Of a stretch of DNA of 46,563 bases, positions 1 through 46,563 are shown in pieces. Origin of the DNA: a virus (Duplodnaviria; Heunggongvirae; Uroviricota; Caudoviricetes). How positions within the stretch are numbered: the first letter of the stretch is position 1; each line of letters opens with the position of its first letter. The notes beneath the pieces are model-generated. The model worked only from the letters and a program-made list of their open reading frames with translations. It did not search any database and was not told the origin of the DNA. The stretch covers positions 1 to 46,563 of the IMG/VR virus record IMGVR_UViG_2861038214_000001; one strand, given 5' to 3'. The position numbers and the translations under genes were made by a program.

Positions 1-201
1 TTACCCATTGGCGCGGCTTAAGAGCTTATTTTTGAATTCACAATGGTCACGATATAACCATCTTGCTCGTCCGTGGATAACTTTGGCTTTAGGCAGGTCG
101 CCGGACTTAATCCGGTCATAGATGAAGGTCTTACCGAAGCCAGTATCGGCCATGATGAATTTCAAATCAACCAGTGAATCAGGCTGTAGTTCGTGTTGCA
201 T
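1..201 (-). CDS. torI: TorI/AlpA-family excisionase-like recombination directionality factor (66 aa)
   Basis: ORF track 1..201; small AlpA/Xis-like DNA-binding protein (…KFIMADTGFGKTFIYDRIKSGDLPKAK…); matches my recollection of KplE1 TorI; GGAG SD upstream. Confidence 0.75.
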   Translation of the reverse strand: MQHELQPDSLVDLKFIMADTGFGKTFIYDRIKSGDLPKAKVIHGRARWLYRDHCEFKNKLLSRANG

Positions 202-220
202 GAGTGCTATCTCCGAATAG

Positions 221-236
221 GGAATCGAACCTGCAA
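221..236. repeat. 16-bp exact copy (GGAATCGAACCTGCAA) of the argW T-arm segment found at 45495..45510; candidate att core duplicate
   Basis: exact 16-mer match read directly in sequence; flanks diverge on both sides. Confidence 0.5.
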
Positions 237-244
237 ATCAGGCA

Positions 245-266
245 ATAAAAAACCGCCATCAGGCGG
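245..266 (-). terminator. intrinsic terminator (GC hairpin CCGCC/GGCGG followed by U-run on minus strand)
   Basis: plus strand shows A-run then hairpin; sits at the end of the early-left operon, upstream of torI. Confidence 0.5.
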
Positions 267-426
267 CTTGGTGTTCTTTCAGTTCTTCAATTCGAATATT
301 GGTTACGTCTGCATGTGCTATCTGCGCCCATATCATCCAGTGGTTATAGCAGTCGTTGATGTCCTCTGCTTCGATAACCCTGTTGAATGGTTCTCCATTC
401 CATTCACCTGTGACTCGGAAGTGCAT
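259..426 (-). CDS. small hypothetical phage protein (55 aa, MHFRVTGEWNGEPFNRVIEAEDIN…)
   Basis: own translation of minus strand; GGAGAT SD 6-7 nt upstream of ATG; below ORF-track size cutoff. Confidence 0.45.
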   Translation of the reverse strand: MHFRVTGEWNGEPFNRVIEAEDINDCYNHWMIWAQIAHADVTNIRIEELKEHQAA

Positions 427-498
427 TTATCATCTCCATAAAACAAAACTCGCCGTAGCGAGTTCAGATAAAAGAAATCCCCGCGAGTGCGAGGATTG

Positions 499-783
499 TT
501 ATTCATTGCCGATATTTACCTTTATCGCGTAAACATTTACCGGTTTATCGCCGAAGTGCGGATGTGTGATTGTCTTGATTTCATATCCGTCATACGGGAC
601 GTCAATTCTGCGGCTGGAATCGTCGCGCTTCGGATATCCCTTTGTGATAATCAGGCGGTCATACTCCCGGAACATAATTCGCTTATTCCAATAGTCATTA
701 CACAGGCGATACTCTTCCGTTTTCTCCCCGCGAATCATGGCATCGAAGTATTCACCTTTGACGGCAAGTTGCAGGTTAGCCAC
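499..783 (-). CDS. hypothetical phage protein (94 aa); start refined to GTG at 783
   Basis: ORF track 499..921 trimmed to internal GTG preceded by GGAGG SD; N-terminal 46 aa of the long ORF overlap the upstream gene and look non-coding. Confidence 0.6.
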   Translation of the reverse strand: MANLQLAVKGEYFDAMIRGEKTEEYRLCNDYWNKRIMFREYDRLIITKGYPKRDDSSRRIDVPYDGYEIKTITHPHFGDKPVNVYAIKVNIGNE

Positions 784-1306
784 GGTTAACCTCCTGCTGC
801 GGTGCTGCTGGCATTTCACGCCAGTGCGTAACTGAGTGCGGATCCGGATATTCGGTGCCATCATCCCAGCGATTGCCATTCCACATTGCAGACCACATCT
901 CACCGTCTTCATACATGACAATTACCGGAATTAACTTATCCGGCATTCGCTCACTACAGCTTATCCAACCATCCGTAGTTACCGGAGAGTTGCCATTTAT
1001 ATCGAAGTTTGGCTCTGCGTCCTGAACCAGGAGGATGTAACCATTCTTGGCTGTATCAAGTTCTAACGCCTCGGTGACGGTGCCGAAATAGCGATTACCT
1101 AAATCAGCATCACAAGTGCTTACATCAATGGAAACTTCCATACCCTCGATTAATTCTGGCAAGTTGTAAGTTTGGCTTACAGGCTCTGCTTCCAGCGATG
1201 CCAGAGCAATTTCATAAGCCCGGCGCTCAATATTGTCTCGCACGTCCAGGCTGCCGATTCGCTCTTTGATTTCTTTAATCAGTTCTTTGTCGGTGAAAGT
1301 GGCCAT
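776..1306 (-). CDS. DUF551-domain phage protein
   Basis: ORF track 776..1339; C-terminal region (DGWISCSERMPDK…WDDGTEYPDPHSVTHWREMP) typical of DUF551; start refined to ATG after AAGGAGAG SD. Confidence 0.7.
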   Translation of the reverse strand: MATFTDKELIKEIKERIGSLDVRDNIERRAYEIALASLEAEPVSQTYNLPELIEGMEVSIDVSTCDADLGNRYFGTVTEALELDTAKNGYILLVQDAEPNFDINGNSPVTTDGWISCSERMPDKLIPVIVMYEDGEMWSAMWNGNRWDDGTEYPDPHSVTHWREMPAAPQQEVNRG

Positions 1307-1307
1307 C

Positions 1308-1799
1308 TCACTCTCCTTTGATGCGAATGCCTGTTGCAATGCTGTTTATGATGCTGTCAGTGCATGGGGTAGAAAGCTGGGCATCTCCAGCAATTTTCAT
1401 GACCTCAACATCTGCATATCGAATACCGAGGTGTATCAGACCGGCTATGCCTGACTTAAGCCGGGCATTTTCCATAAATAGAACTTTTGCCCGCTGTTTT
1501 TCTGCTTCAAGCTCAACGCGCAGCCTCCCAACCGTAAGCGCAATATCCTCGTTCTCCTGGTCGCGGGATTTGATGTATTGCTGGTTTCTTTCCCGTTCAT
1601 CCAGTAGTGCCAAAGCAATCTTGGGATTAAAGGCAGCAATAAATTCAGCGTTGTTTTTCAGAACGTGTTGCGCAATGGCCTGACTACTTAGTCGGACCTC
1701 ATAACCACGTGCGCCACGGTGTGGTTTATATGAGTCCCAGTCTCCCCACGTTGCTTTTTCTGCCGCTTCACGCAGTACCTGATAGTTAATTTTGGTCAT
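1308..1799 (-). CDS. Ead/Ea22-like early phage protein
   Basis: ORF track; coiled-coil-rich early-left operon protein typical of lambdoid ea22-type genes. Confidence 0.6.
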   Translation of the reverse strand: MTKINYQVLREAAEKATWGDWDSYKPHRGARGYEVRLSSQAIAQHVLKNNAEFIAAFNPKIALALLDERERNQQYIKSRDQENEDIALTVGRLRVELEAEKQRAKVLFMENARLKSGIAGLIHLGIRYADVEVMKIAGDAQLSTPCTDSIINSIATGIRIKGE

Positions 1800-1800
1800 A

Positions 1801-2100
1801 TCACATCACCCTGAAGCCGTTGCATTTACGTAAAAAATCGCAGATATAGCCCTTCATTTTTTCGTGCCAATCTCGATCATTCCCATTGCACCAACCATCA
1901 GGTGGAGTCCAGTTTTCTATCAGAGCAGCCATTTTCTTTGCTTTCGCCGGAGTAGCTGTTGCGGTATCGCAGTAATGACGAGTGTCAACCAACGCATCCA
2001 TTCCATCGATATCAAGTACGCAAAACCATGTGTGATTCGGAATTCCTACAGGTGGTATTTGTTGCCCACGTCGGCGTTTATCAATAAGATATACACTCAC
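1801..2100 (-). CDS. hypothetical early phage protein (99 aa)
   Basis: ORF track; GTG start preceded by GGAGGT SD; tight packing with neighbours. Confidence 0.6.
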   Translation of the reverse strand: MSVYLIDKRRRGQQIPPVGIPNHTWFCVLDIDGMDALVDTRHYCDTATATPAKAKKMAALIENWTPPDGWCNGNDRDWHEKMKGYICDFLRKCNGFRVM

Positions 2101-2644
2101 TGGTTACCTCCTTCTCTATTTGCTTAAGACCGTCTCTCACTGCATTAAGTACGCGTTCCAGATACTGGTATTTCGGGTTTGGTGCCGTTGGCCAGTCGGC
2201 ATACCACGGATCATCACCAAAGAGATTCAGCAGTTTGTTACCGACACCGAAACAACAGCAGCTTTCTTTTACGTCATCGGCGTTTTCCGCCTCGTCCCAC
2301 ATTTCTCGAGCCTGTACCGCGTCGATTTCTCTCTCTCTTCGTAACTTTATGATTTCTGACTTCACGAAAAGCAGATTTGCATCGTTGTCATCGTCGACCG
2401 TGCTTCGCAGTTGAGGGTCGAAATAGCCGATTAGATACTCGTTGCTGACCCGCTTAATGAACGTCTGCACATCATCACCGCCCATAGCAAACCAAGCCGC
2501 AGTCCACGCTTTTCCGTAGCAGGTGATGGTGATTCTTCCCTTACCAGGTTCGTAGTTTTCAATCATCACTCTAACCGGATCTAGTCGCTCTGCACCGGTT
2601 ATAACGAATGACAACACATCAATCTTTTCAACCGTTACACTCAC
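2081..2644 (-). CDS. hypothetical early phage protein (187 aa)
   Basis: ORF track; GTG start with AAAGGAGG SD; operon context. Confidence 0.6.
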   Translation of the reverse strand: MSVTVEKIDVLSFVITGAERLDPVRVMIENYEPGKGRITITCYGKAWTAAWFAMGGDDVQTFIKRVSNEYLIGYFDPQLRSTVDDDNDANLLFVKSEIIKLRREREIDAVQAREMWDEAENADDVKESCCCFGVGNKLLNLFGDDPWYADWPTAPNPKYQYLERVLNAVRDGLKQIEKEVTSECISY

Positions 2645-3186
2645 TGGTTGCCTCCTTTGCGAAGCTGGTCGGCGAACAAACGTACACCAGACGCTTCACT
2701 GCGTAGAAACTTAACGGCATCATCAAAACCACCTCGTTCTGCGTCGTCTGCTCCGTTGTCGAGGTTATCTGCGTACATCTCTACCCCCTGCGCCCGTACT
2801 TCAGCCAGAAAAGCATCGGTGGCTTGGGTGTCAACACGGATGCTGTCACGCAAGATGAAAAATGCATTGAGCATTCCAGTCTCTGGAACTTCATCCTGAT
2901 ACTTCTCATACGCATCAAGAGCCTTCATCATCTCATGTCCGAATGGTTGAGGGTGCGCAGCCTTCAGCCTTGCATTCTCAGCAGCCAGCGCCGCGCACTT
3001 GGCCTCAAGGTTATCAATCGTGATTCCAGCAGAACGACACTCCCGCAACGCCGTTTCCAGTTTTGATTCAAGTTCACCGAACTTACGGACAAGATATTCA
3101 GCGTTTGTTTCGTTAACCTTTAAATCACTTGGGATGCATTTACCTTTCAGAAAACCATCCATCTCAATTAGTGTAATTTGTTTCAT
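2641..3186 (-). CDS. hypothetical early phage protein (about 181 aa)
   Basis: ORF track 2641..3204; start refined to ATG at 3186 that overlaps upstream stop (ATGA coupling). Confidence 0.55.
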
Positions 3187-3347
3187 TTCTTCCCACTCCG
3201 CCACATCGCATTCAGATATTTGTTTTGATTTACTGACGGAAAAGAATTTCTCTTAAGCAATTCCTCTCTCGATGGCATTGGCTTTACGCGTTGGCGAATA
3301 ATCATTTCTGCCGGAAGAATGCCGGGATTGTATGCAAGTCCTCTCAT
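3183..3347 (-). CDS. small hypothetical protein (54 aa, [19 protein letters not shown]…)
   Basis: ORF track 3183..3497 trimmed to ATG preceded by AAGGA SD. Confidence 0.5.
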
Positions 3348-3357
3348 TGTAAATTCC

Positions 3358-3651
3358 TTAGTCATTACTGATAGCGCCATAGCGTGAGCGGTAATTACGC
3401 AGGCGCGGGTCAATTTCAGGGAAGTGGGTATATGTGGCTTTGCGGAATGGTCGGATTGATGTCTGGTAAATTCGCTCGCGTTCTTCTTTCTCTGCAAGCC
3501 ATATACAGTGGCGAAATTCCTTTTCCTCTTTCGTTTCCTGCGGTAGAGACATTATTCGATCGTAGTTTTTTCTGAATTTATCCAGCACCTCCGATACGGA
3601 ATTGCCGGAACAGCGGCGCGGGTCATCCGCACCATACAAAGGCGCTGGCAT
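3358..3651 (-). CDS. hypothetical early phage protein (97 aa)
   Basis: ORF track; operon context. Confidence 0.6.
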
Positions 3652-3674
3652 AATTAAATCCTTATTTTTCTAAA

Positions 3675-4058
3675 TCAGAATGGGATGGAATCGTCGTATA
3701 CAGGAGTGTTCTGCTGGTTACTACTTTGCTGCTGCGGGCCATTTCCTGAAGCTGCAAATCCAATCTTTGCATTCAGTAATTCAAGAGTGATTGATTGACC
3801 ATTTTGCCCCTGATAAATATCAACCCTGATGTTTTCTCCGGTAATTTCAACAATGCCACCTTCAACAAGAACACTACGGTAGTAATCCGCTTGCGCTCCC
3901 GGCTTGGCAAATACAACGGCGCTGTAGTTTGTCCATTCTTTCTTTTTTGTCTGGCGATCGTAATACTGAACTCCAGCACGGATGTTGAATCCGATATTTT
4001 CCCCGGCCTGAAACTCTCTTGCGGGCTTGTTTAGTCTTACAGTAATCGAATGTGCCAT
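3675..4058 (-). CDS. ssb: phage single-stranded DNA-binding protein-like (127 aa, acidic C-terminal tail …DDSIPF)
   Basis: ORF track 3675..4148 trimmed to ATG overlapping erf stop (TAATG); C-terminal DDSIPF is the SSB interaction tail motif. Confidence 0.6.
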   Translation of the reverse strand: MAHSITVRLNKPAREFQAGENIGFNIRAGVQYYDRQTKKKEWTNYSAVVFAKPGAQADYYRSVLVEGGIVEITGENIRVDIYQGQNGQSITLELLNAKIGFAASGNGPQQQSSNQQNTPVYDDSIPF

Positions 4059-4663
4059 TAAGCGGCCGCCCCTTCTAATTCGTCTCGTCTGATGTTGTAA
4101 ACGTCCTGCGCTTTTTGCTGCTCCGGTGTGCCTTCGAGCATCTTCCACGCTTTGGCGAACGCCTGTTTAAGCTCTTCCACGGTGTTTTTCTGCAATGCTG
4201 CGTCAGTGAATGCTTTTAGAACCTGTTCAGGTGTAGGTGATGGTTTTGATTGCTTTGCTGCTGCGTTCTGCTGATGTTTATGCTCGTCTGTATCTGCATC
4301 TTTCGCATCATCAATGCCGAACAAACCATTGAGGCAATACTTGCGTGCATAAGAGCTTGTAGCTCCCGTAACTTGTGCAGAATCCATTCCTTTCTTGCTT
4401 TCTTCCTCTCGTGCAAGAGCGGTTGCCGTATGGCTGTTTTCGCCATCGGTAATAGTTGCCGTGGCTTTCACGTAATACCGATCACCAATCAACACAACTT
4501 CATCGCTGATTGATAAAAACAGGCCATTCAGTAACGGCTTAACGCCTTCAAGAATGTCTTCGCAGCTTCTGTATTTATATTTACCGAATGAGTTGTACTG
4601 ATTCTTTGGCGCGTTCAAATTCTTCTGAATAGCTGCCAGTCTTGCGTAAAATTCTTTGCTCAT
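4058..4663 (-). CDS. erf: Erf-family single-strand annealing recombinase
   Basis: ORF track 4058..4693; MSKEFYARLAAIQKNLNAPKNQYNSFGKYKYRSCEDILEGVKPLL… matches Erf family (P22 Erf-like); start refined to ATG (MSKEF). Confidence 0.85.
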   Translation of the reverse strand: MSKEFYARLAAIQKNLNAPKNQYNSFGKYKYRSCEDILEGVKPLLNGLFLSISDEVVLIGDRYYVKATATITDGENSHTATALAREEESKKGMDSAQVTGATSSYARKYCLNGLFGIDDAKDADTDEHKHQQNAAAKQSKPSPTPEQVLKAFTDAALQKNTVEELKQAFAKAWKMLEGTPEQQKAQDVYNIRRDELEGAAA

Positions 4664-4673
4664 ATGATTGTTC

Positions 4674-4844
4674 TCAGAATGGACACGGCCCAAGGAAATA
4701 ACGCTGATTTAATACTTCGACTCGGGACAAATTAAGGCATACCCGCATTCCTTCGCGGTCGCCATTATGGCGATACCAGAGAGCTTTCTGCGTGTACATG
4801 CGTCTCTGTAACTTGCTCTCCTTCACTGTGGTTGCAAGTGACAT
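4674..4844 (-). CDS. small hypothetical protein (56 aa, MSLATTVKESKLQRRMYTQKALWYRHNGDREG…)
   Basis: own translation; GGAG SD 6 nt upstream; overlaps the next small ORF in another frame. Confidence 0.35.
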   Translation of the reverse strand: MSLATTVKESKLQRRMYTQKALWYRHNGDREGMRVCLNLSRVEVLNQRYFLGPCPF

Positions 4845-4923
4845 GAATATCTCCTTCGTTACCGATTAATTCTTTCATCTGACGAATGAATTCTTCGTCT
4901 GACCAGTTATCTGTAAAACTCAT
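4765..4923 (-). CDS. small hypothetical protein (52 aa, MSFTDNWSDEEFIRQMKELIGNEGDIH…)
   Basis: own translation; ATG overlaps kil stop (ATGA); C-terminal half overlaps previous ORF and may be non-coding. Confidence 0.3.
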   Translation of the reverse strand: MSFTDNWSDEEFIRQMKELIGNEGDIHVTCNHSEGEQVTETHVHAESSLVSP

Positions 4924-5072
4924 TTCCTGCGATACCATGGAAGGTTGATAGCTGATTTCATCTCTTTATTTGCTTCAAGCCACATTTTGGAATCACCAAT
5001 AAATCTGGCTATTACTGCTTTGTTTTGTGCCGCACGAAGCATCTGGTGATTGATGGCTATTTCATTGCGCAT
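4920..5072 (-). CDS. kil: Kil-like host-killing/FtsZ-inhibitor small protein (50 aa)
   Basis: own translation MRNEIAINHQMLRAAQNKAVIARFIGDSKMWLEANKEM…; FIGD-x-KM motif as in lambda Kil; GGAGG SD. Confidence 0.5.
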   Translation of the reverse strand: MRNEIAINHQMLRAAQNKAVIARFIGDSKMWLEANKEMKSAINLPWYRRK

Positions 5073-5191
5073 AACGCCTCCAGTTGTTTCTTTGCTGCTC
5101 TGATTAATTGTTTAACTCGGCGTGATAATTCAGATTCGTGCGGGTAGAAAGCGGACATGACGCCGCTACCCGCGAGCTGAAAGTGCATCAT
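5057..5191 (-). CDS. cIII: CIII-like FtsH-inhibitor small protein (44 aa)
   Basis: ORF track 5057..5296 trimmed to ATG with AAGGAG SD; …PHESELSRRVKQLIRAAKK… resembles the lambda CIII PSESLLERITRKLR core. Confidence 0.5.
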   Translation of the reverse strand: MMHFQLAGSGVMSAFYPHESELSRRVKQLIRAAKKQLEALCAMK

Positions 5192-5256
5192 GGGTAACTC
5201 CTTATATTTGATTGCATAACGAAAACGCCTCGAGTGAAGCGTTATTGGTATGCATA

Positions 5257-5281
5257 TAAAAAAGCCCTCACACTGGAGGGC
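5257..5281 (-). terminator. intrinsic terminator (GCCCTC/GAGGGC hairpin + U-run on minus strand)
   Basis: seen in sequence downstream of the 156-aa moron gene. Confidence 0.5.
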
Positions 5282-5385
5282 AAAGAAGATTTCCAATAAT
5301 CAGAACAAGTCGGCTCCTGTTTAGTTACGAGCGACATTGCTCCGTGTATTCACTCGTTGGAATGAATACACAGTGCTTATTTGTA

Positions 5386-5856
5386 CTAATAAAATACCCA
5401 ATTTTCTGTTTCTTGGTTGTGTCCAAAGTTATATTCAATATCTGGTGTTGATGTATCAATATTCTTCATCCCATCAACAAGAGTTGATACAACAGCCAAA
5501 TCTTGTTTGATTCTCATTAAATGGTATTTCTTCCGGCGCAATAAACTTTCAATGGCAAGTTTCTTCGTTGGGAATGCAAAAGATCTTTCTGCATTTTTTG
5601 CTACTTTCTTAATTGCATATCTATTTTTCCTTTGTTTCCATTCCTGTAACCACTGATTTGGTGCTGGTTTAAAATTAACAATCCAATGCGCAGGAACCAA
5701 CCATGCATAATGCTCTGTCTGATGAAAAGCTATATATTGAAGTGCGAATATTTTTATCCCATCTTCTTCAACTGTCGCCTGGAATCTCCAGAAAACAGGC
5801 ATTCCATCATGTTCAGTTTCTGATTCAGGAAAAGGTACGCTCCATGATTTTGTCAT
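5386..5856 (-). CDS. hypothetical protein (156 aa), AT-rich moron gene
   Basis: ORF track; GAGGTGAG SD; markedly AT-rich relative to flanking phage genes; no family recognised. Confidence 0.6.
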   Translation of the reverse strand: MTKSWSVPFPESETEHDGMPVFWRFQATVEEDGIKIFALQYIAFHQTEHYAWLVPAHWIVNFKPAPNQWLQEWKQRKNRYAIKKVAKNAERSFAFPTKKLAIESLLRRKKYHLMRIKQDLAVVSTLVDGMKNIDTSTPDIEYNFGHNQETENWVFY

Positions 5857-5910
5857 ATCTCACCTCAAATAAGTGGTTTGCTGCGAAAGTAAATACGCTT
5901 AAGTTACCTG

Positions 5911-6048
5911 TTATTTATCCCACCAAGTTCCGTATCTATCTATCCAGTTACACCAATCATCGACACTCCATTTTGTTGTGTCGCATTTTGGCAACTGGCA
6001 TGAATATCTACCTTCTTTGTAAAGTCGGCGTTTGACTTTCTTGAGCAT
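5911..6048 (-). CDS. small Cys-rich hypothetical protein (45 aa, MLKKVKRRLYKEGRYSCQLPKCDTTKWSVDDWCNW…)
   Basis: own translation; GAGGTGAG SD identical to the downstream gene; possible zinc-ribbon. Confidence 0.4.
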   Translation of the reverse strand: MLKKVKRRLYKEGRYSCQLPKCDTTKWSVDDWCNWIDRYGTWWDK

Positions 6049-6165
6049 GGCTCACCTCAATCGTAATAAGCCGGAATTGATTTTCCGCGTTGCTTCTGGC
6101 GGCCTGAGCAGTCAACTCTCATTTCACTGCGTGGCTTGCGGTAGTAAATTAGATTTGTTCAGACA

Positions 6166-6187
6166 ATAAAAAACCCACCGAAGTGGG
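6166..6187 (-). terminator. intrinsic terminator (tL1-like; CCCAC/GTGGG hairpin + U-run on minus strand)
   Basis: plus strand A-run then hairpin immediately after stop of 6188..6526 gene. Confidence 0.55.
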
Positions 6188-6526
6188 CTATGACCATTTT
6201 TTATTTGGATTTCGTTGGTGAGCGTGATTAACAACTCTGTGCATTACATCCTCATATTTTTCATCTTCAATTTTTTCGACATCGCGAGGAAATGGTGTTG
6301 CTAATGCTTTGTCAACTTTGTCCATTGGTTCTTCATTAATCTTATATTCAGGACCGTCATCTATAGCATTAAATCCAGGTGTTACACCGTTTTTTAATGC
6401 ATATGCTATCCTTTTTTCCCATCTCGCTATTCTCCTCCTGTCTCGAGATGTAAGACCTCTATCAGATACTTTTCTGTTTTGTCCGCGGTCAGGATTAACA
6501 TAAATAGTCTTTTTCACCATAAGCAT
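6188..6526 (-). CDS. hypothetical protein downstream of N (about 112 aa; Arg-rich N-terminus)
   Basis: ORF track 6188..6532 (TTG) with likely ATG start a few codons in; position equivalent to lambda ea10. Confidence 0.55.
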   Translation of the reverse strand: MLMVKKTIYVNPDRGQNRKVSDRGLTSRDRRRIARWEKRIAYALKNGVTPGFNAIDDGPEYKINEEPMDKVDKALATPFPRDVEKIEDEKYEDVMHRVVNHAHQRNPNKKWS

Positions 6527-6528
6527 AC

Positions 6529-6834
6529 TCAATAAGCACCGTACGGTAGTTTACTGTACAATTTTATTTTTTGGACTGCATGTATTTTGTTTCCTAACGG
6601 GTTTGAATCTTTGTAATAAATACTTCTATTTTTTCGAACGACTTCTTCTTTCTTCTTGCAGCAAAGGCTTCCTAGTGATGCTGCTTTGTCTGCTCTGACG
6701 CAACCAGAGAGCTTTAGCGCAATTTTTCGCGCCAGTGCTTCATTACTGCGTCGCTCGGCAATAAGTTCTGCTCTGCGAGCTTTGTAGCGGCTTTTTGCCG
6801 TACCTTTGGATTCTTTCCAGACAATGGTTACCAT
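6529..6834 (-). CDS. N: N transcription antiterminator, phage 21-type (arginine-rich motif GTAKSRYKARRAELIAERR)
   Basis: ORF track 6529..6864 trimmed to ATG with AAGGAG SD; ARM matches the phage 21 N peptide from memory. Confidence 0.8.
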   Translation of the reverse strand: MVTIVWKESKGTAKSRYKARRAELIAERRSNEALARKIALKLSGCVRADKAASLGSLCCKKKEEVVRKNRSIYYKDSNPLGNKIHAVQKIKLYSKLPYGAY

Positions 6835-6944
6835 GATGGTCTCCTTTAAGTGGCTTTGGCGCATGACGCGTCGAGGTGCTTATCTTCTCGATCGCTGTCT
6901 TGCAGCTGCAATTCGCGCCATCCCCAAAACCACTCAAGTTCTGG

Positions 6945-6984
6945 TCTCAACGGTTAGGTTGAGAGTCCGTCGATGTTAAAGAGC
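6945..6984 (-). promoter_or_regulatory. nutL (boxA GCTCTTTAACA and boxB hairpin TCTCAAC-CTAACC-GTTGAGA, minus strand)
   Basis: boxA near-consensus and boxB stem-loop between pL and N. Confidence 0.6.
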
Positions 6985-7029
6985 CTGCCAATCTGTTCCG
7001 TTTGGCTTCCAGCGTCCTGCTGATGGAAA

Positions 7030-7110
7030 TGATAGTCACATATTGTGATTTAATGGTCAATCACAAAATGTGTAAAATAAAGGTGTGACACGTTATGTGT
7101 ATGATTTTTT
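7030..7110 (-). promoter_or_regulatory. pL promoter (-35 TTGACC, -10 GACTAT on minus strand) with three TCACA-N3/4-TGTGA operator-like palindromes (OL)
   Basis: perfect palindrome TCACATATTGTGA plus two degenerate copies overlapping promoter hexamers. Confidence 0.5.
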
Positions 7111-7312
7111 TGTGTAAATAGTTTTACCCGCGATGGTTTTGCTTACTTAAGTCGGTGGCAACAGCAGGATGGGTGCTGAAAAGTTCGAAAAACGAGCGAA
7201 GGTGGTGGTGGCGAGATGGCGGGATATGGGAGTTGTATTAAGAATTATAGTAATTTAATCAATAGTTTGGACCGGCGGGCAGGTGCTGTCCTGATAGTGA
7301 TCGGCGGACAAT

Positions 7313-7336
7313 AAAAAACCCGGCTCGGTGGCCGGG
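7313..7336 (-). terminator. intrinsic terminator after rexB (tIMM-like; CCCGGC/GCCGGG hairpin + U-run)
   Basis: seen in sequence immediately after rexB stop. Confidence 0.6.
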
Positions 7337-7771
7337 TTATTCTTGTTCTCTGGTCAAATTATATAGTTGGAAAACAAGGATGCATATATGAATGAACGAT
7401 GCAGAGGCAATGCCGATGGCGATAGTGGGTATCATGTAGCCGCTTATGCTGGAAAGAAGCAATAACCCGCAGAAAAACAAAGCTCCAAGCTCAACAAAAC
7501 TAAGGGCATAGACAATAACTACCGATGTCATATACCCATACTCTCTAATCTTGGCCAGTCGGCGCGTTCTGCTTCCGATTAGAAACGTCAAGGCAGCAAT
7601 CAGGATTGCAATCATGGTTCCTGCATATGATGACAATGTCGCCCCAAGACCATCTCTATGAGCTGAAAAAGAAACACCAGGAATGTAGTGGCGGAAAAGG
7701 AGATAGCAAATGCTTACGATAACGTAAGGAATTATTACTATGTAAACACCAGGCATGATTCTGTTCCGCAT
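7337..7771 (-). CDS. rexB: RexB, membrane component of Rex abortive-infection/exclusion system (144 aa, about 4 TM helices)
   Basis: ORF track; size, hydrophobicity and sequence match lambda RexB as I recall it; position between cI and N. Confidence 0.8.
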   Translation of the reverse strand: MRNRIMPGVYIVIIPYVIVSICYLLFRHYIPGVSFSAHRDGLGATLSSYAGTMIAILIAALTFLIGSRTRRLAKIREYGYMTSVVIVYALSFVELGALFFCGLLLLSSISGYMIPTIAIGIASASFIHICILVFQLYNLTREQE

Positions 7772-7786
7772 AATTACTCCTGATAA

Positions 7787-8626
7787 TTAATCCTTAACTT
7801 TGCCCACCTGCCTTTTAAAACATTCCAGTATATCACTTTTCATTCTTGCGTAGCAATATGCCATCTCTTCAGCTATCTCAGCATTGGTGACCTTGTTCAG
7901 AGGCGCTGAGAGATGGCCTTTTTCTGATAGATAATGTTCTGTTAAAATATCTCCGGCCTCATCTTTTGCCCGCAGGCTAATGTCTGAAAATTGAGGTGAC
8001 GGGTTAAAAATAATATCCTTGGCAACCTTTTTTATATCCCTTTTAAATTTTGGCTTAATGACTATATCCAATGAGTCAAAAAGCTCCCCTTCAATATCTG
8101 TTGCCCCTAAGACCTTTAATATATCGCCAAATACAGGTAGCTTGGCTTCTACCTTCACCGTTGTTCGGCCGATGAAATGCATATGCATAACATCGTCTTT
8201 GGTGGTTCCCCTCATCAGTGGCTCTATCTGAACGCGCTCTCCACTGCTTAATGACATTCCTTTCCCGATTAAAAAATCTGTCAGATCGGATGTGGTCGGC
8301 CCGAAAACAGTTCTGGCAAAACCAATGGTGTCGCCTTCAACAAACAAAAAAGATGGGAATCCCAATGATTCGTCATCTGCGAGGCTGTTCTTAATATCTT
8401 CAACTGAAGCTTTAGAGCGATTTATCTTCTGAACCAGACTCTTGTCATTTGTTTTGGTAAAGAGAAAAGTTTTTCCATCGATTTTATGAATATACAAATA
8501 ATTGGAGCCAACCTGCAGGTGATGATTATCAGCCAGCAGAGAATTAAGGAAAACAGACAGGTTTATTGAGCACTTATCTTTCCCTTTATTTTTGCTGCGG
8601 TAAGTCGCATAAAAACCATTCTTCAT
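7787..8626 (-). CDS. rexA: RexA, sensor/activator of Rex exclusion system (279 aa)
   Basis: ORF track; length and sequence (MKNGFYATYRSKNKGKDK…) match lambda RexA as I recall it; AT-rich like lambda rex. Confidence 0.8.
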   Translation of the reverse strand: MKNGFYATYRSKNKGKDKCSINLSVFLNSLLADNHHLQVGSNYLYIHKIDGKTFLFTKTNDKSLVQKINRSKASVEDIKNSLADDESLGFPSFLFVEGDTIGFARTVFGPTTSDLTDFLIGKGMSLSSGERVQIEPLMRGTTKDDVMHMHFIGRTTVKVEAKLPVFGDILKVLGATDIEGELFDSLDIVIKPKFKRDIKKVAKDIIFNPSPQFSDISLRAKDEAGDILTEHYLSEKGHLSAPLNKVTNAEIAEEMAYCYARMKSDILECFKRQVGKVKD

Positions 8627-8738
8627 AATTCAATCCATTTACTATGTTATGTTCTGAGGGGAGTGAAAATTCCCCTAATTCGATGAAGATTCTTGCTCAA
8701 TTGTTATCAGCTATGCGCCGACCAGAACACCTTGCCGA

Positions 8739-9386
8739 TCAGCCAAACGTCTCTTCAGGCCACTGCGCCTTAACTACCTTGCCTATGATGCGGCAGCTAT
8801 GGTCGCAATCCAGTGTTCTATATGCCGGGTTTAAAGGTACCAGGTAACTAACCCCTGCATCCTTCTCATACTTCTTGAACGTTGCCTCTGAATCACCATT
8901 TGCAGAAGCCACGCAGAAATCCCCAGACTCTACCGGCTCAGCCGGATCAACGAGTATCAGCATGCCTTCCGGAAAACTTGGACGAACCCCCTGAGGCGCC
9001 GTCATTGAATGCCCCTTCACCTCAAGCCAGAAAGCTTTTTCGCTGGCTTTTGTGGTCGTTGGGACCCATGCCTTTGCATCGCTGGCTGTGTAGCTTCCCA
9101 CCTCCGAAAATGGCCCGGCCTGCACTGAAGAAAATAACGGGTATTCATATTGGCGAAATACGGCGTCTGAATCCTCGCCAAACATTATTTTTGCCGGAGA
9201 TACGCCGAGTGCCGCCCCAAGAACCAGCGCGTCATCCGCGCTAACCTTTCTTGTTCCTAACTCGTAGTTCCCCAGGCGTGAAGGCGCAGCCCAGCCGCAA
9301 AGCTTGGCCAATTGAGCCTGGCTAAGTCCTTTAGCTTCTCTAAGGGACTTGATCCTTTCCCCGATAATTTCATGCATCGTTTTCAT
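8739..9386 (-). CDS. cI: CI-type prophage repressor (HTH_XRE N-domain, S24 LexA-like autoprotease C-domain)
   Basis: ORF track; Ala-Gly cleavage site (VQAGPF), Ser (GHSM) and Lys (FKKY) dyad conserved; divergent from cro. Confidence 0.85.
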
Positions 9387-9394
9387 CCCTTAAA

Positions 9395-9480
9395 TGTAAC
9401 ACGCAACGTGATTGAACTCTGTACACGAATTGAGGTTGACTGTTAATCACAAATTGTGTGTAATGGGTGTGTGATTAATG
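9395..9480. promoter_or_regulatory. OR operator region with pR (-35 TTGACT 9436..9441, -10 TGTAAT 9459..9464) and TCACA-N-TGTGA-like operators
   Basis: promoter hexamers with 17-nt spacer overlapped by palindrome TCACAAATTGTGTG; between divergent cI and cro. Confidence 0.55.
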
Positions 9481-9494
9481 CTAGGGAGACCGCA

Positions 9495-9713
9495 ATGAAC
9501 AAAATTGCCCAGCAGCGAAAAAAAATCGGAGTTTCGCAAGCTGTACTAGCTTCAGCAATTGGTTGGGGGCAATCCCGCATCGCCAACTATGAGCTGAATA
9601 TCCGTACTCCTGGCCTTAACGATTGCCGAATGATCGTAGAAGGCCTCAGGAAGTTAGGGTGCCAATGTTCTTTGGATGATGTTTTCCCTCCATCCAGTAA
9701 CAAAGCCGCCTAA
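9495..9713 (+). CDS. cro: Cro-like HTH regulator (72 aa)
   Basis: ORF track 9456..9713 trimmed to ATG with GGGAGA SD; HTH motif; position. Confidence 0.75.
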   Translation: MNKIAQQRKKIGVSQAVLASAIGWGQSRIANYELNIRTPGLNDCRMIVEGLRKLGCQCSLDDVFPPSSNKAA

Positions 9714-9721
9714 GCAGTACC

Positions 9722-9762
9722 CGCTCTTTAACAGTCATGGCCTTTCACCTCTAACCGGGTGA
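9722..9762 (+). promoter_or_regulatory. nutR (boxA CGCTCTTTAACA; boxB hairpin TCACC-TCTAACC-GGTGA, phage 21-type)
   Basis: seen in sequence downstream of cro. Confidence 0.65.
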
Positions 9763-9830
9763 GCAAACATCAGCGGCAAATCCATTGGGTGTGCCGCTAT
9801 AACTCAATATCAATATAGGAAAATTAACAA

Positions 9831-10127
9831 ATGGCACAAGCAAGCTACAGCAAGCCAACACAGCGAGAAATTGATCGCGCTGAAACTGATTTACTCATCA
9901 ACCTGTCAACGCTTACCCAGCGCGGTCTGGCAAAGATGATTGGCTGTCATGAATCGAAGATAAGCAGAACGGACTGGAGATTTATTGCTTCGGTCTTGTG
10001 TGCTTTCGGAATGGCATCAGACATCAGTCCGATTAGCAGGGCTTTTAAGTATGCGCTTGATGAAATCACAAAGAAAAAATCCCCGGCCGCCACCGAGGAT
10101 TTTAAGCAAATTGATATGCAATTCTGA
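9831..10127 (+). CDS. cII: CII-like transcriptional activator
   Basis: ORF track; C-terminus KKKSPAATEDFKQIDMQF resembles lambda CII KKRPAATERSEQIQMEF. Confidence 0.75.
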   Translation: MAQASYSKPTQREIDRAETDLLINLSTLTQRGLAKMIGCHESKISRTDWRFIASVLCAFGMASDISPISRAFKYALDEITKKKSPAATEDFKQIDMQF

Positions 10128-10159
10128 GTGAATTACTGGATCAATCCACAGGAGTAATT

Positions 10160-10321
10160 ATGACAAAACGTCGTAAGAAATACCAGGAAAAAGAAGAGAT
10201 TCGACACCCTGATTCACCTGAGGGATTAGTGGTAGCCGCAGCAAATAACAGGGCGTTCGCAGAGCGCCTTGTTGGTGTTTACAGACTAGCCAAAGCAGGA
10301 GTGAAACATGGGCGTCGTTAA
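10160..10321 (+). CDS. small basic hypothetical protein (53 aa, MTKRRKKYQEKEEIRHPDSPEG…)
   Basis: own translation; GGAG SD; overlaps start of O-like gene by 14 nt. Confidence 0.4.
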   Translation: MTKRRKKYQEKEEIRHPDSPEGLVVAAANNRAFAERLVGVYRLAKAGVKHGRR

Positions 10322-11138
10322 GTTAGCTGATTACAGGCCTCAACTGGAGGTCGTGGAGCATCGCGTGGCAGAACTCGAAGATGGCTACACTCGGACTGCA
10401 AACACACTGTTAGAAGCCGCCATGCTTTCTGGACTTACTCTACATCAGTTACTGATTGTTATGGCTGTGTGGCGCAAGACATACGGTTACAACAAAAAAA
10501 TAGATTGGATCGGAAACGAACAGTTCGCTGAACTCACTGGCATGGCACCAACCAAATGCTCTACCGCCAAAAACGAGCTTATCAGAATGGGAGTTCTCAT
10601 TCAGGTTGGGCGTCAAGTTGGTATGAATACAAACATTTTCGAGTGGAAAACGAAAGTTAACGGATTCGGTAAAACATTTACCAATTCGGTAAAACAAACA
10701 TTCACCAAATCGGTAAAAAGCAATTTACCGAATCAGTCAAACACAAAAGACAATATACAAAAGACAATAAATACAAATACCCCCTTACCCCCTAACGGGG
10801 ATGGCGATGGGCAGGTTAAACCTGAACGTCGCAAGGCAGAACGAATCGACTACGAATCCTTCCTGAACGCCTACAACACCGAAGTCGGTGACAGACTTCC
10901 ACACGCTGTTGCGGTCAACGAGAAACGAAAACGCCGCCTGAAGAAAATCATTCCGCAACTGAAAACGCCAAACGTGGACGGTTTCAGAGCGTATGTCAGG
11001 GCGTTTGTGCATCAGGCCAAGCCGTTTTACTTCGGAGACAACGACACTGGCTGGACGGCAGATTTTGATTACCTGCTGAGGGAAGATTCGTTAACGGGAG
11101 TACGGGAAGGGAAGTTTGCAGACAGGGGGATTGCATGA
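10308..11138 (+). CDS. O: replication initiator, lambda O-like (Phage_rep_O N-domain)
   Basis: ORF track; N-terminal O-like HTH region; iterons inside gene. Confidence 0.8.
10666..10733. repeat. replication origin iterons (3 direct TCGGTAAAA(C) copies at about 20-24 bp spacing plus one inverted copy) inside O-like gene
   Basis: direct repeats seen in sequence; followed by A-rich stretch; analogous to lambda ori within O. Confidence 0.6.
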
Positions 11139-12511
11139 AACAGGATATCGAAGCGAGCGTTATCGGTGGCCTGCTGATTGGTGGATTAACTCCAACCGCC
11201 AGCGACGTTCTGGCAACGCTGGAGCCGGAAGCGTTTTCAATTCCGCTCTACCGGAAAGCCTTCGAGGTTATCCGCAAGCAGGCGAGAAACAGAAACCTAA
11301 TCGACGCACTGATGGTTGCCGAGGCGTGCGGAGAGGAGCATTTCACGTCAATCCTGATGACCAGTAAGAACTGCCCGAGTGCCGCAAACCTGAAGGGATA
11401 TGCCGGAATGGTCGCGGATAACTATCACCGCCGTCTGGTGCTGGAAATCATGGATGAAATGCGTGAACCAATTCAGAGCGGAACCATCGATACATCGAGT
11501 CAGGCGATGGACGAGCTTGTAAAGCGTCTCTCAGCCATCAGAAAGCCCCGTGACGAGGTTAAACCTGTACGGTTAGGGGAAATCATCACTGACTACACTG
11601 ACACGCTTGACAGGCGCCTGAGGAACGGAGAAGAGTCAGATACCCTGAAGACCGGAATCGAAGAACTTGATGTCATCACCGGAGGGATGAACGCGGAAGA
11701 CCTGGTGATAATCGCTGCCCGTCCTGGCATGGGGAAAACCGAACTGGCGCTGAAGATTGCCGAAGGCGTTGCAAGCCGCGTTATTCCTGGTTCTGACGTC
11801 CGGCGCGGAGTATTGATTTTCTCAATGGAAATGAGCGCATTGCAGATTGCAGAGCGAAGCATTGCCAACGCCGGGAGGATGTCGGTTAGCGCACTGCGAA
11901 ATCCTGCATCGATGGATGACGAAGGCTGGGCGCGTGTTGCTAACGGCATGAGTCAGCTTGCAGATTTGGATGTATGGGTAGTCGATGCCTCGCGGTTATC
12001 GGTCGAAGAAATACGCTCAATCGCAGAACGACACAAACAGGAAAATCCAAACCTGTCACTCATCATGGCGGATTATCTTGGCCTGATTGAGAAGCCGAAA
12101 GCAGACCGCAACGACCTCGCAATTGCTCACATCTCCGGAAGCCTGAAGGCGATGGCGAAAGACCTGAAAACGCCTGTTATCTCCCTAAGTCAGCTTTCGC
12201 GCGATGTTGAGAAGCGACCAAACAAACGCCCGACAAACGCAGATTTGCGTGATTCAGGAAGCATTGAGCAGGACGCAGACTCAATCATCATGCTCTATCG
12301 GGAAGCGGTATATGACGAGAACAGTAGCGCCGCGCCATTTGCTGAAATCATCGTGACGAAAAACCGTTTTGGCTCGCTTGGTACGGTTTACCAGCGGTTC
12401 TGTAACGGACACTTTGTTGCATGTGACCAGGATGAAGCCAGACAGATTTGCACAGCATCAAATGCACCTGCTGCGCGTGGCAGACGATATGCACAAGGGG
12501 CTGACGTATGA
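11135..12511 (+). CDS. DnaB-family replicative helicase
   Basis: ORF track; Walker A ([12 protein letters not shown]) and DnaB-like C-terminal RecA-fold motifs. Confidence 0.9.
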
Positions 12512-12583
12512 CCATCTACATCACTGAGCTGATAGCAGGCCTGCTGGTAATCGCAGGCCTTTTTATTTGGGGGAGGGTAAATC

Positions 12584-12790
12584 GTGGCTGAGTTAATTTT
12601 CTCTGCATTGAGGATTCTCGGTGCTATGTGGATGGTGGCGACGTTCATTGTTGTTGCCAGCAGTTTTGTCCGGTTGGTAGGCGAAGGTAAAGACCTGGTG
12701 GGTGTGCTTTTCGGTAGCATTTTCCTGTGGGTGATTATCGGTGTTATGCCTGTCGCTGTAGCAAAAATGGCGTGGCGTTTTGTGAGTTGA
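12584..12790 (+). CDS. small hydrophobic membrane protein (68 aa, 2 predicted TM segments)
   Basis: ORF track; GTG start with GGGGAGGG SD. Confidence 0.5.
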   Translation: MAELIFSALRILGAMWMVATFIVVASSFVRLVGEGKDLVGVLFGSIFLWVIIGVMPVAVAKMAWRFVS

Positions 12791-12807
12791 ACTGAGGGTA
12801 AGTATCG

Positions 12808-13128
12808 ATGGACGAATCAAGAAAGCAGTTTGAAGAAAGTTGGTTGCGACGTGGAGGCGAATCCTCAGACCTTATCCGTTACCCTGAAAATCACCATGAA
12901 ATTGGCAGTGGTAATATTGGTGGTCAATACGTGATGGACGATGTTCAAGGCCACTGGCAAACGTGGCAGGCATCGCGATCAGCTATTGAAATAACCGCGC
13001 CAAAGTTTATCGACAGCAGAGAAGCATTAGCCAAAGGGTTTACTGTTGATTATTCCTATGGCTTCGGCGATGGAATGGATGCTTATGAGGAAAACATCCG
13101 CGCTGCTGGAGTCAAAGTGAAGGAGTAA
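12808..13128 (+). CDS. hypothetical phage protein (106 aa)
   Basis: ORF track; nin-region context. Confidence 0.6.
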   Translation: MDESRKQFEESWLRRGGESSDLIRYPENHHEIGSGNIGGQYVMDDVQGHWQTWQASRSAIEITAPKFIDSREALAKGFTVDYSYGFGDGMDAYEENIRAAGVKVKE

Positions 13129-13130
13129 CG

Positions 13131-13541
13131 ATGAAGCAGACAATCTTCCTCCGAAGTAAGCAACAACAGCAAGCCGCAATAAATGCCATCCTCTCAACTC
13201 CTCTCGATAAAGACAAGCCAGTCACGATCCGCATTACTGACTACAAGCGAAATCTTGACCAGAACGCAAAATTTCACGCGATGCTGGCGGATATCGCTCG
13301 TCAGGTTCAATGGTGCGGAAAATGGTTAAAACCGGAACAATGGAAGGTTTTGTTGATCAGCGGTCATGCAGTGGCAACAAAGCAGGAAGCTGATGTTTTG
13401 CCCGGGCTTGAAGGCGAATACGTCAACATTCGCGAAAGTAGCGCGCAGATGAGCGTGAAGCGCATGGCAAGCCTGATTGAGTACACGACAGCATGGGCTA
13501 TTGGTCAGGGTGTCAGATTTACCGACAGGAGGTACGAATGA
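13131..13541 (+). CDS. ninB: NinB recombination protein
   Basis: ORF track; similarity to lambda NinB (…LDQN.K…W.GKWL…). Confidence 0.8.
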
Positions 13542-13714
13542 GACGACAGCGACGAAGCATCACCGACATCATCTGCGAAAACTGCAAATACCTTCCAACG
13601 AAACGCTCCAGAAATAAACGCAAGCCAATCCCAAAAGAATCTGACGTAAAAACCTTCAACTACACGGCTCACCTGTGGGATATCCGGTGGCTAAGACATC
13701 GTGCGAGGAAATGA
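13538..13714 (+). CDS. ninE: NinE-like protein (58 aa)
   Basis: ORF track 13493..13714 trimmed to ATG overlapping ninB stop (ATGA); [20 protein letters not shown]… as I recall NinE. Confidence 0.6.
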
Positions 13715-14118
13715 CAATGCTTTTAATTCAACCTGGATTTGGCCTTAGCATCAAAAAAGGGCACATGTTTGGCGAGAAAGAATCTCAACGAAAAATGGTG
13801 TCGATACAGTTGCCATTTATCAGTATTTATTGGCTAAACAGGGAGGCAACAAATTATTGGTATACATGCGCCAGAGCAGCATTTAACGACCCTGACTGGT
13901 TTGTGAAAAACCACCACGCAGTTCGTCAGGCAAAGAGAAAGGCCAATACGACATACATGAAGGCGTATCGAAAAGCATGGAAAGAACACCGCGATCGATA
14001 CCAGCAAGATATGGAAAAGCTTGAATCAGAAAACATGGAATTAAGACGAAAGCTTGGTGAAGCAAAACGAGACATTGATGCTTACAAGCGACTTTTTAAT
14101 GGTGAAAGCCATGCTTAG
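13711..14118 (+). CDS. hypothetical protein (135 aa) inserted between ninE and ninF
   Basis: ORF track 13675..14118 trimmed to ATG overlapping ninE stop; no family recognised; C-terminal coiled coil. Confidence 0.55.
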
Positions 14119-14287
14119 TCCATCCCAATCTCTTCAATACCAGAAAGAAAGCGTCGAGCGGGCTTTAACGTGCGCTAATTGCGGTCAGAGGCTGCATGTG
14201 CTGGAAGTTCACGTGTGTGAGCACTGCTGCGCAGAACTGATGAGCGATCCGAATAGCTCAATGCACGAGGAAGAAGATTATGGCTAA
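14111..14287 (+). CDS. ninF: NinF-like Cys-rich protein (58 aa)
   Basis: ORF track 14054..14287 trimmed; [26 protein letters not shown]… matches NinF as I recall. Confidence 0.65.
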
Positions 14288-14885
14288 ACCAGCGCGAAGG
14301 AAATGCAAAATATGCAAGGAATGGTTTCACCCGGCATTCTCAAATCAGTGGTGGTGCTGCCCGGAACACGGAACTCAATTAGCACTCAAACTACGAAGCA
14401 AACAGCGCAAAAAAGCGGAAAAAGCAGCAGAGAAGAAACGACGACGAGAGGAGCAGAAACAGAAAGATAAACTTAAGATTCGAAAACTCGCCTTAAAGCC
14501 CCGCAGTTACTGGATTAAACAAGCACAACAAGCCGTAAACGCCTTCATCAGAGAAAGAGACCGCGACTTACCATGTATCTCGTGCGGAACGCTCACGTCT
14601 GCTCAGTGGGATGCCGGGCATTACCGGACAACTGCTGCGGCACCTCAACTCCGATTTGATGAACGCAATATTCACAAGCAATGCGTGGTGTGCAACCAGC
14701 ACAAAAGCGGAAATCTCGTTCCGTATCGCGTCGAACTGATTAGCCGCATCGGGCAGGAAGCAGTAGACGAAATCGAATCAAACCATAACCGCCATCGCTG
14801 GACTGTCGAAGAGTGCAGGACCATCAAGGCGGAGTATCAACAGAAACTTAAAAAACTGCGAAACAGCAGAAGTGAGGCTGCATGA
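14280..14885 (+). CDS. ninG: NinG/Rap recombination-associated protein
   Basis: ORF track; Cys-rich N-terminus and conserved NinG core. Confidence 0.8.
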
Positions 14886-15553
14886 ATATCTACGAAAGAA
14901 TTGATGGCAGCAAATACCGAAATATTTGGGTAGTTGGCGATCTGCACGGATGCTACACGAACCTGATGAACAAACTGGATACGATTGGATTCGACAACAA
15001 AAAAGACCTGCTTATCTCGGTGGGAGATTTGGTTGATCGTGGTGCAGAGAACGTTGAATGCCTGGAATTAATCACATTCCCCTGGTTCAGAGCTGTACGT
15101 GGAAACCATGAGCAAATGATGATTGATGGCTTATCAGAGCGTGGAAACGTTAATCACTGGCTGCTTAATGGCGGTGGCTGGTTCTTCAATCTCGATTACG
15201 ACAAAGAGATTCTGGCTAAAGCTCTTGCCCATAAAGCAGAAGAACTTCCGTTAATCATCGAACTGGTGAGCAAAGGTAAAAAATATGTCATTTGCCACGC
15301 CGATTATCCTTGTGATGAATACGAGTTTGGAAATCCAGTTGATCATCAGCAGGTAATCTGGAACCGCGAACGAATCGGCAACTCACAAGACGGGATCGTG
15401 AAAGAAATCAAAGGCGCGGACACGTTCATCTTTGGTCATACGCCAGCAGTGAAACCACTCAAATTTGCCAACCAGATGTATATCGATACCGGCGCAGTGT
15501 TCTGCGGAAACCTCACATTGATTCAGGTACAGGGAGAAGGCGCGTGGGCATAA
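14882..15553 (+). CDS. Ser/Thr protein phosphatase (lambda PP / NinI-like metallophosphatase)
   Basis: ORF track; metallophosphatase motifs GDLHG, GDLVDRG, GNHE. Confidence 0.85.
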
Positions 15554-16062
15554 GAGAACTAAACCTCACCAAAGAACAGCATGAGTGGCTGAATGGCTGG
15601 CTTGAACTGTGGGGCGCATGGGTTTATTCAGGTCGTCTGGAAAAGCGCATGAGCAGCGTAATAGCGAAGTTCATGGAGAGCGTAGAGCCGGGAAGAGTTA
15701 TGACAAGGCCAATGTGTAATGATGATGATGGAATGTTGATTTCTCAGGTCGTCGATTCCGTCATGTACATTGACAAGAAAGCCTTTGGCATCCTCCTAAG
15801 CTACTACGCTCATGGTTCATCTAAGCGAGCAATTGCATCCTACTATCACGCGACTGCAAAGCCACGCAAGATGTGTGGACGTGGTGGCGAGGGATGGAGA
15901 AAACCTTCACTGGCAACCTGTAGAAACGAAATTGACGACATCCTGAAAGCGTCATTATTTGTTTTATACCAGCCAATGCAAAATGCTTTTAAAATGCGTA
16001 AACGTGTTGAGAAAGTTAAGCATGTTGCTGTTAAAAGACTTGACATGCAATTATCCATTTAG
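15544..16062 (+). CDS. Q: late-gene antiterminator Q-family protein
   Basis: ORF track; position upstream of lysis cassette; Q-like N-terminal region. Confidence 0.7.
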
Positions 16063-16079
16063 CCATAATTAGAAGGTAA

Positions 16080-16125
16080 GCTGCCGTTAGTGACTCTTAA
16101 GTTGCAACGGTGGCTTTTTTGTTTG
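16080..16125 (+). terminator. hairpin + T-run, candidate intrinsic terminator just after Q
   Basis: 9-bp stem (2 G-U pairs), 17-nt loop, TTTTTTGTTTG tail. Confidence 0.35.
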
Positions 16126-16415
16126 CACAACAGGTAAGAGCATTGAACCCGCAGACCTCGCGGAATTGGTGAAAGGTGCCGCGCAGTGCTCTTATCGTTG
16201 TGGTGAAGCTCAATGGCGAGCTAGCAGATAGGCGGCAGTGAAAATACTAGTCATGTAGCTGACCGCCGCGCGTACTGCAATCGGCAGCGCACCGATGGAA
16301 GCCGGTTCGATTCCGGCCGCCACAACCCAAACTGAGCCGTAGCCACTGGCTATCCTGAATTCATCAGTGACAGTTACGCTGCGGACTTCTACACATGACC
16401 TTCGTGAAAGCGGGT

Positions 16416-16450
16416 GGCAGGAGGTCGCGCTAACAACATCCTGCCGTTTT
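16416..16450 (+). terminator. candidate tR'-like terminator (GGCAGGA/TCCTGCC stem, then GTTTTG)
   Basis: seen in sequence about 120 nt upstream of S. Confidence 0.35.
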
Positions 16451-16570
16451 GCCCGTGCATATCGATCACGAACAAATCTGATTACTAAACACAGTAGCCT
16501 GGATTTGTTCTATCAGTAATCGACCTTATTCCTAATTAAATAGAGCAAATCCCCTTATTGGGGCTAAGAC

Positions 16571-16894
16571 ATGAAGATGCCAGAAAAACATGACCTGTTA
16601 GCCGCCATTCTCGCGGCAAAGGAACAAGGCATCGGGGCAATCCTTGCGTTTGCAATGGCGTACCTTCGCGGCAGATATAATGGCGGTGCGTTTACAAAAA
16701 CAGTAATCGACGCAACGATGTGCGCCATTATCGCCTGGTTCATTCGTGACCTTCTCGACTTCGCCGGACTAAGTAGCAATCTCGCTTATATAACGAGCGT
16801 GTTCATCGGCTACATCGGTACTGACTCGATTGGTTCGCTTATCAAACGCTTCGCTGCTAAAAAAGCCGGAATAGAAGATGGTGGAAATCAATAA
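16571..16894 (+). CDS. S: class I holin, lambda S-type (107 aa, dual-start MKMPEK…)
   Basis: ORF track; sequence matches lambda S as I recall. Confidence 0.9.
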
Positions 16895-17354
16895 TCAACG
16901 TAAGGCGTTCCTCGATATGCTGGCGTGGTCAGAGGGAACTGATAACGGACGTCAGAAAACCAGAAATCATGGTTATGACGTCATTGTTGGCGGAGAGCTA
17001 TTCACTGATTACTCCGATCACCCTCGCAAACTCGTCACGCTAAACCCCAAACTCAAATCAACAGCCGCCGGACGCTACCAGCTTCTTTCCCGTTGGTGGG
17101 ATGCCTATCGTAAGCAGCTTGGCCTGAAAGACTTCTCTCCGAAAAGCCAGGACGCTGTGGCACTGCAACAGATTAAAGAGCGTGGCGCTTTACCGATGAT
17201 TGACCACGGTGATATTCGTCAGGCAATCGACCGTTGCAGCAATATCTGGGCTTCACTGCCGGGGGCTGGTTATGGTCAGTTCGAGCATAAGGCTGACAGC
17301 CTGATTGCAAAATTCAAAGAAGCTGGCGGAACGGTCAGAGAGATTGAGGTATGA
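16878..17354 (+). CDS. R: endolysin, lambda R-type lytic transglycosylase
   Basis: ORF track; sequence matches lambda R. Confidence 0.9.
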
Positions 17355-17809
17355 GCAGAGTAACCGCGATTATCTCCGCTCTGGTTATCTGCATCATCGT
17401 TTGCCTGTCATGGGCTGTTAATCATTACCGTGATAACGCCATCGCCTACAAAGAGCAGCGCGATAACAAGGCCAGTGAACTGGAGCAGGCGACCGCCACC
17501 ATTACTGACATGCAGCAGCGCCAGCGTGATGCAGCAGAACTTGATGCCAGATATACAAAGGAGCTTGCTGATGCTAACGCGACTATCGAAAGTCTCCGTG
17601 CTGATGTTTCTGCTGGTCGTAAGCGCCTGCAAGTCGCCGCCACCTGTGCAAAGTCAACGACCGGAGCCGGCGGCATGGGCGATGGAGAAAGCCCAGGACT
17701 TACAGCAGATGCTGAACTCAATTATTACCGTCTCCGAAGTGGAATCGACAAGATAACCGCACAGGTCAACTACCTGCAGGAATACATCACCACGCAGTGC
17801 CTGAAATAA
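17351..17809 (+). CDS. Rz: i-spanin Rz
   Basis: ORF track; N-terminal TM segment, coiled-coil periplasmic domain. Confidence 0.85.
17571..17756 (+). CDS. Rz1: o-spanin Rz1 (lipoprotein, embedded in +1 frame of Rz)
   Basis: ORF track 17430..17756 trimmed to signal peptide [20 protein letters not shown] with lipobox Cys, Pro-rich mature part. Confidence 0.65.
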
Positions 17810-17811
17810 CA

Positions 17812-17835
17812 GCCTCGCAATAGCGGGGCTTTTTA
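17812..17835 (+). terminator. intrinsic terminator after Rz (GCCTCGC/GCGGGGC hairpin + TTTTT)
   Basis: seen in sequence. Confidence 0.45.
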
Positions 17836-17960
17836 ATGCGTATCGTACACGCAAACCATCGAGAGTCTTTCAGTCGTGAGCCTGAGGAGCGCCGTTAAAG
17901 GTGGCGACCTCTCTCGGGCGGCGTTCCTGTACGACAGGCTCACACCTAAAGGAAAACAGC

Positions 17961-18557
17961 ATGAAAGTTATCAAGTATTGGAAAGTTCAGCTTCTGCAGT
18001 TGTCTCAGCCCTCCAGCAATCTTTCCGGCATTATCAATGCCCGCACTCTGGTCGAAAGCCTGTTGTTTGAGGGGTACTCGAAAGATAAACCGAAAATTAA
18101 CCTCGGTTCCGGAGTAAATATTGAGTTATTTACAGCACCCGATTCGCTGGAAACCCGTATCTTTCGTGACCGCCTCGTTGACAGTGTGCGTTGCTTCCCG
18201 GTGTGTGAAGGTGATGGCGACAAAAGTGAGGGGGTAGACATTACCATCCACCTTGAGCCTCAGATTTCCAAATGCCGAGCCGTCATTGGTGGCGCGGGCG
18301 CAGCAAAGGCGCCAGAAAAAATCCATGACCATGCCTGTATTAACTGCTTCCTTGGTCGCGGTCCGTGCCTTGGTGACTGCCACGTTGCCGACGTTAATAA
18401 GGCTCGCAGCTCCTCCTTCGAAGACGTGGTGAAGCCCGTAATCAAATGGCTTAACGAAAACGCCAACCCTCATACATCAGTGAACATCGACGCAACCAGT
18501 GCTCAGCTGCTTACTGGTGAAATCGGCATTCACACGGAAGAGTTCATTAAGGACTGA
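17961..18557 (+). CDS. hypothetical Cys/His-rich protein (198 aa) between lysis and terminase genes
   Basis: ORF track 17901..18557 trimmed to ATG with AAAGGAAA SD; clusters CFPVC, HDHACINC, CLGDCH suggest metal binding. Confidence 0.6.
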   Translation: MKVIKYWKVQLLQLSQPSSNLSGIINARTLVESLLFEGYSKDKPKINLGSGVNIELFTAPDSLETRIFRDRLVDSVRCFPVCEGDGDKSEGVDITIHLEPQISKCRAVIGGAGAAKAPEKIHDHACINCFLGRGPCLGDCHVADVNKARSSSFEDVVKPVIKWLNENANPHTSVNIDATSAQLLTGEIGIHTEEFIKD

Positions 18558-18617
18558 TCGGGCATTACAGAGCCACTTCAAGAGGTGGCTCGATAATGTC
18601 ACAACGAGGTAAGGATT

Positions 18618-19358
18618 ATGGCAAAACCGGACTGGGGAGCACTGCAACACCAGTTCCTCGCCGAGCATGCCAAAACAGGAATATCCCCGAAAGACTGGTG
18701 CGCAGCGCAGGGACTGAATTACTCATCTGCGAAACGCTATATCAAAGTAACGACTTACGGTGCGAATTCGCAAAAAAAAAGTGCGAACAAATCTGCGAAT
18801 TCGCAGAAGGAGAAAGGCGGGGCTAATAAAAACGGGAAGGTGAAAAAAAACCAGCCCGACACAGGCGCCCACTCAAAATCTCCAGAAACGAAACCGATAC
18901 GCGGATCGCGCACTGCTCCGCCGACGAACGCCTTCCAGCCTGGCAACCAGAATGCATTAAAGCATGGTGGCTATGGTCGCCGGATGCTGCTCTCTGACGC
19001 CATCACCGAAGATGCCCAGATGCTCACGCTCGACGATGAGCTTTTCTGGCTGCGAGCGGCGAGCCTGACAGCGGCAGAGAATATCGGGCGCTGGCAGACA
19101 GAGCTGGAGACAGCCGCCAGCGAGCAGGCCAAAGATCTGCACGACCTCATCTCTCAGGCGCAGAAAGCCATGCATCGCAACACTGCGCGCATTGAGTCGC
19201 TGGAGTACACCAAGGCGGCGATTATCAAGCAGCGCGTTGATGCCGCTTACCGCGAAGCCGCGACCGAAAAGGTTGAGCTCGAAATTGATGTACTGAAAGA
19301 CGGCGACAAGGATAACGCGATCGTCGTGCATAACTCGCTGCCAATACCGGGAAGATAA
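18618..19358 (+). CDS. terminase small subunit
   Basis: ORF track; N-terminal HTH, conserved FQPGNQNALKHGGY motif, position upstream of large subunit. Confidence 0.75.
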   Translation: MAKPDWGALQHQFLAEHAKTGISPKDWCAAQGLNYSSAKRYIKVTTYGANSQKKSANKSANSQKEKGGANKNGKVKKNQPDTGAHSKSPETKPIRGSRTAPPTNAFQPGNQNALKHGGYGRRMLLSDAITEDAQMLTLDDELFWLRAASLTAAENIGRWQTELETAASEQAKDLHDLISQAQKAMHRNTARIESLEYTKAAIIKQRVDAAYREAATEKVELEIDVLKDGDKDNAIVVHNSLPIPGR

Positions 19359-19361
19359 ATC

Positions 19362-20693
19362 ATGGCCGACATTTACCTACCCACGCTACACAACGGGCAG
19401 TTAACGGTCTGGTCTGATTCCTGGGATCACCAGTTGAATGCGGTTCGCTGTGGTCGACGCTGGGGGAAAACCTTCATGCTGTCGAGCGCTGCGGTGACCT
19501 ACGCAACGTCGCAGTTCCGGCGCCCGGGCATGGATATCGAGCTGGGCGGTCGGGTCGGCATCTTCACTGCCGAGTATCGCCAGTACCAGGAGATCTACGA
19601 CAAGCTGGAAGAAATCCTGTTGCCGCTGAAAAAGAGCTTCAGCCGGCAGGAAAAGCGACTGCTGCTGAAGAACGGCGGGAAGATTGACTTCTGGGTCACC
19701 AACGACAACAAACTGGCCGGTCGTGGTCGTGAATATGAAATTATCCTGATCGATGAGGCGGCGTTTACCAAGTCGCCTGAAATGCTGAAGGAAATCTGGC
19801 CGAAGTCGATTAAGCCGACGCTACTGACGACAAAAGGCCGGGCCTACGTATTCTCAACGCCTGACGGTGTGGATGAAGAAAACTTCTTCTATGCCATCTG
19901 CCATAACAAAGACCTCGGCTTCCATGAGCATCACGCGCCGACGTCATCAAACCCCTTCGTTCCTCCCGAGGAGCTGGAGAAAGAGCGACAGAACAACGAT
20001 CCTCGCGTTTTCCGGCAGGAGTTCCTGGCCGAGTTCGTCGACTGGTCCGCTGCGTCGCTGTTCGACGTCCGCAAATGGTTCGAGGGTGAAAACCAGGATC
20101 AGCCTGTCGATTACCCTGAGATGTGTCAGGCCGTCTTCGCTGTCATGGATACCGCAGTTAAGGGCGGTACAGAGCACGACGGCACGGCGGTGATTTACTA
20201 CGCCGTCGACACCCGCCCCGGCATTCAGCGCCTGACTATTCTCGACTGGGATGTGGTGCAGATCGACGGCGCGCTGCTGGAAGAGTGGATTCCGTCTGTT
20301 TTCACCCGGCTGAATGAGCTATCCGGCCAGTGCGTCGCTGTAAATGGCAGCCTCGGCGTTTTCATCGAAGACGCCAGCATGGGAAGCATCCTCCTGCAGA
20401 AAGGTGAAAGCCTGGGATGGCCGGTCAACAAAATTGAATCCGCCCTGACCAGCAAAGGGAAGGACGAGCGCGCCATTATGGCCTCTGGGTATCACTACCG
20501 CGGGCTGGCGAAAATATCCCGATACGCCTACGAGAAGACGGCAGTCTTCAAGGGCGAAACAGCAAACCATCTGCATAAGCAGGTATCACGATTCCACCTT
20601 GCCGATAAGAACGCGCACAAGCGCGCCGACGATTTGCTGGATGATTACACCTACGGGCTGATCATCGCGTTCGGTAGCGGCGACGCACTCTAG
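19362..20693 (+). CDS. terminase large subunit
   Basis: ORF track; ATPase P-loop-like (GRRWGKT) and nuclease domain-sized C-terminus. Confidence 0.85.
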   Translation: MADIYLPTLHNGQLTVWSDSWDHQLNAVRCGRRWGKTFMLSSAAVTYATSQFRRPGMDIELGGRVGIFTAEYRQYQEIYDKLEEILLPLKKSFSRQEKRLLLKNGGKIDFWVTNDNKLAGRGREYEIILIDEAAFTKSPEMLKEIWPKSIKPTLLTTKGRAYVFSTPDGVDEENFFYAICHNKDLGFHEHHAPTSSNPFVPPEELEKERQNNDPRVFRQEFLAEFVDWSAASLFDVRKWFEGENQDQPVDYPEMCQAVFAVMDTAVKGGTEHDGTAVIYYAVDTRPGIQRLTILDWDVVQIDGALLEEWIPSVFTRLNELSGQCVAVNGSLGVFIEDASMGSILLQKGESLGWPVNKIESALTSKGKDERAIMASGYHYRGLAKISRYAYEKTAVFKGETANHLHKQVSRFHLADKNAHKRADDLLDDYTYGLIIAFGSGDAL

Positions 20694-20704
20694 CGAGAAA
20701 ACCA

Positions 20705-22120
20705 ATGAACGAAGATGATATCGCAATCGGCAGTTGCTCGCCGGAGCTGATCACGCTCCTGGACAGCGATGACATTCAGCCGGGTATGTCGGCTGGCTAT
20801 CAGACCTGCAAAACGATTTACCTCTTCCACCCGTTGGGCGGGAAAATGGTAGATCGCCCGATCAAGATGGCGATGAACGAGTCGCGCACGGTTCACATTT
20901 CGCAGGCGTATGGCATTGAGCAGCGTCTCCGCGATGCATTTGAGCGGGAGTGGAAAGCACTGGGCGCCGATAAGCACATCGCTAATGCGGCGCGCATCTC
21001 TCGCATTTACGGTGTTTCGGCGATCGCAATGCTGGTTGATAACCAGGAGCCGTCCTCTGCGGTGGACTACCGCACGCTGTATAAGCACAACGTGACATTC
21101 AACATTCTCGACCCGCTGAACACTGCCGGAAGCATCGTCCTGAACCAGGATCCGAACGCGCAGGACTTTCAGAAGGTCGACGGGATCAGAGTGGCGGGCA
21201 AGCCGTATCACAAATCCCGCTGTGTTGTGCAACAGAACGAGGACCCGATTTATCTGGCCTATAACTCTGCTGCCTTTGGCTTTACCGGTCGCAGCGTTTA
21301 CCAGCGCGCTCTGTTCCCGCTGAAATCCTTCATCCAGACCATGCGCACCGATGACATGGTTTCCGTGAAGGGTGGCTTGCTGGTAACGAAGATTCAGGGA
21401 CCGAGCTCAGTCGTCAACAACATGATGCAAAAGCTCAGCGGCATCAAACGAATGATGCTGAAGCGAGGGAAGACAGGCGAAGTCCTGCAGATCGGCGCAA
21501 ATGACAGCATCGAATCCATCGACCTGAGCAACCTGGAAAAGCCGCTCGACTCCTCCCGGAATCACATTCTGGAGAATATCGCTGCGGCAGCTGACATGCC
21601 GGCTATCATTCTGAACTCGGAAACATTCGCCCAGGGCTTCGGCGAGGGGACGGAAGACGCTCGATCTGTTGCAGTCTACATCGACAACATCCGCGAGTGG
21701 CTTGAGCCGCTGTATGACTATTTCATCCGTATTTGCCAGTATCGCGCCTGGAGCATTGAGTTTTTCAATTCTCTGCGTGCTGACTTCCCGGAGCTTAAAA
21801 ACACGTACAGCCTGTATTTCTCCTCATGGATTAACAACTTCGAATATCGCTGGCCGTCATCCCTGAAAGAGCCGGAAAGCGAAAAAGTGAAGGTCGACGA
21901 AATCCGCTTTAAGGCCATCGTCAGCATGCTGGAAGTCCTTCTCCCGCAGGTCAACACGGATGATGAGAACCGCGCTCTTCTTATCGAGTGGGCGCAGACC
22001 AACGCGAACGCTAACGAAAGCCTGTTCCCGCAGCGGCTCGATCTCGATATCGACTCTCTAAAGGCTAATCGGCCTGAACAGCCACGGGATGAAGAGCCCG
22101 GCGGCGAGATGATGCTATGA
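20705..22120 (+). CDS. portal protein (putative)
   Basis: ORF track; size and position after terminase. Confidence 0.7.
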   Translation: MNEDDIAIGSCSPELITLLDSDDIQPGMSAGYQTCKTIYLFHPLGGKMVDRPIKMAMNESRTVHISQAYGIEQRLRDAFEREWKALGADKHIANAARISRIYGVSAIAMLVDNQEPSSAVDYRTLYKHNVTFNILDPLNTAGSIVLNQDPNAQDFQKVDGIRVAGKPYHKSRCVVQQNEDPIYLAYNSAAFGFTGRSVYQRALFPLKSFIQTMRTDDMVSVKGGLLVTKIQGPSSVVNNMMQKLSGIKRMMLKRGKTGEVLQIGANDSIESIDLSNLEKPLDSSRNHILENIAAAADMPAIILNSETFAQGFGEGTEDARSVAVYIDNIREWLEPLYDYFIRICQYRAWSIEFFNSLRADFPELKNTYSLYFSSWINNFEYRWPSSLKEPESEKVKVDEIRFKAIVSMLEVLLPQVNTDDENRALLIEWAQTNANANESLFPQRLDLDIDSLKANRPEQPRDEEPGGEMML

Positions 22121-22938
22121 AGACTTTCACGCGCACCGTACGCGAGGCGGTGAAGTTCTTTCTGCGCAATGGCTACACCTCGCGGCAGGAGCTGGAGCAA
22201 TGGCAGGCCATTATCCGGCAGGCAGCCGAAAGCGAAACCGATGACGACTACATGAGCATGGTGTCGGATCGGTTGCGTAAGACCTATGACCTGCAGGTGA
22301 GCAAGGCTGGAGCGCTGGAGCGCCACAAGGGGCTTTCACGCTTCACGCTGAACTACATGGAGCCGAAGTTACGCAGCGAGCTGGATCGCCGCATCCTGGC
22401 CAGCGCTGACCTGATAAAGCTGAATCGCAAGAAAGCCATCGACACTACTCTGTCGCGGTTTAGCGGATGGGCCAGCAGCATTCCCTCAGCAGACAGCATT
22501 GCGCTGACCGGCATTCAGGGAACGATGCGGGAGACGGCGGCGCACATTCAGAAGGCCGCCGAGAAGGTGGACTATGAAGCGCGCCGCGTGATGATTGACC
22601 AGAGCCATAAGCTGATCGCCAATATCGACAACATCATCGCGACGGGCAACAACGCGATTGCTGCCGAGTGGCATAGCCACTGGCGCCAGCCAGGGTACGA
22701 CTACCGGGAAGATCACAAGGAGAGGGACAAGCTGATCTATCTCATCCGCGGGAACTGGGCGCAGAAAAATGGCTATGTCAAAGCTGGCCCTGCCGGCTAT
22801 CTCGACGAAATTACGCAGCCTGGCGAAGAGGTTTTCTGTCGGTGCTACGTCACCTATCTGTACAACCTCCGCAGCATTCCCGAGGACATGCTGACCCAGA
22901 AGGGCCGCAAGTTCCTGGAGTCCATGAAAGCAGCATAG
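22117..22938 (+). CDS. head morphogenesis protein (Mu F / SPP1 gp7-like)
   Basis: ORF track; position after portal, overlapping start (ATGA). Confidence 0.65.
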   Translation: MKTFTRTVREAVKFFLRNGYTSRQELEQWQAIIRQAAESETDDDYMSMVSDRLRKTYDLQVSKAGALERHKGLSRFTLNYMEPKLRSELDRRILASADLIKLNRKKAIDTTLSRFSGWASSIPSADSIALTGIQGTMRETAAHIQKAAEKVDYEARRVMIDQSHKLIANIDNIIATGNNAIAAEWHSHWRQPGYDYREDHKERDKLIYLIRGNWAQKNGYVKAGPAGYLDEITQPGEEVFCRCYVTYLYNLRSIPEDMLTQKGRKFLESMKAA

Positions 22939-22950
22939 GAGCATTAAAAC

Positions 22951-24564
22951 GTGGCTATTTTTGGCAGCGGGATAATGTTCCGTCAGGGGAAGTTCGTCTT
23001 CCTGATCCAGCGCTCGGATGATGGCACATGGTGCCAGCCGGGCGGGACGATAGAGCCGGGAGAGTTAGCCATAGACGCCGCACGGCGCGAGGTGCTGGAG
23101 GAAACAGGCTATCAGTACGATGGCCCGCTGACGCCGCACAGCGTACATGGTGACTACCTGACCTACCGCGCCGACGTGCCGGAGCAATTCGAAGCGAAGA
23201 TAAACGACGAATCGCTGGCCGCCGGATGGTTCCATATTGACGATCTGCCAAAGCCGCTTCATCAGCCATTCGCTGAAATGCTGGCGCAGCAGGCGCTCAA
23301 CGAAACCGACGTGGCCGCGCTCATCGCTGACGGAACGCTCAGCAGCCCGCAATATTTTTACAACATGTGGATGTTCGCCATCCGGGTGACCGGAACAGGG
23401 GTTGCCTGGCGATCTGCAGATCAGGAGATGACGTTCCGTAACCCGGACGACTATCTCACCCCTGAATTTCTCCAGCGGGTAGCTGGCGTACCACTTATCT
23501 GGCTTCACCCCGAAAAAAGAACACTTGATAGCGACGAGTTCTCAAAGCGCGTTATTGGCACCCTGACAAATGCCTGGGTTGCCGATAAGGGCGAAGTGTG
23601 GGCCGTTGCGCGTGTGTACGACGCCGAAGCTGCTGAAATTATGGCAACAAGGCAATTAAGCACCTCGCCAACTGTGAAGTTCTCAGAGGTTGCTCAATCA
23701 ATCATTGTCGACGGTCAGCCTCTACTGGTGGAGCCATCCCCCGAGCTGCTCGACCACGTTGCAATTTGTGAACAGGGCGTGTGGGACAAGCTCCTTGCCC
23801 CTACCGGTGTTAAATCTGATTCCATTCCTGAAGAGGCTGAAAAGATGGACGAGGAAAAAATCGTAGCGCTGATTAATAAGGCGATCGATGCGCGTTTGGC
23901 TAAGGCCGACGAAGAGAAGGAAGCGAAAGCCAAGGCTGACGCCGAAGAGGCCGCCAAGAAAGAAAAGGCTGACGCAGAAGACAAAGAAGCGGAAGAGGCG
24001 AAAGCTAAAGCCGACGCGGAAGAGAAAGCCGCGAAGGAAAAAGCTGATGCTGAAGCCAAAGAAAAGGCGGATGCCGAAGAGGCTGAGAAAATGGCAAAAG
24101 AAAAAGCCGACTCTCAAATCCTCCAGGAAATTGCTGAGCTTCGCTCCCGCATTCCTACCGAACTGAGCGACGAAGAGCGCAACGAAGTTGCAGAAGCGCA
24201 GGTGAAAGCCGATAGCGTCTTCTCCAGCTTTGGCAAACGCGCCCCGATCCCGCTGTCCGGTGAAAAACCGATGGCGTATCGCCGCCGTCTGATGATTCAA
24301 CTGCAGGAGCATTCTCCGGACTACAAAGCCGTCGATCTCTCTGCCATCGCTGATTCTCAACTGCTGAGCACTGCCGAAAAGCATATCTACGCTGATGCGC
24401 AGAAGGCGGCCAGCCTGTCAGTTGGTCCCGGTATGCTGCGCGAGATTAAGCGCGCCGATGCAACCGGTCGCCAGATCAGCACCTTTGAAGGCGATCCCGC
24501 CGTCACCTGGGCGCCGTTCCAGTCTGGCAAGCGTCAGGTCACCAGTTTTAACAACCAGGCTTAA
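22951..24564 (+). CDS. NUDIX hydrolase domain fused to head protease/scaffold-like protein (537 aa)
   Basis: ORF track; complete Nudix box G-x5-E-x7-REV-x-EE-x-GY ([24 protein letters not shown]) at residues about 30-53; central domain of unknown fold; KAKADAEE-type coiled-coil repeats; sits where protease/scaffold normally lies. Confidence 0.7.
23880..24125 (+). repeat. in-frame imperfect tandem repeats encoding (E/K)-A-K-A-D-A-E-E heptad-like units
   Basis: repeated GCnGAnGCnGAAGAG-type units seen in DNA and protein. Confidence 0.7.
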
Positions 24565-24579
24565 CGGGAGCTCTGAAGC

Positions 24580-25440
24580 ATGGCTAATTTATCTCTTAAC
24601 CCGATGGCGACCACGAATGCCGCTGGTTCCTTCGGTGTGCAGTCTGATGGCTTCATTCAGGGCGTTGCTCTGGATGATCCGGCAAATCGCTTTAACCTTG
24701 CGTCCGGCACTGTCGCCGCCACCGAAACCAAACCGCTGTGGGGTGGCCTGCCGGTTGCCGAGTTGCTGCCCGGCGTGAACTCCAGTCCTCGCGGGTCGAC
24801 TATTCGTCGCGCTGTGTCACTGGCTGAACTCGAAGGCTTCACCGTCTTCAACCAGGCCCACAACGGCCTTACCACTCCGCAATCACCGGTTCCGCTGTAT
24901 GCGTCCGGCATGAGCGTTTCATTCTACCGCCTTGGATCCAACATGCGCGTTCCGCTGAAAGCTTCAGCGCAGGTGGTAGCGCTCGGAACCGCTGGCGCAT
25001 CGGTGAAAACGCCGCTAGCGTGGGACTTCGTCAATAACCAGGTGACCACCGCAGCCGCGGCGGCTTTTGCCGGTGCTGACATTGACACGACCGCTGTTAC
25101 CTACTCGAACGGCGTGGCCACCGCCACCACTGCCTCTGCACATGGTCTGACTGCAGGCCAGTACGTGAAGATCAGCGGCGTAGCTCCGGCTGCCTATAAC
25201 GGCACCGTCGTTGTGCTGACCGTACCGAGTACGACAACCTTCACCTATGCGCCTGCCAGCGCGCCGGGAGGCTCCGCGACCACGCAGGGCGCTATCGGCG
25301 CTGTGGCTCAGGCAGACATCACCCTGCCGGTGAAAGTCATCTCCATCGAGAGTGGGAACTCTAAAACTGTCAGCTATGACAGCGCTACGGGCTTCCTTAC
25401 CTGGAACAACACCGACAGCTGCGCGCTGGTCTTACTTTAA
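24580..25440 (+). CDS. head-associated structural protein with Ig-like module (decoration-like)
   Basis: ORF track; Ala/Thr/Gly-rich; shares an about 60-aa module with the 28823 and 36296 proteins. Confidence 0.55.
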   Translation: MANLSLNPMATTNAAGSFGVQSDGFIQGVALDDPANRFNLASGTVAATETKPLWGGLPVAELLPGVNSSPRGSTIRRAVSLAELEGFTVFNQAHNGLTTPQSPVPLYASGMSVSFYRLGSNMRVPLKASAQVVALGTAGASVKTPLAWDFVNNQVTTAAAAAFAGADIDTTAVTYSNGVATATTASAHGLTAGQYVKISGVAPAAYNGTVVVLTVPSTTTFTYAPASAPGGSATTQGAIGAVAQADITLPVKVISIESGNSKTVSYDSATGFLTWNNTDSCALVLL

Positions 25441-25453
25441 TCGGGAGCTTTAA

Positions 25454-26485
25454 ATGGCTGCAATTACCCCCAGCTACACCATCGTCAACCCGTCGTATAT
25501 TGCGCCGGAGTTGATCATTGGTTACCAGCAGGCGTCCGGTGCGTTCGAAACCATCGCCAGCGGTAACCCGCAGGTCCGCCTTGGCGTAGGCGACCAGTAC
25601 GTTTATATGCGCCGCCTGGATATTCGTACCCAGGTAACCTCCAGCCAGTCCGGCAACGCCAACCAGCTGCCGAGCGTGGCGCTCGAGGCGCGCATGATCT
25701 CCACTCCAACCTACCTGTTCCGCTGCCGTGGTATCTACGATCACCACGACACCGCGGCGGCCGGTAACTGGAACGTGGCACTGCCAGAAGCTCAGCGTCT
25801 CGGCATGCGTCAGGGCATCTTCCAGCAGTTGCGTTCTGCGCTGCTGTACGGCATGAACCCGGCAGGCGGCGAAGGTCTGCTGAACACCGCAGGCGCGACC
25901 ACCGAAACCCTGCCGCCGGACAGCAACAGCAACACCACTGTGCTGACCTACGACCATGGACAGATGGCTGTCTATCTGCTGGGCCATGTACAGGCCGCGC
26001 TGACCCGCACCATGCAACTGGGTCGCCAGCAGCGTGTTGTTATCCTCGGGCCGCAGCGAGTGCTGGGCGCGATGGAGATTCAGCAGATCGTTCAGCTGAC
26101 ATCTTATCAGCGTCCTGGCGGCGGTACTGATACCGTCGGCGGCACCGTGAAAGAGGTTCTCCGTGGCGCGAATGTTCAGGTTGACTGGGTGTACGACGAC
26201 ACGCTGATCGGCGCCGGTGCCGGCGGTACTGACGCGGTGGTTATCACCATCCCGGAAGTTGAAGTGCCGATGGTTAACTCCACCGTGAACACCAACGAAT
26301 TCGCCAAACTGAGCCCGTCTCTGGCGGCTAATGCCCTGATGTTCACCGACATGGCGGCACCGATGGAAATCCCGACGCCAATCCCCGGGGGCGCTATCGA
26401 CGTGCTGTCAGAAATGCGCTCTACGGCTGGCTGGGCAGTCCGTCCGGAAGCTATCACCATCCTGTCGATGAAATACAGCGACTAA
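25454..26485 (+). CDS. major capsid protein (putative)
   Basis: ORF track; size, position, strong terminator immediately downstream. Confidence 0.7.
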   Translation: MAAITPSYTIVNPSYIAPELIIGYQQASGAFETIASGNPQVRLGVGDQYVYMRRLDIRTQVTSSQSGNANQLPSVALEARMISTPTYLFRCRGIYDHHDTAAAGNWNVALPEAQRLGMRQGIFQQLRSALLYGMNPAGGEGLLNTAGATTETLPPDSNSNTTVLTYDHGQMAVYLLGHVQAALTRTMQLGRQQRVVILGPQRVLGAMEIQQIVQLTSYQRPGGGTDTVGGTVKEVLRGANVQVDWVYDDTLIGAGAGGTDAVVITIPEVEVPMVNSTVNTNEFAKLSPSLAANALMFTDMAAPMEIPTPIPGGAIDVLSEMRSTAGWAVRPEAITILSMKYSD

Positions 26486-26509
26486 AACTCGAAATTGAGA
26501 AGTGCTTAA

Positions 26510-26543
26510 GCCTCTGCATGGTTCGCTGTGCAGGGGCTTTTTT
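26510..26543 (+). terminator. intrinsic terminator after major capsid gene
   Basis: 8-bp stem CCTCTGCA/TGCAGGGG + TTTTTT. Confidence 0.6.
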
Positions 26544-26557
26544 ACGAAGGGTAAACA

Positions 26558-27040
26558 ATGAAACTGTACATCGCCAACACTACCAAACAGCGCCACATCT
26601 TCACTTTCCGCCAGCTGGAAACCGGGCGCCTTCGCCAGATCCCCATTGAGCACGGCTCACAGATGCTGGTTCTGGATGGCTCGACCGAAGAAGTCGAAGC
26701 GGTTATTCAGCATCATCAGGTTTACGGTCTGGTTGACTCAACCAAAATCGACCAGAGCCAGGCATTTGTCGGCCTGTGCTACAGCATCAACAAACCCGTT
26801 TCCGCCAGCGTTATTGAGAAAACCATTCGCGATAACGATGGTCATCTGACCCGCGGGGCTCATAACCGCCGGCAGGCATCCGTCGCCGCGCTGGATAACA
26901 CACTGCGCGAAAGCGGTATCGGCTACGAAGGTGACATGGAATTCAGCGCAGAGCAGGCCAAGGGGCGCGATGACCATTCAGACGACCCGACCATCAACGA
27001 AAAAATTGTCACGCCGAAAGCCGGGAGCAAGAAGAAATGA
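26558..27040 (+). CDS. hypothetical virion protein (160 aa)
   Basis: ORF track; structural module context. Confidence 0.6.
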   Translation: MKLYIANTTKQRHIFTFRQLETGRLRQIPIEHGSQMLVLDGSTEEVEAVIQHHQVYGLVDSTKIDQSQAFVGLCYSINKPVSASVIEKTIRDNDGHLTRGAHNRRQASVAALDNTLRESGIGYEGDMEFSAEQAKGRDDHSDDPTINEKIVTPKAGSKKK

Positions 27041-27465
27041 CCACCAGTCTGTCGGGATTCATCGAATTCGTTCGATCTGATATGGGCATCACCCCCGACC
27101 AGGTTCCCGACGACTCGCCGTCTTTTTCTCTCGCCTATGGCGGCGCCATTGAATGGGTTAACCCGGACATCGCGTGCGTTATGCCTAACATGTACAGCAT
27201 CGCGGTTTATAACCTTGGGGCATCGTTTCTCATCAATTACGGGACAGAGGCTGTGTTTGCTGAGTTCCGTAAACAATATGGGCTGAATGACTTCAAAGCC
27301 GGGGTTATCACGGGAGCCGGGGATAACTCTACCAGCGCACAGCGCCTGGTCCCTGATTTCTTCAAAGACCTGTCGCTGGCAGATCTGCAGATGCTCCAGG
27401 ACCCGTGGGGCCGTCGCTACCTGATGTTCGCTCAGCAGTTCGGGAGCCTGTGGGGTCTGACATGA
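27037..27465 (+). CDS. hypothetical head-tail joining protein (142 aa)
   Basis: ORF track; overlapping start codons with neighbours. Confidence 0.6.
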   Translation: MTTSLSGFIEFVRSDMGITPDQVPDDSPSFSLAYGGAIEWVNPDIACVMPNMYSIAVYNLGASFLINYGTEAVFAEFRKQYGLNDFKAGVITGAGDNSTSAQRLVPDFFKDLSLADLQMLQDPWGRRYLMFAQQFGSLWGLT

Positions 27466-27896
27466 TCACCTTTCATCTGGGCGTTATCGATATCCCCTAC
27501 GAGGACGAGTACACCACGACGGGGAGCGTAGCGGAAGAGCTGGAAGCGAGGTATCAGATTATGCAGACGTTCTTTGACCGCTACGGGAACGACATCGCTG
27601 AGCTGATGAGCAAAGACCTGGCCGCAGCGCTTGAAAACATGTTCGCTGGCGCGCCGCCGGCAAAAGACCCGCTCGCTGAGTCAATGTCCAAAGTTCACGA
27701 TCTCTTTGTCGGCTTCCTCGATAACGCCGAGATGAACGGCCTCCCTGGCGTACCAACTCGCCGCGCGCTTGAGGGAATATCGAAGCGCTTTAAAGGCAAA
27801 AAGGGGCCGCCACGCCCTTCGTTCATTGACACAGGAACCTATCAGGCAGCTATGCGAGCCTGGGTAAGCGGGGTGCTGAATGCCTTCCCTGAGTGA
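27462..27896 (+). CDS. hypothetical virion protein (144 aa)
   Basis: ORF track 27405..27896 trimmed to ATG overlapping upstream stop. Confidence 0.55.
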   Translation: MITFHLGVIDIPYEDEYTTTGSVAEELEARYQIMQTFFDRYGNDIAELMSKDLAAALENMFAGAPPAKDPLAESMSKVHDLFVGFLDNAEMNGLPGVPTRRALEGISKRFKGKKGPPRPSFIDTGTYQAAMRAWVSGVLNAFPE

Positions 27897-28818
27897 GTTA
27901 CAGAACGCCAAAACCGAGCTTAACGCTACCCTGACACAGGGGCTGGATGATCTGAGCCGGTTCCAGGTGGTGACGTTCACGAAGTACATCAGAAAGGTAC
28001 TTCCGCTCGATGGCTTCGTGTTCTGGGTGAAAGCCTCGGTCCTGTCTGACGATCCGAACAATGAGCCGGATACGGTGGATGTGAAAGGTTATTTGCACCT
28101 GACGACAGAAACCATTCAGGACGACGAGCAACTTTACGATCGCAACGTGGTGACGTTCACCGCACAGGCGGACATCGACCCGTTTAACGACATCGGGTCA
28201 GAGGTGCTGTACATCGGCGAGTTTTTTGGCGTTCAGTTCTCGTTCTCCCGGCGTACCGGGCTGAATGAACCGGCGAACCTGTACCACTACACCGGAGAGG
28301 CTATTTTTCCGCACATGCGGTCGCAGATCATCAACTCTGCGGATGACATAGACCTCTCTGACGTGGTGGTGTCGAGCTCGTTGCCGATCTGGTTGGCCCT
28401 GAATCAGCACATGCCGATGTTCCCGGCGATGCTCTCAACGCAGAACCTTTCGCCGCCCTATGCGACAGTGAAATGCAGTAACACGTCACCGATCGCCGGC
28501 GCGTTCTATCTGGACGAGAAGCAAAACCAGTATCAGCTGGTATCGGAAGATGTGACGCTTTCGGTCACCGGCCTGCGTAACGCCAGCATTGAAGACTTTG
28601 TGCGGTATGTGCAGGACTACACGACCGGCGATGCCCCGGAGATGGGGATCATGAATATTCCCGTCGTGCAGGATGAGCGAGTCACTCAGAACGAGCTCAA
28701 CATCATCGCCATGCGTAAGACCATCAAATTTAAAATCAATTATTACCAGCAACGGATGCGTAACTTAGCGCGCCAGCTGATCACGTCTGCAATTCCGTCC
28801 ATTGACCCGGAGAAATAA
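27880..28818 (+). CDS. hypothetical virion protein (312 aa)
   Basis: ORF track. Confidence 0.6.
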   Translation: MPSLSELQNAKTELNATLTQGLDDLSRFQVVTFTKYIRKVLPLDGFVFWVKASVLSDDPNNEPDTVDVKGYLHLTTETIQDDEQLYDRNVVTFTAQADIDPFNDIGSEVLYIGEFFGVQFSFSRRTGLNEPANLYHYTGEAIFPHMRSQIINSADDIDLSDVVVSSSLPIWLALNQHMPMFPAMLSTQNLSPPYATVKCSNTSPIAGAFYLDEKQNQYQLVSEDVTLSVTGLRNASIEDFVRYVQDYTTGDAPEMGIMNIPVVQDERVTQNELNIIAMRKTIKFKINYYQQRMRNLARQLITSAIPSIDPEK

Positions 28819-28822
28819 GTAA

Positions 28823-30217
28823 ATGGCAATTGTTAATATTAACGTGTCGGTGACGAATCCGCCGAAGCCCTCGCAGTTGTTAAAGTCCGGGGCGATGATT
28901 TCTATGGGCGGCACGACGCTGAATGCCGGTGAATATCAGCTGCTGACCAGTGAAACCGACCTGGCCGACATCCTTGCACCGGCGAAAACCATCTCGACGC
29001 TCGCCTGGGCTACTGGCGTGGTAACCGTCACGCTGGCTGCCGCTCACGGATGGACTAACGGTTCACAGGTCCCGGTGATCATCTCCGGCGCGACTCCGGC
29101 GGGGTACAATGGCGCCTATACCGCTACGGTGACAGGTGCCAACACCTTCACCTATCCGCTGACGGCCAACCCCGGCAGCGCAACGGCAATGGGTACGGTA
29201 AAAACGGTAGCACAGACCGAAATTTCCCAGATGAATACCTCGTTCTGGGCCCAGGGGAAAACGCGGGCAGTTTATGTGCTGGAACTGGGCGATGTGTCCA
29301 TGGAGGCAGCTGTCGCAGCGCTGACAACCTTCATTGCTGAAGACGTCTCCCTGGGTAACACCTACCAGAAGTTTTTCTCCTATCTGGTGCCGCGCGAATG
29401 GGATTCGGTCGATGAATTTAAAACCCTGACCAGCCTCTATACTTCGCCGGGAAGTCTGGTTTACTTCTTTGTCACCACAACGATCGCGACCTATGAAGCG
29501 TGGACAGCGACGAAAAACAAAACTGTCTTTGCTGGCGTCGAGGCTCCGGATATTCCGGCTAGCGAGTTTTCCATGGCCGGCCCGTTCCAGTCATCCCTGG
29601 CAAACGACCCGGGGTCGAGCAACATGGTGCCGCCGATGTCGTACCGCTTTATGTACGGCCTGACTGAGTATCCGCTGGAAGGCAACAGCGCACTGCTGAA
29701 ATCGCTTCAGGACAGCAACATCAACTACATCGGTACCGGCGCCGAAGGTGGTCTCAGTAACAAAGTGCTGTTCACCGGCCGCATGCTCGACGGTAACCCG
29801 TTCAACTACTGGTATTCGGTGGCGTGGACGGCGATCAACCTTGAGCTCGACCTGGCGAATGAAATCATCAACGGCTCCAACACGACCGTTAACCCGCTGT
29901 ACTACGAGCAGAAGGGCATTGACCGCCTACAGCGTCGCGCTCTGAAAACCTTGCGTAATGGCATCAGCTACGGGCTGATCCTCGGTCGCGTCATTGACAC
30001 GCAACTGACGCAGGAAGATTTCAACACCGAGTATGACAAAGGCACTTACGCCGGCAACGCCGTGATCAACGCCGTTCCGTTCAGTAACTACAACAGCCTG
30101 AACCCCTCCGATTATCAGGAAGGAAAATACAACGGGCTGAGCGCAGTCATGACGCCGCGCCGCGGCTTCGAATCCATCACGTTTAACGTGAACGTAACGA
30201 ACTTTGTAGGGGCGTAA
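28823..30217 (+). CDS. major tail structural protein, sheath-like (putative), carrying Ig-like module
   Basis: ORF track; size and position before a 145-aa tube-like protein; assignment by synteny only. Confidence 0.5.
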   Translation: MAIVNINVSVTNPPKPSQLLKSGAMISMGGTTLNAGEYQLLTSETDLADILAPAKTISTLAWATGVVTVTLAAAHGWTNGSQVPVIISGATPAGYNGAYTATVTGANTFTYPLTANPGSATAMGTVKTVAQTEISQMNTSFWAQGKTRAVYVLELGDVSMEAAVAALTTFIAEDVSLGNTYQKFFSYLVPREWDSVDEFKTLTSLYTSPGSLVYFFVTTTIATYEAWTATKNKTVFAGVEAPDIPASEFSMAGPFQSSLANDPGSSNMVPPMSYRFMYGLTEYPLEGNSALLKSLQDSNINYIGTGAEGGLSNKVLFTGRMLDGNPFNYWYSVAWTAINLELDLANEIINGSNTTVNPLYYEQKGIDRLQRRALKTLRNGISYGLILGRVIDTQLTQEDFNTEYDKGTYAGNAVINAVPFSNYNSLNPSDYQEGKYNGLSAVMTPRRGFESITFNVNVTNFVGA

Positions 30218-30220
30218 AAA

Positions 30221-30658
30221 ATGGCGAACCCATTAGTACCGCAGGGCTTTCTTAACCGCGTACGCGGGGCTCTTTCCGTCACGGATACACCGGCGCTGAA
30301 CGTTTCGGCGTCGTACCTGGCAAAGGACGGCATTAGCCTGCGTCCTGACGGCCCGGCAACCGACATCATCCCTACGATGACCGGCACCGTCGGCAGCCAG
30401 GCACCGTATCAGCAGGTAACGCTGACCGTGCATCTTCTGAAAACTCAGGGGCTGGGCGAAAGCTACCGGCAGCGCTTTTTAACCGACACGTCGCTGGGTG
30501 AAATCGTGGTGACGCCGGATGCAACGACGTTCGGCAATATCACGCTGCTCAACTGCTACCTGGTCAACTTCAACGAGCTGGCTTTCAGCGGGATGGACCC
30601 GGCTTTTGTGGTAACCATCAGCGGCTACATGGTCACTAACGACAACATGTGGGTGTAA
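30221..30658 (+). CDS. tail tube-like protein (putative)
   Basis: ORF track; size and synteny. Confidence 0.45.
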   Translation: MANPLVPQGFLNRVRGALSVTDTPALNVSASYLAKDGISLRPDGPATDIIPTMTGTVGSQAPYQQVTLTVHLLKTQGLGESYRQRFLTDTSLGEIVVTPDATTFGNITLLNCYLVNFNELAFSGMDPAFVVTISGYMVTNDNMWV

Positions 30659-30661
30659 TGC

Positions 30662-31234
30662 ATGAAAATCGACAAGAAACTGAATCTGGTCACCAGCGTT
30701 ACCCGCGATGACGGCTCGATCGTTTACCTGCATGTGACGCCATTCCCCTATGAGGTGGTGGAAGAACACTGCATCCTGCTGGGGAACCTGTTCACAAAAT
30801 TCATCTCGCAGGTGGGTGGTCTTGGCGCCGCCAGAATCGCCGCGATGATGCTGAGGCAGAGCCTGAAAGCGGAAATCGATAACGGTCGGGCAGGCCCGAA
30901 CATCGTAGATGAAATTCAGCGACTGACGGTCGTTATCCATAACGTCGGCGGCCAGTGGAAAACCACACCCCTTGAGGTGGCATTTAATCAGGGGATTATC
31001 GACCCTGATGAGTATCGTGAGATCGAAGGCGAAGTGGTTTTTTTTATGGTTTCCTCTGCTATTCAGAAGGCAAACCTGATCGCACCGACCGTGGGAACGG
31101 TGATCAAAATGTACGATGGGCAACTAACCTCATCGAGCGTTACGGCGTTCCGCGATTCGTTGCAGACGTCGAAGCCGGTTACCGATACCCAGACCCAGAA
31201 TGCCCAGCCGGAAACATCATTTATACCCTCTTAG
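30662..31234 (+). CDS. tail assembly chaperone (putative), with possible -1 frameshift extension to about 31369
   Basis: ORF track; position before tape measure; -1 frame remains open and protein-like through 31369. Confidence 0.5.
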   Translation: MKIDKKLNLVTSVTRDDGSIVYLHVTPFPYEVVEEHCILLGNLFTKFISQVGGLGAARIAAMMLRQSLKAEIDNGRAGPNIVDEIQRLTVVIHNVGGQWKTTPLEVAFNQGIIDPDEYREIEGEVVFFMVSSAIQKANLIAPTVGTVIKMYDGQLTSSSVTAFRDSLQTSKPVTDTQTQNAQPETSFIPS

Positions 31235-31357
31235 ACTGGGCGTCTAATGAGGGCTTCTGGCAGGTGATAAGGGAGATCACCGGCGAGGAGTATGCCAGCC
31301 CGGCGCAGTACCGGCAGCGCTACCTTCTCGCCGCGCTCAAAGAAAGAGGTTTCTTCA

Positions 31358-33238
31358 ATGGTAGCTAAGTCGATCGTCGACATTGACGTAAATGACGACA
31401 AGTTTGTCGCGTTTATGGAAAGGTTTCGCGAGTACCAGAGCGCGCTGGATGATTTACCGGAAGCCTGGCGGGTAGCTGCCGTTGGTATTGGAGAAAGCAG
31501 CAAGCAGACCGAAAAGGCCAAAGGTGAGGCGAAGGAGTTAGGCGCGGAGTTTAATGCCGTGGCCGAGGCCATTCTGACCATCAACAGCGGTATCGATCGG
31601 CTCAATACCAACCTGGAAGACTCGAAGAAAAAGCAGGACGAATTCAACAAAAGTACTCGCTCTGCGAAGGGCTTCCTCAGCGATGCGACGAAAGACGCTA
31701 AATCGCTGGCAGGGCATATCAAGGAAGCGACGGCCAGCCTTCTGTCATGGGGTGGCATTGTCGGGATATTTACCGGCGTCCTTGGCGTTGGCGGCCTGTT
31801 CGGCATCAACCGGCTGGCTGCCACCACCGGTGCCCAGCGGTTTACTTCTCTCGGGCTTGGGACGAGTATCGGCGCACTTGATTCCACCGCCATAAACTAC
31901 CAGAAAGCACTCGGTAATCCGGCGGGTACGCTGGGCGCTATCCGCGATTCGCAAATGGACCTGTCGAAGCGCTGGACGTTTCAGGCGATGGGGATTAACA
32001 ACCCCGACCAGGACCCGGCCAAACTGCTCCCGCAGATGATCCGTAATGCGCGCGATATCTTCGTGCAGAACGGCAGCACGCTGCAGGGCGCACAGGCGCA
32101 CGGCCTGACAAACTTCTTTACGCTGGATGACCTGAACCGCTTCAAAAACATGAGCGATGAGGAGATCACCGCCATGGAGAAGCGCGCGCAGCAGGATGCG
32201 CGCATGTTGCAAATTACCGACCAGCAGGCGCGCCAGTGGCAGGATTTTAACGTTCAGCTCGACTACAGCAGCCAGAGCATCAGAAACACGTTTGTGCGCG
32301 GCCTGGGTCCACTCACGCCGCAGCTGAGCAAACTGTCTGATGCGCTGTCAGGCGCGATCGATACCGTCCTGAAATCCCCAGAACTCGGCAAGTGGATTGA
32401 TGGTCTGGCGCGCGGTATTGAAAGATTTGGCAACTACCTGTCTTCTCCTGAATTCACCAGTGATGTTCTCAGTTTCATGGATGGTGTTAAAAGGCTTGGA
32501 CAGTCTGTTTCTCGATTAATAGACCTATTCGCTGGAAAAATTAGCCTTTCAGAGTTTATGTCTGGCTCGTCCAGTATTCTTGGCAGTTCAACAAGGGAAG
32601 ATGCTGAAGGTAGTCAGCCCTACGTTCCGGGTAGTGAGAGTGATCCGCGCGTTTGGGGTGTTCTTAAATGGGGTAAAATGGCATCAGGTGTCGCCCCCAC
32701 GCAGTATGATGATTATTTTTCCGAGGCTGCTAAAAAGTACAATGTCGATCCTCGATGGCTAAAAGCCATCGCTGCGGGGGAATCCTCTTGGGATCAGAAC
32801 GCTGTTAGTAAAGCGGGCGCAAAAGGGTTAATGCAGGTGATGCCTGGCAACTTCCAGCCGGGAGAAAATCCATTTGACCCGCGGGACAACATCATGGCTG
32901 GCGCCCGAGTTTTCTCCTGGGCGATGCAGAGCGCGAATGGTGATCTCGACGAAGCGCTGCGTTATTACAACGGCGGAAGCCGCCGCGAGAGTGCAGAAAA
33001 TAGGGCTTATCCCGGCAGGATCAGGGAAAAGTATGCTGCGATGTATGGGGCGCCGAAGAACAATGACGCTTCTGGCGTCGATAGTTCAGAAATTGCCAAA
33101 AATACCTCGAAAACTAACCAACTCCTGCAGCAGATCGTTGATGGGAAAGGCGGCAGAGGCGGGAGCGGTGACGTTGTTATTTATAACAACACCGGCGGGA
33201 ATGCCGTGGTAACTTCAGCGCAATTGGGGGCGAGGTAA
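31358..33238 (+). CDS. tape measure-like protein with C-terminal lytic transglycosylase (SLT) domain
   Basis: ORF track 31292..33238 with start refined to ATG after AGAGG SD; hydrophobic Gly-rich segment; SLT motif AAGESSWDQNAVSKAGAKGLMQVMP. Confidence 0.7.
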   Translation: MVAKSIVDIDVNDDKFVAFMERFREYQSALDDLPEAWRVAAVGIGESSKQTEKAKGEAKELGAEFNAVAEAILTINSGIDRLNTNLEDSKKKQDEFNKSTRSAKGFLSDATKDAKSLAGHIKEATASLLSWGGIVGIFTGVLGVGGLFGINRLAATTGAQRFTSLGLGTSIGALDSTAINYQKALGNPAGTLGAIRDSQMDLSKRWTFQAMGINNPDQDPAKLLPQMIRNARDIFVQNGSTLQGAQAHGLTNFFTLDDLNRFKNMSDEEITAMEKRAQQDARMLQITDQQARQWQDFNVQLDYSSQSIRNTFVRGLGPLTPQLSKLSDALSGAIDTVLKSPELGKWIDGLARGIERFGNYLSSPEFTSDVLSFMDGVKRLGQSVSRLIDLFAGKISLSEFMSGSSSILGSSTREDAEGSQPYVPGSESDPRVWGVLKWGKMASGVAPTQYDDYFSEAAKKYNVDPRWLKAIAAGESSWDQNAVSKAGAKGLMQVMPGNFQPGENPFDPRDNIMAGARVFSWAMQSANGDLDEALRYYNGGSRRESAENRAYPGRIREKYAAMYGAPKNNDASGVDSSEIAKNTSKTNQLLQQIVDGKGGRGGSGDVVIYNNTGGNAVVTSAQLGAR

Positions 33239-33948
33239 TGGGATTCACACGTGAAATGTATAAGCTGGGTTTTGAAATATCCCCAGTAATACTTTGCGGA
33301 GGGATAGCGCAGGCCATTCCTGGAGGAATGCTCCCGATCGTCGCTTTGACGCAGAGCGCGAGCTTTGTTACGGGGCTGCTTGGAGGAGCCATAAACCTAA
33401 CCGATCTGGATAAATATTTCTGCCACTGGCGCCCGGTTCAGGGCGCCACAATGGTTGATTATGAAATTGCCAGATACCCTTTCGCCAACCAGGTAGTAGC
33501 TGCGAACGCCTTGCTTGCTCAGCCTTTGCGCGTTTCGTTGGTAATGGAGGCCCCGGTCAATGAAAACACCGGGGCGATGACAAAGCTCGTCACTATGAGT
33601 GCTTTGCAGTCTGTCCTTCAGGCGCATTCTAACTTAGGCGGCACGTTTATCGTCGCCACCCCATCCGTTATCTATAGCAACTGCATTTTGCGTGTCGTGA
33701 GGGACATCACTTCTGGTAATGATCCATTACCACAGCGTTCATGGATATGGGATTTCGAGCAGCCACTGATAACCGATAATGGTGCAGAGCAGGCTGTGAA
33801 CAATTTTTTAAACAAGATTGGCGCCGGGGATATGGTAACCGACCCATCCTGGACTAATACCGCCAATGCTCTTGGCAACACGCCACTCGGGAGCTCTGTA
33901 TCGGAAGCAATAACCGGCCTATTGGGTAAGTTGGGGGTAGGGCCATGA
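33238..33948 (+). CDS. tail/baseplate protein (hypothetical, 236 aa)
   Basis: ORF track; synteny. Confidence 0.55.
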   Translation: MGFTREMYKLGFEISPVILCGGIAQAIPGGMLPIVALTQSASFVTGLLGGAINLTDLDKYFCHWRPVQGATMVDYEIARYPFANQVVAANALLAQPLRVSLVMEAPVNENTGAMTKLVTMSALQSVLQAHSNLGGTFIVATPSVIYSNCILRVVRDITSGNDPLPQRSWIWDFEQPLITDNGAEQAVNNFLNKIGAGDMVTDPSWTNTANALGNTPLGSSVSEAITGLLGKLGVGP

Positions 33949-34223
33949 CAACCCAGAATTATCCGTTTACCGGCAATGATCGTCAAAGCATGACATTTAC
34001 ACCGATCCTTGATGGCACCGTCTATAACTGCCAGGTTAAATGGAACATTGCCGGGCTGAGGTGGTATGTCCTCATTACAGATGGCTCTGGGAATACCATT
34101 CTAAATACCCCGCTCGTTGGCTCCGAGCTTAACGGTGGAATAAATATTATCTCCGGAGTGTTTAATTCGTCCTCCATGTACTGGCGCGAACAGAATGGAC
34201 TGATTGAGGTAAACAGTTCATGA
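33945..34223 (+). CDS. small tail protein (92 aa)
   Basis: ORF track. Confidence 0.55.
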   Translation: MTTQNYPFTGNDRQSMTFTPILDGTVYNCQVKWNIAGLRWYVLITDGSGNTILNTPLVGSELNGGINIISGVFNSSSMYWREQNGLIEVNSS

Positions 34224-35257
34224 GATATTATGATATTGAGATAACCATTCCTGCTGAAGGTGCCTCTCCGGAAAGAACGATAAAATACAGTAGCCATAAG
34301 AACGGAGTTTACAACCCCGGCGCCCTGATGATTGAGTTTGATATCCTCAGGTACGGTGAATCGACTCCCCAGGGCGAAACTCACCTGACCATCTGGGGTA
34401 TTGGCCCAAAAGAAATGCAGCAGGCTCGCCAGAATTTTTTTGGCAAAAAAATTAAAATATTCCTTGGGATGAAAGACGGGCTGCCATTGGCTGGCAAGGT
34501 TACCGCACCAAAACTGGTATTGGATGGCGTGATAAATCAGGTATTTGGTAACTGGCAGGGTATTGAGTTACGACTTGACTTCATAATCGTGGTTGGTCCT
34601 GTCCAGAACGTGCCAAATAACAAACCCGTACCCCTTCCTTTAACCTTTGACTGGAAGGAGGGGCAGAAGCTTTCTGTAGCCCTCACGCAGTGTTTTATGA
34701 ACATCAGAGGGTATACGTTCAATATCAACATAAGCGACCGGCTAATCCTTAATCATTACCGGGGGCTGTTTTGTGATGACATTGTCACCCTGGCCAAGGA
34801 CCTTAATGCTTTTTCACGTTCCAGAATTCGCGATAGCGGGTACTCTGGTGTAGAGATCGCAATAGTGAATGGTAATGAGATCCGGGTATGGGATAACGAT
34901 TATGATAACCACCCGGATAAGACTTCTGTTTCCAGCGCCGTAGCCAGAAGTAACAGCCCAACCCAAATAGATTTCAAGGATTTGATAGGTCAGCCAACAT
35001 GGGTGGCATTTAACACAATCAGCATGGCGTGCGTAATGCGCGGTGATATTCAGGTTGGTGATCACATCCTGATGCCTAAAAAAAGCACTCCGTTGATACA
35101 GGCCTCTTCGTACTCTCAATACCGAGAAGACTCTGCCTTTACTGGCGACTTTATCGTGAACTCCGTTCGCCTGTTAGGAAATAGCAGGCAACCAACGGCA
35201 GAAGCATGGGTAACAATTATTGAAGCTTCACCTTTCATTAAGGCAGGTAATGCATGA
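34220..35257 (+). CDS. baseplate hub-like protein (putative, 345 aa)
   Basis: ORF track; synteny. Confidence 0.5.
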   Translation: MRYYDIEITIPAEGASPERTIKYSSHKNGVYNPGALMIEFDILRYGESTPQGETHLTIWGIGPKEMQQARQNFFGKKIKIFLGMKDGLPLAGKVTAPKLVLDGVINQVFGNWQGIELRLDFIIVVGPVQNVPNNKPVPLPLTFDWKEGQKLSVALTQCFMNIRGYTFNINISDRLILNHYRGLFCDDIVTLAKDLNAFSRSRIRDSGYSGVEIAIVNGNEIRVWDNDYDNHPDKTSVSSAVARSNSPTQIDFKDLIGQPTWVAFNTISMACVMRGDIQVGDHILMPKKSTPLIQASSYSQYREDSAFTGDFIVNSVRLLGNSRQPTAEAWVTIIEASPFIKAGNA

Positions 35258-35970
35258 GCATCGACAACAAGCTTAATTTTGCCTCAAGCATGAACAGGTT
35301 TACTGAAAGAAAGATTGAAAATGCGCTTCAAAAATCAGGGAAAGTTCTTCCGGCGAGCGTGGTTAAGCAAACTGGGAATATGATCACCGTCTCCTTCGAG
35401 CTAAGGGATATCCCATATGTTTTGCCGCAAGTGACTATCCCCTTATTTGGCCCTCAATATATTCGTTACCCTATGCAGCCGGGAGATAAGGGGATTGTTA
35501 TCCCCGCAGATACTTACATTGGCGGCGTTAGCGGTCAGGGAGGCGGCATTGCAGATATGACTCCGCCAGCAAACTTAAGCGCCCTCGTTTTCTTGCCGAT
35601 CAGTAATACCGAGTGGCAGGGTGTCGACGGACAGGTGGTGACGGTATACGGGCCGGAGGGTGTAACGCTGCGCGACAGTGGCAGCAACACGACGTTTCTC
35701 CTGAAGCCTGACAGCATCGCCATTTCCACACCTGACAGCTTCACCGTCACCGTTGGCGGGACAGTCATCTCACTAATCGGGACAAAATGGAGCATTTCAG
35801 GCGAGGCAGGGCATCTGCAGGACTCTGTGGCCAGCACCAGCCCGGCAATCATGCACGCCGGGTGGCAGTCGCTTCTGGCCTGGCTTAACAGCCATGAGCA
35901 TTCAAACGGCAACGATGGAAATGATACCGGGGGGCCGACTTCAACGTTTAACGGGAGTATCACCGAGTGA
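35254..35970 (+). CDS. baseplate protein (238 aa)
   Basis: ORF track; synteny. Confidence 0.5.
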   Translation: MSIDNKLNFASSMNRFTERKIENALQKSGKVLPASVVKQTGNMITVSFELRDIPYVLPQVTIPLFGPQYIRYPMQPGDKGIVIPADTYIGGVSGQGGGIADMTPPANLSALVFLPISNTEWQGVDGQVVTVYGPEGVTLRDSGSNTTFLLKPDSIAISTPDSFTVTVGGTVISLIGTKWSISGEAGHLQDSVASTSPAIMHAGWQSLLAWLNSHEHSNGNDGNDTGGPTSTFNGSITE

Positions 35971-36299
35971 GAACCTATGGCCGAAACTCTGAGGGGAAGT
36001 GGGTCCTGGTGGAAACCGACGAAAATGGGTTTAATGACTCGGTGTATTTGACCACCCTGATCCAGAATCTGAAACTGGCGCCTCAGGAGTCGCCATTTTA
36101 CGCCAATAACGGAATCCCGGCCGCCGGGTCGGTGATCCAGCAAATCCTGCCGACGTATTACGTAAACCGTATTCAGAAACAGTTCAGCCAGTATTTTTCC
36201 TCGCTGCAGATTGCGCTGATCAGCGACGACCCGCCTGTTTATAACATCTCGGCAATCACAAACGCAGGTTCAAAAATAATTACACAGGTGGCCGTATGA
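35967..36299 (+). CDS. small baseplate protein (110 aa)
   Basis: ORF track. Confidence 0.5.
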   Translation: MRTYGRNSEGKWVLVETDENGFNDSVYLTTLIQNLKLAPQESPFYANNGIPAAGSVIQQILPTYYVNRIQKQFSQYFSSLQIALISDDPPVYNISAITNAGSKIITQVAV

Positions 36300-37714
36300 G
36301 CGATTTACCAGTCAGCTATACGTCAGCAGGCCCGGTTCCTCTGACGCCGGAAGAGCTAAGAGCACAGCTCGTTTCTCAGGCAATTGCGTTATCTCCGGGA
36401 CTCACCACGGATTTGCCTGGCTCTCTGATTGAAGACGTGGCCAGCACTGATGTCGGCGCACTTATCGTCTGCGATCAGGCGAGGGTTGACCTTATTAACT
36501 CGGTGGGGCCGCTAAAGGCTAACCTGTCCATGCTGGAGCTTCTTGCACAGCAGGCTGGTATCCCTGGGCAGAAAACGGCTGGCACAACAACAGTCCCGGT
36601 TCAGTTTTCCGGCCCGGCGGGATTTGTTATCCCACAGGGGTTTATTGTTTCAGATGGGACCTATACCTATTCAGTCAGTGATGCGACGATTATCTCGTCG
36701 TCTGGAGTATCTGCCAGCGTATCATGCGAGGGAACGGAGACCGGAACCTGGGCGGTGCCGGTAAATACGGTTAACCAGATCATATCCAGTCTACCGTCTG
36801 ACGTCACCATCACCTGCACCAACCCGATCGCCGGCACTCCGGGTGCTGACCCGGAAACGAACTATCAGTTTCGTGATCGCGTATGGCAGGCGCAGATGGC
36901 CACCGTTCAGGGATATCCTGGATTTATCCGGCAATATCTCACCAGCCTTGATAACGTGCAGGCGCGCCTGGTTTCTGTCATTCAGGACGGGGATAAGTGG
37001 ATAGTCATGTGTGCCGGCGGTGATATTTACGATATTGCTGGCGCGCTCTATAAGTCTGCGGGGGATATCAGCAGGCTGAAAGGGTGTTCACTGAACGTAA
37101 CGGGGATCACGAATGCAAATCCTGGTGTCGTCAGCACAGACCTGACTCATGGTTACACTGACGGCCAGGTTATCCGGATCACTGGCGTTACCGGGATGAC
37201 GGGCATCAATGACGTTCCTCTGACCGTGACGGTGCTGTCTCCTCACACTTTTTCCATCGGGATTGATACCACTTCATCCGGGACTTGGGGAGGCGGCGGC
37301 GAGGTGACACCGAACGTCAGAAACAATACCGTGACGGTGAATGACTGGCCTGATAACTACGTGATCCCGTTCGTGACCCCATTGCTGCAGCGGGTCACAG
37401 TGACGTATCAGTGGGGCACTGAAAGCGTTAACTACCTGACTGATGCCACGGTCGCCTCTTTGGTCTCGGCGCCTACGATTCAGTATGTGAATGGCATATT
37501 CGCCGGTAAACCGCTGAACGTTAACAACCTGAAAGATGCATTCTTGCAGGCGATTAACTCGACAATCGACATGGGGCTGATCAGCACTCTAAACGTCGTG
37601 GTCACCGTCAATGGTGTGATAACGCCACCGGATGCCGGGACGAATATCATCAGCGGGGATAAGTTCAGTTATTTTTATATCGCGTCGGATGGCGTGATCG
37701 TAACAGGGGCGTAG
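36296..37714 (+). CDS. baseplate J-like protein (putative), contains Ig-like module
   Basis: ORF track; size/synteny; shares module with 24580 and 28823 proteins. Confidence 0.5.
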   Translation: MSDLPVSYTSAGPVPLTPEELRAQLVSQAIALSPGLTTDLPGSLIEDVASTDVGALIVCDQARVDLINSVGPLKANLSMLELLAQQAGIPGQKTAGTTTVPVQFSGPAGFVIPQGFIVSDGTYTYSVSDATIISSSGVSASVSCEGTETGTWAVPVNTVNQIISSLPSDVTITCTNPIAGTPGADPETNYQFRDRVWQAQMATVQGYPGFIRQYLTSLDNVQARLVSVIQDGDKWIVMCAGGDIYDIAGALYKSAGDISRLKGCSLNVTGITNANPGVVSTDLTHGYTDGQVIRITGVTGMTGINDVPLTVTVLSPHTFSIGIDTTSSGTWGGGGEVTPNVRNNTVTVNDWPDNYVIPFVTPLLQRVTVTYQWGTESVNYLTDATVASLVSAPTIQYVNGIFAGKPLNVNNLKDAFLQAINSTIDMGLISTLNVVVTVNGVITPPDAGTNIISGDKFSYFYIASDGVIVTGA

Positions 37715-37715
37715 C

Positions 37716-38420
37716 ATGCTGGACGATATCATCCGGTCGTATATGTATACGCAATACAACGACGATGACAATCTGCGGGCGTTTTTTACTGCGTATAACT
37801 CGATGGCGCAGGGCATTTATGACTGGATGGTTAATGCCAACCTGCCGATTTTCATCGGTGACTACAACACTGGAGACCAGCTCCGGTGGATTGCCCATGG
37901 CATCTATGGCGTGTTGCCGCCGGTGATTTCCAGCAGCGATCAGCAGGAGATAGGCCCATATAACACCTTCGAATTTAACCAGCTGGCATTCAATGAGTAC
38001 CGGGTGATTGACCAGTCGAACCAGGTTGTTGTCTCCGATGACCTTTTTAAGAGGATCATGACCTGGAATTTTTATAAAGGTGACGGCTTCTATTTCTCTA
38101 TCCCATGGATAAAGCGGCGTATTCTTCGGTTCCTGTTGGGAGTGAATGGCACTGACATTCTCAATGACCAGCGGTGGAGTATATCGATCCAGTTTGTGGA
38201 TGGCGGTATCGTGATATCCATCTATAAGGGGCGGCGTAGGTTCACGCGTAGCGCCATCTACAACGCATCGGCCTATAACTCCAGGAAGTACAACCAGAAG
38301 GATACGGCCTTTGTGATCACCGAGGATTTCGAGTTCGCCATTTTCTTCAAGCAGGCCATGGATAGCGGCCTGCTGCACATGCCGTTCTATCAGTCCATTT
38401 CGGTGGAAATTATTGATTGA
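37716..38420 (+). CDS. tail protein (234 aa), putative fiber attachment
   Basis: ORF track; synteny. Confidence 0.5.
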   Translation: MLDDIIRSYMYTQYNDDDNLRAFFTAYNSMAQGIYDWMVNANLPIFIGDYNTGDQLRWIAHGIYGVLPPVISSSDQQEIGPYNTFEFNQLAFNEYRVIDQSNQVVVSDDLFKRIMTWNFYKGDGFYFSIPWIKRRILRFLLGVNGTDILNDQRWSISIQFVDGGIVISIYKGRRRFTRSAIYNASAYNSRKYNQKDTAFVITEDFEFAIFFKQAMDSGLLHMPFYQSISVEIID

Positions 38421-38447
38421 AGCACAGTTCCTGTGGTGTAGAATTTA
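38416..38447 (+). promoter_or_regulatory. candidate sigma70 promoter (TTGATT … TGTAGAAT) flanked by 8-bp inverted repeat CTGTGGTG/CACCACAG
   Basis: hexamers and inverted repeat seen directly upstream of the moron ORF. Confidence 0.35.
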
Positions 38448-38478
38448 TCGCATCCACCACAGCAAGGTTATCATTAAA

Positions 38479-39180
38479 ATGAAAAAATTGGCCCTTCTCG
38501 GATTATTGTCAGTTTCACTATGCACGGGTACTTCCCTTGCAGCTTCATTTGATTGCTCTAAAGCAAAAAGCTTTGCTGAGAAAACAATATGTGAGAACCC
38601 TAAGCTTTCAAAGGATGATGATGACTTAAAATATTTATATGCAAACGCTAAGGCATACACCAAAGACCGGAAGGCGTTTTCTGAGATAACTAAAGCTCTT
38701 TTGGATTCAAGAGAGCGTTGCAGTGATCTCAAGTGTGTTGATGAATGGTATGATACTGCGTTCGCAATTTACGGTGCCATAAAGGAAACTGGCATACCAG
38801 AAACCAATGGCGTAAATGATATATTAAAGAATGAAGGTGCAACAAAACCTTCAGAAATTAAAGAAAAACCCACTGAGATTACAACGCCATCAGCCAAGAA
38901 GCCGAAGGAAAGCAAAAAAGATTTTAGCTTGTACGATTCAAAGGACAGAGCCGCTCCAGTTGAACATAACGCAATATTATACAAAGACACTCCAGAGGCA
39001 TTCGAGTTTATAGATACACTTGTTGGGTTTGTCAGACAAAGCTCTTACAAATGTGACTCTGTTAGCTCTTTCATACCGATGGTTTCATCGAATGGCTTTA
39101 CGCTCGCATGTAATAAATTTAGCTACAAATATGAAATTAAAAATAACGGCGGAAATGTCTCTGTTTCTGTAGATAATTAG
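38479..39180 (+). CDS. secreted DUF1311 (LprI-like N-domain) protein, AT-rich moron
   Basis: ORF track 38413..39180 trimmed to signal peptide MKKLALLGLLSVSLCTGTSLAAS; paired Cys pattern typical of DUF1311; low GC; own terminator. Confidence 0.65.
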   Translation: MKKLALLGLLSVSLCTGTSLAASFDCSKAKSFAEKTICENPKLSKDDDDLKYLYANAKAYTKDRKAFSEITKALLDSRERCSDLKCVDEWYDTAFAIYGAIKETGIPETNGVNDILKNEGATKPSEIKEKPTEITTPSAKKPKESKKDFSLYDSKDRAAPVEHNAILYKDTPEAFEFIDTLVGFVRQSSYKCDSVSSFIPMVSSNGFTLACNKFSYKYEIKNNGGNVSVSVDN

Positions 39181-39229
39181 ATCAAAGCCCACGCCAGTGG
39201 GATTTCATAAATAACACATTGATAACATC

Positions 39230-39254
39230 AAACCCGCTTCGGCGGGTTTTTTTT
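39230..39254 (+). terminator. intrinsic terminator (AAACCCGC-TTCG-GCGGG + T8)
   Basis: seen in sequence after moron. Confidence 0.7.
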
Positions 39255-39275
39255 ATGCCTAAATCCGGAGGAGAC

Positions 39276-41423
39276 ATGGCACTAACCCTTTTGGCTACAA
39301 ACAACGCAGAAAGCACGCTGGCTTCTGCTATCAGCGCAACCGACACGTCGCTGATCGTTAGCGCTGGAACTGGTGCCGAGTTCCCTGATGCTGTGGCAGG
39401 CGAGAGTTATTTTAAGCTCACTCTCACCGATGCCGCCACCGGCTCACAGGTTGAGATCGTGAACGTGACAGCTAAGGCTGGAGACATCTTCACGATTGAG
39501 CGTGCGCAGGAAGGAACGCTGGCGCGTGCGTGGGCGGCCAATGATATGGTTGCCAACATGATGACGGCGGACACGCTGAACATTATCGCTCAATATTCCC
39601 AGCAGGCAGCTGCATCAGCAGCACTGGCTGAAGAGTATGCAGATAACGCTTCTGACTACGCACAGAATAAGTTCACGTTCTATAAGACTGCCAGCGATCC
39701 TGATGGCACCATCGCAGGGCTGGCAGCAACTACTGACGGCCAGTCTTTCTGGGTAGCCCAGGGTCCGGATGCGCTTTCTTCTGCATGGCAGTATCAAAAC
39801 AAAGCAGGCGTGGCCGTATTGCAGGCGAAGCAGCCGGGTACAGCGGCCATAACAGGGACAACCCGCGAGTTTCCGACGCTGGCTGCGGCACAGGCTGATG
39901 CTGACGCAGGGAATATACAACCAGGAGCGAAATGCTGGGTGACAAGCGCGGATGATAGCTCTCTTGCAAATGAATATATAAACAACTCCGGAACTTTGCA
40001 GCCTACAGGAGTAATCTCTCCTTCTTCAAAAACAATCGATAATAAAATTAATGAACGCCTCGTCCCAGGTGAATACAGGCCTGGTTATTTCCCGGCCTTC
40101 TTTGACAGGAATGGTATGGTGCCAGCATGGTTTGATGGCGGCAAATTTGATGTGGCAGGACTGGGGCCAAATGTTACACAGGTTGTTTCTGAAATTCCAA
40201 ACGAATGGGCCCAGAAGTTTATCCCGCAAGGAGACTTTTCACCTTATTACTTTCCTTTTTTATATGACCAACAAGGGAACGTATATGCTTGGTTTAATGG
40301 TGGGCTATTCGATGCTCCAGGTCTTGGCCCGGTATTGCAGGAATATGTCAAAAACCTGGTGTCTGGTGGGGAAGTTGATGCGGTACGTTCCTTCATCGAA
40401 GGAGATCAGTACAAGTTCCTTTTCAAAAATAGCCGTATTTTTGCTGGCCAGTCTACCAGCCTAAACATTGCTTTTACCGGCGATTCGTGGACAGAGAAAA
40501 ACACCATTCCTCAGTCTTTAATTAATATTCTTGGTGGTACATACAAAGACCCTGGGTGGATTAGTTGTTCAAACAGAACAGATGGTGTCATGTCTGGAAT
40601 ATCACCAGTAACCGCAACAAACTTTACGAAATATGACGGTGGCAGCAATAACACGAACATTCCGCCGTATGGCTGTGGCCCTGATGGCAACGGATACTAC
40701 AACAACAACACTGTTGGTTCGCTCGTATGGACGGGCGTGACCGTAACAAATCTTTCGGTATTTTACTATGATGGGTCTGGAACGTTCACCATCACCATCG
40801 ACAGCAATGCACCTGTAACAATCACGGGAGGGAATACAGGGACTGCCAAGAAGTATGATTTCAGCGGACTTAGCGCTACTGCACATACGGTGACAATCCA
40901 AAGCACCGGTACTGGTGTTGTTTCCATTCTTGGTATGTATGGTAAAAATAACTCAATATCATCAGGGGTGACTGTATCCAGGATGGGTAATGGAGGAGCA
41001 TTTGCAAGTGACTATTTCAACTTTTCATCATGGATAAAGCCAGTAGCTCAATACCTTGATATAGACCTCCTTTTTATTATTCTTGGAACGAATGACTTCC
41101 GGATGAGTCAGGGGCTAGCTGAGTACAAATCTGGGATTATTGAAATAATTACTAAATATAGAAGCGCAACTCCTGATATTTGCATTTGCCTTATGTCCCC
41201 TGCACAGTGTAACGCCACAGGAACACCCGCACTGTCAGAATACGATAAAGCAATGAGGGAAATAGCGGTTGAATATAATGTAAATTTCATTAGTGGTTAT
41301 CAATTATTCCCCAAAGTGTATAGCAGTTCAGGAGGTGCGTGGGAAGATGCCTTGCATCTTAGCGCCTTGGGCGCATATGTACTAACGAGAAAGATCAAAA
41401 AAGAATTTTTCCTGGGAGCTTAA
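39276..41423 (+). CDS. tailspike/tail fiber with conserved N-terminal anchor domain and C-terminal SGNH/GDSL esterase domain
   Basis: ORF track 39219..41423 trimmed to ATG after GGAGGAG SD; GDS motif (IAFTGDSWTE) and DxxH (WEDALHL) near C-terminus. Confidence 0.75.
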   Translation: MALTLLATNNAESTLASAISATDTSLIVSAGTGAEFPDAVAGESYFKLTLTDAATGSQVEIVNVTAKAGDIFTIERAQEGTLARAWAANDMVANMMTADTLNIIAQYSQQAAASAALAEEYADNASDYAQNKFTFYKTASDPDGTIAGLAATTDGQSFWVAQGPDALSSAWQYQNKAGVAVLQAKQPGTAAITGTTREFPTLAAAQADADAGNIQPGAKCWVTSADDSSLANEYINNSGTLQPTGVISPSSKTIDNKINERLVPGEYRPGYFPAFFDRNGMVPAWFDGGKFDVAGLGPNVTQVVSEIPNEWAQKFIPQGDFSPYYFPFLYDQQGNVYAWFNGGLFDAPGLGPVLQEYVKNLVSGGEVDAVRSFIEGDQYKFLFKNSRIFAGQSTSLNIAFTGDSWTEKNTIPQSLINILGGTYKDPGWISCSNRTDGVMSGISPVTATNFTKYDGGSNNTNIPPYGCGPDGNGYYNNNTVGSLVWTGVTVTNLSVFYYDGSGTFTITIDSNAPVTITGGNTGTAKKYDFSGLSATAHTVTIQSTGTGVVSILGMYGKNNSISSGVTVSRMGNGGAFASDYFNFSSWIKPVAQYLDIDLLFIILGTNDFRMSQGLAEYKSGIIEIITKYRSATPDICICLMSPAQCNATGTPALSEYDKAMREIAVEYNVNFISGYQLFPKVYSSSGGAWEDALHLSALGAYVLTRKIKKEFFLGA

Positions 41424-41425
41424 TA

Positions 41426-42175
41426 ATGCCGATATCAGCTATTTATATAGACGCCACTCTTCCAGTTATCTCTGGAATGAAAACTTTATCTGACTTTGAT
41501 GTGTCAAACTGGTTTATTGGCCTGCCAACCACAGGTGCAACTCCTTATGCTGGTTTCTATTTCGGGGACCCGGTAACAGATATTACTTACGACTCATACG
41601 ATCAAAATAACCCGGCGGTGATTAACGGGACAGTGAATAACACTGGCGGGTTTATTACCGTTAATCCTAGTAACTATCTGGATACAAGGAAGAAAGCAAC
41701 ACTTAGTGTTACCATTTGCGGAGTGGTAAAAAGGAATGCCGCAGCTGGACTGAACTCTCATATGATTGCGGATTATGCAGGAAGCGGCTCTACGGCCAGT
41801 GGCTTTTCTATAGGCTTTGACACCACCGGGCGATTGTTCTGTGTAGCTCAAAATACCGGGCAGTCTGCTGTGTATGCTTATGCTGATTTTCCTTCATCGA
41901 TAGCTGCAGGAAGTCTATTTGCTTTTGTGGCCACTGTTAATCAGGGAGTGGTGGCAATCGATATTTTCAACGCCGCGACCTCCACACTGGTGTCAGCGAC
42001 ATCAACCCTGCCAGGGACAAGGGTTGCTGGCACAAATAACGTACTGATGGGTAGAAAGGTGGATAACAACGTAGAAACATCCAGCAAGTATATTAAGTCA
42101 ACATTGCTAATGAACGGCTCTTTAACTTCTGCTGAAAAAATATCTGTCTCTCAATTTTTACTGGCGATGCAATAA
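41426..42175 (+). CDS. hypothetical protein (249 aa) downstream of tailspike
   Basis: ORF track; Thr/Gly/Asn-rich; possible lectin-like beta-sandwich (weak). Confidence 0.5.
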   Translation: MPISAIYIDATLPVISGMKTLSDFDVSNWFIGLPTTGATPYAGFYFGDPVTDITYDSYDQNNPAVINGTVNNTGGFITVNPSNYLDTRKKATLSVTICGVVKRNAAAGLNSHMIADYAGSGSTASGFSIGFDTTGRLFCVAQNTGQSAVYAYADFPSSIAAGSLFAFVATVNQGVVAIDIFNAATSTLVSATSTLPGTRVAGTNNVLMGRKVDNNVETSSKYIKSTLLMNGSLTSAEKISVSQFLLAMQ

Positions 42176-42179
42176 AGGT

Positions 42180-42419
42180 CTATGCTCTCAGATGTTTGAC
42201 GCATAAGAAGAATTGCAACTTACCACCATCAGTAAGCTCCACCATTATCGTGTTAGTGCCATCTGAAATTTCAGTCCATCCATGTGACTGTAGGACCTCG
42301 TAGTCGATCCCAGGCTTGCTGAGCTTGAGGCCCAGGCCATCGGATTTACGTAGTATTCTGCGAACAAGAGTGTCACTTTTTGTACTCATTTTGGTGGCGG
42401 AGTGTCTTGGATAAAACAT
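42180..42419 (-). CDS. small basic hypothetical protein (70-79 aa), divergent from LexA-box operon
   Basis: ORF track; no convincing SD at either candidate start. Confidence 0.3.
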   Translation of the reverse strand: MFYPRHSATKMSTKSDTLVRRILRKSDGLGLKLSKPGIDYEVLQSHGWTEISDGTNTIMVELTDGGKLQFFLCVKHLRA

Positions 42420-42517
42420 GTATTGATATCAATTATTTGTGTGAAAAGCAATTTAAGAGGCTACCGGAAGATAAAACAAAGTCATCATCAAGTATTGATC
42501 CGACTCTTTGATGAAAC

Positions 42518-42537
42518 TACTGTATATAAAAACAGTA
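42518..42537 (+). promoter_or_regulatory. LexA (SOS) box TACTGTATATAAAAACAGTA
   Basis: perfect CTGT-N8-ACAG with AT-rich spacer, about 18 nt upstream of the 42555 ATG. Confidence 0.7.
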
Positions 42538-42554
42538 TCAATCAGAGGCAGATC

Positions 42555-42794
42555 ATGCACCGTCAGTCAGACATCGCCGCGGCTTTCCGCGAGTCCATTT
42601 TGCGCAGTTCCAAGGGGTTCCAGTACCTTCACACCCGAGACTTCGTTACCGCACTGCTCCTGCGCGGCATCCACTTATCCGAGGTGGAGGCGAACTCCTG
42701 GATCGCACGCGAGCAGACGTATTTCGTCGATAAGACGCCGGACCATAGCGAAAACAGGCTGTGGATGATGGCCAACATGGGGAGGGTTCTGTAA
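42555..42794 (+). CDS. hypothetical protein (79 aa), first gene of LexA-box operon
   Basis: ORF track 42402..42794 trimmed to ATG with AGAGG SD. Confidence 0.55.
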   Translation: MHRQSDIAAAFRESILRSSKGFQYLHTRDFVTALLLRGIHLSEVEANSWIAREQTYFVDKTPDHSENRLWMMANMGRVL

Positions 42795-43111
42795 TGGGCT
42801 TTCCATCACCCGCGACGGACTACACGGAACAGCGATTAACGGTTAACTCGATCTGCAATGTCGGGCCAAATACGCGCCTCTTCGAGCGATCAGGCGGTTA
42901 TGTTGTGCTGGATATCTCCCTGAAGCCATCACAAGGCAGTCAGGTTCTGATCCAGCACGGAGGCGGGACAGAGCTTGCCACGCTGAGAGGAAGGTCGCTG
43001 ATTACCGAAGATGGCGAGGCGATCGAGGGCGAAGCCCTGGACGATGTTGCGGTCATCGGGGTCGTGACATTTACTATCTGCGATGTTCGCTCTGATAATT
43101 CTATTATTTAA
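42794..43111 (+). CDS. UmuD'-like (S24 peptidase-fold) protein lacking N-terminal arm and catalytic Ser/Lys (105 aa)
   Basis: ORF track 42761..43111 trimmed to ATG (TAATG overlap, GGGGAGGG SD); GFPSPATDYTEQR aligns to UmuD GFPSPAADYVEQR; SGGYV replaces SGDSM. Confidence 0.6.
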   Translation: MGFPSPATDYTEQRLTVNSICNVGPNTRLFERSGGYVVLDISLKPSQGSQVLIQHGGGTELATLRGRSLITEDGEAIEGEALDDVAVIGVVTFTICDVRSDNSII

Positions 43112-43122
43112 CTGGGGTATAT

Positions 43123-44154
43123 ATGGCGCTGAAGCTATTAGCCAATAATAACGCAAAGAGTGTGCTCGCTGCGGGTATTAGCGCGTCCGCTACCGTTATT
43201 ACCGTGGGTACTGGAGCGGGGTCATTATTCCCTTCCCCTGTATCTGGGCAGAGTTATTTCAAATTAACGATAACCGACGCGGCCACGAAAACAATTTCTG
43301 AAATTATGCACGTCACGTCTGTATCCGGTGACGTGATGACAGTAATTCGTGGTCAGGAAGGAACTACGGCACGCGTATGGTCAACGAATGACATTGTCGC
43401 GAATTTAATGACCGCCGGATCATTGTTATCATTCCTGCAGATCAGCAATAACCTGTCAGAAATTAAAGATGCCGGTGAGGATGCGATAAATGAAGCCCGT
43501 TATAACCTCGGAATATCTGATTCCTCTGGTTTTGTCGGGCGTTCACTTGGCGCTCCAAAAGCTTTCTATGCAAACGGAACCTATACGCGATCTCCTCTGG
43601 CCCGTTATGCAAAAGTAACGTTGACCGGTGCCGGTGGCGGCGGTGGCGGCTGCCAGGCCTCCAACAATACAGAAACCTTCTCCGGTGCTGGCGGCGGCGC
43701 GGGCGCGACCATTATCGTATGGGTTGACCTGTCTGCTGCCAGTTCTTACGCGATTACTGTCGGCAAGGGTGGTAAGGGCGGAGTTGGCGCAGTAAGTGGT
43801 GCGGATGGTGGTGCTACCTCGTTTGCCAGCCTGTTCTCAGCTCCTGGCGGGAAAGGCGGCGTGAAGTCAGGCGTGTCCAATACCGCCGGCGGCGCCGGAG
43901 GTACGGCGGCGACCGGAGATATCAGGATCAACGGTGGTACCGGCTCAGATGGACAGACAGGCTCAAGCCTTCTGACGGGCAACGGCGGGGCGTCGTATTT
44001 TGGCGGCGGTGGCCGGGCGGGTTCTCAGGCCGGTATTGCTGGCGCAGCTCCCGGATCCGGTGGTGGTGGCGCGTATGACCTCGGGTTTACCGGTACGGCA
44101 TTTACCGGTGGTGATGGTGCTACTGGCATGGCGATCGTGGAAGAATTCGCGTAA
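43123..44154 (+). CDS. second tail fiber/receptor-binding protein: same N-terminal anchor domain, Gly-rich C-terminal domain
   Basis: ORF track; N-terminal about 100 aa align with the 39276 protein. Confidence 0.7.
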   Translation: MALKLLANNNAKSVLAAGISASATVITVGTGAGSLFPSPVSGQSYFKLTITDAATKTISEIMHVTSVSGDVMTVIRGQEGTTARVWSTNDIVANLMTAGSLLSFLQISNNLSEIKDAGEDAINEARYNLGISDSSGFVGRSLGAPKAFYANGTYTRSPLARYAKVTLTGAGGGGGGCQASNNTETFSGAGGGAGATIIVWVDLSAASSYAITVGKGGKGGVGAVSGADGGATSFASLFSAPGGKGGVKSGVSNTAGGAGGTAATGDIRINGGTGSDGQTGSSLLTGNGGASYFGGGGRAGSQAGIAGAAPGSGGGGAYDLGFTGTAFTGGDGATGMAIVEEFA

Positions 44155-44158
44155 TGGC

Positions 44159-45316
44159 TTACACTCCTGCACGACCATCGATGTAATCAGCCCACCACTG
44201 CATCATTTCTCTGCGCTTATCGAGATACTGCGCATGGTTGTAAATACCGCGCACAGATCCGCCGTTGGCATGTGCCAGTTGCACTTCAATAGCGTCAGCA
44301 GGCCATTCGTGCTCGTTCATAATTGTGCTGAATTCATGCCTGAATCCGTGACCGCTTTCCAGACCCTCATAGCCGATTTGTTTGATCACAAGCAATACCG
44401 CGTTCTCGCAGATTGGCTTCTTCTTATCGTTGCGACCGGCAAAAACAAACTCTGATACTGGTTTAGTGATTGAGCTTAGCGTAGTGAGAAGTTCAACCAC
44501 CTGGTCTGACATAGGAACCACATGAATTTTGCGACCCTTCATCACACTGGCGTCGATGGTGATAATCCTGTTTTCAAAATCGACGTTCTTCCATTGCATG
44601 GAACGAAGCTCTTTCGTTCTTAGGGCTGTATAGCGTAAAACCTTGGTCGCAATGAGCGATACGATGCTTCCTGAAAATGTTGCCAGTGCTTTGTTAAATG
44701 CCGGGATCTGGTCTGCAGGAAGAAACGGGAAGTTTTTCTTGCGGTATCCCTTCATGGCGTCAGCAAGGTCAGGTGCCGGGTTATATTTAGCCCTACCAGT
44801 GACAATAGCGTAACGGAAAACCTCGCCACATCTTCTGCGGGCTTTGTTGGCTCGCTCCATTGCACCGCGATCTTCAAATCTGCGGATTACTTCCAGCAGT
44901 TGCATCGGCTCAATATCCAGAATCTCGAGACCGCCGATGATGGGTAAAATGTCGTCATCAAACATTTTGGCAAGTTCAGTCGCATACCCTACAGACCACA
45001 CTTGCTTCTTGTGCTCGTACCATTCCTTGTAAATGGCACTAAAGGAGTTGTTGTTAGACGAAGCCTTTTTCGCTTTTACCGGATCTATGCCAACCGAGAT
45101 GTCTTTCCTCGCAGTCCATGCTTTATCCCTTGCCTCCTGCAAAGTCATAAGCGGATATTTTCCGACAGTCAGGATTTTCTCCTTACCGTCAATCTTGTAG
45201 CGAAGCTGCCATACCTTTTTCCCTGACACAGGGACATAAAGGTACAGGCCATTACCATCGAGAAGGCGGTATGGTTTTTCTTTCGGCTTTGCTGCTTCAA
45301 TCTGCTTAACGGTGAG
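44159..45316 (-). CDS. intS: tyrosine integrase, P4-type (IntS-like, 385 aa from MLTVKQ…)
   Basis: ORF track 44159..45355; DUF4102 arm-binding N-domain; catalytic R…HxxR…Y region; start chosen at internal ATG by analogy to IntS (GTG at 45355 is the alternative). Confidence 0.85.
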   Translation of the reverse strand, partial: LTVKQIEAAKPKEKPYRLLDGNGLYLYVPVSGKKVWQLRYKIDGKEKILTVGKYPLMTLQEARDKAWTARKDISVGIDPVKAKKASSNNNSFSAIYKEWYEHKKQVWSVGYATELAKMFDDDILPIIGGLEILDIEPMQLLEVIRRFEDRGAMERANKARRRCGEVFRYAIVTGRAKYNPAPDLADAMKGYRKKNFPFLPADQIPAFNKALATFSGSIVSLIATKVLRYTALRTKELRSMQWKNVDFENRIITIDASVMKGRKIHVVPMSDQVVELLTTLSSITKPVSEFVFAGRNDKKKPICENAVLLVIKQIGYEGLESGHGFRHEFSTIMNEHEWPADAIEVQLAHANGGSVRGIYNHAQYLDKRREMMQWWADYIDGRAGV

Positions 45317-45480
45317 CATGGGTAAAAATCCGGTGGGTAAAATTATTTTATCCACTTTTTACCCGTCATGGAGTGCGGCTGTCAACGATCTGACGCGAAC
45401 CATTACGAACTGTGAATCTATGGAAGGCTTGCTATTCAGGGGATTTTGCGGACTGGTACGGATGGGAGCGAACTGATAAA
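45317..45480. promoter_or_regulatory. att arm / intS promoter region with GGGTAAAA direct and inverted repeats
   Basis: three GGGTAAAA(A) copies around the int start; candidate integrase arm-type or RDF sites. Confidence 0.4.
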
Positions 45481-45556
45481 TGGTGTCCCCTGCAGGAATC
45501 GAACCTGCAATTAGCCCTTAGGAGGGGCTCGTTATATCCATTTAACTAAGAGGACA
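45481..45556 (-). tRNA. argW: tRNA-Arg (anticodon CCU)
   Basis: minus strand reads GTCCTCTTAGTTAAATGGATATAACGAGCCCCTCCTAAGGGCTAATTGCAGGTTCGATTCCTGCAGGGGACACCA; cloverleaf with CCU anticodon, encoded CCA. Confidence 0.9.
45495..45510. repeat. 16-bp segment of argW T-arm duplicated at 221..236 (candidate att core)
   Basis: exact match seen in sequence. Confidence 0.5.
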
Positions 45557-45630
45557 ATGCGGCATGAGTATACCCGCTAATGGAGTGCGGGGTAAGTACG
45601 CTGCCGCTCGATTGCTTAAACCCTCGCCAT

Positions 45631-46563
45631 TTATGCCGGGTTTTTATAATTTTTCTTAATGTTTTCCGCACGTTCTGCTTTTTGGCGTGCTTCTGCTTTA
45701 CGCTTATTGCTCATGTCGTTACGAATCTGTGCATGACTCATTAACGCGAAGATAAAGGTGCCGCCGCAGATGTTCCCCGCTAAAGTAGGTAGTGCGAAGG
45801 GCCAGATGAAATCGCTCCAGTGCAGCGTACCGTTAAACACCAGATAGAGGATTTCAACAGAACCGACCACGATATGGGTGGTGTCACCCAGGGCAATAAG
45901 CCAGGTCATCAATATAATCACCACAATCTTTGCCGCACCCGCTGCAGGAAACATCCAAACCATAGTGGCGATCAGCCAGCCGGAAATGATCGCGTTGGCA
46001 AACATCTCGCTGGGGGTGTTCTTCATCACATCCATGCCGATTTTGACAAATGCATCGCGAGTTTCTTCATTGAAGATAGGCATATATTCAAATGCCCACG
46101 CCGCAATACCTGTCCCGAGAATATTACCCAGCAGCACGACGCCCCATAACCGTATAAGTAAGCCGACGTTGCTCATTGTCGGTTTTTGCATGACGGGTAG
46201 TACCGCAGTCACGGTATTTTCGGTAAATAATTGCTGGCGGGCCATAATGACGATAATAAAACCAAAGGTATAACCGAGATTCTCCAGCAAGAAGCTGCCC
46301 GGCACACCTTCCAGTTCGACTTGAAATATCCCTTTTGCCAGTAACGAAGCGCCCATCGACAGACCCGCCGCAATGGCTGACCACAGTAGCGCCATTGCGT
46401 CGCGTTCCAGCTCTTTTTCACCATCCTGGCGGATATGCTCATGAATTGCCATCGCCCGGGAGGGGAGTCGGTCTTCATCTATTTCTATTTTTTTGCCGCG
46501 CTCTTTTTCTTCGCTCTCAACTTCAATTTCGTCGCTGTGTTGATCAATTTTGTCGTTGTCCAT
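45631..46563 (-). CDS. yfdC: formate/nitrite transporter (FNT) family inner-membrane protein (host gene)
   Basis: ORF track; multi-TM FNT-like protein; conserved position next to argW in E. coli. Confidence 0.8.
   Translation of the reverse strand: MDNDKIDQHSDEIEVESEEKERGKKIEIDEDRLPSRAMAIHEHIRQDGEKELERDAMALLWSAIAAGLSMGASLLAKGIFQVELEGVPGSFLLENLGYTFGFIIVIMARQQLFTENTVTAVLPVMQKPTMSNVGLLIRLWGVVLLGNILGTGIAAWAFEYMPIFNEETRDAFVKIGMDVMKNTPSEMFANAIISGWLIATMVWMFPAAGAAKIVVIILMTWLIALGDTTHIVVGSVEILYLVFNGTLHWSDFIWPFALPTLAGNICGGTFIFALMSHAQIRNDMSNKRKAEARQKAERAENIKKNYKNPA

Follow-up and report, generated by a model that had tools for sequence, protein, structure and literature searches.

Background

In Escherichia coli K-12 the tRNA gene argW is occupied, between yfdC and dsdC, by KplE1 (CPS-53), a 10.2-kb remnant without repressor, replication, lysis or virion genes. 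Its recombination module, in which torI and intS flank the att site, is excision-competent by experiment and conserved across live phages (PMC2951348, PMC3509656). The same IntS/TorI/attP module is carried by Sf6, HK620 and CUS-3, P22-like podoviruses at argW that have short-tailed virions without contractile-tail genes (in Sf6 an O-antigen acetylase adjoins int). Lambda and the HK97/HK022/HK446-type siphoviruses use another integrase and site. Chronis (Chronisvirus chronis; Felixviridae, Maevirinae) and RothC/RothD (Nakavirus) are phages of a different host genus, Klebsiella. The Felixviridae, a recently named family (ICTV 2025; PMC12451628), are described as temperate, as combining a conserved structural core of about 20 kb with a variable remainder, and as occurring in prophage form across Enterobacteriaceae (bioRxiv 10.1101/2024.12.02.626457; ICTV PMC12451628).

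The DNA analyzed here (the window; 46,563 nucleotides, IMG/VR record IMGVR_UViG_2861038214_000001) comes from the chromosome of the clinical strain E. coli WI1 (NZ_LT838196.1). We consider it very probable that it carries a temperate myovirus prophage, 45.6 kb long and apparently intact, in the 3' end of argW, assembled as a mosaic of three parts. These would be a widespread IntS/TorI/16-nt-core module, which KplE1 retains and Sf6, HK620 and CUS-3 use; an E. coli lambdoid early and lysis region; and a 21-kb terminase-to-baseplate contractile-tail block derived from Chronis-like Felixviridae, with receptor-binding C-termini exchanged. The computation covered the boundaries of the element and its insertion status, its genes with their homologies, and the full length of the reading frames, a level of description at which inactivating mutations that preserve the frame are possible.

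Insertion site and boundaries

The element is inserted between dsdC and argW and is 45,568 bp long (one core copy counted). Its int-proximal boundary is the att core ATGGTGTCCCCTGCAG at 45480-45495 (no strand assigned), which overlaps the 3' end of the integration target argW (tRNA-Arg(CCT), 45481-45555, minus strand; ARAGORN, and Rfam tRNA at 63.4 bits) and whose reverse complement is the KplE1 core CTGCAGGGGACACCAT as published (PMC2951348), so that the two elements share an identical 16-nt core. The distal copy of ATGGTGTCCCCTGCAG, taken from the record of the source genome (L001 1912-1927), lies outside the window, 73-88 bp to its left; the window's left edge is the torI stop codon, and the element therefore begins left of base 1. 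Because the core has exactly two copies in L001, as against 0.01 expected, and the flanks joined at the core match the empty attB of unoccupied genomes at 500 of 500 nt, the core duplication and the rebuilt empty site are not due to chance. Of 5,426 complete E. coli genomes, 911 have the empty-site junction as uninterrupted sequence. By alignment, argW of the window is identical to K-12 argW, its 3' end restored by phage-borne sequence. The phage-side arm of the int-proximal site (attL in the KplE1 literature; 45320-45479, no strand assigned) was delimited by alignment to K-12, with about 6 mismatches over ~160 nt. The K-12 counterpart contains IntS arm-type sites, TorI sites and the intS promoter (PMC2951348).

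Between intS and torI lie 64 further annotated, uninterrupted CDS, spanning regulation, replication, lysis and virion structure, and one DUF551 pseudogene fragment. All 67 CDS are open, without internal stops (scripted check), and the PGAP annotation of the element contains no IS elements. A 'tRNA-Ala' called by ARAGORN at 9106-9188, inside the CI repressor gene, found no support in Rfam. The first-pass annotation had placed at argW a prophage that was intact and mosaic, an IntS-like integrase lying beside the tRNA gene and a TorI-like recombination directionality factor at the opposite end, and this is supported for a prophage that is apparently intact; the prophage is real, and only the extent given for it (1-45556) needs revision, at the left for the reason above and at the right to 45480-45495.

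Integration and excision module

The tyrosine integrase gene intS (44159-45319, minus strand; Pfam Arm-DNA-bind_3, Phage_int_M and Phage_integrase) encodes 386 amino acids, 97.7% identical to K-12 IntS, 97.4% to Sf6 Int and 85% to Chronis gp27. At the other end of the element, torI (1-201, minus strand; PGAP torI) encodes a 66-residue recombination directionality factor (excisionase) that matches K-12 TorI and Sf6 gp18 at 100% identity and Chronis gp29 at 86%; PGAP annotates no second excisionase in the element. Gene order around the att site is as in KplE1, and the two att arms differ little from those of K-12 and Sf6. IntS would recombine two identical cores, one of the phage and one in argW, and TorI, together with IntS and IHF, would drive excision. 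This module is not rare: many live phages (Sf6, HK620, CUS-3) were already known to carry it, and 142 phage records match in the IntS region, among them those of Sf6, CUS-3, HK633, IME10, HF4s and 74 Stx2a phages.

Both edges of the module bear marks of mosaicism. Because the last ~8 residues of IntS are Chronis-type rather than K-12-type, a mosaic junction lies within intS at about 44187, where K-12 homology begins. On the torI side, K-12 homology stops at 251, and the contexts upstream vary among relatives; an intrinsic terminator ending the early-left operon (250-269, minus strand; terminator scan) marks the mosaic junction with the torI module. Upstream of torI, at 19 nt from its ATG, lies an exact 16-nt copy of the argW T-arm (221-236, no strand assigned; repeat family D19). 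K-12 and Sf6 have this copy too, whereas Chronis lacks it; among 50 distinct IMG/VR sequences upstream of torI, 44 contain it without mismatch. It is a conserved piece of the torI leader and putative PtorI region.

Early and lysis region

The early-left (pL-side) accessory genes (259-5856, minus strand; PGAP) comprise ASCH, DUF551, Ea22-like and DUF2737 genes, the Abc2 anti-RecBCD protein, an Erf recombinase, Kil and several uncharacterized proteins; the DUF551 pseudogene fragment (1175-1306; PGAP) is non-essential. These genes show patchy nucleotide identity of 92-98% to HF4s, CUS-3, HK97-family and other E. coli lambdoid phages. Over the early region as a whole, HF4s, CUS-3, HK446 and HK97 match in patches (33-49% coverage at ~95% identity), CUS-3, which shares the erf/abc2-type recombination region, reaching 42% coverage at 96% identity. 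Early gene order is that of lambda and the HK97/HK022/HK446-type phages, with many segments at 95-97% nucleotide identity; cI/cro/cII, O, the DnaB-type helicase, nin, Q and S/R/Rz are held in common, and no HK97- or lambda-type heads or non-contractile tails are present in the window element.

Two small arginine-rich proteins (6188-6834, minus strand; from the translations) had no match in a Pfam search. The one at 6529-6834 (MVTIVWKESKGTAKSRYKARRAELIAERR...) probably resembles the N protein of phage 21; this similarity and its position, as the first gene leftward of the immunity region, suggest an N-type antiterminator. Downstream of cI, in the lambda arrangement, lie the minus-strand genes of an abortive-infection (superinfection exclusion) pair, rexB (7337-7771; Pfam RexB 8.5e-92, PADLOC RexB) and rexA (7787-8626; Pfam RexA 3e-97, PADLOC RexA). 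The CI-type repressor (8739-9386, minus strand; Pfam HTH_3 and Peptidase_S24) has an HTH and an S24 autopeptidase domain; it is predicted to be SOS/RecA-cleavable, because it contains both the Ala-Gly site, in VQAG, and the Ser/Lys dyad, in GHSM and FKKY.

The plus strand carries, in order, a cro-like HTH regulator (9495-9713; Pfam HTH_3), cII (9831-10127; PGAP 'CII family'), an O-like replication initiator (10308-11138; PGAP) and a DnaB-type replicative helicase (11135-12511; PGAP). The initiator gene has an internal origin, with four ~20-nt iterons (family D1) at 10652-10741 followed by an A/T-rich stretch. The nin region (NinB, NinE, NinF, NinG and a Ser/Thr phosphatase, within 12584-16062; PGAP) and the late antiterminator Q (15544-16062; Pfam Phage_antitermQ 1e-25) precede a lysis cassette (16571-17809; PGAP) of lambda-family holin, GH24 endolysin and Rz-type spanin, whose Rz is 52% identical in amino acids to Chronis gp71. 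This lambdoid part of the mosaic would thereby supply an SOS-cleavable CI with co-located RexAB, as well as Cro, CII, the N-like protein, an O-type initiator with its iterons, DnaB, nin, Q and the three lysis functions.

Virion module

Positions 18882-40009 (21 kb) align to vB_Kpn_Chronis at about 95% nucleotide identity (92.7-95.6%), and each of the 23 virion proteins, TerL through the final baseplate protein, is full length, with amino acid identities of 85-100% to those of Chronis, a cultured, plaque-forming phage. Functions were assigned by PHROG and Pfam for terS, terL, portal, head morphogenesis, protease/scaffold, capsid, sheath, tape measure, hub, wedge and fibers; several virion proteins are uncharacterized. 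A complete lambdoid gene set had been proposed in the first-pass annotation; this description suits the regulatory, replication and lysis genes, whereas the structural genes, by their homologies, constitute a Chronis-type myovirus module.

All of these genes are on the plus strand. The terminase small subunit (18618-19358; PHROG 370 terS 2e-84) is full length and 69% identical to its Chronis counterpart, and the large subunit (19362-20693; PHROG 2 terL) is 99.3% identical to gp1. In the head module (20705-26485; PHROGs, and Pfam Phage_portal_3, NUDIX and DUF2213), the portal (20705-22120) is followed by a MuF-like head-morphogenesis protein, a 537-residue fusion of a NUDIX domain with prohead-protease-like and scaffold-like regions (22951-24564), a 286-residue head protein and the major capsid protein (25454-26485), the head proteins being full length and 90-99.6% identical to gp2-gp6. 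The head-tail connector proteins and tail genes (26558-33238; 85-99% identical to gp7-gp14) include the sheath (28823-30217; PHROG 205), a probable tube (30221-30658), a probable chaperone and a tape-measure protein with a lytic transglycosylase domain (31292/31358-33238; lytic tail protein PHROGs). The baseplate module (33238-38420; 97-100% identical to gp15-gp21) consists of the hub (34220-35257; PHROG 196), a baseplate-J-like wedge (36296-37714; PHROG 6) and five small proteins.

The receptor-binding region (38479-41423; PHROG tail-fiber families) encodes a 233-residue protein and a 715-residue tailspike. The N-terminal anchor of the tailspike (residues 1-258) is Chronis-like, and Chronis homology ends at 40009; the C-terminal part has an SGNH/GDSL esterase domain (Pfam Lipase_GDSL_2) that is absent from Chronis, and looks like a host-range swap. 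The late-end accessory genes that follow (41426-44154; PHROGs 3469, 863 and 6427, with partial homology to gp25-26) encode a 249-residue uncharacterized protein, a 79-residue protein, a 105-residue UmuD-like/S24 fragment and a second, glycine-rich tail fiber (43123-44154; Pfam Gly_rich_2), the N-terminus of which matches the anchor families of the tailspike.

The likeness to the Chronis group extends to genome size (45.7 kb), to the IntS/TorI-type int and xis of Chronis, and to a shared order: terL through the tail and small genes to int, attP, xis, early-left, repressor, replication, nin, lysis and terS. Chronis differs in its early, immunity, replication and lysis regions, which are largely unrelated at the DNA level, in its receptor-binding C-termini, in having no RexAB and in carrying a tRNA-Asn. 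By a VIRIDIC-like measure the window is 48% similar to Chronis and 41% to RothC (Chronis and RothC are 49% similar by the same method), and the value for Chronis falls under the 70% genus line.

Integrity and origin of the prophage

From the protein families we infer SOS induction, excision, packaging and particle production. It is unlikely that the prophage is complete in appearance only, and non-inducible or non-infectious through regulatory or missense defects or incompatible modules. Such a reading can draw on the joining of modules from different host genera, on the hybrid integrase C-terminus and single pseudogene fragment, and on the first 25 kb, covered to at least 80% by the source genome alone, the exact combination not having been seen to spread; set against these are 67 open CDS, virion proteins that match a plaque-forming phage over their full length, att sites, int and torI essentially identical to those of an excision-competent system (PMC2951348), intact cI autocleavage motifs, the absence of IS elements and relatives with the same late half in 31-42 genomes of varied sources.

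The window was also thought to offer a rare view of the full phage from which KplE1 derives. In a blastn comparison with the K-12 argW-dsdC region, homology was found at the torI end (window positions up to 251; 99.5%), at the intS/argW/yfdC end (from 44187 on; 98.5%) and, in the rest of the window, in two short patches (125 nt at 85.6% and 105 nt at 71%); identity to KplE1 genes is otherwise low, and only 3 of the 67 window proteins match the K-12 CPS-53 region. The K-12 interior matches SfIV/SfV/SfII (68% coverage, 93% identity), including gtr genes beside int and a run of early genes from yfdM through yfdT, and neither blastn nor protein comparison found any of this SfIV/SfV-like sequence in the window element. 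Because the K-12 interior is of this type, the window phage is not the progenitor of KplE1. We regard it as very improbable that the prophage is the intact form of the phage that decayed into the K-12 element: the shared site and core and the near-identical IntS, TorI and att arms would fit such descent, but DNA homology is confined to both ends, the K-12 interior of ~8.5 kb (yfdG to ypdJ) has no counterpart in the window, the window phage lacks a gtr operon and differs in its tail-fiber system, and the recombination module is a cassette common to many unrelated phage backbones (PMC2951348). The label 'KplE1/CPS-53-like' in the first-pass annotation thus suits the recombination module alone, its view of the K-12 element as a short remnant was correct, and of the phages that it proposed for alignment Sf6 shares the IntS/TorI module, while the SfV-type interior is in K-12 and not in the window. 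The element is a mosaic temperate phage of an ordinary kind, not the lost ancestor of KplE1.

It is scarcely credible that the insertion consists of two tandem elements, a phage bounded by the repeats at 221-236 and 45495-45510 beside torI and the distal core as an older KplE1-type leftover: an exact 16-nt direct repeat of the argW T-arm does separate torI from the remaining phage (chance expectation about 1e-3, estimated by our own arithmetic), but a displaced tRNA copy should run into the tRNA 3' end and here unrelated sequence follows, the element has no other annotated excisionase, xis in Chronis is likewise placed with respect to attP and int, and the 16-mer travels with the module instead of marking a strain-specific junction, because it also lies upstream of torI in free phage Sf6, in K-12 and in those 44 IMG/VR leaders.

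Distribution

Prophages with the same late half as the mosaic phage come from human, pig, dog and wastewater sources. The Chronis-type virion module is present in 48 of 5,426 E. coli genomes; in strain cS100a it adjoins yecD/aspS, next to a different early region, and the module is thus found at another site at least once.

An insertion at argW

The window element is a Felixviridae-type temperate phage that carries a recombination module of the KplE1 type (KplE1, or CPS-53, is the 10.2-kb prophage remnant at argW in E. coli K-12) together with an E. coli lambdoid early region. The window matches positions 1409529-1456091 of the chromosome of E. coli WI1, a clinical isolate from France (NZ_LT838196.1), at 100% identity; dsdC lies immediately outside its left edge, and at the right the tRNA-Arg(CCT) gene argW (45481-45555, minus strand; found with both ARAGORN and Rfam) is followed by yfdC (45631-46563). 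The KplE1 att core, CTGCAGGGGACACCAT (PMC2951348), occurs in two exact copies in L001, the window region extended by 2 kb of left flank: at window positions 45480-45495 and at L001 positions 1912-1927 (0.01 copies expected from shuffled sequence). The prophage is bordered by this duplicated 16-nt core in argW, as expected of a KplE1-type module. The distal copy lies outside the window, 73-88 bp left of base 1, and the window therefore ends at the torI stop codon, without the distal att site; the element measures 45,568 bp, with one core copy counted. The first-pass annotation had described an intact-looking prophage with the integrase IntS at argW and the excisionase TorI at the far end, and this description is confirmed, with the element boundaries corrected as given here.

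When the two flanks were joined at the core (500 nt), several genomes proved to contain the resulting sequence unbroken, at 100% identity, which indicates that the segment in the window is a true insertion. A single match spanned at least 80% of the joined sequence in 911 of the 5,426 complete E. coli genomes (17%); in most E. coli strains the argW-dsdC site is occupied or rearranged. An Rfam scan of the window found no RNA family besides tRNA-Arg. An 83-nt tRNA-Ala(CGC) called by ARAGORN inside cI (9106-9188, minus strand) had no Rfam tRNA match at the gathering score and is most likely a false positive.

A portable integration cassette shared with KplE1

The intS gene (44159-45319, minus strand) encodes a tyrosine integrase with Arm-DNA-bind_3, Phage_int_M and Phage_integrase domains, 97.7% identical in amino acid sequence to K-12 IntS and 97.4% to Sf6 Int. 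At the prophage end opposite int, torI (1-201, minus strand) encodes a 66-residue protein that is 100% identical to K-12 TorI and to Sf6 gp18. Both att arms align to those of K-12 and Sf6 nearly without mismatch; the arm from the core to the intS ATG has about six mismatches in 160 nt relative to K-12, with the gene layout as in K-12. This module is highly conserved among argW phages and prophages (HK620, Sf6, CUS-3, and prophages of APEC-O1 and UTI89) and is excision-competent in K-12 (PMC2951348, PMC3509656), a reaction whose need for IntS, TorI and IHF has been demonstrated only for K-12 KplE1 (PMC2951348). The int region is matched by 142 records of the phage collection, including 74 Stx2a-converting phages. 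As a portable module, the IntS/TorI cassette occurs on podovirus (Sf6, HK620 and CUS-3), Stx-phage, SfV-like (KplE1) and Felixviridae backbones. At the 3' end of intS (44159-44187) the last eight or so codons are of the type found in Klebsiella phage vB_Kpn_Chronis (WWADYIDGRAG) rather than of the K-12/Sf6 type (WWADWLDEKV), which puts a mosaic junction there, within the gene itself.

The first-pass annotation went on to propose that the phage is the full form from which KplE1 derives. Alignment of L001 with the K-12 argW-dsdC region (blastn) gave homology up to window position 251 (the dsdC side and torI, 99.5%) and from 44187 onward (intS, argW and yfdC, 98.5%), and otherwise only two short patches (125 nt with 85.6% identity, 105 nt with 71%). 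When 67 proteins were searched against the same region with tblastn, the sole matches came from TorI, IntS and the N-terminal 40 residues or so of one further protein (to yfdS). Beyond those short patches, the interior genes of KplE1 (the gtr operon beside int, the tfaS/yfdK/yfdL tail fibre genes and yfdM-yfdT) are not shared, and the K-12 interior instead matches the Shigella phages SfIV (68% coverage, 93%), SfV and SfII. Because homology is confined to the ends and to 3 of 67 proteins, and because the K-12 interior resembles SfIV, SfV and SfII, the idea of a KplE1 ancestor is unsupported: the two elements have a portable integration cassette in common and nothing else. What stands of that interpretation is a KplE1-type recombination module on a complete-looking phage; the progenitor does not.

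A Felixviridae virion module

Window positions 18882-40009 align with positions 1-20652 and 45223-45702 of Chronis (MN013086; a sewage isolate) at nucleotide identities of 92.7-95.6%, and with the Klebsiella phages RothC and RothD (Nakavirus) at about 94%. From TerL to the last protein of the baseplate, all 23 proteins match those of Chronis over their full length at 85-100% amino acid identity, and TerS does so at 69%. PHROG and Pfam matches identify the head genes (terS, terL, portal, MuF-like head morphogenesis, a NUDIX/protease/scaffold fusion and the major capsid protein) and the tail genes (sheath, tape measure with a lytic transglycosylase, baseplate hub, J-like wedge and fibres), and the sheath, tube, hub and wedge genes predict a contractile tail. 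The inserted element as observed has intact att cores, and its int, RDF and att arms are near-canonical. Its gene set is full and free of interruptions, and the virion part is almost identical to that of a phage that forms plaques.

Chronis, RothC and RothD belong to Felixviridae (subfamily Maevirinae), a family that the ICTV ratified in 2025 (PMC12451628). Its members are temperate, have prophage matches restricted to Enterobacteriaceae, and share a conserved structural core of about 20 kb (RothC gp1-gp24), with little conservation elsewhere (bioRxiv 10.1101/2024.12.02.626457); window positions 18882-40009 contain this core. The likeness to Chronis extends to genome size and order, and to an int (85% amino acid identity) and xis (86%) of the IntS/TorI type flanking attP. 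To our knowledge, the cultured members of the family have only Klebsiella and Pantoea as hosts, and a megablast search (near-identity) of the virion module against the 50,697-record phage collection matched no E. coli phage record. A VIRIDIC-like estimate (from our own script, not VIRIDIC itself) gave intergenomic similarities of 48% to Chronis and 41% to RothC, with 49% between Chronis and RothC. These values straddle the subfamily threshold (at least 45% intergenomic similarity), and both fall short of the threshold for membership of Chronisvirus or Nakavirus (at least 70% nucleotide identity over the genome); the element would therefore sit in a separate genus, and the estimate points to a distance at about the subfamily level.

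Two head genes deserve comment. The 471-residue product of 20705-22120 (plus strand), named 'anti-CBASS protein Acb1 family' by PGAP, is a portal protein according to Pfam Phage_portal_3 and PHROG 146; the Acb1 name probably arose as an artefact of annotation and has spread to all related prophages. The 537-residue fusion protein (22951-24564, plus strand) combines NUDIX, prohead-protease-like/DUF2213 and Lys/Glu/Ala-rich scaffold-like regions, is 99.6% identical to Chronis gp4 and has an intact N-terminal NUDIX box (GTIEPGE...REVLEETGY), which suggests a NUDIX hydrolase that may be assembled into, or released in, the capsid.

Receptor-binding proteins

Homology to Chronis ends at 40009, within the tailspike gene (39276-41423, plus strand), so that the N-terminal 258 residues are common to both phages; the C-terminal part here carries an SGNH/GDSL esterase domain (Pfam). 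A change of C-terminus behind a common N-terminus is what a host-range swap would be expected to leave. A glycine-rich fibre, the putative second receptor-binding protein, is encoded at 43123-44154 (plus strand), and a UmuD-like S24 fragment (42794-43111, plus strand) and two small open reading frames lie between the two genes. The N-termini of tailspike and fibre match the same PHROG anchor families (6427, 25419, 30299, 8469 and 19311), which suggests a baseplate carrying both receptor-binding proteins.

A lambdoid early region and the predicted life cycle

From position 252 to about 17809 the window is a patchwork, for which the best phage records (HF4s, CUS-3, HK446, HK544, HK97, HK022, Kapi1 and others) each cover 33-49% at about 95-97% identity. 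The gene order is lambdoid, with extensive identity of about 95% to HK97, HK022, CUS-3 and HF4s: early-left recombination genes, N (by inference), cI, cro, cII, O and helicase, followed by nin, Q, lysis and late genes. The early-left genes include Erf, Abc2 and Kil and two small arginine-rich proteins, one of which resembles phage-21 N and is presumably the N protein. The region further encodes Cro, CII, a DnaB-type helicase and an O-type initiator whose gene has four iterons inside it, then the nin proteins and Q, and a lysis set of holin, GH24 lysozyme and Rz. All 67 coding sequences are open, the sole pseudogene is one non-essential DUF551 fragment, and the element annotation contains no IS element.

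The CI repressor is a 215-residue LexA-family protein with HTH and S24 domains, an Ala-Gly site and a Ser/Lys dyad; lambda cI has 237 residues. The abortive-infection pair rexA-rexB (7337-8626, minus strand) lies directly downstream of cI, as in lambda, and its position beside a 215-residue repressor suggests that Rex travels with different immunity regions. RexA/RexB and a weak match in the NUDIX region (PDC-S07, 3e-5) were the only PADLOC matches to defence or anti-defence systems.

Judging from the named families, RecA would stimulate CI autocleavage and so derepress the early operons, with N and Q then acting as antiterminators. O and DnaB would replicate the genome from the iteron origin, and IntS, TorI and IHF would excise the prophage. 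Terminase would package the DNA into a DUF2184-type capsid to be joined to the contractile tail, holin, endolysin and spanin would lyse the host, and adsorption would proceed through the esterase tailspike and the second, glycine-rich fibre. During lysogeny RexAB may exclude other phages.

Distribution and module exchange

Among the 5,426 complete E. coli genomes the virion module is present in 48, with at least 80% coverage in 42 of these. The first 25 kb of the window are at least 80% covered only in the source genome, and the late half, including intS and argW, in 31 genomes. In E. coli cS100a (NZ_CM176582.1, 1999506-2046452) the Felixviridae virion module adjoins yecD/aspS, not argW, in a prophage that lacks IntS, has a different, Klebsiella-like early region, and carries a tRNA-Gly and a holin of the HP1 family. 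In E. coli the virion module is therefore combined with more than one set of integration and early modules.

The main value of these results is a correction, namely that the identity of the integrase and of the tRNA site does not reveal the nature of a prophage. The element does not challenge current understanding; it adds a complete-looking E. coli representative to a family ratified in 2025, and WI1, if inducible, would offer an E. coli-tractable model for it. A 21-kb virion module at about 95% nucleotide identity between Klebsiella and E. coli elements, with receptor-binding domains and early regions swapped, is a clean example of recent module exchange between genera.

A T-arm sequence upstream of torI

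Sixteen nucleotides of the argW T-arm recur exactly at 221-236, 19 nt upstream of the torI start and directly after a terminator (the second copy is at 45495-45510). This 16-mer is conserved in K-12, in Sf6 and in 44 of 50 distinct torI leaders from IMG/VR; Chronis lacks it. Within the tRNA it adjoins the 16-nt core, and the torI cassette thus seems to divide a 31-nt segment of the tRNA 3' end. We rejected the pair 221-236/45495-45510 as a true att boundary or a junction of tandem elements, since the 16-mer is not followed by the tRNA 3' end and accompanies torI in Sf6, K-12 and IMG/VR contigs. The 16-mer overlaps the annotated 'pI' promoter and 'bsq2' boundary sequence of Sf6; a simple sigma-70 scan found no promoter at it. 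It is a long shot that the 16-mer is a functional promoter or leader element of torI, for example a core-type IntS site or a decoy coupling RDF expression to integrase occupancy, or else the vestige of an older second attP using the T-loop.

Follow-up and report, generated by a model that had tools for sequence, protein, structure and literature searches.

We found that the 16-nt sequence GGAATCGAACCTGCAA at positions 221-236 of the window (the whole 46,563-nt stretch of DNA analysed) is almost certainly not the crossover core of the att sites of this prophage. Taking the parts of the question together, we lean towards the view that it is an additional, internal copy of the argW T-arm, which takes no part in the crossover and has been exapted as a cis element of torI. 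Its conservation across lineages makes it very probable that this piece of tRNA- or att-derived DNA has been kept in front of torI as a selected cis element, and the more specific proposal, read from the sequence, that it is an operator through which TorI or IntS controls torI is put forward as a serious possibility short of a probable one.

The window is a lambdoid prophage with the argW recombination module of the KplE1/HK620/Sf6 type, and each of the defining features of this module that were tested is present in it. Over its first 1300 bases the window matches E. coli WI1 at 100% identity; in that genome, dsdC lies just to the left of the window and the gene at window 1-201 is annotated torI (RefSeq). 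This gene, on the minus strand, encodes a recombination directionality factor (RDF, or excisionase) of 66 amino acids that is 100% identical to K-12 TorI. At the right end, the order is the integrase gene, argW and then a yfdC-like ORF. The integrase gene (44159-45319, minus strand) adjoins argW and is transcribed away from it; its product is an intS-type tyrosine integrase with the Pfam domains Arm-DNA-bind_3, Phage_int_M and Phage_integrase, and the region is colinear with int-attP of HK620. The argW gene itself, a tRNA-Arg(CCT) at 45481-45555 on the minus strand, was called by ARAGORN and scored 63.4 bits with the Rfam tRNA model. The torI gene is found at the prophage end opposite to the integrase, adjoining dsdC.

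In the published KplE1 module, a 16-nt core, CTGCAGGGGACACCAT, is duplicated, intS lies by argW at attL and torI lies distally at attR, and five TorI sites, defined by GTTCG/GATCG/GTCCG, are contained in attL (PMC2951348). Using the K-12 intS ATG at 2464565 as an anchor (PMC2951348), we mapped these sites onto the minus strand of the window: I1 CAGTTCGC and I2 CAGTCCGC (K-12 2464409-2464436) fall at 45448-45475, and I3 CAGTTCGT, I4 TGGTTCGC and I5 CAGATCGT (K-12 2464472-2464499) fall at 45385-45412, in a region that adjoins the -35 of PintS. Modules of the KplE1/HK620/Sf6 type also have TAAA-containing arm-type sites between the core and intS, and the window presents GGGTAAAA arm-type repeats at 45320-45366.

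A search of the whole window recovered both exact copies of GGAATCGAACCTGCAA reported in the preliminary description, at 221-236 and at 45495-45510, both on the plus strand, and the flanks of the two are, as it had stated, unrelated. No further copy with up to 2 mismatches was found in the window, 0.03 being expected for the pattern. The copy at 45495-45510 is inside argW, in its T-arm. In the tRNA sense the 16-mer reads TTGCAGGTTCGATTCC and runs from the last two nt of the variable region through the 5′ T-stem and the T-loop into the 3′ T-stem, of which it takes in the first two nt. An exact 16-nt direct repeat in 46.5 kb is by itself not rare, and the window also contains an unrelated exact 16-mer pair (30481/39338) and an exact 15-mer pair (1018/21136). 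The non-random character of the GGAATCGAACCTGCAA pair follows from three other properties: the copy in argW shares 1 nt with the true att core and is oriented like it, its partner belongs to the excisionase leader at the opposite prophage end, and distant relatives keep the motif at that position. A third exact GGTTCGATTCC, at 16304, belongs to an unrelated tRNA-like fragment downstream of a Q-like gene. We also considered a tRNA gene or pseudogene at 221-236 and rejected it, since the match to the tRNA is of 16 nt only, E. coli lacks the 3′ half of the T-stem there, no cloverleaf or complete arm with acceptor is present, and neither ARAGORN nor Rfam called a tRNA there.

The true att core at the attL (intS) junction is at 45480-45495, where it reads ATGGTGTCCCCTGCAG on the plus strand and CTGCAGGGGACACCAT in the tRNA sense (minus strand). 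It consists of the 3′ T-stem, the acceptor stem and the CCA of argW, and it shares with the 16-mer at argW a single G, at position 45495. In the source genome, the second copy of this core precedes window position 1 by 73-88 bp (window -88 to -73, which is L001 3912-3927), giving a core-to-core prophage length of about 45.6 kb. The preliminary description had first considered the two 16-mers as possible attL and attR cores, with torI outside the core interval and left behind on excision, and had named a true core to the left of the window as the alternative; this alternative is the one borne out, and torI thus lies inside the prophage. The core agrees with the published KplE1 core, with the 17-bp att of Kapi1 and with the features labelled "attP core" in HK620 and Sf6.

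A predicted attP, obtained by joining the phage arm of the right end to the core, then to the 73 bp that precede window position 1 and finally to the window's left end, is colinear with HK620 1208-1720 at about 97% identity. In HK620, the order is int, P′ arm, "attP core", hkaB, hkaC (which is torI), the 16-mer and a terminator, all contiguous in virion-derived DNA. The Sf6 record, annotated in the HK620 manner, likewise has torI, the core and the 16-mer together, and in the phage form of Kapi1 attP is between xis/torI and int (PMC8787464). Phage DNA with the core and one copy of the 16-mer fits a crossover at the core and not a crossover at the 16-mer.

Complete bacterial genomes point in the same direction. 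Among 5426 complete E. coli genomes, 912 matched, at a coverage of at least 80%, a 202-nt query made of the dsdC-side flank, the core and argW, which represents the empty site left by core-to-core excision; the best matches were 100% identical. In contrast, the scar expected from recombination between the 16-mers, a 176-nt query made of torI, the 16-mer and the 5′ part of argW, was found in none of the 5426. The comparison with an unoccupied argW-dsdC locus that the preliminary description had called for therefore speaks for excision from core to core and against its first proposal. Additionally, a 135-bp attR supports excision in vitro (PMC3509656); by its primers, this fragment corresponds to window -110 to +24, without 221-236, and window 5-24 is the complement of the published attR-IHF2 primer that forms its inner end (PMC3509656). 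The integration site of Kapi1 was tested by deletion of the 17-bp acceptor-stem attB (PMC8787464). IntS thus recombines at CTGCAGGGGACACCAT, attP is between torI and intS in the excised phage, and in the lysogen the two genes stand at opposite ends of the prophage, both of them inside it.

The 16-mer at 221-236 is part of the leader of torI. Read on the minus strand, in the sense of torI and of the tRNA, its GTTCG occupies 230-226 and precedes the ATG (201-199) by 29 nt. The leader presents, in order, an intrinsic terminator, about 13 nt, the T-arm box, about 6 nt, the Shine-Dalgarno sequence and the ATG. The terminator, a hairpin followed by a T-run at 250-269 (minus strand), was detected by a terminator scan and ends the upstream early-left gene; its homologues in HK022 and HK140 are annotated as tL4 or as terminator. 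The Shine-Dalgarno sequence GGAG (211-214, minus strand) was read from the sequence and is kept in all aligned relatives. A second, degenerate GTTCG-like box, CTATTCGG, is a candidate at 213-220 (minus strand), 12 nt after the first, where it overlaps the Shine-Dalgarno sequence; at its position GTTCG is found in L009 and L018, GTCCG in L017 and ATTCG in E. coli. Other lambdoid phages (HK022, HK140, mEp, Stx) match the window only from 239/243 rightwards, which places the 16-mer at the outer edge of an argW-specific module. The preliminary description had also considered that the 16-mer might be a secondary site, or a regulatory one, placed after a terminator and before the start of torI: the location is confirmed by the hairpin at 269-250 and by tL4 of HK022, and the regulatory role, for its part, would fit the conservation across genera described below.

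The promoter scan detected no sigma-70 promoter and no -10/-35 pair at the torI leader, so that torI would depend on read-through. Control of torI by Rho has reportedly been described by Menouni et al. in 2013. In the KplE1 literature, excision is controlled via expression of the RDF (torI), and recombination needs a narrow ratio of the proteins. The intS gene has its own mapped promoter, and PtorI has been termed "non-characterized" (PMC2951348).

The 16-mer is invariant or 1 nt off in 79 of 79 IMG/VR contigs with an identical TorI (E. coli-type), in which at least 3 different upstream genes precede it, and it is also present in K-12 (2476275-2476290), HK620, Sf6 and CUS-3. At this level, selection cannot be inferred from conservation, since polymorphism is uniformly low within E. 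coli: per-site polymorphism in 82 E. coli-type modules showed the whole module to be 97-99% identical.

We then relied on torI homologues from genome and viral collections, in which TorI identity goes down to 58%. The box GTTCGATT is found at -28/-29 from the ATG in 26 of the 43 distinct TorI proteins, is one base off in 2 more and is absent in the other 15. Across the lineages that carry it, TorI identity goes down to 74% and the upstream genes differ. In an alignment of 17 diverged leaders, GTTCGATT.C, i.e. the box with the C two positions further on, is invariant, the bases on either side of it are less than 70% conserved and the sequence further upstream is unalignable. The centre GTTCGATTYC is thus invariant in diverged torI leaders across the Enterobacterales. 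Three lineages have the box twice, in tandem, with a 16-nt period in L111/L112 and L113 and a 13-nt period in L115. The match to the T-arm extends further 3′ (CCTG) in Serratia and Pantoea and further 5′ (TTGC) in E. coli, which fits descent from a longer T-arm fragment, the edges of which would have drifted while the centre was held by selection.

What would read such an element? The box travels with torI across phage backbones and hosts, which suggests a reader that is either encoded by the module itself (TorI or IntS) or a universal machine of the host. TorI would be the first candidate and IntS the second. TorI represses intS through its own sites, and GTTCG is its mutationally defined recognition pentamer (PMC2951348). 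This pentamer is contained in the box, the P′ arms of diverged lineages retain GTTCG sites, the second box shows a set of variants (GTTCG, GTCCG, ATTCG) like that of the attL sites, and RDF site arrays typically show a tandem duplication like that of the box. The box 8-mer AGGTTCGA matches a YRGWYCGY-like attL pattern at 6 of 8 positions, and CAGTTCGA (L132, L157) at 7 of 8, this pattern being too short for specificity. Against TorI as reader, the base after GTTCG is always A in the box and is C or T in the attL sites, the spacing of the boxes is 12 nt (13-16 nt in the tandems) compared to the 10-nt phasing of I3-I5, and ATTYC is conserved more strictly than the tolerance of TorI in attL would demand, which makes another or an additional reader possible. 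The published TorI footprints concern attL and attR only. In favour of IntS, TTCGAT is common to the box and to the B/C sides of the core (the tRNA side of attB), and in most lineages other than E. coli it also occurs, in register, at the phage flank of attP as TTCGATGT(A)TGCAGGGG.

We propose that the GTTCG box, with the degenerate box over the Shine-Dalgarno sequence, could form an operator for the recombination proteins of the module. Binding would damp the expression of torI by read-through and would keep RDF and integrase within the narrow ratio required for recombination. A negative feedback on torI would fit the published control of excision via RDF expression and the narrow protein ratio. 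The absence of the box from 15 of 43 TorI lineages indicates that it is dispensable. In its fullest form, the proposal is a T-arm copy planted by the phage at -29 and read by TorI through GTTCG or by IntS through TTCGAT, and in this form we hold it only tentatively. Were it true, an att-derived operator would set the level of the RDF and hence the stability of the lysogen. By the same reading of the pentamer, attL may contain a sixth, so far unrecognised TorI site in the T-loop of argW, where a GTTCG lies 31 bp from that of I1 and in helical phase with I1 and I2.

Among the other explanations, a neutral relic is the one that survives best, and it is unlikely. The 16-mer would then be what is left, at the edge of the module, of an older and longer tRNA-identical segment or of a tRNA-capture event. 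This agrees with its place at the outer edge of the argW-specific module, where the match to other lambdoid phages begins only from 239/243 rightwards, with the fact that 31 contiguous nt of argW are obtained when the 16-mer is joined to the core, and with the lack of the box in 15 of 43 lineages. However, 17 diverged leaders with unalignable flanks share ten invariant central positions, the box keeps a constant distance of -28/-29 to the ATG, and neutral decay would not spare an identical block in each lineage. Two specific routes of origin were also considered and rejected as simple explanations. A simple insertion of torI into a longer tRNA block, attractive in view of the 31 rebuilt nt, does not fit the relatives, which keep a degenerate T-loop, TTCGATGT, adjoining the core, so that there are two T-loop-like segments; and a tandem integration or aberrant excision, when worked out on paper, places the T-arm by the core and intS and not by torI.

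A role of the box at the RNA level appears slightly less likely still. Base pairing of AUUYCC with the Shine-Dalgarno GGAGAU, and of GGUU with the AACC before the ATG, would occlude translation of torI, or the RNA would act as a mimic of the T-arm. The minimum free energy structures of most lineages do pair UUCC with GGAG, Serratia has UUCCUG...CAGGAG, and 87.6% of the cells agree with a two-helix hairpin drawn by hand, compared to 31-66% for slid controls. Nevertheless, RNAalifold gave no consensus structure on the 17 diverged leaders, covariation was not above that of shuffles (239 of 500 shuffles do as well), the folding z-scores, +0.16 to -1.74, are ordinary, and a T-arm stem is found in few lineages only.

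It is improbable that the 16-mer belongs to a cII-dependent pI promoter for expression of the integrase during the establishment of lysogeny, as the annotation of HK620 and Sf6 would have it. The cII box would then be TTGCCTGATTTGC at 233-245 (minus strand), which is annotated in HK620 as the cII-binding site of a putative pI, and the transcripts would start too near torI for torI to be translated. The HK620 features 1689-1701 ("cII protein") and 1664-1702 ("promoter, phage integration") and the Sf6 feature "pI" do map here, the window encodes a cII protein, and a site upstream of torI-attP-intS parallels pI of lambda. The sequence, however, failed the test as a pRE/pI promoter. The spacing is TTGC-N5-TTGC, compared to the canonical N6 of the phage's own pRE-like site inside cII (9840-9853), and the pattern is counted in the window at chance level (7 observed, 6.7 expected). 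Conservation is poor: the first TTGC reads TTAC in 18 of 79 E. coli-type contigs, and diverged lineages in which the T-arm motif is retained have no box of the TTGCCTGATTTGC type. The promoter scan gave no -10/-35 pair, and the promoter mapped for intS is its own (PMC2951348).

The annotated records differ at this place. Some integrases that target tRNA genes have a core layout like that of the T-arm, i.e. stem, 7-nt loop and stem. That the 16-mers are the attL and attR crossover cores, so that excision would leave torI and the acceptor-stem repeat in the chromosome, draws on this resemblance, on the exact direct repeats near both prophage ends and on the CUS-3 record (CP000711), which gives these 16 nt the labels "attL core" and "attR core" and takes them as the phage ends, and it is hardly tenable in view of the 0 scars and 912 empty sites among the 5426 genomes, the HK620 and Sf6 phage DNA with torI, core and 16-mer together, the 135-bp attR that recombines in vitro without the 16-mer, the Kapi1 test by deletion of the 17-bp acceptor-stem attB, and the destruction of argW that recombination at the 16-mer would cause.

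From the crossover evidence, the 16-mer cores of the CUS-3 record are most likely a mis-delimitation that omits torI. The main value of the present analysis is corrective in this respect: the CUS-3 GenBank record delimits the phage at the 16-mer, the preliminary description nearly did so, and argW prophages delimited by their most obvious direct repeat lose torI and about 310 bp of phage. The 16-mer as originally reported is already explained by known biology, being present, and variously annotated, in K-12, HK620, Sf6 and CUS-3. The conservation of the -29 box across genera and its link to the TorI pentamer were not found in the papers on the module consulted here; they are a modest addition and not a new kind of system. 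A 10-nt box at -29, kept across genera and containing the TorI pentamer, offers a concrete target for the study of how control of torI works.

Compared with blocks of identity derived from tRNA, e.g. the pawZ pseudo-tRNA fragment at the end of K-12 CPS-53, the 16-mer is likewise a fragment of the target tRNA and is oriented as the core, but it is off the junction, outside the crossover segment and 293 bp, including torI, from the core. The likeness to pI and the tL terminators of lambda is one of position: the site is in the distal part of the early-left operon, between a tL4-like terminator and the excisionase gene, and the annotators of HK620 and Sf6 proposed pI at this place. It differs from lambda pI in that the cII box is non-canonical and unconserved, the integrase promoter is its own and autoregulated, and attP is between the excisionase and integrase genes.

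With the TorI operator sites I1-I5 (PMC2951348), the box has in common the pentamer GTTCG and its orientation relative to the tRNA-sense strand, and it is likewise near the start of a gene of the module, TorI being known to repress such a gene (intS). The putative site differs from them in presenting one strong and one degenerate box instead of arrays phased by 10 nt, and in its 3′ flank, which is ATTYC and not C/T. From the module of KplE1 (CPS-53), HK620, Sf6, Kapi1 and CUS-3 (Panis, Ansaldi et al.), nothing essential differs. The window has the same TorI as K-12 and an IntS-type integrase by argW, the same core at both junctions, the five TorI sites and the GGGTAAAA repeats in their published places, and likewise an attP between torI and intS; the 16-mer is at the same place in K-12, HK620, Sf6 and CUS-3, and the rest of the window prophage is a different mosaic.

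The published sequence of the related phage CUS-3 (CP000711) assigns the attL and attR cores, by label, to the 16-mer copied from the argW T-arm (positions 1-16 of both compared sequences, L004 and L161). This record, deposited as a complete genome, terminates at the T-arm 16-mer, and therefore torI and the real attR core are missing from it. At the attL end of CUS-3, the order is T-arm, real core and P' arm. In K-12, the attR core copy of CPS-53 is annotated in RefSeq as the pseudogene pawZ (L162 1585-1599, i.e. 2476584-2476598 of the K-12 genome), and the T-arm copy upstream of torI, at 2476275-2476290, is unannotated. The published primer attL-KpnI ends in GCTAATTGCAGGTTCGATTCC (PMC3509656). 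Its last 16 nucleotides also match the T-arm copy of the torI leader exactly, so that every lysogen carrying the argW module has two sites at which the 3' end of this primer can anneal perfectly.

In attL, the distance from the GTTCG of the argW T-loop (window 45495-45505) to the GTTCG of the TorI site I1 (I1 and I2, 45448-45475) is 31 bp, and the successive spacings onward from I1 to I2, I3, I4 and I5 are 20, 43, 10 and 10 bp, all near whole helical turns. On the basis of this sequence phasing, the argW T-loop could be an extra, unrecognised TorI site, or the phasing could be a coincidence.

The attR/attP core is adjoined by an inverted repeat, CCCCTGC and GCAGGGG separated by 15-17 nt (L001, the source genome flank, 3928-3975, corresponding to window -72 to -25; relatives L005-L026), in which Rouxiella (L016) carries a compensatory change, CCCCTACA..TGTAGGGG. 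Beside the core, TTCGATGT(A)TGCAGGGG is retained in most non-E. coli lineages with the tRNA T-loop register preserved, and this core-adjoining element may be the core-type half-site of IntS.

In the window, the gene of a Q-like antiterminator (15544-16062) has downstream of it a tRNA 3'-half-like fragment, GAAGCCGGTTCGATTCCGGCCGCCACAACCCA (16290-16330, plus strand), with a complete T-arm and an acceptor-like tail. This fragment, called as a tRNA by neither ARAGORN nor Rfam, is probably the remnant of a phage tRNA gene that has decayed. The tRNA-Ala(cgc) called by ARAGORN at 9106-9188 (minus strand) lies within the ORF of a CI-like repressor with HTH and Peptidase_S24 domains (8739-9386), and is probably a false positive because Rfam found no tRNA at these positions.

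A tandem pair of 20-nt repeats, TTAACGGATTCGGTAAAACA and TTTACCAATTCGGTAAAACA (10657-10696, plus strand), probably origin iterons, is found within the gene of the O-like replication initiator (10308-11138). A cII box of the canonical TTGC-N6-TTGC form, TTGCTGTAGCTTGC (9840-9853, minus strand), lies inside the cII gene (9831-10127), at its 5' end and on the opposite strand, which is the classic pRE position.

The torI homologues of Proteus and Arsenophonus (L021, L024 and L137-L141) lie immediately before a convergently oriented integrase gene, whose 3' end faces them; the two genes are not separated by an att core, and the T-arm box is absent upstream of the homologue. These loci represent a different module layout within the same RDF family. 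In Arsenophonus nasoniae (L020, 2530-2590), the torI homologue is preceded by TTGCGTGAGATTTGCGTGTAATTG, which resembles the lambda pI/cII region; its leader is thus organised differently from those with the T-arm box.

Follow-up and report, generated by a model that had tools for sequence, protein, structure and literature searches.

Layout of the Locus

The DNA analyzed here, referred to as the window, is a stretch of 46,563 nucleotides (46.5 kb) from a virus of the class Caudoviricetes (IMG/VR record IMGVR_UViG_2861038214_000001). We examined the interval between an N-like antiterminator gene and cIII, which contains the following features in leftward order:

6529..6864, minus strand: N-like antiterminator gene, first of the pL operon (phrog_271 "anti-termination protein N-like", E = 1e-31)
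6188..6532, minus strand: nun, HK022-type transcription termination/exclusion factor (phrog_5632, E = 9e-71)
6166..6189, minus strand: intrinsic terminator overlapping the nun stop codon (7-bp stem and T-run, dG -10.3 kcal/mol, z = -2.8)
6057..6143, minus strand: recombination scar in which the 3' end of an N gene of the Sf6/Bas106 type survives as noncoding DNA
5911..6048, minus strand: 45-aa gene of the DUF5484 / T-even gp55.4 family (Pfam PF17583, phrog_1871), with a Shine–Dalgarno sequence (SD) GAGGTGAG at 6058..6051
5386..5856, minus strand: 156-aa gene of the HK97 gp45 / 933W L0079 family (phrog_1636), with the SD GAGGTGAG at 5866..5859
5339..5376, minus strand: strong stem-loop (14 + 2 bp) that adjoins PreS on its 5' side and makes up the left part of "bsq4", a conserved boundary sequence known from Sf6
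5258..5342, minus strand: homologue of the Hfq-dependent sRNA PreS (LPR1), 85 nt, seed region at 5307..5291
5258..5281, minus strand: terminator tL2a, the 3' end of PreS (stem 5281..5264, six U at 5263..5258, z = -2.3)
5224..5243, minus strand: terminator-like hairpin just upstream of cIII, found by terminator scan and probably the equivalent of lambda tL2b
5057..5191, minus strand: cIII, the next gene of the operon (Pfam PF08134 cIII, E = 2e-30; corresponds to HK97 gp44)

Transcription from pL and nutL would run leftward through the N-like gene, nun with its terminator, an N scar of ~90 nt, the 45-aa gene, the 156-aa gene, the stem-loop, PreS/tL2a, the tL2b-like hairpin, and cIII. The N-like gene gives a weak Pfam N_peptide match, and upstream of it a nutL-like site could be read by eye, made up of a boxA-like GCTCTTTAA (6984..6976) and a hairpin resembling boxB (6964..6945); a pattern search for boxA returned 38 matches against 33 expected. 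An earlier reading of this DNA from its letters (the sequence-only reading) placed the two small genes downstream of N. An N-like gene is indeed present at 6529..6864, but the gene immediately upstream of the interval is nun (6188..6532). This nun is 96.5% identical to HK022 nun at the DNA level, a likeness that includes the 3' terminator, and the N–nun arrangement recurs in mEpX1 and mEp235 with >99% identity. The terminator (hairpin 6189..6172, T-run 6171..6166) accompanies nun in HK022, mEpX1, and mEp235, and on this comparative evidence it belongs to the nun module.

Between this terminator and the 156-aa gene, positions 6143..5857 of the window are 97.6% identical over 289 nt to Sf6, spanning the end of N (gene 37) through gene 36. 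The former stop codon of the N remnant overlaps the SD of the 45-aa gene. At the other end of the interval, the sequence AACGCTTCACTCGAGGCGTT of the hairpin at 5224..5243 is also found just upstream of lambda cIII, with the two copies out of register in a MAFFT alignment; the name tL2b is the one used in the lambda literature. A scan of positions 4800–7400 returned 8 terminator-like sites versus 2.2 +/- 1.4 in shuffled sequences. An Rfam search of positions 4500–7800 gave one chance-level anti-hemB match at the rexB terminator, and PreS itself has no Rfam entry. The rexAB genes also neighbor the interval. The annotation of the source strain omits cIII and PreS, as well as the 45-aa gene (PGAP).

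Two Small Genes with a Common Ribosome-Binding Site

The two minus-strand open reading frames lie exactly where the sequence-only reading had put them. Both are preceded by TTGAGGTGAG (6060..6051 and 5868..5859), and the SD GAGGTGAG within it has no further copy on either strand of the window, which bears out the claim of a common SD. Also correct were the flanking terminators (folding z of -2.8 and -2.3) and the AT-richness of the genes relative to the recombination genes: the 156-aa and 45-aa genes have G+C contents of 0.357 and 0.399, the recombination genes 0.455–0.478, and the window on average 0.502. The candidate moron has a G+C content of 0.37 (window 0.50), and nun is equally AT-rich (0.368). 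Two antisense reading frames, 5703-6035(+) and 5417-5656(+), gave no matches, so we rejected them as coding sequences.

The 45-aa protein scores 46.7 bits with Pfam PF17583 (cutoff 27), its residues 5–42 aligning with positions 3–41 of the 43-position model, and matches phrog_1871 with E = 1.4e-22. It is 100% identical to Sf6 gp36, which is recorded as "similar to T4 Orf55.4", and 52% identical to T2 gp55.4. Homologues occur in ~900 phage records, hold their length down to 33% identity, and share 11 invariant residues (K6, L9, G13, Y15, P20, W27, W32, I36, D37, G40, and W42). The three cysteines for which the protein had been called Cys-rich are not a property of the family: in the T2, Klebsiella, Aeromonas, phiE142, and Alteromonas homologues, C17 gives way to T, I, or N, C22 to G or V, and C33 to I. 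A zinc-binding role could therefore be rejected. A third homologue search with this protein returned near-identical sequences only and no informative fusions; our literature search found nothing relevant on DUF5484 and, for gp55.4, a passing mention in one transcriptome paper only. In the T2 infection transcriptome, the transcript of the 45-aa homologue was grouped with early-to-middle infection functions. As a tentative suggestion, this Trp-rich mini-protein might be a small binder of a host factor that virulent phages share as a target.

The 156-aa protein is 98.7–99.4% identical to HK97 gp45 and 933W L0079, at the same length, and matches the phrog_1636 profile over positions 1–156 of 156 with E = 1.1e-111. 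Full-length homologues of the family reach down to ~20–25% identity. The claim that the two proteins match nothing was thus overturned, for this protein by HK97 gp45 and 933W L0079 and for the smaller one by Sf6 gp36 and DUF5484. The remote-homology and structure-prediction check that the sequence-only reading proposed gave a confident model (pLDDT 95.3) and distant relatives, but neither a match among solved structures nor an assigned function. Neither the single sequence nor a 64-member alignment found a match in Pfam, NCBIfam, PADLOC, or PDB sequences, the best of PADLOC being a chance-level hit to Cas1 (E = 0.014). A structure search of BFVD gave 13 matches at E < 1e-3, all of them uncharacterised, and many phages that are unrelated to one another, both virulent and temperate, contain related folds. 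Multi-domain profile matches to P0066 and P0080 were discarded as repetitive or spurious. The PHROG matches of both proteins are all labeled "unknown function" and include no defense or exclusion family (SieB, P22 gp17). The neighbors of the distant gp45 relatives (~70 in number) include DNA methylases, a Lar restriction-alleviation gene, recombination genes, and integrase. We found nothing relevant in the literature on HK97 gp45 and 933W L0079, and a paper on the lambdoid early left operon does not discuss the gene.

Since homologues of both proteins keep their length at low identity, and since the larger one yields a model of such high confidence, both reading frames are real genes.

A Conserved Stem-Loop and the sRNA PreS

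The larger gene is followed by a stem-loop of 14 contiguous base pairs (5373..5360 with 5355..5342), a 4-nt loop, and two more pairs extending to 5376..5339. With dG of -21.7 kcal/mol and z = -6.6, it folded better than every one of 200 shuffled sequences. The hairpin is identical in lambda, HK97, Sf6, and Bas106 and shows almost no variation among 117 viral contigs; in three contigs a hairpin of different sequence stands at this place. It had been described as a conserved hairpin with a 9-bp stem, a description that is right about its existence and conservation but understates the stem.

Together with the second terminator, this stem-loop is more than punctuation, since the two bracket PreS. 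We aligned this RNA with the lambda ral–ea10 spacer, taking the limits of lambda LPR1 from the cloning and in-vitro-transcription primers in Table S5 of bioRxiv 10.1101/2024.10.31.621285. Over its first 78 nt it does not differ from lambda LPR1 (78/78), the seed and the dnaN-pairing core GUUCUGAUUA at 5306..5297 included, and it lies in the early left operon upstream of cIII. The 3' end of LPR1 in lambda is tL2a (bioRxiv 10.1101/2024.10.31.621285), and the Sf6 record labels the homologous site "terminator; homology to phage lambda; tL2A". In lambda, the RNA was detected during lytic growth but not in lysogens, and it depends on Hfq to activate dnaN and repress alaS (bioRxiv 10.1101/2024.10.31.621285). 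PreS is the one element of the interval with an experimentally established function, established in lambda. From this near-identity we infer that the PreS encoded here would also bind Hfq, activate dnaN, and repress alaS. It may be processed at the hairpin.

A Variable Cargo Slot

Across 81 viral contigs, the gene that immediately precedes the hairpin/terminator module encodes Ral (30), a gp45-like protein (14), Nmad5 (8), or a member of one of several other unnamed families. The interval from N to PreS is a variable cargo slot, and it was well founded to identify this site, between N and cIII, as the lambdoid accessory slot that ral occupies in lambda. The gene orders vary likewise: N-gp45 in HK97, N-nun-gp45-gp17 in PA28, N-gp36-ral-gp34-bsq4 in Sf6, and in Bas106 N-45aa-gp45 with another two genes before the hairpin/PreS (bsq4) module. 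The partners of the DUF5484 gene include Ral, gp45, Nmad5, and other cargos, and the PreS module is found in 325 phage records versus 83 for the gp45-like gene. The two-gene interval could be matched in 701 E. coli genomes, with both genes adjacent in only 44 of the 701; the gp45-like gene has matches in ~700 of 5,426 complete E. coli genomes. Hence an obligate pairing of the 45-aa and 156-aa genes could be rejected, and the two assort independently, contrary to the earlier description of a two-gene unit.

Ral was found with none of the 14 gp45-containing contigs and with 30 of the other 67 (Fisher p = 0.0014), a difference that is confounded because the site next to the hairpin has room for a single gene and the contigs are interrelated. 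One E. coli genome (H222) carries the order 45aa-ral-gp45. Neither protein of the interval gave a Pfam match to the Ral family PF11058; a true Ral from the same slot scores 1.7e-48.

Origin and Function of the Interval

We conclude, with a probability of about 0.78, that the interval is not an autonomous two-gene moron but a mosaic part of an early left (pL) operon subject to N antitermination. The operon lies in a lambdoid prophage carried by E. coli WI1, the source, which was matched at 100% identity. Taken together, the two protein genes are best read, with the same probability, as separate cargo modules that recombined into a variable slot between N/nun and a constant PreS/tL2a boundary. 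Every piece is a known, widely distributed lambdoid module.

According to the sequence-only reading, the interval would be a terminator-insulated moron from which the repressed prophage expresses two genes that exclude other phages or alleviate restriction. A moron, as defined for HK97 and HK022, is a promoter, a gene, and a terminator inserted between conserved genes. Several observations fit this description: terminators flank the genes on both sides, the base composition deviates from that of the neighbors, the genes are present in some related phages and absent from others, and the adjoining rexAB and nun are exclusion functions expressed in lysogens. The downstream terminator, tL2a (5281..5258), is part of the PreS module whatever gene lies upstream, however, and the upstream one belongs to nun. 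A simple consensus scan of the minus strand from 6171 to 5857 revealed no sigma-70-like site ahead of either gene, although such a scan may miss weak or non-sigma-70 promoters because AT-rich DNA can hide them. What looked like an upstream spacer is a dead N-gene fragment rather than a regulatory region. The interval is internal to the pL operon, with a nutL-like site upstream; the two genes do not form a unit, and in Sf6 the 45-aa gene sits 8 nt after N inside the operon. Moreover, T-even homologues of the 45-aa protein belong to virulent phages without lysogeny, and PADLOC gave no match. A moron in this sense is improbable. Far less probable still, and refuted by the conservation data, is that one or both reading frames arose by chance in an AT-rich spacer. 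That PGAP omits the 45-aa frame in the source genome and that neither protein has a named function would agree with it. The 45-aa frame nevertheless exceeds the Pfam gathering threshold and has 33–52% identical homologues in ~900 phages with 11 invariant residues, the 156-aa frame has full-length homologues and a pLDDT-95 model, and the antisense frames match nothing.

Within the preferred reading of separate cargo modules, the function of the 156-aa protein can be addressed from its context. Our best guess is an early host-directed accessory factor whose target, reached through a conserved basic strand-helix surface, would be nucleic acid or an acidic host protein. Counter-defense or anti-restriction is the single most likely role, though a doubtful one by itself; we lean toward it because Ral and Nmad5 occupy the same slot and because of the neighborhoods of the distant relatives. 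In its specific form, the protein would be a lytic-phase anti-restriction or anti-defense factor that stands in for Ral. Like ral, its gene directly precedes the PreS hairpin, and none of the 81 contigs has it together with Ral; Nmad5 is among the alternative occupants, distant relatives lie amid DNA methylases and the Lar gene, and many unrelated phages, virulent as well as temperate, have proteins of related fold. This support is purely positional, however, with no sequence or structural similarity to Ral or a known anti-defense protein; ral and gp45 occur together in one genome, and the same neighborhoods also hold recombination and replication genes. A substitution for Ral is possible at best. 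Somewhat less likely, the protein would be an accessory factor that binds nucleic acid and assists either the replication or recombination of phage DNA or the elongation of transcripts. More speculatively, the HK97-gp45 superfamily (PHROGs 1636, 13631, and 25384 with their structural relatives) might be a previously unrecognised anti-restriction/anti-defense fold that replaces Ral upstream of PreS, with the stem-loop as a processing signal that frees the sRNA from any cargo mRNA.

Proposed Mode of Expression

In the lysogen the region would probably be silent because pL is repressed. Nun is expressed from HK022 prophages, so that some transcription could enter the interval from upstream via nun, though the nun terminator should stop it. 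Upon induction or infection, N-modified RNA polymerase would pass the nun terminator and tL2a, so that both proteins would be made as delayed-early products. By analogy with lambda, and given the sequence identity, the transcript would be processed beside the stem-loop to release PreS, which with Hfq would pair with the dnaN leader to increase synthesis of the beta-clamp and would repress alaS, in favor of phage replication.

A new exclusion or anti-restriction moron, if true, would have been a fresh candidate for defense or counter-defense. The analysis provides instead a confident predicted fold and ~70 distant relatives with which to work on the gp45-like gene, which is carried by HK97, 933W, and many Stx phages. 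It also shows that the strictly conserved stem-loop marks the 5' edge of PreS. Because the slot is bounded by this sRNA, different cargo genes share one common 3'-UTR-derived regulator.

Comparison with Known Systems

The PreS region shares its terminator stem and its upstream stem-loop with lambda. In contrast to lambda, the U-tail (GGGCUUUUUU here, GGGCGAUUUUUU in lambda) begins right after the stem without a GA dinucleotide, the gene upstream is gp45-like instead of ral, and the module joins the tL2b/cIII region directly, without ea10. Lambda Ral occupies the same position relative to N, PreS/tL2a, and cIII, in a slot that is variable across phages, but it has no sequence or fold similarity to the gp45-like protein: Ral consists of 66 residues and contains cysteine, whereas the gp45-like protein consists of 156 and contains none.

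HK97 gp45 has the same position in the operon and is followed by the same hairpin/terminator module; in HK97 it comes directly after N, whereas here it comes after nun and the DUF5484 gene. Sf6 gp36 has the same SD and also stands at the start of the pL accessory region, 8 nt after N; in the window the 45-aa gene is preceded instead by the nun terminator and a truncated N fragment. The T-even gp55.4 homologues differ from the 45-aa protein in lacking the three cysteines. HK022 is not known to carry N, whereas here, and likewise in mEpX1, mEp235, and PA28, nun comes after an N-like gene. With morons the two genes share a sporadic distribution, a deviant composition, and a downstream terminator, but they differ from morons in that no promoter of their own was detected and in that they lie within, and are presumably expressed from, an early operon.

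Gene order around the interval

The window matches, at 100% identity, a prophage carried on the chromosome of the E. coli clinical isolate WI1 (NZ_LT838196.1). The interval 5257–6192 on its minus strand had been read from sequence as an AT-rich, terminator-flanked two-gene moron directly downstream of N.

Features in and around the interval
8739–9386, minus: cI, followed by rexA and rexB
7317–7338: strong bidirectional terminator after rexA/rexB
6984–6976, minus: nutL-like boxA GCTCTTTAA after the pL region (identified by eye)
6964–6945, minus: boxB-like hairpin (identified by eye)
6529–6864, minus: N-like gene (phrog_271, E = 1e-31)
6188–6532, minus: HK022-type nun (phrog_5632, E = 9e-71; 96.5% DNA identity to HK022 nun)
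6057–6143: dead 3'-end fragment of a second N gene, Sf6/Bas106-type, downstream of the nun terminator
5911–6048, minus: 45-aa gene
5386–5856, minus: 156-aa gene
5342–5258, minus: homologue of the lambda sRNA PreS, first 78 nt identical to lambda
5224–5243: terminator-like hairpin 31 nt upstream of cIII, same sequence as the hairpin just upstream of lambda cIII
5057–5191, minus: cIII (PF08134, E = 2e-30), left of the interval

Since nun separates the N-like gene from the interval, the latter lies downstream of nun and not directly of N. The N-like gene and nun form a tandem in which the stop of the first overlaps the start of the second (6188–6864), an arrangement shared by mEpX1, mEp235, PA28 and a set of Stx1a phages. 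HK022 itself is not known to have an N gene. In PA28 a 138-nt nun fragment is annotated as an entire "Nun-like" gene. To the left follow cIII, kil, erf and an anti-RecBCD gene, ordered as in HK97. The hairpin at 5224–5243 is probably tL2b and may contribute to the structural control that is known for cIII translation. For the source genome, RefSeq lists cIII only as "hypothetical protein" and does not call PreS (5258–5342), and PGAP omits the 45-aa ORF.

The stems of the nun and rexB terminators differ, and their 12-nt tails TTTTTTATTGTC are identical (6160–6171 and 7305–7316), which could reflect shared ancestry or chance. A weak Rfam match to the Burkholderia anti-hemB sRNA at 7310–7405 scored 19 bits (gathering score 49.5; E = 0.34); it coincides with the rexB terminator and was judged to be a chance resemblance to a terminator hairpin.

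Two genes without a detected promoter of their own

The observations of the sequence-only reading were confirmed. Both ORFs exist where that reading placed them and are preceded by the same Shine–Dalgarno sequence, TTGAGGTGAG; GAGGTGAG occurs only twice in the whole window, ahead of these two ORFs. Their G+C content is 0.36–0.40, compared to 0.46–0.48 in the recombination genes and 0.50 in the window. Our scan recovered both flanking terminators, each folding better than its shuffles, among eight terminator-like sites in the region (2.2 expected from shuffles). The hairpin behind the larger gene is also present, with a stem of 14 contiguous pairs rather than nine (5373–5360 with 5355–5342; ΔG −21.7 kcal/mol, z = −6.6).

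The interpretation of these observations was partly supported. A moron should carry its own promoter, and our scan found no sigma-70-like promoter on the coding strand from the nun terminator to either start codon. Given that nutL and an N-like gene precede the interval, the simplest model is that the genes are delayed-early in lytic growth and would be reached by N-dependent read-through of the nun terminator and of tL2a, the terminator at the PreS 3' end. This model would agree with the lytic-specific expression of PreS in lambda, and it would argue against autonomous expression in the lysogen, the property that defines a moron.

Nor do the two genes behave as a cassette. Gene orders are N-gp45 in HK97, N-nun-gp45-gp17 in PA28, N-gp36-ral-gp34 in Sf6 and, in Bas106, N-45aa-gp45 followed by two further genes and the hairpin/PreS module. 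Of 5,426 complete E. coli genomes, about 700 show a match to the two-gene interval, in almost every case by way of the 156-aa gene, and both genes are adjacent in only 44 of the 701 genomes matching 5386–6048. In viral contigs, DUF5484 genes are partnered by Ral, gp45, Nmad5 and other cargos.

A recombination scar, and not a regulatory spacer, fills the 124 nt that separate the 45-aa ORF from the nun terminator. Positions 6143–5857 are 97.6% identical to Sf6 DNA, with the match starting within the 3'-terminal part of Sf6 N, and the Shine–Dalgarno sequence of the 45-aa ORF overlaps the former N stop codon. This scar shows that the 45-aa module came from an Sf6-like operon and was joined behind nun.

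The 45-aa protein

This protein clears the Pfam threshold for DUF5484 (46.7 bits versus 27) and is 100% identical to the product of Sf6 gene 36, described in the curated Sf6 record as "similar to phage T4 gene Orf55.4". Near-identical copies are limited to about ten lambdoid-type records, and homologues with 38–54% identity occur in about 900 phage records, mainly T-even relatives. Alignment with homologues from T2, Klebsiella, Aeromonas, phiE142 and Alteromonas phages revealed 11 invariant residues (K6, L9, G13, Y15, P20, W27, W32, I36, D37, G40, W42). The three cysteines are not among the conserved positions, so the "Cys-rich" character is incidental and a zinc site unlikely. In a T2 infection transcriptome, the transcript of the T2 homologue is grouped with early-to-middle infection functions; the literature yielded no functional study. 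Alteromonas phage vB_AmeP_R8W (Autographiviridae) has an unannotated DUF5484-like ORF at 1486–1613, with the primase gene on one side and the gene for a DnaB-like helicase on the other; this ORF extends the family past T-even and lambdoid phages.

The hairpin and second terminator form a PreS locus

Taken previously as gene-flanking punctuation, the hairpin and the second terminator together constitute an unrecognized PreS locus. The 190 nt separating the 156-aa gene from cIII recur in 325 phage records, four times the count for gp45. Lambda has this sequence between ral and ea10, and in Bas106 it stands behind a different gene; the Sf6 copy carries the annotations "terminator; homology to phage lambda; tL2A" and "bsq4; boundary sequence". 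In lambda this spacer encodes the Hfq-dependent sRNA LPR1, renamed PreS, with species of about 88 and 68 nt ending at tL2a, detected during the lytic cycle but not in lysogeny; it opens the dnaN ribosome-binding site to activate translation, represses alaS and promotes the replication of phage DNA (Silverman et al., bioRxiv 10.1101/2024.10.31.621285). A 2025 review restates these findings. With bounds GAGCAAUGUCG...GAGGGCGAUUUUUUA taken from the primers of that study, the window copy differs from lambda only in the U-tail. The identical stretch includes the seed deleted in the lambda study (5307–5291) and the 10-nt core GUUCUGAUUA (5306–5297) that pairs with the dnaN leader. PreS is the only element of the interval with an established mechanism, established in lambda.

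The first nucleotide of PreS is the exact end of the large stem-loop, which is almost invariant in 117 viral contigs anchored on the PreS seed. Three IMG/VR contigs instead have, in this position, a hairpin of unrelated sequence, ATAGCAGA-loop-TCTGCTAT (sequence there: ...GCGCCTATAGCAGATTTACGAGTCTGCTATGTGAGCAATG...). This replacement hints that the PreS 5' end needs a structure rather than a particular sequence, and the stem-loop might serve, for example, in sRNA 5'-end processing or in 3' protection of the cargo mRNA.

The 156-aa protein and the accessory slot

Along its entire length the 156-aa protein fits phrog_1636 (E = 1e-111), and it is 98.7% identical to HK97 gp45 and 99.4% to 933W L0079. 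It also occurs in BP-4795, Stx2-phage 86, Min27 and many Stx1/Stx2 phages; 79 of the 83 phage records containing it show at least 95% identity. Searches of Pfam, NCBIfam, PADLOC and PDB returned no sequence match. Close homologues (55–85% identity) are confined to Enterobacterales, and profile searching across 1.8 billion representative proteins added about 70 distant relatives of 130–160 aa, none with a Pfam domain, belonging to phrog_13631 and phrog_25384 (both labelled unknown function). AlphaFold2 modeling from the deeper alignment (pLDDT 95.3, pTM 0.82) predicts a three-stranded sheet (19–55), two short helices, a short strand (83–86), a 33-residue helix (98–130) and a conserved C-terminal tail, a confidently predicted fold without a relative of solved structure. 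The protein is basic (pI 9.05), with a conserved basic stripe along strand 83–86 and the first half of the long helix.

Placement in the classical lambdoid accessory slot holds, as other contigs carry Ral or Nmad5 at the same position. In 81 contigs that extended 3 kb upstream, the hairpin directly adjoined Ral in 30, a gp45-like gene in 14, an Nmad5 protein in 8, and otherwise a member of one of several unnamed PHROG families. No contig of this sample contained both Ral and gp45 (Fisher p = 0.0014, confounded by geometry and contig relatedness), and one E. coli genome has the order 45aa-ral-gp45. Long contigs were available for five of the distant relatives, and every one of these sits in the early-left accessory region of a temperate element. 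The genes nearby include DNA methylases, a Lar restriction-alleviation gene, RdgC, a YqaJ exonuclease, SSB and integrase, with no constant partner gene among the five. The anti-restriction flavor of these neighbors makes counter-defence our leading guess for gp45.

The 156-aa and 45-aa proteins are genuine ORFans. The modules of the interval were already known, and it is an ordinary mosaic of them: the nun terminator of HK022, the gp36/gp55.4 family of Sf6 and T4, gp45 of HK97 and PreS/tL2a of lambda.

Follow-up and report, generated by a model that had tools for sequence, protein, structure and literature searches.

A lambda rexAB cassette behind the cI gene of an mEpX1/VT1-Sakai-type E. coli prophage

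The window analyzed here, a stretch of 46,563 nucleotides, is 100% identical to positions 1409529–1456091 of NZ_LT838196.1, the genome of the E. coli isolate WI1. WI1 is a clinical isolate from France and carries a prophage of approximately 45 kb between torI and intS/tRNA-Arg. On the minus strand, the repressor gene cI (9386–8739) is followed by a 112-bp spacer, rexA (8626–7787), rexB (7771–7337), and a terminator (7338–7313), and past the terminator come OL/pL (7102–7032), nutL (6985–6945), and N (6834–6529). To the right of cI lie OR, pRM, and pR (9396–9464), a 72-aa cro, nutR, and cII. This is the layout of the lambda immunity operon, with rexA and rexB oriented like the repressor gene, placed directly downstream of it, and ending at an intrinsic terminator. 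The positions of the ORFs and a hairpin scan agree with the first-pass annotation of this DNA, which had put rexA and rexB between cI and N with a terminator behind them. Both genes are already named in RefSeq (NZ_LT838196.1), as “protein rexA” and “protein rexB.” The features of the operon are as follows:

8739–9386, minus strand: cI, 215 aa, helix–turn–helix plus S24 peptidase (Pfam Peptidase_S24, 3.1e-26), heading the cI–rexA–rexB operon
8627–8738, minus strand: cI–rexA spacer, of which 8627–8707 is lambda-type cassette and 8708–8738 lies within a 58-bp common patch
7787–8626, minus strand: rexA, 279 aa, the sensor of the Rex system, a cytoplasmic dimer that binds DNA
7827–7856, minus strand: sigma-70-like promoter in distal rexA, TTGCTA-18-TATACT with an upstream TG, from a consensus scan
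7337–7771, minus strand: rexB, 144 aa, the inner-membrane component, with four hydrophobic segments
7313–7338, minus strand: intrinsic terminator, the equivalent of TIMM, of the PRM/PLIT transcript, with hairpin AACCCGGCCACCGAGCCGGGTT followed by the T-run TTTTATTG

Family, fold, and the four-segment architecture of RexB place both proteins in the lambda Rex exclusion system. RexA matches Pfam PF15969 with E = 3e-97 (cut-off 25 bits), the PADLOC RexA model with 1.6e-109, and the solved lambda RexA chain 8TWQ_A with E = 1.6e-183. RexB matches PF15968 (E = 8.5e-92) and the PADLOC RexB model (8.6e-61), and its hydropathy profile has segments at approximately residues 3–30, 42–69, 80–111, and 112–139. 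All 144 residues of RexB are identical to those of lambda RexB, and RexA is identical to lambda RexA at 278 of 279 positions, the sole substitution being R19C. In an ungapped comparison of window positions 7315–8765 with lambda (NC_001416, 35803–37253), we counted four mismatches in 1451 bases (99.7% identity); three are loop bases of the terminator hairpin, and the fourth is the Arg19 to Cys change in RexA. A megablast search of phage records returned matches at 99.3–99.7% identity to lambda itself, to several phages resembling it, and to an old record for “phage 434 rex1/rex2.” The match to lambda is far beyond chance. The first-pass annotation had described rexA and rexB of lambda-type size and sequence at 7337–8626, and this is borne out exactly at those positions by the ORFs, the family matches, and the comparison with lambda. 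The alignment to lambda rexA/rexB that it had suggested as a check gives near-complete identity, with no sign of the low identity that would have spoken against its description.

The surroundings of the cassette are of a different type. The elements that define immunity are the following:

9495–9713, plus strand: cro-type repressor, 72 aa, Pfam HTH_3, a RefSeq CDS of the mEpX1/VT1-Sakai type
9397–9461, no strand assigned: OR region, with three 17-bp operators (9397–9413, 9421–9437, and 9445–9461)
9396–9425, minus strand: pRM, overlapping OR, from the VT1-Sakai annotation with 0 mismatches
9436–9464, plus strand: pR, overlapping OR, from the VT1-Sakai annotation with 0 mismatches
7032–7102, minus strand: OL region, with operators 7034–7050, 7059–7075, and 7086–7102, mapped from the VT1-Sakai annotation
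7032–7060, minus strand: pL, from the VT1-Sakai annotation with 0 mismatches

The repressor is not lambda CI, as had been proposed earlier. The two proteins share 48% amino acid identity overall; the N-terminal DNA-binding domain is the less similar part (32%) and the C-terminal domain the more similar one (62%), and the last nine codons of the gene are identical to those of lambda cI. On inspection by eye, the repressor of the window retains the Ala-Gly site at which LexA-like repressors are cleaved, along with their Ser and Lys motifs. The same RefSeq protein, WP_001299796.1, is encoded in the window and in strains 81EVA, N921, G3/10, and YZ_2_2. All six operators annotated in VT1-Sakai, together with pL, pR, and pRM, map onto the window with 0 mismatches, and the same holds for the site annotated there as a rho-dependent terminator of the pR transcript and for the promoter and CII-binding site annotated at the start of cII. 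Relative to mEpX1, the window is 98.6% and 99.6% identical in the two flanks of the cassette, and DNA identity to this mEpX1/VT1-Sakai type amounts to 98.8–99.6% across cI–cro–cII. Judged by the sequences of cI, cro, and the operators, the immunity type of the window is thus that of phage mEpX1 and of the Stx1 prophage VT1-Sakai. We also considered mEp235 as a phage of the same immunity type and rejected it, as it covers merely 21% of the 3.4-kb query; mEp235 and mEpX1 have been assigned to separate immunity groups (PMC3442831).

The antitermination elements belong to yet another type:

6529–6834, minus strand: N antiterminator, 101 aa, with the first ~60 residues of phage-21 type
6945–6985, minus strand: nutL of phage-21 type, boxA GCTCTTTAACA and boxB CTCAACCTAACCGTTGAG, identical to nutL of DE3 imm21
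9725–9762, plus strand: nutR of phage-21 type, boxA GCTCTTTAACA and boxB TCACCTCTAACCGGGTGA, both identical to those of DE3/imm21 nutR

As the imm21 reference, we used the DE3 prophage of BL21(DE3), which we take, from its published construction, to be a lambda derivative carrying imm21; the phi21 motif in the N protein of DE3 and its N/nut matches are consistent with this use. The arginine-rich motif of N in the window is identical to the phi21 N peptide (PDB 1NYB) at 22 of 22 positions. Of the first 60 residues, 59 are identical to DE3/imm21 N; the remaining ~40, at the C-terminus, bear no relation to N21. The DNA breakpoint within N relative to imm21 lies at 6612. At the DNA level, the segment 6612–7026 (nutL and the first two-thirds of N from its 5′ end) shows 96.4% identity to DE3 imm21, and the segment 9703–10167, with nutR and cII, shows 92.1%. 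The nutL of the window also differs from that of VT1-Sakai at only one position. These matches identify the N/nut antitermination module of the window as phage 21-type, as had been claimed for N, nutL, and nutR.

The claim had gone further, describing the operators as phage 21-like and the whole as a phage-21-type immunity region, and here the comparison with imm21 came out differently. We detected no DNA similarity to DE3 imm21 in OL/pL (7027–7336) or in cI/OR/cro (8766–9702), and the operators match mEpX1/VT1-Sakai instead. The imm21 region has a P22-c2-like cI of 216 aa, a 61-aa cro, and operators with TTAAG...CTTAA half-sites, whereas in the window the operators follow an ACAC/TCAC...GTG pattern and cro is a 72-aa HTH_3 protein; cI, cro, and the operators are all unrelated to their imm21 counterparts. 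In addition, merely 314 bp separate N and cI in imm21 (DE3), and this interval is without rex genes. Common to phage 21 (imm21/DE3) and the window are both nut sites, most of cII, and the first ~60 residues of N, in which the RNA-binding motif lies. Because cI, cro, and the operators are unlike those of imm21, we rejected the label of a phage-21-type immunity region. Next to N, the ORF at 6526–6188 on the minus strand is identical to HK022 Nun (PDB 6ALG) at 107 of 109 positions, and mEpX1 shares this arrangement of N and Nun with the window.

Both edges of the lambda-type segment were set by a three-way comparison of the window, lambda, and mEpX1. At the left edge, the ~25-bp terminator is all that lambda has in common with the recipient backbone; the terminator hairpin (7338–7317) begins right at the rexB stop codon. 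The VT1-Sakai feature annotated as “rho-independent terminator for pRM transcript” maps onto this terminator with 0 mismatches. The loop bases in the window are those of the recipient, as in VT1-Sakai, and not those of lambda. The terminator is kept behind every cargo examined and forms the left boundary of the cargo slot; it is a conserved slot boundary and not lambda's own copy. At the right edge, 58 identical bases (8708–8765) are common to lambda and the recipient, made up of the last nine codons of cI and the 31 bases that follow. In each of four relatives sharing this immunity region, similarity to the window breaks off at 7337/7338 and at 8704–8726. The junctions on both sides of rexAB are therefore sharp, and the mosaic arrangement noted in the first reading of this DNA stands. 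Since the terminator and the 58-bp patch are common to lambda and the recipient, homology was available for an exchange, and homologous recombination in these two conserved patches would be its simplest route.

In the relatives, the slot between cI and the terminator holds other genes:

mEpX1: a 159-aa DUF6932 protein and a 310-aa protein, the PADLOC candidate system PDC-M63A/B
VT1-Sakai and O157:H7 strains: H0053, 183 aa, phrog_12602, function unknown
Strain 81EVA: a 348-aa protein, phrog_6191, function unknown
Strain YZ_2_2: a HigB toxin, an HTH protein, and a hypothetical protein, forming a toxin–antitoxin locus

The cargo was inspected in five representatives among the 104 genomes with this cI. 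As relatives with the same cI carry four other cargos, at least five cargos, rexAB among them, are interchangeable in this slot, and all would be transcribed together with the repressor. Searches with H0053 and the 348-aa protein gave no match in Pfam or PADLOC, and PHROGs returned only families of unknown function. A possible, albeit doubtful, generalization is that in this immunity group the interval from the cI stop codon to the terminator is a swap site for defense cargo transcribed with the repressor, in which case H0053 and the 348-aa gene would act against phages or in lysogenic conversion, with expression in the lysogen. In a weaker variant of this reading, RexA has become adapted to the foreign CI through R19C, a change fixed in all three hybrid modules described below.

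Among 5426 complete E. coli genomes, lambda-type rexAB occurs in 98, always at ≥99% identity, and many of these are K-12 laboratory lysogens. The window-type cI occurs in 104 of the 5426, mostly O157:H7. The two occur together in only three genomes, those of WI1 (France), N921 (Switzerland), and G3/10 (Germany). These three share R19C and the same junctions, and their replication and recombination modules differ; RexA of G3/10 carries F207S besides R19C. Because R19C is common to all three genomes, the hybrid cI–rexAB module most likely arose once and then moved between backbones, as far as these sequences tell. SfI and ev243 were considered as extra heteroimmune carriers of rexAB and rejected: their cI and cro have the length and relative position of those in lambda, and they cease to match the window at the very point within cI where lambda does. 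They appear from this to be lambda-immunity phages, hence not additional precedents.

The shared features of the three genomes bear on a trivial explanation, namely an artifact of assembly or contamination by which laboratory lambda DNA was mis-joined into the prophage. The near-perfect identity to laboratory lambda, and the abundance of K-12 laboratory lysogens among the rexAB matches in the genome collection, are what such an artifact would produce. WI1, N921, and G3/10 are, however, independent assemblies that share the junctions and the non-lambda residue Cys19, and on this ground we rejected the artifact, whose probability we regard as negligible. The junctions moreover lie in short homology patches at the slot that other cargos use, and the terminator loop is that of the recipient, not that of lambda.

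The substitution itself raises the question of whether the cassette works. It could be an inactive passenger, through R19C or because the foreign pRM yields RexA and RexB in the wrong proportion. In keeping with this, R19C is present in all three hybrid modules, with F207S added in G3/10, and the combination is rare (three of the 104 genomes with this cI). Yet position 19 varies in functional-looking homologues: lambda has Arg, and the RexA homologues of Hafnia and Klebsiella phages have Leu or Thr, so that R19C falls at a variable site. In term searches of the RexA structure paper (PMC11077077), we found neither a mention nor a mutant of Arg19, the lone match to “R19” being R196. We saw no signs of inactivation in the rexAB sequence of the window, where both ORFs are full-length with no frameshift or IS insertion and RexB is unchanged, unlike in strain E06, where IS1 interrupts rexA. 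The module has also been maintained in prophages of three distinct backbones, each from a different country. Taken together, we judge an inactive passenger to be quite improbable.

The explanation that we consider highly probable is that the window carries the abortive-infection cassette rexAB of lambda, gained by recombination into the slot between cI and the terminator of a heteroimmune prophage of the mEpX1/VT1-Sakai type with a phage-21-type N/nut module. In its favor, the cI–rexA spacer and all DNA internal to the cassette are conserved with lambda, and the immunity region annotated in VT1-Sakai has the identical pRM, operators, and terminator. In lambda, PRM transcribes cI–rexA–rexB up to TIMM (bioRxiv 10.1101/2021.04.19.439022; PMC11077077), and PLIT is a promoter in distal rexA that gives an extra rexB transcript (bioRxiv 10.1101/2021.04.19.439022). 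The DNA at the promoter-like site 7827–7856 is identical to lambda, and we regard this predicted site, from its position and sequence, as candidate PLIT, which would serve transcription of rexB only. In the lysogen, resident CI bound at OR would activate its own promoter, pRM, so that rexAB would be expressed from a foreign promoter. The cI–rexA–rexB message would run to the terminator at 7313–7338, and the second promoter may supply extra rexB transcript.

If the system works as in lambda, RexA dimers in the cytoplasm would then sense a superinfecting phage. In the model of Parma et al. from 1992, activated RexA is said to open an ion channel formed by RexB; membrane potential and ATP then fall, and the infection is aborted. 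In the lysogen studied here, RexA activated by the infecting phage would likewise open the four-helix RexB in the inner membrane, leading to collapse of membrane potential and ATP and to abortion of the infection. The RexA structure paper (PMC11077077) reports that RexA and RexB interact physically and jointly block growth of T4 rII and that their co-expression leads to energetic defects in the host; its introduction describes the molecular mechanism of Rex as still debated and the channel model as classical, not structurally proven. From the near-identity to lambda, we expect that the WI1 lysogen would exclude T4 rII-type phages. Classical literature holds that Rex activity depends on the RexA:RexB ratio. 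In the window, this ratio would be set by the foreign pRM, and we count this against our preferred explanation.

RexA may also push the resident CI/Cro switch toward lytic growth, and the main selected role of the cassette could accordingly lie in tuning the lysis–lysogeny decision of the prophage, with RexA binding CI and DNA and stabilizing the lytic state and with RexB antagonizing RexA. Lambda RexA has been reported to bind CI, apparently via the C-terminal domains, and to favor the lytic transition independently of RexB (bioRxiv 10.1101/2021.04.19.439022). The lambda-like C-terminal domain of the resident repressor, with its 62% identity and identical last nine residues, fits such an interaction, as does the position of rexAB, which is always directly behind a cI, the Hafnia and Klebsiella phage homologues included. 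An identical cI nevertheless precedes unrelated cargo too, among it a candidate defense system and a toxin–antitoxin locus, which implies that the switch works without Rex. The two roles are furthermore not mutually exclusive. We hold switch tuning to be unlikely as the main selected role, and abortive infection remains our preferred one.

Compared with the lambda cI–rexA–rexB operon, the window has the same rexA and rexB, the same spacing, cI–rexA spacer, and internal promoter region, and the same position of the terminator, whereas the repressor, cro, operators, pL, pR, pRM, N, nut sites, and terminator loop are different. Compared with mEpX1/VT1-Sakai, the relation is reversed: cI, cro, cII, OL, OR, pL, pR, pRM, nutL, and the terminator are 98–99.6% identical, and the slot is occupied by PDC-M63A/B in mEpX1 and H0053 in VT1-Sakai versus rexAB in the window. 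Hafnia phage yong1 and Klebsiella phage ST101-KPC2phi6.1 have the same cI–rexA–rexB order, but their RexA proteins are 71–76% identical, as diverged orthologues, whereas the cassette of the window is essentially lambda's own. Lambda-type rex genes in a heteroimmune phage have a classical precedent in phage 434, which is heteroimmune to lambda. Its record V00639 (“rex1,” “rex2”) is 99.7% identical to the window; the immunity specificity of 434 differs from the mEpX1/VT1-Sakai type, and as V00639 comprises 1561 bp, its junctions are only partly comparable.

Knowledge of the Rex system goes back to Benzer's work on rII, and the feature described here is already known and annotated, being an ordinary example of phage mosaicism. 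It carries little weight as a discovery, given that the genes are lambda's own and are named in RefSeq. It does provide a clean, base-resolved example of a defense cassette moving between heteroimmune lambdoid prophages via the terminator and the patch at the end of cI. The hybrid is also a natural test of whether the effect of RexA on the CI/Cro switch needs the cognate lambda CI. A mildly new angle lies in the defined cargo slot and its two uncharacterized occupants, one of them in the Stx1 prophage of O157:H7, which are reasonable candidates for new prophage-encoded defense genes.

The slot from the cI stop codon to the terminator of the pRM transcript, which rexAB occupies in the window, holds other cargo in related prophages and phages, as follows.

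L005 (VT1-Sakai) 996-1547: H0053, 183 aa, phrog_12602, behind an identical cI
L006 (strain 81EVA) 1249-2295: 348-aa gene, phrog_6191, behind an identical cI
L002 (phage mEpX1) 2446-3854: DUF6932 protein (159 aa) and 310-aa protein, in the rex slot
L014 (E. coli YZ_2_2) 748-2089: HigB-family toxin, HTH protein, and hypothetical protein, behind an identical cI

H0053, which is the version of the slot found in O157:H7 Stx1 prophages, and the 348-aa gene share the cI-to-terminator position of rexAB downstream of an identical cI. Searches of both proteins against Pfam and PADLOC returned zero matches, and the two are candidate genes for defence or conversion that the lysogen would express. The mEpX1 pair matched the PADLOC candidate defence system PDC-M63A/B, with E-values of 1.8e-41 and 7.5e-45, and the HTH protein accompanying the HigB-family toxin in YZ_2_2 is likely its antitoxin.

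Among matches to rexAB in E. coli genomes other than that of the window (H91-H93 and H95), RefSeq labels lambda-type rexB “biopolymer transporter ExbB” in some genomes, and rexA of strain E06 is split by IS1. The former is inconsistent annotation, and the latter is decay of the cassette outside the window.

The ends of the prophage are marked by two features of the window.

1-201: torI, excisionase-like gene, at one end
44159-45555: intS adjoining tRNA-Arg, at the opposite end

This arrangement, and the site, are those of the K-12 KplE1/CPS-53 element. The late region is unlike that of lambda and encodes many hypothetical proteins and an SGNH/GDSL hydrolase, which is probably a tailspike.

Three features of the window lie in the pL operon or at N.

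5386-5856, minus strand: 156-aa ORF, within an AT-rich part (GC about 0.33-0.39) of the pL operon
6188-6526, minus strand: Nun-like ORF, 112 aa
6529-6834, minus strand: N gene, with an internal breakpoint at 6612/6613

The 156-aa ORF gave zero matches in Pfam and PADLOC and may be a further accessory (moron) gene. The N gene is mosaic, in that its first ~60 residues are those of imm21 N (DE3 prophage) and its last ~40 are unrelated. Because the same DNA breakpoint also divides the window from the prophages of N921 and G3/10, the other two of 5426 complete E. coli genomes that pair rexAB with a window-type cI, these comparisons suggest that the C-terminal part of N has been swapped independently of the RNA-binding motif.

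Immediately 3' of this phage-21-type N gene, in the N-then-Nun order also seen in mEpX1, lies the Nun-like ORF, which RefSeq labels “hypothetical protein.” Its product is identical at 107 of 109 residues to the HK022 transcription-termination factor Nun (PDB 6ALG chain N). The Nun of HK022 targets the nut sites of lambda and thereby excludes that phage. By analogy with HK022 Nun, this single prophage would hold an anti-lambda factor adjacent to lambda's own Rex system.

What the first reader, a model, noticed from the sequence alone, without database searches (positions are those of the whole stretch)
17810..18557. Orphan Cys/His-rich protein between the lysis cassette and terminase
After a terminator following Rz, a 198-aa protein with several Cys/His clusters (CFPVC, HDHACINC, CLGDCH) precedes terS. 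It lacks the H-N-H spacing of the endonucleases often found at this position and matches no family I recognise.
Basis: partly seen in the sequence, partly recalled or inferred. Interest (0 to 1): 0.5.

Follow-up and report, generated by a model that had tools for sequence, protein, structure and literature searches.

The report
Mosaic phage accessory protein, function unknown
The gene is real and is not an HNH nuclease; it encodes a patchwork of small shuffling modules, including an optional zinc-type cassette and a widespread ~50-residue end domain of unknown function, and it sits in a phage accessory slot where a counter-defence role is the best guess but remains unproven.

Summary
The 198-aa ORF (17961-18557, +) is real. 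It follows Rz and a terminator-like hairpin and precedes terS, in a lambdoid prophage identical to E. coli WI1.

It is not an orphan. It has hundreds of homologues, all annotated hypothetical (PHROG 16206 and 4621, function unknown). Pfam, NCBIfam, PADLOC, PDB sequence search and fold searches gave no hit.

The protein is a string of four modules:
- an N-terminal beta domain, found only in Enterobacterales prophages;
- a disordered spacer;
- a conserved cassette, IHDHxCxNCF…GPCLGxC[HN];
- a ~50-aa C-terminal domain.

The Cys/His cassette is optional: about half of the family lacks it. CFPVC is not conserved. The modules occur alone and in permuted orders.

A Zn–C unit 74% identical to this one is fused to a Tad2-like anti-Thoeris domain in other prophages. 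The C-domain is almost always terminal, ends in Asp and is the most constrained part.

The slot carries an unrelated membrane protein in Klebsiella phage GZ7. A conserved hairpin in the leader pairs with part of the Shine-Dalgarno sequence.

Best reading: a dispensable, late-transcribed, modular accessory protein, probably for counter-defence or host manipulation. It is not an HNH nuclease or a packaging factor. The function is inferred, not shown.

The parts
17811..17835 (+). Intrinsic-terminator-like hairpin (AGCCTCGC-AATA-GCGGGGCT) followed by TTTTT, one base after the Rz stop codon
   Evidence: Consensus scan. The sequence is conserved in related loci and in phage GZ7.
17867..17951 (+). 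Conserved structured leader. It is a long hairpin whose base pairs CUUU (17867-17870) with AAAG (17948-17951), which is part of the Shine-Dalgarno sequence AAAGGA (17948-17953).
   Evidence: MFE -63.9 kcal/mol, z = -4.6. Present in at least 45 related loci, including GZ7 where the cargo gene is unrelated. 99.7% of cells are paired and 2 pairs show compensatory changes. No Rfam match.
17961..18557 (+). CDS of 198 aa plus stop codon: the mosaic accessory protein
   Evidence: Homologues.
17961..18212 (+). N-domain (aa 1-84). Predicted five-stranded beta domain with invariant W7, G38-Y39 and P80, and a variable loop at aa 16-30.
   Evidence: Alignments A1 and A3. AF2 pLDDT about 80-87. Found only in Enterobacterales prophages. 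Not found in 50,697 phage records.
18213..18314 (+). Spacer, 'cassette A' (aa 85-118, DKSEGVDITIHLEPQISKCRAVIGGAGAAKAPE). Predicted disordered, and present or absent among relatives.
   Evidence: pLDDT below 40. Presence and absence seen in A1. pN/pS 0.5-1.0 for the middle region, which also includes the Zn cassette.
18315..18398 (+). Cys/His cassette (aa 119-146): I-H-D-H-[AS]-C-x-N-C-F-x3-G-P-C-L-G-x-C-[HN]-V-x-D-x-N. Candidate ligands are C126, C129, C136 and C140, plus H122, H124 and H141. Presumed zinc knuckle.
   Evidence: Motif table from 57 distinct sequences. Optional module. Occurs in other module orders and other fusions. AF2 pLDDT only 55-65.
18399..18554 (+). C-domain (aa 147-198): a long helix, the NPH motif, a beta-hairpin and the tail ...TxEF[IL]KD-COOH. 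Invariant H171. Widespread, and often a stand-alone protein of 51-61 aa.
   Evidence: PHROG 4621. Representative search. Alignments A2 and A4. AF2 pLDDT 82-88. Terminal in 378 of 394 proteins, with a C-terminal Asp in about 95%. pN/pS 0.11-0.20.
18570..18591 (+). Small hairpin (GAGCCAC-TTCAAGAG-GTGGCTC) between the stop codon and the terS ribosome-binding site. It lies in the downstream flank that is shared with GZ7.
   Evidence: Read from the sequence. The flank 18579-18636 matches GZ7 although the cargo gene differs.

Best explanation
This is a dispensable accessory gene in the variable slot between the lysis cassette and terS of a lambdoid prophage.

It encodes a soluble cytoplasmic 'beads-on-a-string' protein built from four modules that evolve and recombine independently:
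- an Enterobacterales-specific N-terminal beta domain;
- a disordered spacer;
- an optional C4(+His) metal-binding knuckle;
- a widespread ~50-aa C-terminal alpha/beta domain.

The C-terminal domain is the constant, most constrained end of the whole superfamily.

No sigma-70 promoter is detectable upstream. The gene is therefore most likely transcribed with the late operon, by Q-antiterminated read-through of the terminator after Rz (inferred). Its translation is probably limited by a conserved leader hairpin that pairs with part of the Shine-Dalgarno sequence (inferred).

The most likely function is counter-defence or host manipulation by binding, not catalysis. In this reading each module is a small independent binder. 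The C-domain would act as a self-sufficient inhibitor or assembly unit, and the upstream modules would add specificities, as in a miniature polyvalent protein.

What is shown: the anatomy, the modularity, the position in the slot, the absence of HNH features, and the fusion of the same Zn-C unit to a Tad2-like domain.

What is inferred: the timing of expression, metal binding, and the counter-defence role.
For: - The slot is variable. Phage GZ7 keeps both flanks at about 90% identity but carries an unrelated 142-aa membrane protein. The identical 198-aa protein also precedes a different terminase module (L020).
- The gene is rare: 10 of 5,426 complete E. coli genomes. Frameshifted copies exist (P0125, P0386).
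- The modules occur alone and in permuted orders: N-C, Zn-C, Zn-E-C, B-Zn-C, E-B-Zn-C, Zn-E-B-C, N-Zn-E-B-C and C alone.
- A Zn-C unit 74% identical to this one is fused to a Tad2-like domain (PF11195, E = 3e-22). Tad2/DUF2829 sequesters the Thoeris signal (bioRxiv 10.1101/2023.05.01.538930).
- C-only genes lie in the usual accessory slots: next to N, the repressor, Gam, RecT or ERF, or next to lysis genes and terS.
- There is no transmembrane segment.
- pN/pS is 0.11-0.20 in the C-domain and 0.4-0.5 in the N-domain.
- No promoter is detected, a terminator-like hairpin lies upstream, and the leader is structured.
Against: - No member of the family has been tested, and no homology or fold match links the N- or C-domain to any characterised protein.
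- The Tad2 link is a single fusion architecture. It is guilt by association, and the window protein itself has no Tad2 domain.
- Late expression is an odd time for a counter-defence protein, unless it is packaged into virions or acts against late-triggered defences.
- One relative fuses the C-domain to an HTH, which fits an oligomerisation or regulatory role equally well.
- In Salmonella and Serratia the N-C gene overlaps the spanin gene, which could point to a role in lysis.
- The AF2 model is only moderate (mean pLDDT 67.6), and the afdb50 library could not be searched.
Confidence: 0.4

Rival explanations
1. It is a terminase-associated HNH-type endonuclease or another packaging accessory factor, like HK97 gp74, placed next to terS to assist DNA cleavage.
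For: The gene lies immediately upstream of terS in most Enterobacterales loci. The cassette is Cys/His-rich with an HDH triplet.
Against: There is no HNH or nuclease profile hit at E<=1. No beta-beta-alpha element is predicted in aa 119-146. Half of the family lacks the cassette altogether. The identical protein is found with a different terminase set, separated from it by two antisense genes (L020). In Serratia it is separated from terS by three other genes. C-only relatives sit in early regions. GZ7 uses a related terS without this gene.
Confidence: 0.04
2. It is the last gene of the lysis cassette and modulates lysis, for example its timing or spanin or endolysin activity.
For: The N-C genes overlap or abut the spanin stop codon in Salmonella and Serratia prophages. 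The identical protein stays with the lysis cassette when the terminase module changes.
Against: There is no signal peptide or membrane segment (maximum KD19 score 0.8). The window copy is separated from Rz by a terminator-like hairpin and a 151-nt leader. Zn-C and Tad2-Zn-C versions lie antisense between terL and the portal. C-only versions lie in early regions.
Confidence: 0.1
3. It is a regulator. The C-domain would be an oligomerisation domain and the zinc knuckle or other N-terminal modules would bind nucleic acid. Stand-alone C-domains would act as anti-repressor-like competitors.
For: One relative is an HTH_3-C fusion (P0253). Several relatives carry zinc-ribbon-like CxxC...CxxC segments upstream of the C-domain. 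C-only genes lie near the repressor and N regions.
Against: Only 1 of 59 multi-domain representatives has an HTH. The domains carry no strongly basic surface: pI is 8.7 for the N-domain and 5.2 for the C-domain. No DNA-binding fold was found. Free permutation of the module order is unusual for a regulator.
Confidence: 0.15
4. It is a virion-packaged, injected effector. The constant C-domain would target variable cargo modules to the capsid or portal, so that they enter the next host with the DNA, as proposed for polyvalent proteins.
For: The gene lies in the late operon next to the head genes. It has a constant C-terminal domain with variable N-terminal modules. Polyvalent proteins are proposed to be late-expressed and injected (PMC5512222).
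Against: Many C-only genes lie in early replication or recombination regions. Nothing links the C-domain to any head protein. The same C-domain occurs with several different head modules.
Confidence: 0.1
5. It is a decaying or functionless passenger ORF.
For: It is rare in E. coli. Frameshifted copies exist. The middle of the protein evolves almost neutrally.
Against: The C-domain is under purifying selection (pN/pS 0.11-0.20). The family is spread over many genera and metagenomes. The leader and ribosome-binding site are conserved.
Confidence: 0.05

Closest known systems
PHROG 16206 and PHROG 4621 (phage protein families of unknown function)
   Same: The whole protein matches PHROG 16206 (E = 4e-58) and the C-domain matches PHROG 4621 (E = 8e-7).
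   Different: The PHROG 16206 profile is 137 residues long, which corresponds to the minimal N-C form. The window protein carries about 60 extra residues, the spacer and the Cys/His cassette. Neither PHROG has any functional annotation.
Tad2 / DUF2829 (PF11195), phage sponge for the Thoeris gcADPR signal
   Same: A Zn-C unit 74% identical to aa 121-198 of this protein is fused to a Tad2-like domain in other prophages. Both are small accessory phage proteins.
   Different: The window protein has no Tad2 domain. Its N-domain is unrelated. No ligand binding is shown for any of its modules.
Polyvalent proteins of phages and conjugative elements (Iyer et al. 2017, PMC5512222)
   Same: Several unrelated modules sit in one polypeptide, with freely varying architecture, and the gene is encoded among late genes.
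   Different: Polyvalent proteins are usually large and contain recognisable enzymatic domains. This protein is 198 aa, all its modules are of unknown function, and none looks enzymatic. Packaging or injection is untested.
HNH endonucleases next to terS (for example HK97 gp74; own knowledge)
   Same: The position just upstream of the terminase genes, and the presence of Cys and His residues.
   Different: There is no HNH profile match, no predicted beta-beta-alpha-metal core, and the Cys/His cassette is dispensable in the family.
Lambdoid morons and accessory genes in the Rz-terS / Rz-cos interval (for example lambda bor; own knowledge)
   Same: The gene occupies a hot spot where unrelated genes replace each other between conserved flanks.
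   Different: No promoter of its own was detected, and the terminator lies upstream of the gene rather than downstream. Instead the gene shares a conserved structured leader with the alternative cargo gene.

Membership tests
HNH endonuclease (His-Me finger) | Significant match to an HNH or other nuclease sequence profile | tested here: not met
   No Pfam or NCBIfam family at E<=1. No PDB sequence hit.
HNH endonuclease (His-Me finger) | A beta-beta-alpha-metal core carrying the catalytic His...Asn...His | tested here: not met
HNH endonuclease (His-Me finger) | Catalytic residues conserved throughout the family | tested here: not met
   The whole Cys/His cassette is absent from 73 of 147 retrieved N...C proteins.
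Tad2-like (PF11195/DUF2829) | Profile match above the Pfam gathering score | tested here: not met
   None in the window protein. The match is present only in relatives with the architecture Tad2-Zn-C (79 bits against a cut-off of 25).
PHROG 16206 / PHROG 4621 | Profile match | tested here: met
   E = 3.9e-58 over aa 1-198 and E = 8.3e-7 over aa 146-197.
Zinc knuckle / small Cys4 metal-binding module | Four invariant Cys with fixed spacing (C-x2-C-x6-C-x3-C) | tested here: met
   All four Cys are invariant in 57 distinct cassette sequences, as is His-2; His-4 is present in 56 of 57.
Zinc knuckle / small Cys4 metal-binding module | Stoichiometric bound metal | not testable with these tools
   Needs ICP-MS or a PAR assay on purified protein.
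Moron (independently transcribed insert in a lambdoid late operon) | Present or absent, or replaced, between conserved flanking genes in related phages | tested here: met
   GZ7 and the RCIP phages share both flanks but carry a different gene. L020 has other genes downstream.
Moron (independently transcribed insert in a lambdoid late operon) | Own promoter upstream and own terminator downstream | tested here: not met
   There is no sigma-70-like site on the + strand in 16300-19500. The only good terminator-like hairpin lies upstream of the gene.
Polyvalent protein (Iyer et al. 2017) | Two or more domains of disparate biochemical activity in one polypeptide | tested here: inconclusive
   Four independently shuffling modules are shown, but none has a known activity.
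Polyvalent protein (Iyer et al. 2017) | [quoted passage not shown] | not testable with these tools
   Needs virion proteomics.
Known anti-phage defence system component (PADLOC) | Profile match | tested here: not met
   No PADLOC family at E<=1 for the window protein or for two longer relatives.

The most novel reading that the evidence does not exclude
The ~50-aa C-terminal domain (helix, NPH motif, hairpin, ...EF[IL]KD-COOH) would be a new and widespread family of phage immune-evasion modules. It could be a small oligomeric sponge or an inhibitor of a host defence component. Phages would concatenate it at will with other mini-modules: the zinc knuckle, the N-domain, modules B and E, and Tad2. 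The 198-aa protein would then be a late-expressed, multi-target 'mini-polyvalent' counter-defence protein whose translation is gated by a conserved Shine-Dalgarno-sequestering leader.
Probability: 0.22. Interest if true: 0.7.

Novelty: new variant of a known kind. Interest (0 to 1): 0.42.

Why it matters
If the counter-defence reading holds, the C-domain would be a large, untouched family of very small phage effectors. It has at least 473 representatives at 50% identity and is almost absent from cultured phages. The module-shuffling architecture would show how temperate phages assemble multi-target evasion proteins from parts of 25-85 residues.

The Tad2-Zn-C fusion gives a direct experimental entry point: test it against Thoeris, CBASS and related defences with and without the Zn-C part.

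Even without that, the result is useful. It removes a tempting mis-annotation (HNH or terminase accessory). It shows that the eye-catching Cys/His cluster is an optional cassette and not the core of the protein. It also describes a conserved leader element shared by different cargo genes in the Rz-terS slot.

Tried and rejected
- Profile searches of the window protein against Pfam, NCBIfam and PADLOC found nothing.
- PDB sequence searches with the family profile and with the C-domain profile found nothing significant.
- The first AF2 run, on 27 close homologues, gave pLDDT 40 and was unusable. A second run on 142 diverse sequences gave usable domains.
- The afdb50 library was unavailable.
- The search for related loci with the 90-sequence C-domain alignment failed because the alignment was too diverse. 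A 14-sequence subset worked.
- Pfam and PHROG scans of partner modules B, E, X and others found nothing known, apart from Tad2-like, HTH_3 and Phage_gp49_66.
- tblastn of C-only proteins against 50,697 phage records found three distinct phages, all unannotated or hypothetical at that gene.
- Literature searches for the PHROG ids and the protein accession found nothing.
- Rfam found nothing for the leader.
- I considered a HicA-like or dsRBD-like fold for the C-domain from memory and dropped it, because no such structure appeared in the fold searches.
- I considered the upstream GTG start at 17901 (218 aa) and rejected it. It lies inside the leader hairpin, all homologues start at MK[VL]IKYW, and the Shine-Dalgarno sequence precedes 17961.

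Full report
**Observation.** The window carries an ORF at 17961-18557 (+). It starts with ATG, follows an AAAGGA Shine-Dalgarno sequence and encodes 198 aa. The window is 100% identical to a prophage of E. coli WI1, where the same ORF is annotated as hypothetical protein WP_085543229.1.

Upstream lie Q, a lambda-family holin, a GH24 endolysin and Rz with embedded Rz1. Downstream lie a terS-like gene, terL (Terminase_6N) and a Phage_portal_3 portal. One base after the Rz stop codon there is a terminator-like hairpin: 17811-17830, 8 pairs, followed by TTTTT.

**Not an orphan, but uncharacterised.** The protein has no Pfam, NCBIfam or PADLOC match at E<=1 and no PDB sequence relative. It does match PHROG 16206 (E = 4e-58), and its last 50 residues match PHROG 4621. 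Both are families of unknown function.

The 5.8-billion-protein search found 278 homologous clusters, all annotated hypothetical, from E. coli, Klebsiella, Citrobacter and Raoultella. The exhaustive representative search found 473 clusters at 50% identity.

The gene is rare in E. coli: 10 of 5,426 complete genomes. Its N-terminal part is absent from all 50,697 cultured-phage records.

**Mosaic anatomy.** Alignment of relatives 166-289 aa long shows a conserved N-domain (aa 1-84) and a conserved C-domain (aa about 147-198). The middle is a set of cassettes that come and go.

The window protein has the order N, spacer A, Cys/His cassette ('Zn'), C. Across the retrieved proteins and viral contigs the same modules occur in these forms:
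- alone: N about 80 aa, B about 79 aa, C 51-61 aa;
- N-terminal forms: N-C, N-Zn-C, N-B-Zn-C, N-Zn-E-C, N-Zn-E-B-C, N-B-X-Zn-C;
- forms without N: Zn-C, Zn-E-C, B-Zn-C, E-Zn-C, E-B-Zn-C, Zn-E-B-C, B-C.

The module order is permutable, but C is almost always last. It is terminal in 378 of 394 proteins, and about 95% of those end in Asp (KD in 289).

The N-domain family is confined to Enterobacterales prophages: E. coli, Klebsiella, Salmonella and Serratia.

**The Cys/His cluster.** The central cassette has the consensus I-H-D-H-[AS]-C-[VI]-N-C-F-x-[DG]-[KR]-G-P-C-L-G-[DE]-C-[HN]-V-x-D-x-N. All four Cys and His-2 are invariant in 57 distinct sequences, and His-4 is present in 56 of them. The clustering is unlikely by composition (p about 0.005).

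It is probably a small metal-binding knuckle, but it is optional. 74 retrieved N...C proteins carry it and 73 do not.

CFPVC is not a conserved site. C82 is Tyr in most relatives and C78 varies.

**Structure.** With 142 diverse sequences, AF2 gave a mean pLDDT of 67.6.
- N-domain: pLDDT about 80-87, five beta strands.
- Residues 85-121: disordered.
- Cys/His cassette: low confidence.
- C-domain: pLDDT 82-88, with a long helix, a beta-hairpin and a short terminal turn.

The protein has no membrane segment.

**Selection.** Among close relatives, pN/pS is 0.11-0.20 in the C-domain, 0.42-0.51 in the N-domain and 0.5-1.0 in the middle. The counts are small. Frameshifted copies exist in some genomes (P0125, P0386).

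**Context elsewhere.**
- In Salmonella the N-C gene overlaps the end of the spanin gene and precedes terS.
- In Serratia it starts at the o-spanin stop codon and is separated from terS by a ParB-methylase gene and two further ORFs.
- The identical 198-aa protein occurs after the same lysis cassette but before a different terminase, with two antisense genes in between (L020).
- Klebsiella phage GZ7 keeps both flanks of the slot at about 90% identity but carries an unrelated 142-aa membrane protein there.
- Zn-C and Tad2-Zn-C genes lie antisense next to terL, between terL and the portal at least for Zn-C, in another prophage type.
- Stand-alone C genes lie after DnaB or RecT, or next to the repressor, N, Gam or ERF, or next to lysis genes.

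These are the classical accessory-gene slots of temperate phages.

**The one link to known biology.** In prophage contigs L048, L050 and L123, a Zn-C unit 74% identical to aa 121-198 of the window protein is fused to a Tad2-like domain (PF11195, E = 3e-22, 79 bits against a cut-off of 25). Tad2/DUF2829 proteins sequester the Thoeris signal (bioRxiv 10.1101/2023.05.01.538930).

Other recognisable partners are a single HTH_3 and a single Phage_gp49_66. All other partner modules are unknown to Pfam and PHROGs.

**Leader.** The 151 nt between Rz and the ATG are conserved in at least 45 related loci, whatever the cargo architecture, and also in GZ7. After the terminator-like hairpin, a long hairpin (17867-17951) folds with z = -4.6. 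Its base pairs CUUU with AAAG of the Shine-Dalgarno sequence.

In 18 distinct sequences 99.7% of cells are paired, and two upper-stem pairs change on both sides (G-C to A-U, and G-C to C-G). These are probably few independent events, and the basal stem never varies. Rfam has no match. No sigma-70-like promoter was found on the + strand.

The likely consequences are late-operon read-through transcription and restrained translation. An RNase III site or a DNA-level palindrome would fit the data equally well. These points are inferred.

**Interpretation.** The evidence excludes, as far as computation can, an HNH nuclease or an obligatory packaging factor. It shows a dispensable, modular accessory protein.

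The most likely mechanism is binding-based counter-defence or host manipulation by a chain of small independent modules. The constrained, always-terminal C-domain would be the constant functional or assembly unit. My confidence in this is about 0.4.

It rests on the position in the slot, the shuffling, the Tad2 fusion, and analogy with polyvalent proteins (PMC5512222).

The rivals are a regulatory or oligomerisation role, a lysis-associated role, a virion-targeting role, and decay. None is excluded.

**Novelty.** The family is in databases only as 'hypothetical', and I found no paper on it. It is best described as a new variant of a known kind, a modular phage accessory protein. The unresolved C-domain could turn out to be something new.

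Noticed in passing
window 17867-17951: A conserved long hairpin in the leader whose base pairs with part of the Shine-Dalgarno sequence. It is shared by many cargo architectures and by phage GZ7, whose cargo gene is unrelated. It could be a translational gate, an RNase III site or a recombination boundary.
   Followed up: partly
window 20705-22120: RefSeq names this 471-aa protein 'anti-CBASS protein Acb1 family protein'. Pfam identifies it as a Phage_portal_3 portal (E = 2e-20), and it sits where the portal gene belongs. The RefSeq name is probably misleading.
   Followed up: partly
window 22951-24564: A 537-aa head-module protein combines an N-terminal NUDIX domain (E = 3e-16) with DUF2213/Pa193_gp24. 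The same fusion is conserved in the Salmonella relatives. A nucleotide hydrolase built into a head protein may deserve its own look.
   Followed up: no
L002 2661-3089 (Klebsiella phage GZ7): The same slot, with the same leader and the same downstream flank, carries an unrelated 142-aa protein with several hydrophobic segments. It may be a superinfection-exclusion-type membrane protein.
   Followed up: no
L048 3656-4162, L050, L123 (IMG/VR prophage contigs): A Tad2-like domain is fused to the Zn-C unit, and the gene lies antisense next to terL. The shorter Zn-C gene (P0277, found in 607 index blocks, Salmonella) occupies the same place between terL and the portal in a prophage with Bbp16/Bbp19/GP7-type head genes.
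   Followed up: partly
window 17961-18557 compared with L023 3566-4162: These two near-identical copies differ by 5 nonsynonymous and 0 synonymous changes, 4 of them in the N-domain. This hints at diversifying change, but the numbers are too small to test.
   Followed up: no
P0125, P0386 (E. coli / Logan assemblies); window +1 frame 18253-18432: Some genomes carry frameshifted copies that read into the +1 frame (...SMTMPVLTASLVAVRALV...). This suggests that the gene decays in some prophages.
   Followed up: no
P0123, P0131, P0391, P0398: The N-domain also occurs with a different C-terminal module (...GEIFSIVKQVEDEMVGKPLTAETAFSFAEEVKKRVADLIVIEVA) in place of the C-domain. The N-domain is therefore a mobile module too.
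   Followed up: no

Follow-up and report, generated by a model that had tools for sequence, protein, structure and literature searches.

What would a phage gain by joining a nucleotide-hydrolyzing enzyme to a protein of its head-assembly machinery, and where would such an enzyme work? These questions are raised by a gene in the structural module of the prophage DNA analyzed here (the window, a stretch of 46,563 nucleotides), which occupies positions 22951 to 24564 and encodes 537 amino acids in a single frame; it and all other features described below lie on the forward strand. Its product is a head-assembly protein with four segments, in which a Nudix domain is followed by a prohead-protease-like domain and then by a scaffold part made up of a repeat region and a compact C-terminal domain. 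The family phrog_6216 spans this protein from end to end (E=6.6e-246). The open reading frame begins with GTG, and a Shine-Dalgarno motif, AGGAG (22938 to 22942), can be read 8 nt upstream. An alternative ATG lies at Met9, and because the residues before it are conserved in homologues (A6 in 91%, G7 in 100%), GTG is the right start.

The first-pass annotation had described the Nudix domain as fused in frame to a head protease or scaffold protein, an arrangement that a sequencing or assembly frameshift merging two separate genes could also produce. We give an artefact of this kind virtually no chance. The same single ORF is found in the independently sequenced phages Chronis, RothC/D, PdC23 and BcepB1A, in five Yersinia phages and a Shewanella phage, in 48 complete E. 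coli genomes of the 5,426 considered, and among metagenomic clusters by the hundred. No break interrupts the frame, and phages down to 27-42% identity keep the fusion, as do most of the best 150 cluster representatives, which excludes a frameshift. The description of the fusion as unusual did not survive the same comparison, since 566 representatives of 50%-identity clusters match at E<=1e-30, and the architecture occurs in common Klebsiella and E. coli prophages in addition to the cultured phages Chronis, RothC/D, PdC23 and BcepB1A. The Nudix-protease-scaffold architecture is therefore widespread, neither rare nor new. The closest named relative, at 99.4% identity, is gp4 of Klebsiella phage Chronis, and the gene has been published as the PCR marker for the proposed Felixviridae. 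Its names in sequence records vary from 'NUDIX hydrolase' through 'glycosyl transferase', 'TolA protein' and 'virion structural protein' to 'unknown function'; a suitable annotation would be head maturation protease/scaffold with an N-terminal Nudix domain.

The surrounding genes place the protein in a head module. Upstream lie genes for the small terminase (18618 to 19358; phrog_370, E=2e-84), the large terminase (19362 to 20693; Pfam Terminase_6N, phrog_2), the portal protein (20705 to 22120; Pfam Phage_portal_3 at 73 bits, phrog_146 at E=3e-69) and a MuF-like head morphogenesis protein (22117 to 22938; phrog_324 'head morphogenesis', E=4e-29). The major capsid protein is encoded at 25454 to 26485 (phrog_6671, E=5e-183; phrog_264 'major head protein', E=1e-6; a weak Pfam Major_capside match). 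The gene had been assigned to the slot between the head-morphogenesis and major capsid genes, and this is correct except that the capsid gene is not its immediate neighbor: a gene for a 286-residue protein (24580 to 25440; phrog_6268, of unknown function) intervenes in the slot of a decoration protein. This 286-residue protein also shares a domain of about 75 residues with a 464-residue protein encoded at 28823 to 30217. The order of small terminase, large terminase, portal, MuF-like protein, Nudix-protease gene, 286-residue gene and major capsid protein is the same in Chronis, Rac-SA53, BcepB1A and L012, and the structural module of the phage in the window is Chronis-like, that of a myovirus.

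The enzymatic identity of the first segment (residues 1-113, 22951 to 23289) is well supported. Pfam NUDIX (PF00293) matches residues 9-112 with 60.1 bits (cutoff 21.1), the AlphaFold2 model has a pLDDT of 93-98 over residues 1-112, Foldseek matches this domain, which has the alpha/beta/alpha fold of the superfamily, to many Nudix crystal structures at E~1e-7, and PDB profiles of NudG and MutT match it at E~1e-16. The complete Nudix box first reported within the initial 110 or so residues is indeed there, at G32-Y54 (23044 to 23112), where the sequence fits the consensus GX5EX7REUXEEXGU. The box residues G32, E38, R46, E47, E50 and E51 show 99-100% conservation among about 138 diverse homologues with 37-70% identity to the query, 121 close copies have them without exception, and five homologues from cultured phages, as distant as 27% identity, retain the catalytic residues. 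The domain is under purifying selection; it is a canonical and probably active Nudix pyrophosphohydrolase that retains every catalytic residue.

The domain might instead be a decaying, nonfunctional remnant of an old fusion. Such a history would be in keeping with the greater variability of the Nudix domain among close copies, in which 26% of its positions vary versus 11% in the protease, and with the degraded remnants seen in some relatives, P0194 and P0248 among them. It is nevertheless very improbable, because neither the invariance of the catalytic residues in close and distant copies nor the very confident model suits a dead domain, and we rejected it on conservation. What relatives do record is repeated loss, as judged from their sequences. 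Homologues in Rac-SA53 and vB_Apl-pPE4 have no Nudix domain, and the Nudix-less forms, some of them with remnants of the domain, are polyphyletic.

Assigning a substrate to this probably active enzyme is a different matter. The NCBIfam equivalogs all scored between 17 and 29 bits, against cutoffs of 95-475 bits, and fold matches were scattered over Ap4A hydrolases, NUDX1, NudC, MutT1, MTH1, Dcp2 and RppH. A Nudt16-like profile matched 9 of 71 family members weakly. A proline 15-16 residues after the box, which Dunn et al. in 1999 are said to have given as the marker of ADP-ribose pyrophosphatases, is absent, the positions being held by Y69 and L70. No equivalog-level match or subfamily marker was found for any of the characterized subfamilies considered (MutT, NudG, RppH, NudC, NudE/NudF and Ap4A hydrolase). 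As neither equivalogs nor folds single out one subfamily, we refrain from naming a substrate.

The second segment (residues 114-290, 23290 to 23820), at first noted simply as a central domain, does follow the Nudix domain without a stop and can be described more specifically as a DUF2213/COG3566 domain resembling head maturation proteases. Pfam DUF2213 (PF09979, Pa193_gp24) matches residues 159-276 with 25.3 bits (cutoff 22), and 57 of 71 family members match it at E<=0.1; the PHROG families called 'head maturation protease' match as well (phrog_530 at E=6e-10, phrog_2229 at E=4e-8). The domain is modeled with a pLDDT of 94.8. Its best fold match in the PDB, a weak one at E=0.045, is the assemblin of the herpesvirus KSHV, and in BFVD 121 entries match at E<=1e-3, mostly prohead proteases, with those named 'Prohead serine protease', 'Proheadase_HK97' and 'Capsid maturation protease' at E values from 1e-9 to 1e-5. 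Other searches returned nothing significant: hhalign against the single sequences of HK97 gp4 (S78) and T4 gp21 (S77) gave probabilities of 0.3% and 1.1%, and a Pfam scan of the 71 members at E<=0.1 matched no curated peptidase family. Residues 114-290 appear to have the fold of HK97/assemblin-type prohead proteases and form a putative protease. A putative catalytic pair is formed by His186 (23506-23508; 100% conserved) and Ser237 (23659-23661; 99%), spaced 51 residues apart, a role suggested by conservation. T238 and S239 are 100% conserved, and E261, D268 and H269 are conserved at 98-100%.

The Nudix domain adjoins the protease-like domain with almost no linker. L116-N117-E118 at the junction resembles a T4-type LxE cleavage site, and we do not claim it as one because Nudix-less homologues carry the motif too, at their extreme N termini. 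So close a junction would suit a role of the Nudix domain in head assembly, where it could time the protease, as a pro-domain or as a regulator that responds to nucleotides, or act on nucleotides inside the procapsid during DNA packaging, and Nudix folds do act as ligand sensors in NrtR-type regulators (PMC9503650). Even so, a role in assembly seems improbable. Rac-SA53 and vB_Apl-pPE4 build heads without the domain, which is thus dispensable for assembly and has been lost many times, its fully conserved metal-binding catalytic residues point to turnover rather than sensing, and unrelated effector domains replace it or extend the slot in relatives.

The scaffold part begins with a coiled-coil-like region (residues 299-405, 23845 to 24165), recognized by prediction, repeats and composition. 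The (E/K)AKADAEE repeats reported at the outset are borne out, with two copies of KAKADAEE and three of KEKADAE, and so is the helical character, helices being predicted at residues 301-338 and 361-400. Residues 296-405 are 78% A, E, K and D, and the DNA itself contains tandem repeats (23910-24063; 1.9 copies of a 75-nt unit). The compact C-terminal domain that follows (residues 406-537, 24166 to 24561; pLDDT 87-98) is conserved at 93% or more in many positions, Q417, E438, Y443, R446 and G514 among them, and is presumed to be the capsid-binding end of the scaffold.

The start of the repeat region coincides with what may be a second start of translation. An ATG at 23845 encodes Met299, and a Shine-Dalgarno-like GAGG (23833 to 23836) lies 8 nt upstream of it. 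Amid a variable and gappy region, 119 of 151 sequences have M at this position, and another 23 have V, L or I (142/151 together). GAGG or AGGAG stands at an equal distance in the Yersinia, Pantoea and Shewanella homologues, as does AGGTG in Rac-SA53. These features suggest that the same gene probably also yields a nested, in-frame scaffold protein of 239 residues, Met299-Ala537 (23845 to 24564).

These elements can be joined into one scheme, which as a whole we think has an even chance of being right. The gene would produce both the four-part protein and the nested scaffold, as do lambda C/Nu3 and BcepB1A gp26/gp25, and the C-terminal part common to the two products would let them co-assemble in the procapsid, so that a limited number of Nudix-protease copies is carried in. 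The protease would then digest the scaffold and probably itself too, while the Nudix domain would remain in the DNA-filled head and enter the next host with the DNA. There, at the very start of infection, it would hydrolyze an NDP-X substrate, for which the likeliest candidates would be NAD- or ADP-ribose-derived molecules, dinucleoside polyphosphates, and nucleotide-capped or triphosphorylated RNA ends. That a packaged Nudix enzyme might act on nucleotide- or NAD-derived signals, as had been proposed from the start, is plausible. Counting against delivery, the protease could destroy or expel the Nudix domain along with the scaffold.

This last point leads to a different site of action. The enzyme could work late in the producing cell, in the cytoplasm or as procapsids form, where it might clear ADP-ribose/NAD-derived or other nucleotide signals that late proteins set off, or else sanitize the pool of nucleotides; all that the fusion would then ensure is co-expression with head genes, and the domain would be degraded or expelled with the scaffold before it could reach another host. 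The gene does lie in the late head operon, conserved catalytic residues suit any enzymatic function, and prohead proteases typically digest internal proteins. Our literature search, moreover, turned up no functional test of a Nudix domain fused to a head protein and no proteomic study that places one in virions, and hence no virion evidence for the domain; a preprint on the T7 portal and the stringent response that came up proved unrelated to Nudix. Still, co-expression needs no covalent fusion, and a stand-alone enzyme would be equally good in the cytoplasm. The company that the domain keeps in relatives also weighs against this reading, as the same Nudix clade is fused to three capsid-interior proteins (the portal C terminus, MuF and the protease), and its slot on the protease also hosts ADP-ribosyltransferase (ART) and PBECR domains, toxin types classically predicted to be injected (PMC5512222). 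We therefore regard confinement to the producing cell as unlikely, if by no means negligible.

The fusions themselves deserve closer attention, as they strengthen the idea of a packaged enzyme by placing ART and PBECR effectors in the same slot. Outside its own family, the closest relatives of the window Nudix domain are those fused to the C terminus of Bcep781-type portals and within Arthrobacter portal-MuF fusions, which are 36-41% identical to it and have a signature motif in common with it. The Nudix domain on the protease of BcepB1A is likewise among its nearest kin. Within the family, ART, PBECR1 nuclease or DUF5710 domains stand ahead of the Nudix-protease core in some relatives. ART and Nudix are fused in at least 13 clusters, and one ART+Nudix+DUF2213 fusion occupies the identical syntenic slot. 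A ParB-like domain considered in relatives P0260 and P0255 was set aside at 16.5 bits, below the threshold of 23.6.

On the packaging reading, proteins of the protease-scaffold family carry at their N terminus a modular slot for cargo, occupied by effector domains directed at the host. A broader version, which we advance tentatively and consider possible rather than probable, holds that the DUF2213 N terminus is a general capsid-loading slot: a fused domain would enter the procapsid on the scaffold, be freed by the adjacent protease and be injected with the DNA, the occupants being Nudix alone, ART+Nudix, PBECR+Nudix and others. The window Nudix domain would then disarm a NAD/ADP-ribose- or nucleotide-based response before phage gene expression, and the Nudix domains fused to head proteins would make up a functional clade separate from T4 NudE. 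In hhalign, only 58 columns around the Nudix box align with T4 NudE (probability 97%, 25% identity), and the signature LNDEH..W..LP.PLH common to head-fused Nudix domains is absent from it. Were the general-slot reading true, virion delivery would have been shown for a phage Nudix hydrolase for the first time.

If the packaging model is right, common temperate phages of gut Enterobacteriaceae (the proposed Felixviridae, which include the cultured Chronis, RothC/D and PdC23) deliver a premade nucleotide-hydrolyzing enzyme as their DNA enters, a layer of counter-defense earlier than any expressed anti-defense gene. The system is tractable, with E. coli and Klebsiella as hosts, natural Nudix-less relatives as controls, and sister phages that add an ADP-ribosyltransferase in the slot.

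Several known systems share parts of this organization. Lambda C/Nu3 and P2 gpO combine protease and scaffold in one frame, the scaffold also being made separately or freed by cleavage. Lambda C is a protease of the ClpP/S49 type and P2 gpO belongs to another family, and neither has an extra enzymatic cargo domain. Another parallel is BcepB1A gp26 ('head maturation protease, COG3566'), which has a Nudix box, a DUF2213-type domain with conserved His and Ser-Thr, and a charged C terminus; gp25 ('scaffold protein') is annotated in frame within it, and the gene sits after the portal and head-morphogenesis genes. It differs in being only 27% identical, in an extra N-terminal segment of about 45 residues and in an internal start annotated at residue 353, and BcepB1A is a virulent Burkholderia phage.

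For the middle domain, the reference is gp24 (478 residues) of Pseudomonas phage Pa193, the namesake of PF09979 (formerly DUF2213), whose gene adjoins those for decoration and capsid proteins. LC-MS and cryo-EM both place this protein in the mature virion, and its authors call it a putative scaffold without mention of a protease (PMC11456595). Members of the DUF2213 family can therefore persist in the mature head, which is the one, indirect, piece of evidence for virion presence. No Nudix domain has been reported in gp24, and its likeness to the window protein is at the level of the Pfam profile rather than of BLAST, in which no Pseudomonas phage was listed among the matches. The portals of Bcep781, Bcep43, Bcep1 and BcepNY3 and the Arthrobacter portal-MuF fusions likewise attach Nudix to a capsid-interior protein, at the portal C terminus or within a portal-MuF polyprotein as opposed to the N terminus of a protease.

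Both the Nudix fusion and the packaging hypothesis are already in print (Iyer et al. 2022, PMC9503650, section 3.5.2), in one sentence and a figure that place the domains in a 'T4 NudE-like' clade. The class defined there has the same architecture, is enriched in contractile-tailed phages, and is viewed as late-expressed, head-associated Nudix enzymes that are packaged and injected and have NAD/ADPr-type substrates. What our analysis adds to that account is a probable nested start for the scaffold, a candidate catalytic pair in His186 and Ser237, the finding that the domain was lost repeatedly, and its co-fusions with ART or PBECR.

T4 Alt and the internal proteins, as well as the 'polyvalent' effectors fused to MuF or portal proteins (PMC5512222), follow the principle of packing enzymes into the head and sending them in along with the DNA. 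T4 relies on a short cleavable capsid-targeting sequence, in contrast to the fusion to a protease in the window protein. Polyvalent proteins can, in turn, have assemblin-like peptidases at their C termini (Iyer et al. 2017, PMC5512222), an arrangement that matches the ART-Nudix-protease relatives, and the window protein, as the carrier of a single effector, represents a minimal polyvalent version.

The fusion of a Nudix domain to a protease-scaffold protein in the window is real, common, and old. Its open reading frame lies at 22951..24564 on the plus strand and encodes 537 amino acids, in agreement with the first-pass annotation. The GTG start, with AGGAG 8 nt 5' of it, is taken as correct because residues ahead of the alternative ATG (Met9) are kept in homologues (A6 in 91%, G7 in 100%). 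Genes run in the order small terminase, large terminase, portal, MuF-like head morphogenesis, window gene, 286-aa gene, and major capsid gene; the slot first assigned, between the head-morphogenesis and capsid genes, is right as to order, but the 286-aa gene separates the window gene from the capsid gene.

That the fusion is in frame, as first read, is confirmed by full-length homologues in gp4 of Klebsiella phage vB_Kpn_Chronis (99.4% identity), RothC/D (98.8%), five Yersinia phages (83% amino acid identity), Pantoea phage PdC23 (74%), and one Shewanella phage (42%). BcepB1A gp26 is 27% identical to the window protein, and phrog_6216 matches it from end to end. A word-indexed protein search returned 2,214 relatives, the best 120 of which are all at least 96% identical, are prophage copies of Klebsiella, Raoultella, or E. 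coli, and in the majority carry the name "NUDIX hydrolase." When representatives clustered at 50% identity were searched exhaustively, 566 clusters matched at E<=1e-30; among the best 150, the strict Nudix box is found in 119 and a relaxed one in 133. The gene is present in 48 of 5,426 complete E. coli genomes, with a 100% identical copy in NZ_LT838196.1. Given this spread, the earlier view of the fusion as unusual is not supported. Diagnostic PCR primers published for Felixviridae have exact matches in the window at 22975-22995 and 24542-24562, and the marker of this proposed family is therefore the Nudix-protease-scaffold gene; the KlebPhaCol preprint gives the primer target as RothC/D gp7, a "putative virion structural protein," and nowhere mentions a Nudix domain.

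Public annotation of the family is inconsistent. The gene is a "NUDIX hydrolase" in PGAP, Chronis, and PdC23, a "glycosyl transferase" in the five Yersinia phages, a "TolA protein" in Rac-SA53 and Actinobacillus phage vB_Apl-pPE4, and a "hypothetical protein" in RothC/D, while phrog_6216 is listed under "unknown function." The "TolA" label can be traced to the charged repeat region, on which TIGR02794 (TolA) scores 41.7 bits, under its cutoff of 59.45.

An AlphaFold2 model of the window protein, with 71 diverse homologues as input, is confident (mean pLDDT 86.4) and has four parts: the Nudix domain (residues 1-112, pLDDT 93-98), an alpha/beta domain (residues ~118-290, 83-98), long helices (residues 301-338 and 361-400, low pLDDT), and a compact C-terminal domain (residues 407-537, 87-98). 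The complete Nudix box reported at first pass is borne out, as the sequence from G32 is canonical, fitting GX5EX7REUXEEXGU, and Pfam NUDIX scores 60.1 bits (cutoff, 21.1) over residues 9-112. Loss of conservation in the box would have spoken against the domain; instead, G32, E38, R46, E47, E50, and E51 are 99 to 100% conserved in ~138 domain-bearing cluster representatives and invariant in 121 close copies, among which 26% of positions vary in the Nudix domain versus 11% in the protease. Matches to solved-structure sequences are headed by NudG and MutT-type enzymes, and fold matches are scattered over Ap4A hydrolases, NUDX1, NudC, MutT1, MTH1, YmfB, Dcp2, and RppH. No NCBIfam equivalog comes near its own cutoff for this domain, and 9 of 71 family members weakly match a Nudt16-like family.

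Support for the middle domain as prohead-protease-like is good but not conclusive. It matches Pfam DUF2213, presently named Pa193_gp24, at 25.3 bits (cutoff, 22) and two PHROG "head maturation protease" families (E=6e-10 and 4e-8). Modeled alone (pLDDT 94.8), its top PDB match is herpesvirus assemblin (KSHV protease), which is weak (E=0.045), and among predicted viral structures it has 121 matches at E<=1e-3, with prohead serine protease, Proheadase_HK97, capsid maturation protease, and DUF2213 as prevailing names. We keep to the label "prohead-protease-like" because direct profile alignment with either HK97 gp4 or T4 gp21 gave no significant result and curated peptidase Pfam families matched 0 of 71 family members. 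Across 150 cluster representatives, His186 (100%) and Ser237 (99%) form a candidate catalytic pair, and Thr238, Ser239, Glu261, Asp268, and His269 are 98 to 100% conserved.

The coiled-coil-type repeat region seen at first pass is also present: it has two copies of KAKADAEE and three of KEKADAE, the DNA holds a 75-nt tandem repeat in 1.9 copies, and residues 296-405, predicted as long helices, are 78% A+E+K+D. Of 151 homologues, 119 have Met at position 299, where the helical region begins, and a further 23 have Val, Leu, or Ile there, within surroundings that are variable and gappy. The start codons GTG, TTG, and ATT read internally as Val, Leu, and Ile. GAGG lies 8 nt 5' of the Met299 codon. 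The phage genes from Yersinia, Pantoea, and Shewanella keep GAGG or AGGAG with equal spacing, though the amino acids differ, and Rac-SA53 has AGGTG at this position. Together with BcepB1A, in which a nested scaffold, gp25, is annotated inside gp26 in the same arrangement, the conserved position and upstream motifs suggest a second product, a putative nested scaffold of 239 aa at 23845-24564.

The closest Nudix domains outside the family sit on capsid-interior proteins. They are the C-terminal Nudix domains of the Bcep781, Bcep1, Bcep43, and BcepNY3 portals (36 to 41% identity to the window domain), the BcepB1A protease, and Arthrobacter phage portal-MuF fusions; a stand-alone copy lies in a Ralstonia phage structural module. 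The head-fused clade has a distinct signature, "LNDEH..W..LP.PLH," which T4 NudE lacks, and a "T4 NudE-like" label is weakly supported. In longer relatives, the Nudix-protease core is preceded by further effector-type domains, for example an ADP-ribosyltransferase (ART) toxin domain, a PBECR1 nuclease, or DUF5710, and one 1,567-aa open reading frame also has a portal-homologous segment fused upstream. ART-Nudix fusions occur in at least 13 separate clusters. One, an 836-aa ART-Nudix-DUF2213 protein on a 44-kb metagenomic contig (L012, 3892-6402), occupies a slot identical to that of the window gene, in the order TerL, portal, 276-aa gene, fusion, 294-aa gene, and 339-aa capsid gene. The relative P0309 joins PF04957 to Nudix.

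Other short elements lie near these domains. A module reading "SEKQ[HR]RAM.AAA.G.S.LGIP..VG.EF," matching the small families phrog_16759 and phrog_2423, stands in one or two copies ahead of Nudix in a Shewanella phage (L007, 3857-5704) and in relatives P0170 and P0133. In N-terminal extensions or insertions of relatives P0187, P0200, P0231, and P0239, an "F-x-E-x-HPR-x3-G-K/R-F" motif, which could be a linker or processing site, and then a Gly/Ser-rich stretch precede extra cargo domains; in P0200, the motif lies inside a ~220-aa insertion within the Nudix domain.

Judged from sequence comparison, the Nudix domain is dispensable for assembly, since Rac-SA53 and vB_Apl-pPE4 have the protease-scaffold without it and losses are scattered: Nudix-less forms are dispersed on a neighbor-joining tree, which needs 15 or more changes when the root state is "present," and several still have pieces of the C-terminal end of the domain or a Nudix from which half is deleted. 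One DUF2213-family member persists in the mature head, as Pa193 gp24, namesake of the Pfam family, was found by LC-MS in mature virions, and cryo-EM shows a helix-turn-helix of this protein (residues 286-326) on the inner face of the capsid at the five-fold vertices (PMC11456595). The Nudix domain might alternatively act in the producing cell or regulate head assembly. The head-fused relatives, the other domains in the slot, dispensability, and the presence of Pa193 gp24 in virions favor a reading of the Nudix domain as cargo, which the protease-scaffold would carry into the procapsid, probably for delivery to the next host. In Rac-SA53 (L002, 1-6299), the "TolA protein" annotation of the Nudix-less gene carries the note "nudix," and heat-labile enterotoxin IIa, an ART cited as head-module associated (Iyer et al. 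2022, PMC9503650), lies directly upstream of the terminase genes.

The window itself is a mosaic prophage of an E. coli chromosome. Positions 1-17800 are a lambdoid early/lysis region ~95% identical to HK446, CUS-3, and HF4s, and 18600-45500 a Chronis/Felixviridae-like myovirus structural module (~94%). The attachment junction is recognizable by the integrase (44159-45355, minus strand) lying next to tRNA-Arg(CCT) (45481-45555). A possibly spurious 83-nt tRNA-Ala(CGC) is called by ARAGORN in the lambdoid early region (9106-9188, minus strand). A ~75-aa domain (47% identity, E=2e-11) is common to the 286-aa protein encoded in the capsid-decoration slot (24580-25440, residues 175-248) and a 464-aa structural protein encoded downstream (28823-30217, residues 62-135); in PHROG, this region matches families named "virion structural protein" and "tail fiber."

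Literature searches found no experimental test of the head-packaged Nudix prediction, and with cultured E. coli and Klebsiella phages the predicted function of the fusion is directly testable. Our analysis adds domain boundaries, the candidate catalytic pair, the putative nested scaffold start, the distinct head-fused Nudix signature, repeated losses, syntenic ART co-fusion, and the Felixviridae marker link. The first-pass observation and hypothesis repeat a published computational prediction (Iyer et al. 2022, PMC9503650), and polyvalent proteins were noted to carry assemblin-like peptidases at their C-termini (Iyer et al. 2017, PMC5512222). The fusion is real, conserved, and biologically interesting; fusions of this type have been described before and are frequent in databases.
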